34,598 nucleotides of DNA, taken from assembly GCA_048213135.1 (NCBI GenBank), contig PS015127.1, positions 84,473 through 119,070 on the forward strand, read 5' to 3'. The notes beneath the pieces were generated by a model that saw only the letters and a program-made list of their open reading frames with translations, had not been told where the DNA came from and did not search any database. A program made the translations under genes and the position numbers. Each line of letters begins with the position of its first letter. Position 1 is the stretch's first letter. This DNA is from Reclinomonas americana ATCC 50394 (Eukaryota). Shown piece by piece: positions 1-34,598 of the stretch.

Positions 1-240
1 AAGAAGAAGATCAACAACAACAACAACAACAGCAGCAGCAACAACAACAAGAAGAGCAAGAAAAGAAGAAGAAGAACAAGAACAAGAAGAAGGATAAGAA
101 GGATAAGAAGAATGAGAAGAAGAACAAGGAGAAGGAGCAGAAGCAGGAGCAGGAGCAGAAATGAGAGAAAGAGAGAAGAAGAAGACGAAGAAGAAGAACA
201 AGAACAAGAACGAGAACAAGAGTAAGAAGAACAACAAGAT
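1..240. repeat. Low-complexity GAA/CAA/CAG trinucleotide-type microsatellite tract, followed by (GT)n and (GA)n up to about 295
   Basis: Directly visible purine-rich tandem triplets. Probably lies in an intron of the minus-strand gene, whose donor is at 350. Confidence 0.9.
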
Positions 241-261
241 GAGCAATAGTGTGTGTGTGTG

Positions 262-297
<36 letters not shown>

Positions 298-350
298 GAG
301 AGAGACAAGAGAAGCAGCATGGATTGCGCATATACTTGAGTGACACAGAC

Positions 351-918
351 CTTTGACACGATTGGTCTCCTGCTGCGACCCACTCCCACCTCGCGCACGA
401 TCCGTCGACTGCGTGGAGCTCGCTGTCGATGGTCTCGGCGGCAACTACACACCGACAGAAAAAAAAAACAACATGAGCAGCCACAAAAACGAGCGGGCCC
501 TCTCACTCATCAACACACACACAACTGCATCAATCGATGTCGACATTCCACCGCCCATCGCCGACATGTTAGACAGTGGAGGTAGTGGTGGCGGTGGTGG
601 CGGCGGAGGTGTTGGTGTGCTGCCTGTCCTCAAAGTGCGGTTCTCGACACGATACACTCCGCCTCCATTGCTCATTGCTGGTGAGCTTGCCTGCATGAGC
701 ACCTGCTGCTGTTGTTGTTGTTGTTGTTGATAGTACATTTGCTGCTGTTGCTGGAGCTGCTGGAGAGTCTGTGGTGGCGCGGGACCGGCGCGAGGTGGAG
801 GCAGAGTGGAGGAGGAGGAGGAGGATGACATGATGCCGCTGCCATTGGAGCCGCTGCCAGAGGAGGAGAATGAGAGGCGGCCGTTGACGGAGGCGGCGGG
901 GGAGGCTGCGTATGCCAT
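351..918 (-). CDS. 5' part of a gene with a Ser/Gln/Pro-rich N-terminus, possibly a kinesin-like protein; partial
   Basis: Exons 918-526 and 444-351. Spliced product MAYAASPAAS...SIDALPPRPSTASSTQSTDRARGGSGSQQETNRVK. The ending 'NRVK' resembles the start of a kinesin motor domain (N-I/V-x-V-x-V-R-x-RP), but the motor itself is not visible. Confidence 0.45.
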
Positions 919-1570
919 GCGTGCGCGCGTAAATGGTGGACTAGATTTGGTCGGTCGGTGGAAATTCGGTCGATGTGTACAGTTTTCTTTGCGATTCAGG
1001 TGCGGATCGGCACGAAGCGGTCTGCAATAGCTGGTGCTTGTAGGAGATGATTATACGGTGGCTTGTGCTGGTCTTGCTGCCGGTCCGCAATGTGGATTTC
1101 AAGCATTGCGCAATTGATGGAAATTCGATTTCGATTTCGATTTCAAGTGCATGCAGGAGGCTGTTTTTGCATCCTTCCCCGACCTGAATTCGATTGCAAT
1201 TGGGCTTCGCGTCGTCGTCTCATCGTTGACATGCACGACCGGTGAGCCAATCGATCCTCAACTTCCAGTTTTCGAATTTCCTTGTCGCTGAAGCGCAGAT
1301 GCATGCAGGTCCGCTATCCTGGCGCGCATCCTTCCCCCGTACACACCTCGCCTCGCCTCGCCCAAGCCATTCCCCAGCTTGCATGTTCCTTGAATTTTCG
1401 TGTTCGTGAGCTTTCATATCGCGAGCAACAAAGTCCGACAATCCTCTCAATCGCAACAGAGGTGCGCGCATCGCGACGAAACACTCCTTTGCTCATTTGT
1501 GTCAGAGAACACACCACCACTCACTGTGTACGGCACCTCCAGACACCCAACACACAAACACAGACAAAAA

Positions 1571-3067
1571 ATGACACGCGCTGCGCTGATGCTCTGCGCG
1601 CTGTTGGTGCTGCTGGCCGTGTGTGGTGCGTGATCTCGCCCCCCCCCCACCTCTCCCTCTCCCACTCCCACCACTCACTTTTTTTGTGTGCAAACGCGCA
1701 GGCCTGGCAGCAGCCAAGCACGGTGAGGGCCACGAGCAAGCCGAGCGTGACCCCGCCACTCACGCTCTCGCCGTCAAGTACGGCTTCAACCCGCCCGTGG
1801 TGGGCGGCACCACCTCCACCACGCCGGTGAACGAGGCCGCTGCCACACCCACAGAGGCACTCCCTCAGGTCCAGGTGGACCCCATTCCAGAGTTGCGCGC
1901 GCACGCGAGAAACAATGAGAATGCCACGTGTGTTCATTGCTGACTTTCTTTGTTGTTCTACACTAGGGCGCCGCTTCCTCACCCGCCGGTCTTCCGTGTG
2001 CCGCCGACGCCGACTGGCTCGTTTGTGCACCCGACCCCGGCGCCGCGTCAAGCGGTGAATCCGTCGACGGAGGTGGTGCCGGTGGAGTTTGAGGTGGTTG
2101 TCGTCGAGGAGATTGATGTGCCGCCGCCGCCGCCGCAGCCAATGCGCGGTGCTCGCCCGTGTAGTGGCCATGGTGGCTTCTGGTCGCGCATCTTTGGTGG
2201 CCGCCACGCGCCGCCGCCGCCGCCGCCGGGTGACATGGAGACGCAGGAGGCGGGTGACGACAACCACCATCACCACCACCACCACCACCATCACGGCCAT
2301 GGTGACGGTGAGCGCCGCCACGGCCATCACCACCACCACCACGAGCATGCCGAGGAGTACGACGCTGCTGGCGTGCCTGTGGAGGGCGGTGATGAGAACC
2401 AGCACGACCATCACCACCATGGACGCCACGGCCNNNNNNNNNNNNNNNNNNNNGCTGATATTTTTTTGTTGCTCACCTTGGTGACCGACAACAGAGGAGA
2501 TTGGCAAGACGAGCCACTGCGTGGCTGGCTGCTGCGCCTCGAGCACCGCGTGCTTCTTTGGTGGTGCTCTGGCCCTTGTGCTCCTCCCGCTGTCGTGCCT
2601 GTTCCGCAGCCGCAAGGTCCGCCTCGGCGTCGGTGCCGGTCTGGCGATCTGCTCCCTGCTGTCGGCCACTGCCCTGTTGATCTTCGGCACCGTGGGCTCG
2701 TACCACGATGAGGCGATGGTGAGTGAGAGAACGAGGATCAAAAATTGTGCGTGTCGTCAGGCGAATCCGTGAACTCACTTTTTTTCGGTGATCAGCGCGT
2801 CATGTCGTCGTCGAACGAGCACGCTCTGGGCGGCAACTGGACGGTCATCACCCTGGCCATTGGCATGCCGCTGTTCATTGTGGCCTCGTGGGCGCTGGTG
2901 GCCATCACCGCCTGCTACCGCCGCCTGCCGTGCCGCGGACAGAACGGCAACAACAACAATGGCGACGAGTCCATGTCGGACATGGAGTCCAACTGCCCGT
3001 CGAACCCCGCCGCCTATGTGCCGCTGCCGCAGGACGATTCTGTCCAGCCGCTGCTGGCGCAGCCGGT
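1571..3067 (+). CDS. Signal-peptide, His-rich, multi-pass membrane protein of unknown function; internal gap, 3' end in gap
   Basis: Exons 1571-1625, 1702-1891, 1967-(gap 2434-2453), about 2495-2718 and 2796-3067+. N-terminus MTRAALMLCALLVLLAVCGLAAA is signal-peptide-like. It has poly-His tracts and about three hydrophobic helices (FFGGALALVLLPLSCLF; LGVGAGLAICSLLSATALLIFGTV; WTVITLAIGMPLFIVASWALVAITACY). Confidence 0.7.
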
Positions 3068-3087
3068 NNNNNNNNNNNNNNNNNNNN

Positions 3088-3230
3088 GCCCTCGCTCCCC
3101 CTCTCCGCCCTCGCTCCCCCTCCTCCGCCCTGCTCCCCCTCCTCGCCCTCGCTCCCCCTCCTCGCTCTCGCTCCCCCTCTCGCTCTGCTCCCCCTCTCGC
3201 TCTGCTTCTCTCCTCTGGCCTCGCTCTGCT
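3088..3230. repeat. Imperfect C/T-rich (CCCTCGCTCC-like) low-complexity tract
   Basis: Visible directly. Lies downstream of the GPDH donor at 3253, so probably intronic. Confidence 0.8.
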
Positions 3231-3253
3231 GTGAGTTTTTCCGACACACGCAC

Positions 3254-3856
3254 CATCTGCAGCGTATCCTGCGTGATGCCCTTGCTCGTCGACACCAGCG
3301 GCACCGTCGGCGGAATCAGCTCCTACACGCAGCGGAAAACAGTGAGCAAGAACGCCACCTCCTTTTGCTCGACAAAGCACACAGCACCTTGAGGGCCGAC
3401 AAGAACTCCAACGATCCCTGCACGGGCACCGCATGCACAATGAAATCGACGGCATCGAGTGCATCAGTGGCCGATGTGGTCGCCGAGATGTTACTCGGCA
3501 GCTTCACGGTGTCAAACGAGCGCGGGTTGCGGTTCTCCTCGTTGATGGTCTGACACACACACGTCATCAGCATCATCATTCGCGACAGTCGATGCATCAT
3601 CACTCGCACCTTTGCCTGGTCGTCGCGACGCACGAGCATGCGCACGTGATGTCCGTTGAATGCCACCGCACAAGCCATGGCAGTGGCGTATGCACCGCCA
3701 CCAAACACACACACATTGTGCACCACACTGGCGGCAGCAGCTGCTGCCGATGCCGTGCTGTGTGGATTACCATGAGCGCAAGCGAGCGAGCGAACAGGTG
3801 AAGGAGGAGAGAGAGTGAGAGAGAAGAGAGGGGGAGAGCTTGACTTGCCTTGCCAT
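3254..3856 (-). CDS. gpsA: NAD(P)-dependent glycerol-3-phosphate dehydrogenase (GpsA-type), N-terminal half; remainder lost in gap
   Basis: Spliced MASTASAAAAASVVHNVCVFGGGAYATAMA (Rossmann motif)...INEENRNPRSF...VKLPSNISAT...DFIVHAVPVQ...PLVSTSKGI. Introns at 3848-3758 (GC-AG), 3609-3550 and one at about 3387-3323, plus a donor at 3253. Confidence 0.9.
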
Positions 3857-4319
3857 CGTGATCAAAGTGCAAACGAAATTGTGTCGCTTGATCGCACACG
3901 CTCGTCACACTGGCCTCTTGCCGCACGACTAGTGTGCTTCAGCGAGGCACCATGTGATCTTTTCCATCTCAGCCGCTGAGCAAACTGCTGCCCGAAACTT
4001 CATCCATCAGACTCTTCACGTTTCCACAGCGAACATCACCGCATCCTTCACCCCTCTGCTCCCAGTGTGAGATCCACAACAGCGGCGTCAAAGGAACACA
4101 GCAGTTCACTCATGCATTCACGAAACGCACCCGCTTGTGTAGGCTGGTTATTGGACTTTGGCCTACAGCGCGCGCGCGCCATTTCGATGGCAAACCCTTC
4201 TCGCGCGGGATTTGTGGCAAACCCCAAAATAGTGCATTTCACCCGTTTTTTCTATCTCTCTCTGAGCGCTGACAACCTCCGTCTTCCTCTCACAACTCTC
4301 TCCACCCAACTGAATCGCA

Positions 4320-5547
<1,228 letters not shown>

Positions 5548-5690
5548 ACAACCTAAGCCCCCGCTGCTGCCATTTCCCCCCCTTTGAGTTGTTGTGCACG
5601 CTGACGTGCGCACACTCGAAACCCTTCCCAATGGCGTGTCTACACGCCAAAACACCCCCACTTGGCCTCCAAAAGACCATTTCCTACGAT

Positions 5691-6452
5691 TCAATCATGA
5701 TCGTCATCATCATCCTCATCGTCGTCTTGTTCCTCTCTCTCCTCTCTTGCACAATGTCTCTGTGTGTTACACACATGAGCAAGACCACCTCACAACTAAC
5801 AGCGACCGCAAGTGAAGGCACCTTCAACACTCGCGCAATGAGCGCCACATCGTCATCACCTCTGTCGTCGTCGTCGTCGTGCTCCACCGATCGTCTCTTC
5901 TTCGCTCTTCTCTCTCCTCGCCCCCCTTCCTCCAGTTGCTCCACCGTCTCTCGGATCACGGCAGCAGCAGAGGACACCACGCACGACTCGGTGAGCTGCG
6001 GATTGTCGCGCAGTGCGGCTGATAGTCTCCACAGTCGCTGCCCTCACGACTCAGACAGGAGGAGAGTGGAAGACGATGCCGACGACGATCACACCTCTAC
6101 AGCAGCACGTCGCGCCTTTGCCCGCAACAACTCGCGCTCCATGCGATGCACTTGCACGCGCAATGCACCGATTTCACCAGCATCTTCTTCTTCCTCCTCC
6201 TCGCCACCCGCCTCCTCCTCCACATGCTGCGCCACTCGCTGCAGCATGTCGTCACTGAACCGCGCTGCACATGCACGCTCCACGTGCTGATGCACTGCAC
6301 CGGACTGATCATAAGTGTGTGAACAACTGGCCAGCGAGCGCGCGCACGCAACAGGCGTCCTCTGCGTGTCGCACGTCACCCGCGCTGCCCGTGACATGCT
6401 GCAGTGCGTACCGCTGCAGAAGCACACGACGGGCCTCGCACAGTGCGTCCAT
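5691..6452 (-). CDS. Hypothetical protein with a coiled-coil segment and an acidic C-terminus
   Basis: Four-exon model MDALCEARRVLLQRYALQH...EDALHQHVERACAARFSDDMLQRVAQHVEEE...RAAVERLWRLSAALRDNPQ...ARVLKRHCAREEREEQDDDEDDDDDHD*. First intron 6352-6295. Three GT-AG introns keep the frame. No family recognised. Confidence 0.65.
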
Positions 6453-6551
6453 ACAGACAGAAAGCAAGCAAAGAGCGAGCATTATTGTCTCTCACACTTC
6501 TTTTGTGGCTGCGTGACACGCGTGCACACACACGCACACACACGAGTGGTC
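6453..6551. promoter_or_regulatory. Putative compact bidirectional promoter (99 bp between divergent ATGs)
   Basis: Divergent start codons at 6452 (-) and 6552 (+). Confidence 0.5.
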
Positions 6552-9500
6552 ATGGAGGGCGACTACTCCGACCTGGTGTTGCCAGTCGCGCCACTGGTGG
6601 CGCTCTTTGGCAAGCCAGGCCTGAGTTCGAGTGTTGCCATGGCGCTCTCCTCCTACGCACACCCGGCCTCTGCAGCTGCTGGCGCCTCCTCGTCGCCACA
6701 GCTAATGGTCTCAGGCAGCGGCCTCATGTCGTCCTCCTCAGTGTCACTGATGAGTGCGGCACACACGGCGTCGGAGGCACTGGATGCGGCCTCGTCTTCG
6801 TCGTCCTCTGCCACTGCAGCCTCGTCGTCGTCGTCGCTGCTGGCGCGACCACCGCGCTTCTATTTTCGCTCGCTGGAGGTGTCAGATACTCTGCCGTACA
6901 GGAAGGAGGTGATTTGATTGACGATTCTCAAACACAACACTCGCTAACACTCCCACTCACACACTCGTGCACACTCGCAGCCGAAGCGCGTGTATGAGGC
7001 ACCGTTGCATGGACGCGGCATTCTCAAGCGCGGCTGGTTGAGAAAACGACTGGTGAGAGCGTGGCATTGACTCGCTTGTGTGTGTCAGATGACTGATCAC
7101 ACTTGCTGTCTCACCAGCAACTGGAGCCGGCGGTGATTGCCGTGGTCACAGACGTGGACCGCAACTCGTTTGTGCCGCGCGAGGCCGAGCTCGTGCAGCA
7201 TGTGAGCACGCTGAAGGCGCGGCATGCCAATCGACCCAACTTGCTGCTGTGCGTGGTGTTTGTGTACACGGGCGAGTTTGCCGACATCAAGACGTACGTC
7301 AATGCGTTCCGCCGCAAGGTCTGTGTCGCCCCCTCCCCCTACCGTTGCATGAGTNNNNNNNNNNNNNNNNNNNNNNNNNNNNNNNNNNNNNNNNNNNNNN
7401 NNNNNNNNNNNNNNNNNNNNNNNNNNNNNNNNNNNNNNNNNNNNNNNNNNNNNNNNNNNNNNNNNNNNNNNNNNNNNNNNNNNNNNNNNNNNNNNNNNNN
7501 NNNNNNNNNNNNNNNNNNNNNNNNNNNNNNNNTTTGTGTGTGGAGGGAGAGCGAAGACAACTGTGTATGAGTGCGTTTTCCAACCCACTTCCCCCCACTT
7601 CATTGCGCAGGTGGAGCAAGCGCTGAACTTGTTCCGTTCGCAAATGCGTTGGTACAAGACGCTGGTGTTCCCGCGACCGCTGCGATTTGTGCAGTTGTCG
7701 CGCATTGCCTCGCAGTACGAGCTGATGAATCGCACCATCCTCTCGCTGCCGAGGCAAGCCCGCATCTCGTACGATCGGTACCAGCAGAGTGTGTTTTACT
7801 TGCAGGTGAGATGGAGATGGGAGTGAGGAGGTTGCTGTCGTTGCGACGTGTTGGCTAACTCGTGCGCTCGCCTCCAGGCCATTGCCAACTACCGCCGCAA
7901 GCATCGTGACGAGTTCATGCAGCTGGAACGCGACTACCACGCTAGCCTGTCGTACTACATTGCCAGCAGTTCGCCGTACCACGCCTGCGAGGTCAAGGTC
8001 GGCATCTACACCGGCCAGTACTTTATCGTGTCGAACGACCCACTCTCTCTCCGTTGCGTCCACTGGGGGAAAATATTTCTCGTGTGTGTGCTGCGTCTGG
8101 CGTCCGAGCTGAACCGTCGATGCGTTGTGCAGGCGATGAGCCGTTCTCGGTGGCCGTCAACGACCACATGCATGTGCTGCTGAATCACATGCTGGAAATG
8201 GATTTCTCCCAGCGCGTGCTGCGCGCTCTGAACGACGCCTACGAGGCACTAAAGGCGCGCACCACTGGACGAGTGCTGTACAGCATTGCATGCGGAGTGG
8301 CGGATGAGCACTTTCTGAAGGGCAATTTTGCCGAGGCCAAGACGTTGCGTGTCTTTCTTTGGTTTCGCCCAGCTCCTCCTCGTGTTTGCTGAATTTTTTC
8401 GTCGCTCGCACAGTCTGTACGACCAAGTGGTTCCGCTGTACAGACGAGAGAAATTCTTCTCGATTCTGCGCCGACTGTTGCTGCGTGTGAAGCGATGTAC
8501 CGAGGTGCTGGAGGAGCCGCAAGATTATCTCGCCACGTTGTTGGATCTCGTCAGCGACAGTTGCGTCTGTTGACTGTGCATTGTTGTCTCGGCGGCGCGC
8601 AGAGTGGACTGACGTGCTCTTCTGTTCTTTTCGTGACAGCCGAGTTGGCGGATGGTGACGAGCGTCTGCGCTATTTGAACGAGTTGTTGCAGGCGGTGCG
8701 TGACAAGAGAGAGTAAGGAGAGAGTGAGGAGTGTGTGGTGGATCGCTGATTGGGGTTTGGTGTATATGTGTGTGTGGCACAGACGGACGAGATCCCACAA
8801 GTGCCGCGCTACTTGCCGCCGTTTGTGGCCGTGAATCACATCAAGGCATTCGACATGTCGCACGGCTTTGGTTTCGGTACGCTGATTGCCGTACTCTCTT
8901 TGTTCTTTACCACACTCTCACACTCTTCTCCACCACACAGTGGACTGCCTGTTCGGTTTCGACCGCTCCTCGTTGTACATTGAGCAGTCGACATCGTTCC
9001 GCGTGATGCTGCGTGTCCGTGCGCCCACCGAGGTGTTCTTCTCCAAGCTGCAGGTGCGCTGCGCTTCACTGCCTCCACCTGCTTCGCTTGTGTCATTTTC
9101 GGGCTCATTGCGGGAGTCGCACGCAGATCTTCTTCACCTTTGACGAGTACAACCTGACGCTCACCGACTCCAAGCGACTGCAAGTGGAGCGCTCATACAA
9201 GCGGAGCGCTGCAGCGTCGCCAGTGCAGAGCGTCGTGCTGCCACTCCCGGCCGACGGCAGCGGTGCGACTTTGCATATCTCCTTTTTTCGTCGTCCTTCT
9301 CGCTTGTCGTTGTCTCATCTGCGCGCTGGTGTTCACGCCTGCAGCGCCCACCTCGCCGCTGGAGCAACCGGCGTCGGAGCCATCCGACATGCATCTGTCG
9401 GCGCTGGCGCTCGAGTCGATGGACATGGACGACACGCAGGAAGTCGATCTCACCGAAGAGGCCGAGAACGACACCGAGCTGGTGGAGCATTCCATGCTGA

Positions 9501-12355
9501 CCGATGTTGCCGCCGCCTCTGCCGCCGCCGCAGCCGCAACAGCTGCAGGAGCGGGCTCGGTTGTGGTGGCTGCTGGCGAGGCGCCGATCATTGAGCTCAC
9601 CGAGGGCAACACATTCGAACCGGAGCCGTACGTTGGCGACGACAGTGCCCTTCGCCGGCGATCGCGTGGCAACAGTGTGCGTGCCGACTTGCTCGATGCC
9701 GCCATGCATGCCAGCCACCAGGAGGCACTGCTGTCGTCTGGCGACACCGAGTCGTACTCGTCGCCTCTGGTGGCCACTCCGTCTCCACGTGCGTTCACTC
9801 GCTCCGACGCGCTGACCGCTTGTCATAATTGCTGCGCTCATCTCATGCATCTCATTTGTGTGGCAGATCCTTTTGTGGGAGCTGTGGGACAATCGGCGTC
9901 CGAGGCCACACTCACTGCCTCGTCCACCGCAACGACTCCTGCAGCGTCGAGTGCCCCGATGATCGTGCCGACATTGTCGGTGAATGGTGCGGGAGACATC
10001 GATGTGAAGATGCGCGTGCACGGCCGTGCGCCGCACAGCTTCGACAGCGAGTCCGAGTACCAGTCAAGTGATGCCGCACACAGCGTGGACTCTTCCGAGG
10101 TAAGCCAGCAGCAGCAGCGTAGTCGACTCTTGTATTGCGCAGCTAACATGTGACACAGGCGGGGGCTCTGGACACGACCGGTGCATCGTTTGACGGTGCC
10201 GAAGACTTCCCTGTTGGTGCGCAGTCGCCGACAGGGTCAGCGGTGCATGCAACGCCTGTACGTACAGCGTCGGGCATGTCCAATGCTGTGGATTTCCCAC
10301 TCTCCGCCACGCCACCGCGCTCCGATCCGCTGGCCTCGAGCGAAGATTTCCCACTGTCGCTCAGTCCGCCGGCTGCTGCTGCTGCATCGGTGGCCGCCGC
10401 TCGCGGACTGTCGTCACCCATGGCGGATGCCGAAGATTTCCCCCTGTCGAGCACGCCGCCCAAGTCGGCCGCGCCAACGGTGACGGTGGCTCCTGCGCCC
10501 GCCAATGCTCCAGTCGCACAAGCTGTCGCAGCGCGCAATAGCGATTCCAGTCACCTGGCAGCCACGGCATCTGCCGCACCAGTGGATGGTGTGTGTGCTT
10601 CCATGTGGTGATACGTCTGTTGTGCCGACAGCCGCGCTGATTCTGTTGTTTTGCTGGGGGGTGCAGATGACGGTGCGATGGAGGTGCCGGAGGACGAGTT
10701 GATGCTGAGACCCGGCGAAATCAAGTCATTCGTCTTTCCGTTCACGTCGCATAGCGTTCGCACTGTGCAGGTCCGTGTGCGCCTCTTTGCGCTGGGAGAG
10801 TGAGTGTTTCTGTCCTTAACAATGGATCTTCACTGCAGTGCTTTGGTGTGGTTCTCGAGCTCGGCACCGATCCAATGCACGCCTTGCGTCTACAGTGGTC
10901 GTCGCCGAATCCAGTGTTCCAGGCCCACGAAATCAAAAAGGCCGCCGGGTCAGTGAAATGTCAGTCGTTCGCATCAAGCCGTTGCAGTCACTCACGTTGC
11001 TCGCTTTGCTGTGCAGTCTCTTGCGGTTCTCTCAGCGCATTCGGTGAGTGTTTCATCCTGTTCCACCCCCACCCACCCTCCGCCCTCCCCTGCATACACG
11101 TACACCAAGCATCTATGTTCATTGGTCACACAAATCTATCTACACACACAATGCCTATCGCGTCCACGCACTCTGCCGATGCCAACATGTCAGTACTTGG
11201 AAGTCAATGCACCGATATTCGTGTCACTGACCGCATGAGTGTAGTGTCTTGCCGCCGGTGGCCCAAGCATCGCTGTCGGTGCACAATTACCCGCCTGTTC
11301 TCGTCAACGAGCTGTGCCAAATGGGTTGGTGCCCCACTTCTCCAGCAATAATGCTCTTCTGGTTCCTGATCGGTGCACGATTCTCGCGCAGTGCTGGTCA
11401 TCGAGTCAAACGAGGATGACATTGTGCGCGGCGAGGTGACCATTTCGGCCAGTCCCGAGGTGGAGGTGTTTGACTCGGACTCGCCATCGGCGCCACCGCA
11501 CAAGGTGATTGCCATTGGCAACATTCGCCCACGCACTCGACTGCAGCGCTCGTTCTGGGTGCGCGCCAGCCGCTCGGAGAATCACACGCTGGAGATTGAC
11601 GTGCGTGCATATGCGAGTGCGCGTGCCCTATTACAGTTGTTCCTGATGGTGTTTCTTGTTGCAGTTTGTGTACTCCACCAAGCTGTTCGAGAACTTGCGC
11701 GTGCGCGCCACACAGCGCGTGCTTGTGGATGTGCCATTTGAGGTTGGCTTTGTGTGCTCTCAGGCGAACTCCACGGCCGATCGACAATCGCGTGTGCCCG
11801 AGAAGTCCGACTATGGTGCGTCTCTCTCTGTGGGGAGATAATCTGCTCTCCTGGTTTCTGTCTCGATCTTGACCTCCCGCACACAGAGTCGACCGTGTAC
11901 GACCGCAGCCGCCCGCTCATGCTGTTTGTCAAGCTGCGCAATCGCATGCTGTACGGCGTGAGTGTGACGCACGTCGGTGTGCAGCAAGTATCCGGGGCCA
12001 CCACCACTCCAGTGGCCGTGTTGCCGGGTGGCCGCTCTCTATGTTTCGTGTCTACATCGTTTGATTCGATGAGATCCGCGCGTCGCCTCTGACTTATGTG
12101 AATGATAGTGGTTCGACCTGATGATTGCGCATCCATGACGCTGGTGGTCGACTGCTCGCAGTCGGCTGAGGCCCTGCAGCGACTCGGTTCGCTGGTGTTG
12201 AAGTGCCAACGGTGACTTTACTTTGCGTGTGAGAGAGAGAGAGAGCGTGTGTTTTTCGGTAACTGAATCTGTTTTGTAGTGCGCCCGATGGTGTTGCACA
12301 CCCATCGACTCAATCCGAGGATCAGACTGGTGAGGGTTGGACGGAGTGTGGATCT

Positions 12356-12404
<49 letters not shown>

Positions 12405-12708
12405 CACCTGTCTGCCTGGCAACCGCAGTCGATGACGGCGAGCCATTCACGTACTCGGTGGAGCTGCCGACAGTGCACCTCGAGCGACCAACGATTCACG
12501 TCGCACTAGGTTCGTACGTGTGCTTGTGTCTTGATGCGTGTGTGTGGACCACATGCTGACAGGCGGCGGCGCAGATCACCCGAGCGAGCTGTACGTGGGA
12601 CAGCCGTTCAAGCTCAGCGTGCGTGTCGACAACGACATTGACGAGCCGTCATGGCTGGTGCTCGATGTCGATGCCAGCACCTTCTTCCTCGTCTCCGGCA
12701 CCAAGCGG
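6552..12708 (+). CDS. TRAPPC11: Trafficking protein particle complex subunit 11 (foie gras/gryzun family); internal gap, 3' end in gap
   Basis: About 25 introns. N-terminal 'PLVALFG'; 'GILKRGWLRKRLQLEPAVIAVV' (compare metazoan GILKxxWxxKH...PA); TPR-like 'VADEHFLKGNFAEAKTLYDQVVPLYRREKFF'; C-terminal Ig-like 'VGQPFKLSVRVDN...FFLVSGTKR'. Confidence 0.85.
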
Positions 12709-12881
12709 GTACGTGTGGCATGTGGCATCACGAATATCTCGGATTTGCTCACAAAACNNNNNNNNNNNNNNNNNNNNNNNNNNNNNNNNNNNNNNNNNNN
12801 NNNNNNNNNNNNNNNNNNNNNNNNNNNNNNNNNNNNNNNNNNNNNNNTACACTCAAGTCTTTGCAACAGCAATCAACGCAC

Positions 12882-14837
12882 ATCATCCGAGTGAACAACG
12901 TCCACCCAGCCTTCATCCTCCTCGTCACCGTCCATGTCCTCATCCGAGAACCCATCAGCATCATCGCCATCGTGCATACCGTGCTCTGTGTAGAATAATC
13001 ACCCGGCAGTCAGTCAGAGTGTGAGGAAAACTTCTCTGCTCCACTGCATACGCACCAGCCTTGTACTTCTCCAGCAGTTGAATGTCGTCCAGCAGCGACG
13101 AGCTTGCCTGTGCGGTGGAGCCGTACACCGGCTGCTTCTCGAGATCAACATCACGTCCCTGTCCGCACAAAATCGTCAGCGAAAAGGCACCGGTGGAAAA
13201 CGAGACCTGGTGGTCGACACGCACCCGATCTTTGCGTTGCAAAAGTGACGGATTGACGGTGCGGAAGAGCTGCAGCAACGACCTCGCCGCCATCACCACG
13301 CCCTTGTTCTTGTAGTTGCGGTAGCCGACAAGATCTTGCAGCAGCACGGCCTCCATGACCAAAGGTTGGCGGGCGGAGATTTCGCGAATCGTATTCAACC
13401 TGCTCCACAGTCAGTTCTCTGCAGCGCACACACAACGCTGTCACGTGCACAATTGACAAACCCCAATGCAATGACTTCGGGCATGTTGCGGTCCACGACA
13501 AACTGGTTGGCAATCGTTTGCACCAACGGCAGCAGTGTGTCGGAGGGCACCAGCGAGTGCGTGGCCTGCACGGTGCACGCCATCAACTTGGTGACATCTG
13601 CGCGTGGAGTGAGCGAGAGCGACAAACTAGATACGCACACACAGACACGCACGCAACGTTCTTGTGACGGTGAGAGGTACTTTTGCAGGGTGGAATAGAA
13701 CGGCAAGAGGATCAACTCGTGGCTGCCAATGAGACGCGAGATCAGATCCAGGTACAGCAGGCGCACTTCGAAGCCGTCTTTGCTGCTCTTCAGGCGACCA
13801 AACAGCTTCTCCGCAAACTCTGTGTGTGTGTGTGTGCATACAGTGAGCAGTGCGCGAGTCACACAAGAACTCGGTGCAGGCAAGCGACGAAACTCTGTGG
13901 ATCATGCAGCAGCTGGATGGCCGACTGATTCACCGTCGGAGCCTTGACCTGGCGAGCACGGCGCTTGACCTGTCATGCAGAAAAAAACTTGAATCACACG
14001 CGACAAGCTACCTTTCTCTCTCTCTTTCTCTCCACACCACACAAACACACCTGCCCCATGGCACGCCGCAGGCGCGACTCCTTCTTACGCGTCATCTTCG
14101 AGCCGACACTGAACGAGCGCATCACATCGGCAATGGCAGCACCGCTGTTGACCTTGCTCGGCTCATCATCGTCGTCATCATCGCTGCCGTCGTGCTCCTT
14201 GTGCTGCGCGGCCGCATCGGACGAGCCGAGGAAAAAGTGCAGCGCAGCCACCGTCACACGCGCATGCGCCGAGAAGCACGCATCGCTAATGACCGCCACC
14301 GATCGCTCGTCACACCACACTTGCCGCTTCCACAACTCCAACACGATGCGCAGGCACGTGTGCGCCTGCTGCGGATGATCCTCCTCCATCACTCGGAAAA
14401 ACGGGGCTTGCAGCGCGCGGTTCAGTCGCGTGTCTTTCGAGTGGTGATTGATGCGGCTAATGTCGCTGACAATGTGCGCGTGCACCTGCTTGCGCACGTT
14501 CTTGTCGCTGAGCTTGAACAGCGGCAGAATGACTGGCATGCGCACGTGAGACAAGAAAGAGAAATGTGAGAGAGGCTGGGGAGCACGAAACTCGGCAGGA
14601 TCGTCTCCAGACTCATCATCTTGCGATTGCGCAGCATGAGGAGGTTGGTGACCACAGCGCGGCGTGTTGAGCCACACATCAAGTCGGCCTTGTCTGTCAG
14701 CAGCTTGTACAGCTGAGGCCGAGAATGATCAGTCCATGAGTGACGAGTGTGAAGAGAGAGAGAGAGAGAGAGAGACAAGTGCGCACCATCTCTGGCAACT
14801 TGGCGGCCCACTCGTGCTTCTGAAAGTGCGGCGCCAT
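12882..14837 (-). CDS. SDA1: SDA1 (SDAD1) 60S ribosome biogenesis protein; both ends in gaps
   Basis: Motifs 'LMLRNRK', 'DKNVRKQVHAHIVSDI', 'ELWKRQVWCDERSV', 'SAIQLLHDPQKFAEKLF', 'LISRLIGSHEL', 'QATHSLVP', 'IANQFVVDR', 'GLNTIREISARQPL', '[30 protein letters not shown]', and an acidic 'GWVDV' region. Confidence 0.95.
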
Positions 14838-15084
14838 CTGTTCTCCACAAGAGAGAGAGAGAGAGAGTGAGTGTGTGTGNNNNNNNNNNNNNNNNNNNNN
14901 NNNNNNNNNNNNNNNNNNNNNNNNNNNNNNNNNNNNNNNNNNNNNNNNNNNNNNNNNNNNNNNNNNNNNNNNNNNNNNNNNNNNNNNNNNNNNNNNNNNN
15001 NNNNNNNNNNNNNNNNNNNNNNNNNNNNNNNNNNNNNNNNNNNNNNNNNNNNNNNNNNNNNNNNNNNNNNNNNNNNNNNNNNNN

Positions 15085-16442
15085 GCGTGTTGGTCGCAAG
15101 CCTGGTGCGATCATCTCTCCCCTCCTCTCTGTGCCTCCTGTGTGGGCGATTGCTGATCTCTGTGTGGTGTGTGTAGGACTGGCGACGATCTTGGTTGGGC
15201 ATCGGCCGGACTCGGCCACGTATGTGCGCGCCAAGCGACGTGCTGCCGAGGTCTCAACTTGTCTTTGCCTCCTTTGCTCATTGTGGTCTGTGCTGACGAA
15301 CAATCCGTGTAGGAGTGCCACTTTGTGGATCTTCACGAGAGTCTGCCCGACAACACATCGCAGGCGGAGCTTCAGGAGATCATTCGGTGTGTGCTGAGAG
15401 GGGAGGCGTGTGTGCGTGTGTGTGCCTTGATGTGTGTGGCTTACAACGAGAGTAATCCCGATCAGACAACTGAATGCCAACGATATGTGCGACGGAATCC
15501 TTCTCCAGCTGCCACTGCCGTCACATCTCAATGGTGCGCGTGTGTGCTTGTGGATGTGGGGCGTGTGGGGAGGACGGTGGATCACCGTGTGGCGTGAGAT
15601 TCCCTGATTCTGACTCGCTGGTGTGACGCACAGAGCGTGCGGCGATCATGGCCATTGATCCGAGCAAAGACGTTGACGGCTTCCACCCGATCAACTCCGG
15701 ATTGTTGATGCAGAAGCAGGAGTGCTTTGTGCCGTGCACGCCAATGGGCATCATTGGTGCGTGTGTGAGAGAGAGAGCAATTGATGATCCCGATTTTCGC
15801 CGTTCTCTAACGGACACTCGATGTGTGTATTTTTCCGCTTGTCGCAGAGTTGTTGACGAGAAGGTGTGGTGGCTTGTGCTCCATCTCTCACGCGTGTGCT
15901 TTGTGGTCACGTAGCACTCATTGTTATGCTCCCACAGTAACATCAAGATCGCCGGCGCACACGCTGCCGTGATTGGACGATCGAACATTGTCGGGCTGCC
16001 GGTGGCCATGTTGTTGCAGCAGCGCAACGCCACGGTCACCATCTGCCACTCGCAGACGCCGAACTTGCCGGAGGAGGTCAGCCGCGCCGACATTGTGGTG
16101 GCGGCCATTGGCAAGGCCTGCTACGTGCAGGGATCGTGGATCAAGCCGGGCGCCACTGTCATTGACGTGGGCATCAACGCTGTGCCCGACGCGACCAAGA
16201 AGCGCGGCTACCGCCTCGTCGGCGACGTCGACTACGATACGGCCAGCAAGGTGGCGGGTGCCATTACTCCCGGTATGTGTGCTGATCTTTATAGGTAAAC
16301 TTGCTGCTCTGTGTTTTGACCCCCTTGCCCCTCAGTGCCCGGCGGTGTCGGCCCAATGACGATTGCCATGCTGCTCAAGTCGACTCTGTGGGGTGCTGAG
16401 CGGCGCGTGGCTCTCACCGAGGCCGACTTTGAGGCGGCGTGA
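15085..16442 (+). CDS. folD: Bifunctional methylenetetrahydrofolate dehydrogenase/cyclohydrolase; 5' end in gap
   Basis: 'PGLATILVG...DSATYVRAK', '[10 protein letters not shown]', 'KDVDGFHP', '[11 protein letters not shown]', '[11 protein letters not shown]', 'ATVTICHS', 'VIDVGIN', 'GDVD', '[17 protein letters not shown]'. Seven GT-AG introns; stop TGA at 16440-16442. Confidence 0.97.
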
Positions 16443-17027
16443 GCGTGCGCGCAAGCTGGTGTTGCTTGTTTCTCTTTCTGAGTGCCGCCACTCCTTTTGT
16501 TGAATTGTTGTTGTTGTTNNNNNNNNNNNNNNNNNNNNNNNNNNNNNNNNNNNNNNNNNNNNNNNNNNNNNNNNNNNNNNNNNNNNNNNNNNNNNNNNNN
16601 NNNNNNNNNNNNNNNNNNNNNNNNNNNNNNNNNNNNNNNNNNNNNNNNNNNNNNNNNNNNNNNNNNNNNNNNNNNNNNNNNNNNNNNNNNNNNNNNNNNN
16701 NNNNNNNNNNNNNNNNNNNNNNNNNNNNNNNNNNNNNNNNNNNNNNNNNNNNNNNNNNNNNNNNNNNNNNNNNNNNNNNNNNNNNNNNNNNNNNNNNNNN
16801 NNNNNNNNNNNNNNNNNNNNNNNNNNNNNNNNNNNNNNNNNNNNNNNNNNNNNNNNNNNNNNNNNNNNNNNNNNNNNNNNNNNNNNNNNNNNNNNNNNNN
16901 NNNNNNNNNNNNNNNNNNNNNNNNNNNNNNNNNNNNNNNNNNNNNNNNNNNNNNNNNNNNNNNNNNNNNNNNNNNNNNNNNNNNNNNNNNNNNNNNNNNN
17001 NNNNNNNNNNNNNNNNNNNNNNNNNNN

Positions 17028-17867
17028 CCCTTCGGCTCGATGCGTAATGAGTATCCCTCCGCCGCAAAGTCATACTCGGTGGCCGCCGTCGCATGCTCCG
17101 GCAAGTGATACGATACCACCGCCTGCGGCTTCTTCGACGACACAATCACCGCCGCCAGCGGCGCCACCTTGCCAAACAACATGCGCAGAATCGCCTCTGT
17201 CATCGGCGTACTCTTCTTCCACTTGACGGCCAGATCGCACGTGTACGCATCCTGCTCCGTTTTTTGCCGCTTCAACATTCGCCTGGCCACCTCCTCCGCC
17301 GCCTGCTCCGACTCCATCTGCAACCGTCGCTTGTGCATCTCCATGCGCATAATCTCCTCCCGCGCCTCCCGTCCCAGCCCGGCCTCGCGCTTCTGTCGCT
17401 CCACCTGCGCCTGCGCCGCCTCCTGCTCGCGCTGCTGCAGGCGCTCCAGCATCTTCCGCCGATCGCCATCCTGCTGCGCAAACTTCTCCGCAATGCGTCG
17501 CTTCGCCTCGCGTCGTCGATCGTACTCGGCGCGCTTCACGTCGTCCTCGAGGAACTCGAGCACCTTGCGCAGCTGATCGAACTTGTCGGCGGCCTTGGGA
17601 TCCGGATTGCGATCAGGGTGCCATTTCAGTGAGACCTACAAAGAGAGAAAGAGAACGAGAGAGAGAGAGTGAGTGATGACAGGCAAAGGTGCGATACATG
17701 CACATGGGTGCATGTGTGTGTGTGTGTGAAAGAGAGAGAGAGAGAGAGAGGGAGAGTTGATCATTGACCTTTCTGTACGCGCGAGACAACTCGTTCTTGG
17801 TGGCTCCTGGCTCGCACTCCAGGATTGCGTACAGGTCCATGGCCAGCAGCTCGTCATCGGTGGTCAT
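17028..17867 (-). CDS. DNAJC17: DnaJ homolog subfamily C member 17 / Cwc23 (J domain, coiled coil, RRM-like); 3' end in gap
   Basis: J domain 'DLYAILE...AYRKVSLKWHPDRNPD...RAEYD' with one intron, then 'RRKMLERLQQRE' coiled coil and an RRM-like region 'LAVKWKK...LRMLFGKVAPL..VIVS.KK..AVVSY'. Confidence 0.85.
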
Positions 17868-17984
17868 TCGCGGTGTGTGTGTGTGTGTGCGCGTCAAGCA
17901 GGAGAGATTGTTGTTGTCTGCATGAAAATTCGAGGCTGCTTACCGTTGCGCTTTAATTCACTCATTGTTGGAGCAATCACGTGC
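17868..17984. promoter_or_regulatory. Putative compact bidirectional promoter (117 bp) between DNAJC17 and the Cep57-like gene
   Basis: Divergent ATGs at 17867 (-) and 17985 (+); AT-richer core with GAAAATTC at 17924. Confidence 0.45.
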
Positions 17985-19713
17985 ATGGATTCACGGACGG
18001 TGCGTCTGCCGCTCTTCTCTCACTCTACGTGTGTGCTCGTGTGTGTGTGCATGGAGCAGCGATGCAGCGCAGAGAGTGCTGTCTCGTTGTCTTGGTCGCC
18101 GTTTTTCTTCTGTCTGTGTACTGTGTTCTCGCAAGCACGCGTCCGGCGGGTTTCTGAAGTGGCTCTTTCGCACACTCACAGAGTTCGAGTGCCAACACAA
18201 CTGCGGAGCTCAACGAGCTGACGCACGCCATGAAGGGGTTTGAGCACGAGGTCCGCCACCAACGCCTGCATGCGATCTGTCTCGCTTCTGTTCACTCTCT
18301 CCCGTCTCAGCGATCCGAGTTTGATCGTTTTGGACTGGAAGACAGCGGGCTGGGCAGGTCTGATGGTGGGCGGCGAGTGTCGCTGAGCGCACTCACCACC
18401 AACAACAGCAAGGGTGCGCACGATTGCTGTCGCTGCTGCTCTGCCTTCACTTGTCCCCGCTCACCATGTGTGTGGTTCTCAGCGGTACTGGCCGCGCTGC
18501 GTGCGCTGCAAGACAAGATCCGCAAGCTCGAGTCGGAGAAGCGCTTCTACGAGGAGACATTGACGGAGACGAAGCGCAATGCGGAGGCTGTGCGTGAGGA
18601 CTTGGAGACTCGCATGCGGGAGCACGCTCAGAGGGAGGAGATTATCCGGAGAGATCGCGATGCACTGCAGCGTGATAGGAATGGTGGGCGTATGGCGGAG
18701 GGGAGAAGGGACAAGAGAGGGGAAAGAGAGGCGGAGAGTTGAGAGGGACATCGGAGGGGGAGTGAGAGCGAGTGCGTGAATGTGTGAGAAAGAACAGTGT
18801 GCTTGTCACGAACGAGAACACGCTGTCTGTGTGTGTGTGTGAGAGAGAGAGAGACTCTGTGTAGTGTCATGAGGGAGAACGCGGTGTAAGAGACAGGAGC
18901 TGTGCAATATCACGAGGGAGAACACAGCGTGTGTGTGAGAGCGCGGAAAGAGCTGAGCAATCCTGAGAGGAGAACAGTGCGTGTATAGAACGATTTCACT
19001 CGTGGTTCTCATGCGATGCCTCGTGCAGAGCTGGCCATGGCGCTGACGTCGGTCAAGGAGCAAGTGATACAATTGGAGACGGAGCTGCGGTACCTGCGGG
19101 AGGTAACCGAATCGACAACGCAGGAGAAGCGAGTGGCAGAGGTACTCGGCAACTCTTGTGTGAGTTTTAAGTGGAGCGCTGACCACTCACGGAGTCTTGA
19201 CACGACGCAGGCAAAATCATCGTCAAGCGAGCAGCGGATGCAGCGGGTCATTGATGAGAGCGGTCGGCGTATCCGGGAGCTGGAGCAAAAGCTGTCGTCG
19301 GCCGAGGATCGCGCACAGACAAATGAGCGACAGGTGAAGCAGCTGCAAGATATTTTGAATCACGAGACTACCACAAGGCAAGAGAGCGAGGCGCAGCGCG
19401 AAAAGGTTTGTGCGCGTGTGTGTGCAGATCATGTGAGCAAACAGCGTGCACTTTGCTGATGGGTGCGCCACGCAGCTCGACAAGGGCATGCGCGAGTTGT
19501 TGCAACTCAACGAGTTGCTGGTGACCAAGCTGACCATGGTGGAGGAGCAAAGGACAACAAACGCCATTGCCTCGGCCTCTGCAACACTGGCAGGTGGAAA
19601 GCGTGGGGTGCGTGAACAATAATGCCCTGCCATCCCCCCTCTTCCTCCCCATGTCACTCACTGTGTGCGAGCAGCGGAAAAAGACTAAGAAGAGTGCACC
19701 GCGCGCACCGGCT
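17985..19713 (+). CDS. Cep57-like centrosomal coiled-coil protein; 5' exons uncertain, 3' end in gap
   Basis: Spliced 'TNNSKAVLAALRALQDKIRKLESEK' closely resembles the Cep57 centrosome-localisation domain ([22 protein letters not shown]), followed by long heptad coiled coil. Confidence 0.65.
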
Positions 19714-20123
19714 NNNNNNNNNNNNNNNNNNNNNNNNNNNNNNNNNNNNNNNNNNNNNNNNNNNNNNNNNNNNNNNNNNNNNNNNNNNNNNNNNNNNNNN
19801 NNNNNNNNNNNNNNNNNNNNNNNNNNNNNNNNNNNNNNNNNNNNNNNNNNNNNNNNNNNNNNNNNNNNNNNNNNNNNNNNNNNNNNNNNNNNNNNNNNNN
19901 NNNNNNNNNNNNNNNNNNNNNNNNNNNNNNNNNNNNNNNNNNNNNNNNNNNNNNNNNNNNNNNNNNNNNNNNNNNNNNNNNNNNNNNNNNNNNNNNNNNN
20001 NNNNNNNNNNNNNNNNNNNNNNNNNNNNNNNNNNNNNNNNNNNNNNNNNNNNNNNNNNNNNNNNNNNNGAGCACTGGGCACGCAACGATTTCAACCCCGT
20101 CTCCACCAAGAAATACAACTCAC

Positions 20124-23100
20124 CTCGTGCAACTCCCGGCGCAAACCCGCTGCATCACGGGAAGACTCCTCGCGCTCTCGTGTGCACGTCTGCAGTCGCT
20201 GATCGAGATCGTCAAAGGCCTTCAACGTCGGTCGCTCCTCCAGCTCCCGTCGACACTGCGACAGCGCCTCCTTGGTCGTGCTCAACTCGCTCTCGGCCTG
20301 ATCACGCTCGCTCGTCACGCGTTCCAGCTCGGTCTTCAATCGATCCCGTTCCGTCGTCGTGCGGTCGAACTCGGCACCGAGCAGCAGCTTCTCGGTGGAC
20401 ACGCGCTCCAGATCCGCCGTCAAGCGCGACTTGTCAATTTGCGCAAACTCCAACTCGGCGGCAACTCGTGCCTTCTCGCCCGTCACCCGGTCCAGATCGC
20501 TGGCCAGGCGCGCTTTTTCGCCATTGGCAAAGGCCAGCTCCGCCGATAATCTCGAACGGTCGCTAGTGGTGCGTTCGAGTTCCGACAAGAGTCGCACGCG
20601 CTCCATGGCGATGCGGTCGGTGGTGTCGGTGGCATCGTCACGAGCGGCAATCAGCTGGTCAAATTGATTGCGCGTGAGCTCCTCCATTTGCTTGGCGGCG
20701 CTGCGCTGCCGCTCGATTTCCGCCTCCTGACGCGAGATCGTCTGCGTGCGTGCGCGCGCAAAGTCAACACTTCGAACACTACGGTGGCACAGAGATGAGA
20801 AGTACACACACCTCCTGTTGCTCGGCGTTGAGGCTGCGGTTGCGTTCCAGCTCCGAGGTCACCCGATCGAGCATGGCCGTTTGCTCTTCGAGTTGCGAAC
20901 AAACATCGTCCTTCACCTGGCGCAGCTCGCGCATCTCGACCGTCAACATGCCACACCGCTGCGTGTACTCTTGCAGCTGCCGTTCGAGCTCCGCCACTTG
21001 ACGCCGTCCACCACCACTACTGTCGCCATGCCATGCCTCGCCCGAGCCATCCTGCATCAGCGACGCACACAATGTCACGAGAGGCGACGAGGAAAGGAGA
21101 ACAAGGAGAAAGAGAGACCGCAACGTACCTTGCTAGCAGCCGCGGCAGCCGTGGTCTTGTCCAGCAATTGCTGACGCAGTGTCAAGACTTCGCTGGCCAG
21201 ACGCGCCTTCTCGTCCAGCCGCTGCTGCAACTGGGCACGCATCGCCGTCAGCTCGCGCTCCGACTCGCCATCCACACGCTCCCGCTCCGAGCGCAGTCGA
21301 GCGACTTCGCGACGCAGCGATTCCACCTCCTCGCTGACCACGCTGGTGTGCACCAACTGTGACGGTGGTGGTGGGGCAGTAGTGGCGGCGGCGGCGCGTG
21401 ACAACGTCGCCCGCTCGGCTCGCCGAGCCTCCAACTCCACGCGCAACGCCTGCGCCTCCGCGCGAGCCTTCTCCACCTCCTCCACACACGACACGCGCGA
21501 GGAGCGAACCTCGATGCGCAGCGACTCGAGATCTACCCGAAGCGCATTGTTTTCGCGGCGCAGCTGCTCCTCTGACCGCTGCAACGACTCGAGATCGGCG
21601 TGGAGACGTGCGTTCTCGCGCCGCATGGCGGCCGACCGATCCGGCGAACCGTTGCTTCCTGCGCCCATCGACACGTCCATCACATCCGCCGCATTCCTCT
21701 GGTGCTGCTGCTGTTGTTGCTGCTGCTGCTGTACGCGCAACGCCTCCAACTCCAGTCTCATCAACGAGTTCTCGCGTCGGAGTGCTGCGAGCGCAGGTGG
21801 TGACTGCGGCGAGGTGACGAGCGATGACGGTGACGAAGCACCGGCCGCGGCGTGATTCTGTGCATACATCCGCTCATTGTCGGCCGTCAGTCGCGCAATG
21901 TCACCCTGCTGACGCTGCACCAGCAGCAGGAGGCGGGCATTTTCGGCTTTGCCGCTGCTCCACTCTGATGACGGTGAGGACGACAGACGTGTGTGAGTGT
22001 CAGGAGGGAGAGGGAGATATGAGTGCCAGCAAGACCTTCGTAGTGCTGCGTGGCCGTTCGAGCCGTCTGCTGTGCCGCGGTCTGCATGTTCTCACACGTC
22101 AGCATGGTGCGCACGTACGAAGGCAATAGATCTTCGACTCACCAACTGCGTCTGCAACCGTTGCACCTCCTGCTCCAGCTGCGCTACGCGTGCCCGATTC
22201 GTGTCCTCGCGATCACCGTTCCCGGACGTATCTGCGTTGCATAGTGAGGGGCGATTCTGGTGCGAATCGACCGCGCTCGAGGAACACTCACCTCTCTTGC
22301 TGTGTCGCAGTTCGTCTTCAAGCCTGCACACCTCATTCTGTGTCAGCATGCCATCTCTATTCTCCTCCCCTCCCCACTCTACTCTACAAACCGTCGCACA
22401 GTCTCAGTGAGACGCTTGCCGTCGGCGCGCGCAGTCGACACTGCCGCGTCGCGCTCGTCCAGCACGCGCTTCAACACCTCCACCTCGTCCCTGTAAAACT
22501 CCAGCGATTTGCTCTGACCAACGAAATGAGTCCGCTGATCGTAACGACTCAAGCAACATCACCACAGCAAACCTTTTCCTGCATCAGAGCCTCCAGTCGA
22601 TGCAACTCTTGCATGTCGGAGGCCCGTCGATTGGTGCGATCTTGCAGCTCGGCCAGTTGCCGCCGCAATTTTGTACACCTTTCGCACGGATGAGTCTCCC
22701 ATTACTCTTTCTCTCTTTCCACTCCCCAACTTCATACACCAACCTCTTCTCCACATCGTCCAGCTCTGCGACAGCATCGTTGCGCTTGGCGTCGGCTTCG
22801 GCAAGCTGTGTGCATGCACGCCACAGTGAGCCACCTTTCTGTCTCTCTCTTTCCACCGTCATCTGTCGTACCACGCACCCGATCTCGCATCGACGACAAC
22901 TCGGCCGCACACGAGGCACGCACGCTGTCGAGCGTACTCTGCAGCGCCACGATCCTCTGATCTCGTTCGCGAATCGCCTCTTCGTAGTCCAACTTGCTGC
23001 GCTCGAATTCCTCGTGCTTGGTGTGCTTCTTCTCGGCCTCCAGTCTGTGACTCCCACGAGTTGAGCGACGCAGGAGTGGTCAGCCTCAAACACTCACACA

Positions 23101-24101
23101 CAACCACACACCGCTGCACGACGCGCGTCAATCGCGACATTTCATCCACCGCCCGTTTGCGTTCCATGTCGGCGCGCTCCTTGTCCTTTTGCAGCGTGGC
23201 AATCTCCTTAAAGTGCTGCGTGCGCAACTCCAGCAGCTCCAAGTTCTTCTCGCTCAACTCGTTGCGAATGAGCATCACATAGCTCTTCTCCACCAGATTC
23301 GACGAGCGCTCTCCGTGGGGCACCGCTTCGTGCTCCACCGGCGAGTGATGCCGTCTTGCAGCTCCGCCGGCACCCGACGACGCCGCTACTGGTGGTGGCT
23401 GTGGCGGCGGCGGGTGCGACGAAAGCGGAGCAGATGCCGACGGTTGTTGTTGCGAGGCTCCCGCATGGCCTGTGCAATGCATGAGACAGACAACTGCATG
23501 ATCGCGAGGGCACGCACGCATGCCAACCATTGCCAAACGCATCCAGCTCGTACAGATCGCGCTGCTCCAACGCATCCCCGGTAAACAGTGGCGACGAGGC
23601 TCGCACATGCATCACTGGCGGAGGCGAAGGATCGCGAGATCGCCGCGACGACGGCTGCTGTTGCCTCGGCGGCAACATGCCAGCTGCGCGCACTCAATCA
23701 GCACGCACTCCTCCCTCTCTCTCTCTCTCTCTCTCACACAGTACCTGTTTCTCGTCGATACGACGGCTGCGTCTGCTGCTGGTACGGCTTGACAGGCGTG
23801 ACCGCGTCATTGAAAAAGTACTTGTCAAGCAAATGCGCCTCGCGCGGTGCAAATCGCGACAAGAACGCGTCCTTGTCGATCTCAGGAACACTCAGAGGCA
23901 CACCAGCACCGCCTCCACCGCCATTCGTCGCCGACCCGGCAGACGATCGCAAACTGTGTGATGAATGAATGACAGAGAAGGAGTCCACATCGCTTTCGCA
24001 GGCACACACGCTTGATCGTTGCATGCGTGCGCATGTGTGCCTCTGTGTGCGTGCGTACGTGTATGCGTGGGTGTTGCTCGTGTGTGTGTGGCTCACCTCA
24101 T
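20124..24101 (-). CDS. Large coiled-coil protein of unknown family; 3' end in gap
   Basis: About 13 GT-AG introns join E/R/L/Q-rich heptad exons in frame, starting from ATG AG|gtgagc at 24101 (MSLRSSAGSATNGG...). Includes poly-Q and 14-aa repeats. Confidence 0.75.
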
Positions 24102-24394
24102 TCGTTCCCGCCGAAATCGTCACTGATCGACAGCAGCGATTGCGTGTGCGTCTCACTCTCTCACACACTCACGCACAGTCGCCCTCCACTGTGACACTGA
24201 TCACTCGCCAAGCGCGGCAAAAGACAACTTCGAGAAGAGGGCGAGAAAAAAAGTCACGAAATTTCACTTTGCATTTCACAACACAACAACACATCGCGGC
24301 TGAGAGCAACCGTTTTTGTCTTCTTTGTGCGTCTGTGTGTGTGTTTTCCTCTCCACTGTGCGGTGTGAGAGAGAAAGAGTAAGAACCAGACGCG

Positions 24395-27300
24395 ATGGAG
24401 CCACACGTGCGCAACGATGACCACGACGCTGGAGGCACGACACACGCTGCAGCAACGTTGCGACGCACAATATGTTCCGGACATGGCACTCAGCTCTCAC
24501 TCACTCACACACTCTTCTCCCTTCTCCACACAGGCGTCTCTCTCCTCCACTGCGCTTCCCCGCGCCGGCAGTACCGCTGCCTGCGCCACCGCCAGTGCCG
24601 CAGCCGCCGCACTTTGGCGCAAGTGTCTCCCCACGCAGTGGCACACCACCGCCCTCACAGCGACTGCCACCGCTGCCCACCGACGCTGCCAGCAGTGTCA
24701 GACGTTGCGCGCGCGCACACACACACACACGCACACAAGTAAGCGTCTAACATATACACACACTCTCTCCATCAATGCACAGCGTTGAATGCGGCTCGAT
24801 TGCTGGCCGGTCGCGGCTTCAACAATGCCGCGTCACCGGCGTCGCCGACGTCGTCGCCGCGCTTTGCTCTGGCGACCACATTGCCTCCACGTTTGGCGAC
24901 GCTGCCGGCCGCGGGAAGCGCTGAGCCGGCGGCAGCACGCTTGTCAGATGTGCGACTGCATTTGCCACCGGCGCCGTTTGCCATTCGACCGAGTCGCGCG
25001 GTGCATGATGACGAGGATGATGAGGGCGGTGATGATGAGGCGCCGCCGCCACCGCCGCCACCGCAATCGACGGCTTCGGCGTTGCGCCCGGTGACACCGT
25101 TGCAGCCGTTTGCCATGTCGATGAATCGATCGCTGGGCCCGCGTCCAATCCCGGGACAGGTGCCGTCGCCGCCGCTGGATGCGCCGTTGCAGTTCAATCC
25201 GCTCTTTGCGTCGCGCGCTGTGCGTCACTGTCGTCGTTTATTTGTGCATGCCATCGTCTCACTATGTTCTTGTTTGCTCGATGAACAGTTGTCGCAGCTG
25301 CCGNNNNNNNNNNNNNNNNNNNNGACTGGCGTTGAGCGAGCCACACCTCGCGTGTCGGTGGATTCGGGTCGACGTGCGGCCGAGGCGCTGTTGCCGGCAT
25401 CGTTTGTGGCACAGCCGCAGCAATTGCGTCCGCCGCAGCCCGTGTCCACCACCATTGGTGTGCCACACTTGTCGGGGGATGGCGGTGCGCGTCGGAGCGA
25501 TGTGTACTCGTTGCCTGTGGCTCAGTTTGAAGACTTGCGGCTGGCCGCACGCGTCCTGTCACAGCAGCAACAACAACAAGAGATGCAACTACAGCAGCAT
25601 TTCCAACAGCAACTGCAGCAACATCAACAGCAGCAGGAGGAGGAGGAGGCGAAAAAGTCCGGAGTGCGGCGTCGATGCACCGCGAGACGCTTCTGGATAA
25701 TCTTCTTGATTGTTGCTTGTATCCTCTTGCTGCTCGGCTCCGCGGCTGGAGTCTTGTATTTGTACCTGCGGCCAGAGACGGTGCCGCAGAAAGTCACCAG
25801 TGCGTTCTCCCTCGCGCCTCGTTTTCCCGTTCACTGTTTACCATTTATTCACTTTTGATTCTGCATGTGTGTCCTTCCCTCCCTCCCACCAGCCACCACC
25901 ATTGTCGTTGGATCAACATCGGGAAGCGTCACAACCACAGACGCCACACTCACAGTTCGTGGCGGTGTTGCCGCGTCGTCCGGAAAGTTCCGTTCTCGTG
26001 TCTCCCCGCTGTGTATTACCATGTTCGTTCTCATTTTTTGCGCTTCGTGCGCGTGTGCAGCATATCGACGAACAACACGGACGTGGGCTACCGCTTCTCA
26101 TCAACATCAACAGGCATGTTTGCTGTCAGCGTTCTCAATCTGGCATCGTCTGTAATCCCCGGCTCCGGCGATTCGCGCATCGTCTCCGAGCGTGTGTCGT
26201 CGTCGTCGTCCTCCTCCTCCTCCTCCTCCCCATCTGCAACAATGTGCAGCCCAACGGCAGCCAGCGACGGCCCGACTGCCCCGCCGACAACTCTTGGCAG
26301 TCCTAGTAGCAGCAATAGTCGTAATTATAGGAATCAGCCGCGGCAGGCGGCAACTGCCGCCCCGCAGTGCCAGTCGAGCGCCGGCGGCACCGCCTCGGCC
26401 AATGTCGGCGTCCAGGCGCGCGATGTCGACACGGTGCGCAGCAGCACCTCGGATCTGGCGTTTTTGCACGACGCCAAACAAGTGTTGACGTTTACGGCGC
26501 TCTCCGACTCGTTGGAGGCCGCACTTATTGACGCCAAGTTGCGCCTTGCCGTGCCTTGTTAACTATATTTCCCTCCCAGTGTCTGAATTATCGTTCGTCG
26601 CACGCAGCGTGTACATTATGCAACGCAGTCTCTACCTGGGCCACGCGGCATCGGACTCAGCCACCCTGTCGGAACGCTACCGTGCTCGACGGCGTGTTTT
26701 GCAAGACGACTCGGGTGTTCTGCGCCTCAATCCGGACTCGGCGTACTCGTCGGTCACCATCGGACAGTCGACGTTGGTCGTCAATAATAGCACGCTGACT
26801 GTCGCCGGTACCGTCTATGCGCCGGGGTACCAGCTCTCCAGCGCACCCTCTGCGTCCGGCGTGTTCTACGCCAACTGTTGCGTCTCCACTGCACGATCGC
26901 TTTGCCTCTGTTGCTGACAAACTCTTGGTCTTTTGTTAACGCTCAGCACATGTTGTCATTGGCAATTCCGGCCAGAATCGCATCAAGGTACCGGCCTCCA
27001 CCAAGGATCCTGTTGTTATCACGGGCCCTCTTGAAGTGGAGCAACCTATCTTTGTCGGCCTTGACGATGTCGGCAATCGGATCCTGAGTCTGACCAGTAC
27101 CAAACTGACGGTGGGCGACAGGCAAACGACCACCGACGTGGAGTCGGTTGGCCGCCTGGCGGTCACGGGCCCGAGTATTGCCCTCAACTTGCGCATGGCT
27201 CTTGTGTCGGGTGTGTCTGACTTGACGGTCGGAGTCGACACGGATGTGGTGAGAATACCGGGCATGCTGAGCGTCTCCAAGGCGTCCACCTTTGCGGCCG

Positions 27301-30300
27301 CCCTCACGGCACAATCCACATTGACGGTCACTGGAGCAACTACACTTCAAGGCGCCGTCACGGCATCGTCTTCGGTTACTGTGACCGGTACGCTTTCCGT
27401 GCAGGATGCGCTGACGGCACGCACACTGGCGGTCACTGGTGCCACGAATCTCGGCTCCACACTGTCGGTGTCCTCTGCCGTCACGCTCTCGTCGACATTG
27501 GCGGTGACCAGCGACGCCACATTATCGGGCGCGCTGATTGTCAACGGCGTGGTGCAGGCTCGGAGCTCGGTGGTAGTCACTGGCGATACGACCATCGCCG
27601 GCACTCTGACCACCAACGGAGCGGCGGTCCTCAATGGCTCAGTGACACTGCCAAACGGCAGTGCGCTCACCGTCGGCACTGGCGGTGCAGTATTCAACGG
27701 CACCCTGCGCACTAACGGACAGACGACTCTGGCTGGCCCTGTGCAGATCAACAACGGTAGTCTGCTGACTGTCGGTACATCGGGAGCCACATTTGCTGGT
27801 CCGATCACGATGCAGGCCGGTCAGCTGCTGACTGTCGGCACCGGCGGCCTCACGCTCGGCGGCGCGCTGCAAGTCAATGCGGCATCGTCATTCAGCGGCT
27901 CTGTGGCCGTGACTGGCGCAAATACGTTGACAGTCGGCACCGGAGCTGCGACATTCAATGGCCCACTGCGTGCCACGGCCACCTCCGTCACCACGCTCGA
28001 CGGCACGCTGGCGGTCAATGGCGCCGCAACATTCAGCGGAGCCGTAAGCGTGACCGACACCGGTTCCTTCGCGGTCGGTGTCGCTGGCATCGTCTCCAAT
28101 GGACCAATCAGTGTGGCCAATGGCGTCACACTCACGGTTCCGTATCTGCTTGTCGTTTGCTGTGCGCCCACTCACGTCCACCATACTCATGCGTTTTTGC
28201 TTCGGTATGCAGGTGGGCACCGGAGTGACGACGCTTGGCGGCGAATTGCGTGTGAGGTGTGTGTATTTTCCTTGAGTCTTTGTGTGCGCGTGATAATCGT
28301 GGCTCATCTCCGCTCTTCTCCTTTCCTCGCCAAAACAGCGGTGTCACCACCTTGTCTGGTGCGCTGACCACGAACGGCACGGCGACATTTGCCAATTCGG
28401 TTACTCTCGGCAACGCAGCGTCGCTGACGGTGGGCACTTTGGGTGCGACCTTCAACGGCCCTGTAACGCTGTCGGCCGGTCAGCAGTTGACAGTCGGCTC
28501 TGGTGGCCTGACGGTGAACGGATCGCTGATCACCACGGGTTCATCGACCTTTGGTGGTGGCGTCACCTTCAACAACTCAGTCAGCGTCAACGGCAACATC
28601 ACTGTCGCCGATGCAAAGCTGGTGACCATTGGTACGGGCGGCTTGCGAGTAACGGGCTCGGTTCAGGTGGACTCGAGCGCAGCGCTCAACGGTTCAGTGA
28701 CGATCGCCAACGGGCAGTCATTCACTGTCGGCAACGGTGCCAGCGCCATTCGCGGAACGCTTACCGTCGATGGTGCCACTACGTTTACGACCACAGCCGT
28801 ACACACTGGTGCCACCACCTTCAACGGCACTGTGACTGTTGCCGATGGCAAGTTGGTCACTATCGGCTCTGCGGGCATTGCGCTGAATGGGCCACTCGCG
28901 CTATCCGGCGCCAACACGCTGACACTGGCCACTGGGACGGCGACATTCGGGGGAGCTGCGACGTTTAGGTACGTGTGTGTATGTGTTTGTGTTTGTGTAG
29001 TCTGTTCGTTTCTCTCAGTCTGTCTGCTCACCTCCTCCTTCTTCTTTACGCAACAGTGGTGCAACCACCGTCAACGGTCAGCTGACTGTCAATGGCCAGT
29101 CGTCGTTTGCGAACAGCGTTGCGTTGACGGACGCCGCCAGTCTCACGGTGGGTGCGCTCGGTGCCACGTTCAACGGCCCTGTGACTATCAGCGACACGCG
29201 CTTGCTGCGCGTTGGCACGGGTGGCGTTACAGTTGCCGGAGTGACGACGCTGAATGGCGCGCTCACCGTGGGCGCCGCCTCGCAGTTCAACGCACCCATT
29301 GTGGTGTCCAACGGCAACGATGTGCGCGTGGGCACTGGTGGACTGGCTGTCACTGGTGCTATTAGTGCGCAATCGACGTTGAATGTCACCGGAGCGGCGA
29401 CGTTGCAGTCTTCGCTTGCTGTCACTGGTGCTACGCAGCTCAATGGTGTACTGCAAGTTGGACAGGCCACCACACTCAACAGCACGTTGCTCGTTTCCGA
29501 CACGGCCACCATCGGCGGCGCTGTCAACGTAAGCGGTCCCACAAACATGCTCGGTACCATGTACGCGCAGGGAGTTGCGCGCTTCGATGCCACGTTGAAC
29601 GCCAATGCTGCGGTGAATGTTGGTACGACACTGTCGGTCACCGGCAACACCTCAGTCTCCACGCTTGTAGCGTCCGGGCTGGTAACTGCTGGCAGTCTGA
29701 CCACCGCCGGCACTATAAATGCGTTGGGTCTCATTATCGGTGGCAGTCTGTCGACCGCAGGCACGCTGTCTGCGACCGGTTCACTGACTGTCGGTAGCAT
29801 CACGACGGGCGGCGCACTTGCGGCCACGGACTTGGTGACTGGCGGCAGCTTCACAACCACCGGTAGCATCAGCGGCGCCACGATGAGCACTGCCGGTCTG
29901 GTTTCTGGTGGAAGCCTAGCTACTGCCGGTACAGCAACTGTCACGGGCACCATTACTGGTGGCANNNNNNNNNNNNNNNNNNNNCCGGCAGTCATCAGGC
30001 CCGTCACCGTCACCGTGCCGCCAGTCGCAATGCTACCGCCACTCACCAGGCCCGACGTGCTCACCGAACCGCTCTGCAGCGACCCCACAGTTGTCACACT
30101 GCCGCCCGTAATCACACCAGCCGCCTGCACAGTGCCGCCTGTCGTCAGGTTACCCGCCGTCACCAGACCGCCAGCGATCACGGCGCCACTCGTCGTGAAC
30201 CCGCCGCCGCCCGTCACCAGGCCGGCAGCACTCACCGAGCTCGCACTCGCCAGGCTGCCCACAGATGCTGCGCCGGTGGCACCAATCGTGCCGGCCGTCG

Positions 30301-33300
30301 TCAAACTGCCGGCAGTCATCAGGCCCGTCACCGTCGCCGTGCCGCCAGTCGCAATGCTGCCGCCACTCACAAGGCCCGACGTGCTCACCGAGCCGCTCTG
30401 CAGCGACCCAACGGTCGTCACACTGCCGCCCGTAATCACACCAGCTGCCTGCACGGTGCCGCCTGTCGTCAGGTTACCCGCCGTCACCAGACCGCCAGCG
30501 ACCACGGCGCCACTCGTCGTGAACCCGCCGCCGCCCGTCACCAGGCCGGCGGCGCTCACCGAGCTCGCACTCGCCAGGCTGCCCACCGATGCCGCGCCAG
30601 TCACATCAATTGTACCGGCCGTCGTCAAACTGCCGGCCATCAGCACGCCCGTCACCGTCGCCGTGCCGCCAGTCGCAATGCTGCCACCACTCACCAACCC
30701 CGACGTGCTCACCGAGCCGCTCTGCAGCGACCCGACGGTCGTCACACTGCCACCAGTGATCAGGCCCGCAGCCGACACAGTGCCACCAGTCACAAACGAG
30801 CCGCCAGTCACACTGTTGGTGGCCGCAATGGTGCCGGCCGTCGTCACACTGCCGGCCGTCACACCGCTGCCAACCACCAGCGTACCGTTGCTGCTAATGC
30901 TGCCGCCGCTCACCATCCCCGACGCGCTCATCAGCGCCGCCAGCAGCGTGCCACCAGTGGTTACACTGCCGCCACTGACGACACCTGCCGCACTCACAGT
31001 TCCACCACTGACGAGCGTGCCGACTGTGGCGTTGGCCAGCACCGTCAGCGTGCCGTCGGTGGTCAGACTGCCACCGGCCACCACGCCCGACGCACTCATG
31101 GTACGACCTTGCAATGTGCCGGCCGTGGTGACGCTCCCACCTGTGATGATGCCGACTGCGCCAATGGTGCCACCAGTAGTGAAGCNNNNNNNNNNNNNNN
31201 NNNNNNNNNNNNNNNNNNNNNNNNNNNNNNNNNNNNNNNNNNNNNNNNNNNNNNNNNNNNNNNNNNNNNNNNNNNNNNNNNNNNNNNNNNNNNNNNNNNN
31301 NNNNNNNNNNNNNNNNNNNNNNNNNNNNNNNNNNNNNNNNNNNNNNNNNNNNNNNNNNNNNNNNNNNNNNNNNNNNNNNNNNNNNNNNNNNNNNNNNNNN
31401 NNNNNNNNNNNNNNNNNNNNNNNNNNNNNNNNNNNNNNNNNNNNNNNNNNNNNNNNNNNNNCAGTTTGACGACGGCCGGCACGATTGGTGCCACTGGCGC
31501 GGCATCGGTGGGCAGTCTGGCGAGTGCGAGCTCGGTGAGTGCCGCCGGTCTGGTGACGGGCGGCGGCGGGTTCACGACGAGCGGTGCCGTGGTCGCTGGC
31601 GGTCTGGTGACGGCGGGCAACCTGACGACAGGCGGCACTGTGCAGGCGGCTGGTGTGATCACTGGCGGCAGCGTGACGACCGTTGGGTCGCTGCAGAGCG
31701 GCTCGGTGAGCACGTCGGGCCTGGTGAGTGGCGGCAGTATCGCAACTGGCGGCACGGCGACGGTGACGGGCCTTATGACTGCCGGCAGTTTCACGACGGC
31801 TGGCACGATTGGTGCCACCGGCGCGGCATCGGTGGGCAGCCTGGCTAGTGCTAACGCAGTGAGTGCCGCCGGCCTGGTGACGGGCGGTGGCGGATTCACG
31901 ACGAGTGGCACCGTGGTCGCTGGCGGTCTGGTGACGGCGGGCAACCTGACGACAGGCGGCACTGTGCAGGCGGCTGGTGTGATCACTGGCGGCAGCGTGA
32001 CGACCGTCGGGTCACTGCAGAGCAGCTTGGTGAGCACGTCTGGCCTGGTGAGCGGCGGCAGCATTGCGACTGGCGGCACGGCGACGGTGACGGGCGTGCT
32101 GATGGCCGGAAGTTTGACGACAGCCGGCACGATTGATGTGACTGGCGCAGCATCGGTGGGCAGCCTGGCGAGTGCTAACGCAGTGAGTGCTGCCGGCCTA
32201 GTGACGGGCGGCGGCGGGTTCACGACGAGTGGCGCCGTGGTCGCTGGCGGTCTGGTGACGGCGGGTAACTTGACGACGGGCGGCACTGTGCAGGCGGCTG
32301 GTGTGATTACGGGCGGCAGTGTGACGACCGTCGGGTCGCTGCAGAGCGGCTCGGTGAGCACGTCGGGCCTTGTGAGTGGCGGCAGCATTGTGACTGGCGG
32401 CACGGCAACGGTGACGGGCCTGATGACTGCCGGCAGTTTCACGACGGCTGGCACCATTCAAGCAGTCGGTGTGATCACTGGCGGCAGTGTGACGACCGCG
32501 GGCAGTTTGCAAGGACTGACGATGAGTGTATCGGGCGTTATCAATGGTGGCAGTCTGAATACGGTCGGCACGATTGTCAGCACTGGTTCCCTGACAGCCG
32601 GAAGTGTGACGACCGGCGGCGTGGTGACAGCCACCGGCCTAATCACGGGTGGCAGTGTGACGACGGCAGGATCGTTGCAGAGCGGCAGCGTGAGCTCCAA
32701 CGGTCTAATGTCGGGCGGCAGTCTGTCGACGGCAGGAACGCTTGTGAGCGCTCTCTCGGCGACAGTGGGCAGTTTGACAACTGGCGGTTCCATGTCGGCC
32801 GCCGGGCAAGTGACGGGTGGCAGTTTTTCGACAAGCGGCTTGATCTTGGCGACGGGAACAATTGTGACGCAAAGCGATGTGTTTGCGGGTGGGCGAGTGG
32901 CTGCCGTGGGGTTGGTGCAAGGCGGCAGCTTGTCGACGGCTGGCCAAGTGCTGTCGGTGGGTGATATGATAAGTGGCGGTAATGTGTCTGCCAGTGGAGC
33001 CGTACGAGGCGGCAGTGTGAGCACGAGTGGTGGTGTGATTGGCGGAAGCATGTCGACGTCGGGCACCGTGAGTGCGCAGGGTGTGATGAGCGGCGGCAGT
33101 CTGACGACGATTGGCACGATTGTGGCGGGAGGACTGGTTAGTGGAGCCAGTCTGAGCACCACGGGTACCGTGGTGGCTGGCGGCGCACTTCGTGCTGCCA
33201 CCATCACGTCGTCAGCTGACGTGACCACCGCCACCATTGTCGCCTCCGGACTTGTAAGCGGTGGTAGCTTTGTGACGTCTGGCACCGCTACAGTGACGGG

Positions 33301-34598
33301 TTTGCTGTCGGGTGGCAGTCTCAGCACTGCAGGCACAGCTGTAGTTGCCAGTGTGCTTACTGCCGGCAGCGTAACGTCGGCTGGTGCCATCACGGGTGAT
33401 TCACTTTCGGCTGCAGGCATTGTCTCAGGCGGCAGCATGACAACCAACGGCACTGGCGTGATTGGTCGCACTCTCAACGTTGGTGGCGTGCTGACTGCTG
33501 CAAGTGACCTGTCTGTGACCGGCGGTAGTGGGGCCAAGTTCACTGGGCCCGTGTCGGTCGACGGTGGCACCACCTTTGGTGGCCGTGTGGACATGAATAA
33601 CGTGGTCAATGTGACTGGAGCGGTCACGCTATCCAACACTGTGAATTCCTCCAGTCGCATCACCGCCAGCTCTCTGACATCAACCGGCAACGTGGATTCG
33701 CTGTCGTTGAATGTCGCTGCGGCGGCTACTGTGGGCACAACGCTCACAGCGGCTACAGTGACTAGCACAGGCGCAGTATCGGCCTCTGGTACTGTGTCTG
33801 GCTCTTCGTTGTCCACGAGCGGTTCGTTGTCGGCGGGCGGTGCGCTTATGGTGGGCAGTGTTACTACTGGCGGGGCGATTTCCGCTGCCGGTGTCATCAC
33901 TGGTGGGAGCGCGGTGGTCAACGGCGCCGTTTCCGCTGCTGGCACGATTTCCACCAGCAGTTTGACGACCGCCGGTGCCATCAATGCTGCTGGTGCACTG
34001 CTTGCCGGCAGTTTGTCTACCGGTGGCACGCTGAATGTAGGCGGCGTGATTACGGGGGGCAGTGTTACAACGCAGGGCTCCCTCGCAGGCTCCTCTGTCA
34101 GCACGGCCGGTGTGATTTCCGGAGGCAGCATTACGACTGGTGGATCACTGGCAGTGGGCAGCCTGACGGCTGCCACCAGTGTGTCCGCTGCCGGTCTGAT
34201 TGCTGCCGCCGGCGGTGTGCAAACCGTCGGCGCTGTGAGCGCCGCCGGTCAGCTGTCTGCAGGCAGCATGTCGACCGCGGGCACCTTGATTGTTGGTGAT
34301 GTCATCACGGGCGGTTCGTTGACGACCACCGGCAGTGTTCAAGGCCTCACCACCAGTGCCTCGGGCCTCGTGAGCGGTGGCAGTTTCGCCACGCAAGGCA
34401 CCATAATTGCCACCGGTGTGATTCTCGGTGGCAGCCTCACTACGGCTGGTAGTATTGCTGCTGCGGGCTCTCTGTCGGCTCGCGATGCCACTCTTGTTGG
34501 TTTCGTCGCCGCCAGTGGCATTGTCAGTGGCGGCAGTCTGTCGACGACTGGCACGCTGACTGTGACACAGTCTATCACTGCCGGCTCGTTGTCGACCT
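24395..34598 (+). CDS. Giant (about 3000 aa or more) single-pass, probably type II membrane protein with a Gly/Thr/Ser/Ala/Val-rich beta-solenoid-like repeat ectodomain; runs off the window
   Basis: Pro/Gln-rich N-terminus, basic 'VRRRCTARR' before a TM segment 'FWIIFLIVACILLLLGSAAGVLYLYL' (about 25691-25768), then 'LTVGTGGATFNG'-type and 'GGSLTTAGTIxAxG'-type repeats. Ten introns lie before 29057. Segment 29985-31185 is coded on the minus strand as assembled. Confidence 0.8.
29985..30760 (-). repeat. Two full plus one partial 324-bp (108-aa) coding tandem repeat units, inverted orientation
   Basis: 'ccggcagtcatcaggccc'-type boundaries at 29985, 30309 and 30633, spaced 324 apart; reverse complement of the units at 31463-32434. 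Confidence 0.9.
31463..32434 (+). repeat. Three 324-bp (108-aa) near-identical coding tandem repeats
   Basis: 'agtttgacgac/agtttcacgac' boundaries at 31463, 31787, 32111 and 32435, spaced exactly 324 apart. Unit SLTTAGTIGATGAASVGSLAS...VTGLMTAG. Confidence 0.92.

What the first reader, a model, noticed from the sequence alone, without database searches (positions are those of the whole stretch)
445..28212. A second, abundant class of 5' splice sites with the consensus shifted by +1 nt (GT-T-NNG)
Seen: most donors follow GTNNG(T) (GTGCGT, GTGAGT, GTTCGT, GTCCGT, GTGTGT) with G at +5. About 16 donors carry an extra T after GT, so the same motifs reappear one base downstream with G at +6. First intron bases: 525(-) GTTGTGT; 1892 GTTGCGC; 6352(-) GTTGCGT; 8053, 8344 and 8560 GTTGCGT; 12043 GTTTCGT (ambiguous with 12028); 14591(-) and 13893(-) GTTTCGT; 13657(-) GTTGCGT; 24457 GTTGCGA; 24704 GTTGCGC; 25987 GTTCCGT; 26538 GTTGCGC; 26877 GTTGCGT; 28137 GTTCCGT. 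Each gives a normal 58-81 nt intron ending in YAG and preserves the frame. Known: rare human atypical donors (GTTAAGT) are read by +1-shifted pairing to U1 snRNA (Roca and Krainer 2009). Inference: here this register covers roughly one fifth of introns, which suggests a routine dual-register donor system and possibly a variant U1 or U6 snRNA or an altered U1C/LUC7/PRP8 interface.
Basis: partly seen in the sequence, partly recalled or inferred. Interest (0 to 1): 0.92.

Follow-up and report, generated by a model that had tools for sequence, protein, structure and literature searches.

The report
Abundant one-base-shifted intron donor class
About one in five of the short introns in this gene-dense eukaryotic stretch begin GTT..G instead of following the usual G|GT..G pattern, as if the whole recognition signal had slid one base from the cut site, which is a rare oddity in humans but looks routine here.

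Summary
All 16 listed donor strings are at the stated coordinates. Each starts a 58-81 nt GT...YAG intron with a CTNA branch-like motif, and removing each keeps a long ORF open.

Independent support:
- The three sites in the SDA1 homolog are ungapped in 131/134, 92/97 and 80/84 homolog alignments and contiguous in solved SDA1 chains.
- Site 8344 is collinear in Pfam Foie-gras_1.
- Site 28137 rebuilds a repeat motif.
- Sites 525 and 12043 remain ambiguous.

New evidence: the exon-end G is present in 53/57 canonical donors but only 1/16 shifted donors (p=4e-11). Shifted +4/+7/+8 match canonical +3/+6/+7. The whole motif is therefore displaced by one base. This favours a shifted register over a bulged U.

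A generic U1 5' end pairs worse with this class than with exonic GT decoys, so the reading machinery is unresolved. No genome or RNA data were available. Verdict: a real class and a new variant of a known kind.

The parts
445..525 (-). Proposed intron, donor GTTGTGT, 81 nt, gene A (low-complexity ORF). Weak or ambiguous.
   Evidence: String verified. If unspliced, the ORF ends at the TAG of the putative acceptor. An in-frame GTGTGT alternative lies at +3.
1892..1966 (+). Intron, donor GTTGCGC, 75 nt, His-rich membrane protein gene B.
   Evidence: Joins open frames from ATG 1571. It is the only frame-compatible GT donor. Read-through gives a stop 49 nt in. CTGAC branch motif.
6295..6352 (-). 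Intron, donor GTTGCGT, 58 nt, small gene E.
   Evidence: Splicing gives a 101-codon ORF from ATG 6452. Read-through gives a stop 41 nt in. The only alternative donor (-27) is not canonical.
8053..8132 (+). Intron, donor GTTGCGT, 80 nt, TRAPPC11-like gene F.
   Evidence: Part of a 24-intron model with a 1356-codon open ORF. The only alternative donor would make a 47-nt intron, shorter than any other here.
8344..8413 (+). Intron, donor GTTGCGT, 70 nt, gene F.
   Evidence: The flanking exons hit Pfam Foie-gras_1 at profile positions 154-207 and 211-256. They are collinear with no indel across the junction. The E-values are weak (0.05 and 0.0064).
8560..8639 (+). Intron, donor GTTGCGT, 80 nt, gene F.
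   Evidence: Open ORF model. Read-through gives a stop 11 nt in. CTGAC branch motif.
12043..12108 (+). Intron, donor GTTTCGT, 66 nt, gene F. Ambiguous with donor 12028 (GTGGCC).
   Evidence: Both donors keep the frame. Neither has G at +5.
14533..14591 (-). Intron, donor GTTTCGT, 59 nt, SDA1 homolog gene G.
   Evidence: 131 of 134 homolog alignments that span the junction are ungapped within 6 residues of it. Alignment to P0001 is ungapped.
13820..13893 (-). Intron, donor GTTTCGT, 74 nt, gene G.
   Evidence: 92 of 97 spanning homolog alignments are ungapped at the junction. It is the only frame-compatible GT donor.
13598..13657 (-). Intron, donor GTTGCGT, 60 nt, gene G.
   Evidence: 80 of 84 spanning homolog alignments are ungapped. 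In PDB chain 8fl2_NT the flanking exons map to residues 296-347 and 350-391, which is contiguous once the two unaligned junction residues are counted.
24457..24533 (+). Intron, donor GTTGCGA, 77 nt, repeat-protein gene L.
   Evidence: Open ORF from ATG 24395. It is the only frame-compatible GT donor.
24704..24782 (+). Intron, donor GTTGCGC, 79 nt, gene L.
   Evidence: Open ORF model. Read-through gives a stop 44 nt in. CTAAC branch motif.
25987..26060 (+). Intron, donor GTTCCGT, 74 nt, gene L.
   Evidence: Open ORF model. An in-frame GTCCGG donor at -9 cannot be excluded.
26538..26607 (+). Intron, donor GTTGCGC, 70 nt, gene L.
   Evidence: Open ORF model. Read-through gives a stop 22 nt in. 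An in-frame GTTGGA donor at -27 cannot be excluded.
26877..26946 (+). Intron, donor GTTGCGT, 70 nt, gene L.
   Evidence: It is the only frame-compatible GT donor. Moving both cuts one base downstream would create an in-frame TGA.
28137..28212 (+). Intron, donor GTTCCGT, 76 nt, gene L. The only shifted donor with G at -1.
   Evidence: The spliced junction rebuilds the repeat motif LTVGTG, which occurs 8 times in the protein.
3323..3387 (-). Related variant: donor aag|GTGCTGT, with G at -1, an extra U at +5 and G at +6. G3P-dehydrogenase-like gene C.
   Evidence: Open ORF model. Classed as 'other +6G'. With a generic U1 the lowest-energy duplex pairs -1, +1, +2, +3, +6 and +7.
23684..23744 (-). 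Related variant: donor cag|GTACTGT (bulge-like), coiled-coil gene K.
   Evidence: It is the only frame-compatible donor. Duplex pattern as for 3387.
21965..22035 (-). Related variant: donor aag|GTCTTGC (bulge-like), gene K.
   Evidence: It is the only frame-compatible donor.

Best explanation
These are ordinary U2-type GT-AG introns. Their 5' recognition motif sits one base further into the intron than usual.

In this organism the donor signal reads G-G-U-N-N-G-U-(G), with the cut after the first G. In the second class it reads G-U-U-N-N-G-U-(G), with the cut before that G. The two patterns are the same except for one position (G or U). Cleavage goes to the first GU in the pattern.

The most economical mechanism is as follows. 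The factor that reads the motif early, presumably the 5' end of U1 snRNA, binds both classes in one geometry. In the second class G+1 then occupies the place normally taken by the exon-end G. The exact cut is fixed later on the GU by the catalytic spliceosome (U6, U5, Prp8).

Shown here: the introns, their frequency in this window, and the one-base displacement of the whole motif, including its exonic part.

For: - Introns are real: open ORFs through all models.
- Homologs support the SDA1 sites: 131/134, 92/97 and 80/84 alignments are ungapped at the three shifted junctions, and solved SDA1 chains are contiguous across 13657.
- Pfam is collinear at 8344, and the repeat motif is restored at 28137.
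- The exonic part of the motif is displaced: -1G occurs in 53/57 canonical donors and 1/16 shifted donors (Fisher p=4e-11).
- The loss of -1G goes with G at +6, not with T at +3: GTT donors that keep +5G have -1G in 8/8 (p=1.2e-5 against the shifted class), and all 9 other weak donors have -1G.
- The intronic part is displaced too. G at shifted +4 is 11/16, against canonical +3 39/57 (p=1.0) and canonical +4 4/57 (p=1e-6). T at shifted +7 is 12/16, against canonical +6 39/57 (p=0.76) and canonical +7 11/57 (p=6e-5). G at shifted +8 is 8/16, against canonical +7 32/57 and canonical +8 12/57.
- With the +3 T removed, the shifted donors become GTGCGT x6, GTGCGC x3, GTTCGT x3, GTCCGT x2, GTGTGT and GTGCGA. 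GTGCGT and GTGCGC are among the commonest canonical hexamers.
- Observing 1/16 -1G has probability 7e-17 if -1G were as frequent as in canonical donors. It has probability 0.23 if -1 behaves like canonical -2.
- With a U1 5' end carrying G at position 5, as reported for Mastigamoeba, the lowest-energy duplex is the shifted register for 7 of 16 donors, and for 3 more without the terminal A3:+7 or C9:+1 pair.
Against: - There are no transcript data. No RNA run was listed and no genome is held, so junctions and the genome-wide frequency are unverified.
- With a generic U1 5' end the class pairs worse than exonic decoys in any register. Mean energy is -1.2 against -2.55 kcal/mol, and 75% of 1093 decoys are at least as stable as the class median.
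- With the G5 variant the class is only at decoy level (-4.3 against -4.0). U1 5'-end pairing alone therefore does not explain how these sites are chosen.
- C at +5 is more constrained (15/16) than canonical +4 (28/57, p=0.0012). A pure shift does not predict this.
- The class is clustered in a few genes (permutation p=0.0014 by gene and 0.0036 for neighbouring introns). The window fraction may therefore overstate the genome fraction.
- Two of the 16 sites are ambiguous.
- Canonical donors were preferred when I resolved in-frame ties, so the denominator is partly consensus-guided.
Confidence: 0.55

Rival explanations
1. Two readers. A second U1 paralog, or another snRNA, has a 5' end that pairs fully with GUUSCGU, for example through a change at the position that faces U+2. 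It recognises the class, so there are two donor codes with two dedicated RNAs.
For: - Generic U1 pairing does not separate the class from decoys.
- A purely hypothetical 5' end complementary to GUUGCGU gives -9.6 kcal/mol for the class, against -4.3 for decoys and -6.1 for canonical donors.
- The strong C at +5 (15/16) suggests pairing with a G.
- There is a precedent for lineage-specific U1 5' ends in Entamoeba and Mastigamoeba.
- Gene-wise clustering would fit a separately regulated reader.
Against: - No snRNA was seen: the window has no Rfam hit and no genome is held.
- The modelled variant is invented, not observed.
- In two other lineages with +4C donors, Thecamonas and the Mamiellales, only a standard U1 was reported.
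Confidence: 0.15
2. Bulged-U register. U1 pairs canonically with -1G, G+1 and U+2. One of the two U's bulges out and pairing resumes at +4. This is the bulge +2/+3 register known from human sites.
For: - The extra base is always U after GU (16/16).
- Three further donors (GTGCTGT, GTACTGT, GTCTTGC) look like an extra U elsewhere. Two of them fold with a generic U1 as a helix pairing -1, +1, +2, +3, +6 and +7 with an unpaired stretch at +4/+5; GTCTTGC pairs only -1, +1 and +2.
- The register is experimentally established in human cells (Tan 2016).
Against: - A bulge register keeps the -1G:C9 pair, so -1G should be as enriched as in canonical donors. It is 1/16 against 53/57.
- The three bulge-like donors do have -1G (3/3), which marks them as a different group.
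- The generic-U1 lowest-energy fold picks the bulge geometry for only 1 of 16 donors (28137, the one with -1G).
Confidence: 0.08
3. The 5' signal is largely dispensable. In these very short introns the branch site, the 3' site and the length define the intron. GTT..CGT is then read mainly by U6 or by proteins, or it reflects mutational or compositional bias. U1 register is not the cause.
For: - Predicted U1 pairing of the class is at or below decoy level.
- All 16 have a good CTNA branch motif and YAG within 58-81 nt.
- Non-canonical U6 registers have been proposed in human (abstract).
Against: - A dispensable signal would not keep T+3, C+5, G+6, T+7 and G+8 in the proportions of the canonical motif, nor lose -1G so completely.
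- The five truly odd donors (GTGATT, GTCTCA and so on) all keep -1G.
Confidence: 0.12
4. Artefact. The extra T is a sequencing or assembly error, or the intron boundaries are mis-called.
For: - The assembly has 11 N gaps.
- There are no reads or RNA data to check.
- Sites 525 and 12043 are ambiguous.
Against: - Deleting the T would give GTGCGT donors that still lack -1G (1/16 against 53/57), unlike real canonical donors.
- Random single-base errors would also break exons, yet exons of up to 1190 nt are open.
- Homologs fix three junctions.
- 4 of the 18 introns with a single possible donor are of this type.
Confidence: 0.04
5. Both cuts are shifted. Cleavage follows the motif, so the intron is TT...YAGN with both ends one base downstream. 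This would be a new intron type.
For: It would give all 16 a G at the exon end. In 5 of 16 sites it yields the same protein as the GT-AG reading, and in 10 it only changes one residue.
Against: - It creates an in-frame TGA at 26877 in front of about 920 open codons.
- The last intron base would be unconserved (T5, C5, G4, A2), while YAG one base upstream stays invariant.
- No such intron type is known to me (recalled).
Confidence: 0.01

Closest known systems
Shifted-register 5' splice sites read by U1 snRNA (Roca and Krainer 2009, as described in Tan et al. 2016, PMC4856993, Introduction read; the 2009 paper was not held)
   Same: The intron starts GU followed by U at +3. All consensus positions sit one base further downstream, with G+1 taking the place of the exon-end G. 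Cleavage still occurs at the GU.
   Different: - In human this is a rare exception. All curated non-canonical registers together make up 2.1% of 201,541 sites.
- Here it is 16 of 82 donors.
- The motif is GTT[G/T/C]CG[T/C/A], not the AAG-type I recall for human.
- Predicted pairing to a generic U1 is weak in every register.
- The register has not been tested experimentally here.
Bulge +2/+3 register of 5'ss/U1 pairing (Roca et al. 2012, not held; Tan et al. 2016, Table 3 read)
   Same: There is an extra U directly after GU, and the downstream consensus is displaced by one.
   Different: - That register keeps pairing at -1, +1 and +2. Here -1G is lost in 15/16.
- In human it accounts for 68 of 201,541 sites.
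Lineage-specific donor consensus with a co-evolved U1 5' end in Entamoeba and Mastigamoeba (Roy and Bowser 2022 preprint; abstract and sections 15-16 read)
   Same: - A departure from the GTAAGT-type donor.
- A preference for C at +4 (GUGCGC in Mastigamoeba; GTGCG[T/C] here).
- The idea that the snRNA may have changed with the sites.
   Different: - Those lineages have a single transformed consensus read in the normal register. Here two registers coexist.
- The preprint reports a standard U1 for Thecamonas and the Mamiellales, which also prefer +4C.
- The U1 of this organism was not seen.
U12-type (minor) introns
   Same: Two donor classes coexist in the same genes, which raises the question of a second reader RNA.
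   Different: - The donors lack the U12-type consensus (recalled as [A/G]TATCCTT).
- Branch motifs and 3' ends are the same as in the major class here.
- Minor introns are about 0.36% of mammalian introns, against 19.5% in this window.
Non-canonical U6 register at the STAT3 tandem donor (Kramarek et al. 2024, abstract read)
   Same: The position where U1 binds and the position of cleavage are uncoupled, with U6 pairing flexibly.
   Different: That is a single human exon with two GUs 3 nt apart, studied experimentally. Here it is a whole class with a 1-nt offset, inferred from sequence.

Membership tests
U2-type GT-AG spliceosomal introns | GT at the 5' end and AG at the 3' end | tested here: met
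   16/16 start GT. 13 end CAG and 3 end TAG.
U2-type GT-AG spliceosomal introns | Branch-site motif a short distance upstream of the 3' end | tested here: met
   CTNA(Y) with the A 12-32 nt from the 3' end in 16/16. The median is 23 nt, against 19 nt for canonical introns.
U2-type GT-AG spliceosomal introns | Removal restores the reading frame and the protein is collinear with homologs | tested here: met
   All models give open ORFs. Three junctions are ungapped in 131/134, 92/97 and 80/84 homolog alignments. One is collinear in Pfam and one restores a repeat motif. The other 11 rest on ORF continuity alone.
U2-type GT-AG spliceosomal introns | Observed spliced junction in RNA | not testable with these tools
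   No RNA holder was listed for the window. The read-mapping tool could not be used without a run.
Shifted-register 5' splice sites | U at +3 and consensus bases displaced by one (G at +6, U at +7) | tested here: met
   T+3 and G+6 hold by definition of the class. The independent positions +4, +7 and +8 match canonical +3, +6 and +7 and differ from the same-numbered canonical positions.
Shifted-register 5' splice sites | G+1 replaces the exon-end G in the motif, so -1G is no longer required | tested here: met
   -1G in 1/16 against 53/57 (p=4e-11). The shifted -1 composition (A7, C5, T3, G1) resembles canonical -2 (A24, T14, C11, G8).
Shifted-register 5' splice sites | Pairing to the organism's U1 5' end is better in the shifted than in the canonical register | tested here: inconclusive
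   The U1 of this organism is unknown. Generic U1 pairs weakly in all registers. With a G5 variant the shifted register is the lowest-energy fold for 7 of 16 donors, and for 3 more lacking one terminal pair, but at decoy-level energy.
Shifted-register 5' splice sites | Rescue by compensatory U1 mutations in the shifted geometry | not testable with these tools
   This needs an experiment.
Bulge +2/+3 register | Canonical pairs at -1, +1 and +2 are kept, so -1G is enriched as in normal donors | tested here: not met
   -1G in 1/16. This has probability 7e-17 at the canonical frequency.
U12-type introns | Extended donor consensus (recalled as [A/G]TATCCTT) and a matching branch consensus | tested here: not met
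   None of the 16 donor strings resembles it. Branch motifs are those of the major class.
Introner-like repeated introns | Sequence similarity along the intron between copies | tested here: not met
   The 6-mer Jaccard index of intron interiors is 0.008 for shifted-shifted pairs, against 0.012 for canonical-canonical pairs.

The most novel reading that the evidence does not exclude
This lineage runs a routine two-register splice-donor code. Roughly a fifth of introns are marked by a motif displaced one base from the cut. They are served either by a second snRNA variant or by a spliceosome that habitually separates 'where the signal is read' from 'where the cut is made'. The clustering of the class in particular genes and in neighbouring introns hints that the second register is used in a gene-specific, possibly regulated, way.
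Probability: 0.25. Interest if true: 0.85.

Novelty: new variant of a known kind. Interest (0 to 1): 0.68.

Why it matters
- **Rarity elsewhere.** Shifted pairing between U1 and the 5' splice site is treated as a rare rescue mechanism in human cells. An organism where about one intron in five uses it would make it a mainstream mode of donor recognition. It would also give a natural system for asking how the cut site is fixed once U1 has left.
- **Gene prediction.** Gene finders trained on a single donor matrix would miss or mis-place about 20% of introns in such a genome. My own unguided parser did this for several sites.
- **Concrete predictions.** The loss of the exon-end G and the strict C at +5 make testable predictions about the 5' end of this organism's U1 and about U6 tolerance.

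Tried and rejected
- **Whole genome:** none is held for this window. Genome-wide logos and snRNA searches were therefore impossible.
- **RNA evidence:** no RNA holder was listed for window:7540-12750.
- **Rfam:** gathering thresholds on the whole window gave 0 matches.
- **Unguided gene parsing:** dynamic-programming parses using codon scores and only GT/AG over-split or chained through everything. Adding a YAG-plus-CTNA acceptor filter gave a usable draft but still mis-placed in-frame boundaries. The final models were curated by hand and checked for open frames.
- **Relatives in metagenome contigs:** the SDA1 exon found none. The H3 exon returned 80 loci, all at 88-91% identity, with no close relative among them. 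They were not used further.
- **Homologs for the TRAPPC11-like gene F:**
  - PDB search with exon 8135-8341 gave 0 hits.
  - A word-index search gave 0 hits.
  - Seven of ten exons had no Pfam hit.
  - Junctions 8053, 8560 and 12043 therefore rest on ORF continuity alone.
- **PDB searches with two short SDA1 exons:** 0 hits.
- **Protein atlas:** the MTHFD exon only confirmed the family and gave no taxonomic lead. The organism was not identified.
- **Literature:** seven searches found no report of an organism with an abundant GTT..G donor class. This holds only for the open libraries searched, and supplements were not seen. The searches were:
  - 'U1 snRNA' + 'bulge register' + 'splice site'
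  - 'shifted register' + 'splice site' (10 papers)
  - 'GTNNGT' + 'intron'
  - 'GTGCGT' + 'splice' (79 papers, 25 listed)
  - 'GTTGCGT' (1 unrelated paper)
  - two multi-term searches
- **Papers not held:** Roca and Krainer 2009 and Roca et al. 2012.
- **Rejected readings:**
  - introner family;
  - U12-type introns;
  - sequencing artefact;
  - TT-AGN double shift.

Full report
**The window.** It is 34,598 bases with about 59% G+C and 11 N gaps. It is eukaryotic and gene-dense. I recognise:
- a histone H3 gene;
- an SDA1 homolog;
- a methylenetetrahydrofolate dehydrogenase/cyclohydrolase gene;
- a DnaJ-domain gene;
- a glycerol-3-phosphate-dehydrogenase-like gene;
- a TRAPPC11-like gene, which has weak Pfam Foie-gras_1 hits;
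- two coiled-coil genes;
- a large Gly/Thr/Val-rich repeat protein.

No whole genome is held, no RNA run was listed, and the window holds no Rfam family. Everything below therefore rests on the window, on homologs fetched from protein libraries, and on papers.

**Checking the observation.** Purely mechanical parsers were too noisy to define introns independently. I therefore curated models for 13 gene pieces and required uninterrupted reading frames.
- The models contain 78 complete introns and 4 further donors whose acceptors lie in N gaps, giving 82 donors.
- Of these, 57 have G at +5, most often GTGCGT, GTGAGT or GTGTGT.
- 3 have G at +6 with the extra base elsewhere.
- 5 are otherwise odd, and 1 is a probable GC-AG intron.
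- The shifted introns are 58-81 nt long, end in CAG (13) or TAG (3), and all carry a CTNA branch-like motif 12-32 nt from the 3' end.
- Fifteen of the 16 cannot be read through without a frameshift or a stop.

**Independent support for individual junctions.** It is strongest in the SDA1 homolog.
- The spliced model aligns to a 726-residue homolog at E=1e-83 without gaps across the three shifted junctions.
- Among 151 homologs, the alignments that span each junction are ungapped within six residues in 131/134, 92/97 and 80/84 cases.
- In the solved human chain 8fl2_NT, the exons flanking intron 13657 map to residues 296-347 and 350-391. This is exactly contiguous once the last exon residue and the split codon are counted. 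Two other SDA1 chains behave the same way.
- In the TRAPPC11-like gene, the exons flanking 8344 hit Pfam Foie-gras_1 at profile positions 154-207 and 211-256 (weak E-values but collinear).
- In the repeat protein, junction 28137 rebuilds the motif LTVGTG, which occurs eight times.
- Four shifted donors (1892, 13893, 24457, 26877) are the only GT compatible with frame and acceptor. In that consensus-blind subset of 18 introns the class makes up 4, against 10 canonical.
- Two sites are weak. At 525(-) an unspliced ORF would simply end at the acceptor's TAG, and an in-frame GTGTGT lies 3 nt away. Site 12043 cannot be told from 12028.
- The other sites rest on ORF continuity. For 25987 and 26538 an in-frame +5G donor that would delete 3 or 9 residues cannot be excluded.

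**Is it more than chance?**
- The heptamer GTT[GTC]CG[TCA] occurs 51 times on both strands and is a donor 15 times. With A, C or G at +3 the same heptamer occurs 23, 33 and 117 times and is never a donor.
- The introns share no similarity beyond the donor, so they are not an introner family.
- An assembly error is unlikely. Long exons stay open, and deleting the T would yield donors that still differ from real canonical ones (next paragraph).

**The new finding: the exonic part of the signal moves as well.**
- Canonical donors have G at -1 in 53 of 57 cases, and the shifted class in 1 of 16 (Fisher p=4e-11).
- This is not a side effect of T at +3. The eight GTT donors that keep G at +5 all have -1G, and all nine other weak donors have it too.
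- The shifted class at -1 (A7, C5, T3, G1) looks like canonical -2.
- Shifted +4, +7 and +8 match canonical +3, +6 and +7 (p=1.0 and p=0.76 for the first two). They differ from the same-numbered canonical positions (p=1e-6 and p=6e-5).
- The two classes are therefore a single pattern, G-[G/U]-U-N-N-G-U-(G), with the cut at the first GU.
- A bulged-U geometry would keep the -1G pair and predicts -1G enrichment. The data are about 10^15 times more likely under the shifted expectation.
- Three other donors (GTGCTGT, GTACTGT, GTCTTGC) do keep -1G. They look like true bulge cases and form a separate small group.

**Mechanism.** The early reader of the motif, presumably U1, binds in one geometry. 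The catalytic spliceosome then cuts at the GU, so G+1 plays the part of the exon-end G.

Two results temper this reading.
It gives only -1.2 for the shifted class, worse than the mean of 1093 exonic GT decoys (-2.55).
- With a 5' end carrying G at position 5, as reported for Mastigamoeba, the shifted register becomes the lowest-energy fold for 7 of 16 donors, and for 3 more without the terminal A3:+7 or C9:+1 pair. The energy stays at decoy level.

Pairing to the U1 5' end alone therefore does not explain selection. The near-invariant C at +5 (15/16 against 28/57 at canonical +4, p=0.0012) hints at a pairing partner that a generic U1 lacks. Three possibilities remain open:
- a variant snRNA;
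- reading by U6 or by proteins;
- strong intron definition by the branch site and 3' site in these short introns.

The alternative that both cuts move one base (TT...AGN introns) creates an in-frame TGA at 26877 and leaves the last intron base unconserved.

**Comparison with what is known.**
- Tan et al. 2016 (Introduction and the 'Revised list' section read) describe the shifted register and the bulge +2/+3 register in human cells. Of 201,541 human sites, 68 were assigned to bulge +2/+3, and all curated non-canonical registers make up 2.1%.
- A donor preference for GTGCGT with C at +4 is known in the Mamiellales (passages read).
- According to Roy and Bowser's 2022 preprint (abstract and sections 15 and 16 read), the same preference occurs in Thecamonas and Mastigamoeba. 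Mastigamoeba has a changed U1 5' end, while Thecamonas and the Mamiellales have a standard one.
- None of the papers I could search reports a second, shifted donor class at high frequency. Supplements and subscription papers were not seen.
- I did not identify the organism.

**Verdict.** The shifted-register reading is supported by a new, independent sequence signature. The proposed changes in the machinery remain untested. I rate it a new variant of a known kind. It would interest splicing specialists and anyone annotating this genome. Its limits are a single window, clustering in a few genes and the lack of transcript data.

Noticed in passing
window 3758-3848 (-): Probable GC-AG intron at the 5' end of the G3P-dehydrogenase-like gene (aag|GCAAGT...CACAG, 91 nt). 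It is the only donor that keeps the ORF in frame from the ATG at 3856.
   Followed up: partly
window 22679-22743 (-): An intron in the coiled-coil gene K appears to end in AAG rather than YAG. It has donor GTTGGT and a CTCAT branch motif 13 nt upstream.
   Followed up: partly
window 15848-15863 (+), 5168-5186 (+), 11017-11043 (+), 24097-24101 (-): Micro-exons of 16 nt (MTHFD; fits the conserved ...GIIELLTRSNIK... stretch), 19 nt (histone H3, PHRFRP) and 27 nt. There is also a 5-nt first coding exon (ATGAG).
   Followed up: partly
genes F (8053-8639), G (13598-14591), L (24457-28212): Shifted donors are clustered. Neighbouring introns are both of this class in 7 of 65 pairs (permutation p=0.0036). 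Genes differ strongly (L 6/10, G 3/8, F 4/25, K 0/14; p=0.0014). The cause is unknown.
   Followed up: partly
window 3323-3387 (-), 21965-22035 (-), 23684-23744 (-): Three donors (GTGCTGT, GTCTTGC, GTACTGT) keep G at -1 and have G at +6. They read like common canonical donors with one extra U at +4/+5, so they are a small bulge-like group distinct from the shifted class.
   Followed up: partly
window 29985-30791 and 31627-32433: A large inverted repeat (807 nt, about 90% complementary) of the Gly/Thr/Val-rich repeat coding sequence sits around the N gap 31186-31461. It is either head-to-head gene copies or an assembly artefact.
   Followed up: no
window 19142-19210 (+): A 69-nt intron with the odd donor GTACTC is a multiple of three without stops. 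An in-frame canonical GTGAGT lies 18 nt downstream (51-nt intron). This is a possible alternative 5' site or a retained intron.
   Followed up: no
window 4320-5547 (+): The histone H3 gene is split by three introns. It encodes a divergent H3 (for example [14 protein letters not shown] and LCCIHAHR) that is about 90% identical to the H3 sequences found in metagenome contigs.
   Followed up: partly

Follow-up and report, generated by a model that had tools for sequence, protein, structure and literature searches.

The SDA1 gene of Reclinomonas americana ATCC 50394 contains three introns that begin with an unusual donor, A|GTTTCGT or C|GTTGCGT (the bar marks the end of the exon), among others with ordinary donors such as G|GTGCGC. 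This raises the question of whether splicing really cuts at these sites and, if so, which RNA recognizes them. The window analysed was a stretch of 34,598 nt (contig PS015127.1:84473-119070) from an intron-rich assembly of 108 Mb; coordinates without a contig name refer to this window.

Introns of the SDA1 gene

The gene belongs to the SDA1/SDAD1 family (Pfam PF08158), which we take to be a 60S ribosome assembly factor. Five exons were tested singly: three matched the SDA1_HEAT domain in order, two of them above the cut-off, and covered profile positions 19-58, 61-206 and 235-288, and the other two (exons 6 and 7) gave no Pfam match. A homologue profile was built from 107 of 150 homologues, those of 300-950 residues. 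Against it the spliced model with seven introns (434 residues, no stop) scores 504.9 bits, with homology from residue 11, and the protein is an ordinary SDA1 with nothing unusual about it. Alternatives to each junction were all frame-keeping, stop-free GT/GC-AG pairs within 45 nt. The features are as follows.

14787..14837, minus strand: exon 1, ATG at 14837
14713..14786, minus strand: intron 1, ordinary donor G|GTGCGC, 74 nt, top among 14 alternatives
14592..14712, minus strand: exon 2, SDA1_HEAT positions 19-58
14533..14591, minus strand: intron 2, shifted donor A|GTTTCGT, CAG end, 59 nt, phase 1
14051..14532, minus strand: exon 3, SDA1_HEAT positions 61-206 (E 2.7e-37)
13970..14050, minus strand: intron 3, ordinary donor G|GTGTGT, 81 nt, top among 25 alternatives
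13894..13969, minus strand: exon 4, by the homologue profile
13820..13893, minus strand: intron 4, shifted donor A|GTTTCGT, CAG end, 74 nt, phase 1
13658..13819, minus strand: exon 5, SDA1_HEAT positions 235-288
13598..13657, minus strand: intron 5, shifted donor C|GTTGCGT, CAG end, 60 nt, phase 1
13462..13597, minus strand: exon 6, by the homologue profile
13400..13461, minus strand: intron 6, ordinary-register donor G|GTTTGT, 62 nt, top among 7 alternatives
13225..13399, minus strand: exon 7, by the homologue profile
13159..13224, minus strand: probable intron 7, ordinary donor G|GTGCGT, 66 nt
12986..13055, minus strand: probable further intron, ordinary donor G|GTGCGT, from the gene finder only

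The acceptor of intron 3 is less certain, as another alignment chose 13949. Probable intron 7 leads its 20 alternatives by only 2.2 bits and is absent from the gene-finder calls. Past the probable further intron the gene enters a gap of Ns near 12850.

A preliminary description of this DNA had proposed GT-AG introns at 14591-14533, 13893-13820 and 13657-13598, and all three are present on the minus strand (introns 2, 4 and 5). Their junctions came first among 12, 39 and 18 alternatives, with leads of 7.6, 5.6 and 7.1 bits, respectively. The spliced product had also been said to align without gaps to the SDA1 family, and among the homologues that cover each junction the alignment is indeed gap-free for up to six residues on either side in 129 of 132, 91 of 95 and 78 of 82. 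When the spliced alignment was run without any dinucleotide rule, introns 4 and 5 were placed exactly, but intron 2 slid by 8 nt with its length of 59 nt kept. Sliding both ends of a shifted intron by 1-2 nt changes the local score by 1.5 bits at most, and for intron 2 a slide of -1 or -2 scores 0.6 bits higher. Conservation of SDA1, which had been held to pin the donors, thus pins the lengths of the introns, but the exact base needs the GT-AG rule. The boundaries listed above for these three introns are almost certainly correct on the alignment evidence. All three have GT-AG ends and restore a conserved frame upon removal, as U2-type introns do.

PRP8 introns and the position of the cut

The homologue alignment supports the view that the shifted donors are cleavage sites, but SDA1 is not the best evidence for it, as had been proposed; PRP8 is better. 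A PRP8 profile was made from 45 of 120 homologues and 15 introns were aligned. Four of these have shifted donors, each preceded by A or T, and nine of the 11 others are preceded by G. Three of the four were placed at GT-AG without any dinucleotide rule. If the cut is moved one base later, so that the intron starts with TT, a consensus residue is replaced at three of the four sites and the scores fall from 28.1 to 23.5, 28.8 to 25.9 and 19.2 to 17.3 bits (costs of 4.6, 2.9 and 1.9 bits). The fourth is ambiguous because of repeated bases, and at two sites a slide of -1 gives a tie. Judged by these alignments, PRP8 pins this type of donor more sharply than SDA1 does, and cleavage at the shifted donors is supported.

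PRP8 also carries an in-frame insert (L038:1-650, on C729; also C728 near 28400-29630) with a LAGLIDADG-like motif and a His-Asn end before Cys. From its sequence the insert looks like an intein, and it lies upstream of what we take to be the classical intein site.

A second class of donor across the genome

A self-training gene finder, whose donor model contained only GT, or GC with a penalty, was run on 490,329 bases and gave 1334 introns, the commonest start being GTTGCGT (145 introns). Contigs C1 and C2 (2 Mb each, 48% GC, no microsatellites) are probably bacterial DNA in the assembly and were left out. An unsupervised mixture analysis of the 1066 GT introns from genes scoring 60 or more separated a sharp component (21%) from an ordinary one (59%); a further, diffuse component (21%) probably reflects errors of the model. 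The sharp component has +3T at 0.99, +4G at 0.80, +5C at 0.89, +6G at 0.93 and +7T at 0.81.

We defined shifted donors by rule (+3T, +6G and +5 not G), which assigns 214 of the 1066 introns to the shifted class, 575 to the ordinary class and 277 to neither. The exon ends in G at 18 of 214 shifted donors, in comparison with 448 of 575 ordinary ones. With a learned donor model, 1215 introns gave 299 shifted, 773 ordinary and 143 neither. In 82,647 held-out bases with 167 introns the numbers were 33, 97 and 37, and G ended the exon at five of 33 shifted and 75 of 97 ordinary donors. The word GTTKCGT opens 145 of the 1066 modelled GT introns, more than expected by chance, since of the 5599 GTs that lie within these introns only 19 begin it. 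Taken together, the data show a class H|GTTKCGT to which 20-25% of the modelled introns belong; its donor corresponds to the G|GTGNGT usual in this organism, displaced into the intron by one base. By their donors, SDA1 introns 2, 4 and 5 belong to this class, and further shifted donors were modelled in two other genes of the window.

8053, 8344 and 8560, plus strand: modelled shifted donors of one gene
25987, 26538 and 26877, plus strand: modelled shifted donors of another gene

Apart from the donor, the two classes are similar. Lengths and acceptors are alike; shifted acceptors are CAG in 200 of 214 and the base that follows is unbiased. The composition of the last 36 nt is also alike, CTRAY occurs in 25% of shifted and 27% of ordinary introns, and none of the 727 4- and 5-mers compared at the 3' ends differs between the classes beyond multiple testing. 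A minor-type branch box was found in none of 214 shifted introns, and the class has neither the RTATCC donor nor the TCCTTRAC branch box of U12-type introns. Phases are more evenly distributed in the shifted class (107/90/102) than in the ordinary class (340/281/152). Among 98 pairs of introns at shared positions, none joins a shifted with a non-shifted donor, but some of these pairs are the same DNA and the result carries little weight.

Two U1 genes

A search of the genome with the U1 covariance model found three genes: one canonical U1 and two identical haplotype copies of a variant.

C343:5715-5887: canonical U1
C429:9347-9500, haplotype copy C479:4310-4463: variant U1 with the 11-base arm AUACGUAACUU

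Compared with the canonical arm, that of the variant is changed at positions 5, 8 and 11, and it lacks the canonical ACUUAC. The variant nevertheless matches RF00003 over the full model (E 2.2e-14, 64 bits); both genes score slightly below the Rfam cut-off of 69.5 (64.0 and 63.7). It keeps stem-loops 1-4, the Sm site and the loops that serve in U1-70K and U1A binding. Seven of 34 predicted pairs differ on both sides between variant and canonical U1, and the predicted fold of the variant has a z of -3.5. The haplotype copies show no differences in 154 nt, and their loci align at 96.8% and 92.7%. The variant U1 gene is therefore structurally intact. The contigs that carry the U1 genes each hold donors of both classes (14 and 21 on C343, 9 and 23 on C429), which argues that both genes come from one organism.

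The upstream word CCCACAA is common to five of seven snRNA genes, those of the variant U1, the U6atac described below and one U2 type included, and occurs in 68 of 15742 random 75-nt windows; the upstream region of the canonical U1 is masked. It lies about 55-70 nt before the snRNA starts, with a TGCAC-like word nearer the start. The two words probably mark an snRNA promoter that serves genes of both polymerase classes.

Of 16 matches to a stem-loop 4 pattern nine were read (three by Rfam), and the only U1 genes were the three already known. A pattern scan of metagenome contigs, which is weak evidence, found no relatives of the variant; two pattern matches were rejected as they had no Rfam match and lay in DNA resembling bacterial coding sequence. 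A search for U1-C, limited by short exons, gave one weak false match.

Pairing of the two U1 RNAs with donors

The donors of SDA1 introns 2, 4 and 5 pair with the variant U1 at -6.7 (in the +1 register), -5.6 and -9.6 kcal/mol, whereas the canonical U1 reaches -0.6 at best, 0 and -0.6 at best, respectively. The same is seen across the genome. In fixed registers the median for shifted donors is -8.5 kcal/mol with the variant (+1) and 0 with the canonical U1 in either register, and for ordinary donors it is -6.0 (canonical U1) and -1.4 (variant). With free register and bulges allowed the medians are -8.5 (variant) versus -1.6 (canonical) for shifted donors and -3.7 versus -6.2 for ordinary donors. 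The variant is the better partner for 286 of 299 shifted donors and the canonical U1 for 664 of 773 ordinary donors, although the variant is the better partner for 107 of the ordinary donors too. Mean Watson-Crick pairs of shifted donors in the +1 and normal registers are 5.1 and 3.0 for the canonical and 6.8 and 1.9 for the variant U1. Of 4455 arms with three substitutions the variant ranks fifth. The class rule contains +3T and +6G, and the pairings of the shifted class, the energies above and the U6 pairs below included, are therefore partly built in. U1 therefore pairs better at +1 than in the normal register, and the normal-register pairing with canonical U1 and U6 that is typical of U2-type donors is lacking.

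As a check without motif selection we used all 508 donors that follow non-G exon ends. The arm that best fits them is the variant arm at seven of eight positions (3-10), the eighth being a G-U pair, and the canonical arm matches five. At -2 there is no preference for the base that would pair with the U at position 11 of the variant arm, and A, which would form a Watson-Crick pair with arm position 6, stands at +4 in only 1% of the shifted class. A compensatory relation of -1A to +7T stands out only in the refined set (p 0.004), where it can be an effect of selection; pooling the unbiased sets gives p 0.052. C occurs at +5 in 88% of the shifted class versus 43% at the matching +4 of ordinary donors, an excess that is expected because the variant has G5. 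From these pairings the variant U1, presumably expressed and used, probably reads the shifted class, and the two U1 RNAs seem to divide the intron starts between them.

Other spliceosomal RNAs and PRP8

The snRNA searches of the genome scored only the best candidates, so that further copies may have been missed. One type of U6 was found, with a normal ACAGAGA box, and no second major U6 was found with up to one mismatch in the helix I region. One type of U5 was found, under the Rfam cut-off. A PRP8 paralogue was considered and rejected, as all copies encountered are consistent with a single gene present as two haplotypes. There are two clearly different types of U2 with the same branch-binding region. 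Beside the second lies a cut-down U2-like copy (L014:2459-2660, minus strand) without the branch-binding core. A Rfam scan of 129 kb around snRNA genes gave no new snRNA.

The major U6 forms both core pairs with 82% of shifted donors at the +1 register and with 0% at the normal one. Additionally, +4 of shifted donors mirrors +3 of ordinary donors (G 0.82 and 0.67, T 0.14 and 0.15, respectively). Both results favour a shift of the whole motif.

Candidate parts of a minor spliceosome and one minor intron were also found.

C392:96657-96788, haplotype C1225: U6atac (RF00619, 37.8 and 34.9 bits against a cut-off of 33)
C9488 (L108:1501-1654; also L109): U12 candidate, divergent (26.5 bits against a cut-off of 53)
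L043:2429-2350, minus strand: AT-AC minor intron of 80 nt in an ORC3-like gene

The U6atac, the only one among the best candidates scored, has the AGC triad, internal stem-loop, 3' stem-loop and U run, but in its box C13 and C14 replace the A and G of the Rfam consensus. In the standard register its G15 and C14 pair with +5 C and +6 G, both together in 88% of the 299 shifted donors, of which +6G is part of the class rule. It lacks full complementarity to the minor donor from +4 to +8: the ORC3-like intron, the sole minor intron found in the DNA analysed, has a textbook minor donor and a branch-like word, and this donor mismatches the U6atac at +6, +7 and +9. Minor donors with +6 G that would fit the altered RNA were sought as ATATCGGT; the intron screen let through none of the 11 such words, and the only one accompanied by a branch-like word lies before a ubiquitin-like start codon. 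The helix I segment of the U6atac pairs with the two U2 types and the U12 candidate at -5.6, -5.7 and -5.5 kcal/mol. The U12 candidate has a branch-binding box and an Sm site, and its helix I segment is the same as in U2. No U4atac partner was found in about 0.75 Mb of loci, overlaps included.

Proposed mechanism

The model that we favour, and consider probable from the sequences, is that the shifted introns are major-type introns recognized by a dedicated variant U1 and then handed over in a shifted register to the major U6. The variant U1 would first read H|GTTKCGT one base downstream of the normal register, U10 of its arm pairing with -1, C9 with +1 G, A8 with +2 U, A7 with +3 U, U at position 6 with +4 G, G5 with +5 C, C4 with +6 G and A3 with +7 U. 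As C9 would pair with the intron's own first G, the exon would be freed from ending in G. Ordinary donors would be read by the canonical U1. The shifted donor would then pass to the single major U6, whose ACAGAGA box would pair with +6 G and +7 U and so also lie one base downstream, and one extra base would presumably be held between the cut and the U6 helix. The cut would stay before GU despite the shifts of U1 and U6, and the branch region, CAG acceptor, U2, U5 and PRP8 would be common to both classes.

With a single type of U6 and a single PRP8, U6 probably also reads the class shifted; provided that the variant U1 reads these donors, we think this somewhat better than an even chance. Moving U1 at a human tandem donor left the cut site unchanged (PMC11162779), so U1 alone cannot fix the boundary. 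The literature search gave no precedent for a +1 register of U6, and that source describes a -1 one.

Alternative explanations

The chief alternative concerns the U6 step: the variant U1 might hand the donor to the re-tuned U6atac, working with U2 and an ordinary branch site, and no shift would be needed at the active site since G15 and C14 pair with +5 and +6 in the standard register. The only U6atac found is altered, both core pairs fit 88% of shifted donors, the textbook minor donor fits it poorly, its helix I pairs with the U2 types as well as with the U12 candidate, and two U2 types exist. In human cells changes at U6atac positions 14/15 re-target it to a donor mutated at +5/+6 (PMC4980772), and mixed major and minor machines have been proposed for other protists (PMC11347168). 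However, the U12 candidate with its matching helix I gives the U6atac an ordinary partner, and the altered RNA may merely be a minor RNA that has drifted; a C at one position is expected by chance one time in three. Moreover, +7 U (82%) faces a mismatch with C13, +4 G (82%) faces A16, there is no extra pairing at +8 or +9, and the shifted introns are without the minor-type branch box. We regard this route as unlikely. Less likely again is that, as in the rare human cases, the donors are read by protein factors or by the ordinary U1 in a shifted or bulged register, and that the variant is a by-product or a general helper at donors containing C. Human U1 accepts shifted and bulged registers (PMC4856993, PMC11162779), and the variant pairs moderately with the ordinary donor G|GUGCGU at 13224 (-7.0 kcal/mol), but the canonical U1 pairs far more weakly than the variant with shifted donors in any register, the excess of +5 C is that expected from G5, and the A8 change harms pairing with ordinary donors while it fixes the shifted register.

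The remaining alternatives question the class itself. The motif could be ordinary and the true cut one base later, or the introns could be mis-modelled; in SDA1 alone a slide of both ends by one base costs only 0.6-1.5 bits. A later cut with the AG acceptor kept shifts the frame, however, and sliding both ends replaces the consensus residues of PRP8 noted above; the near-constant CAG ends and the unbiased base after them also speak against this reading, which is extremely improbable. The class might also be the footprint of intron-making transposons, or the assembly might mix two organisms with different U1 RNAs, and the near-fixed 7-base start, flat phases and two types each of U1 and U2 would suit such origins. 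Only 30 of 299 shifted and 48 of 773 ordinary introns resemble another intron, however, the 12 such entries listed are haplotype or neighbouring pairs, and the many near-identical bodies typical of introners were not seen in the shifted class. The presence of both classes within single genes (SDA1 and PRP8) largely excludes either origin, and both are found on contigs of both U1 and both U2 types. We consider these origins very improbable.

Comparison with known systems

Human 5' splice sites recognized in a register shifted by +1 have been described (Roca and Krainer 2009, as reported in PMC4856993 and PMC11162779), and non-canonical registers together account for about 1.5% of human sites (PMC11162779). 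In both organisms all the U1 pairs lie one base downstream and the cut lies before GU, but in humans the ordinary U1 reads the shifted sites, whereas here there is a separate U1 gene, the class amounts to 20-25%, and the arm changes at positions 5 and 8 remove mismatches of the +1 register. At the STAT3 tandem donor C42 and A41 of U6 also lie off their usual +5/+6 (PMC11162779); that shift is one base upstream at a single site, and here it would be one base downstream in a large class.

U1 arms have co-evolved with donors in Entamoeba (ACAAAC) and Mastigamoeba (ACGUAC), and Physarum is said to have two variants, a standard and a modified U1 (bioRxiv 10.1101/2022.06.08.495308). As in Entamoeba and Mastigamoeba, the arm is altered to suit an unusual donor, and the U5-to-G change is the same as that of Mastigamoeba. 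In all three, however, the changes face +3/+4 in the normal register and suit the main donor consensus. In R. americana position 8 of the arm has changed, pairing has moved to another register, and two U1 RNAs divide two classes by the last base of the exon. Two versions of U1 that share the same 5' end occur in a tunicate whose introns are mostly non-canonical (PMC13326754).

The shifted donors resemble U12-type donors in +5 C and +7 U, in having a second snRNA set for a second class, and in the pairing of U6atac positions 14/15 with +6/+5. They differ in +3 U, +4 G and +6 G, in their ordinary acceptors, in the lack of a minor branch box and in being read by a U1 paralogue rather than U11, and the real AT-AC intron is separate in the genome. 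A literature search whose coverage left out most subscription papers found nothing on this donor class or on such a pair of U1 RNAs.

If the favoured model is true, this is a natural case of two U1 snRNAs dividing the introns of one genome, and the shifted register that is rare in humans would be routine. Thousands of sites could then be used to test if a variant U1 RNA acts on substrates of its own, and what determines the cut while both U1 and U6 are paired one base away from their usual place. Either outcome at the U6 step would be new, be it a routine +1 register of U6 or U6atac acting on major-type introns. The second would mean a third, hybrid splicing route (variant U1, U6atac and U2) for about a quarter of introns, beside the ordinary major and minor spliceosomes; it would be categorically new but, on the sequence evidence, is doubtful. 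Exons that precede shifted introns need not end in G, and standard gene finders would get these introns wrong.

Other genes in the window

4314-5547, plus strand: histone H3-like gene
15085-16442, plus strand: FolD-like gene
17028-17867, minus strand: DnaJ-domain gene
25324-34598, plus strand: very long, largely intronless, repetitive frame rich in Gly, Thr and Ser

The last of these has a weak match to bactofilin at 26940-28364, and from its composition the product looks like a beta-helical surface or fibre protein.
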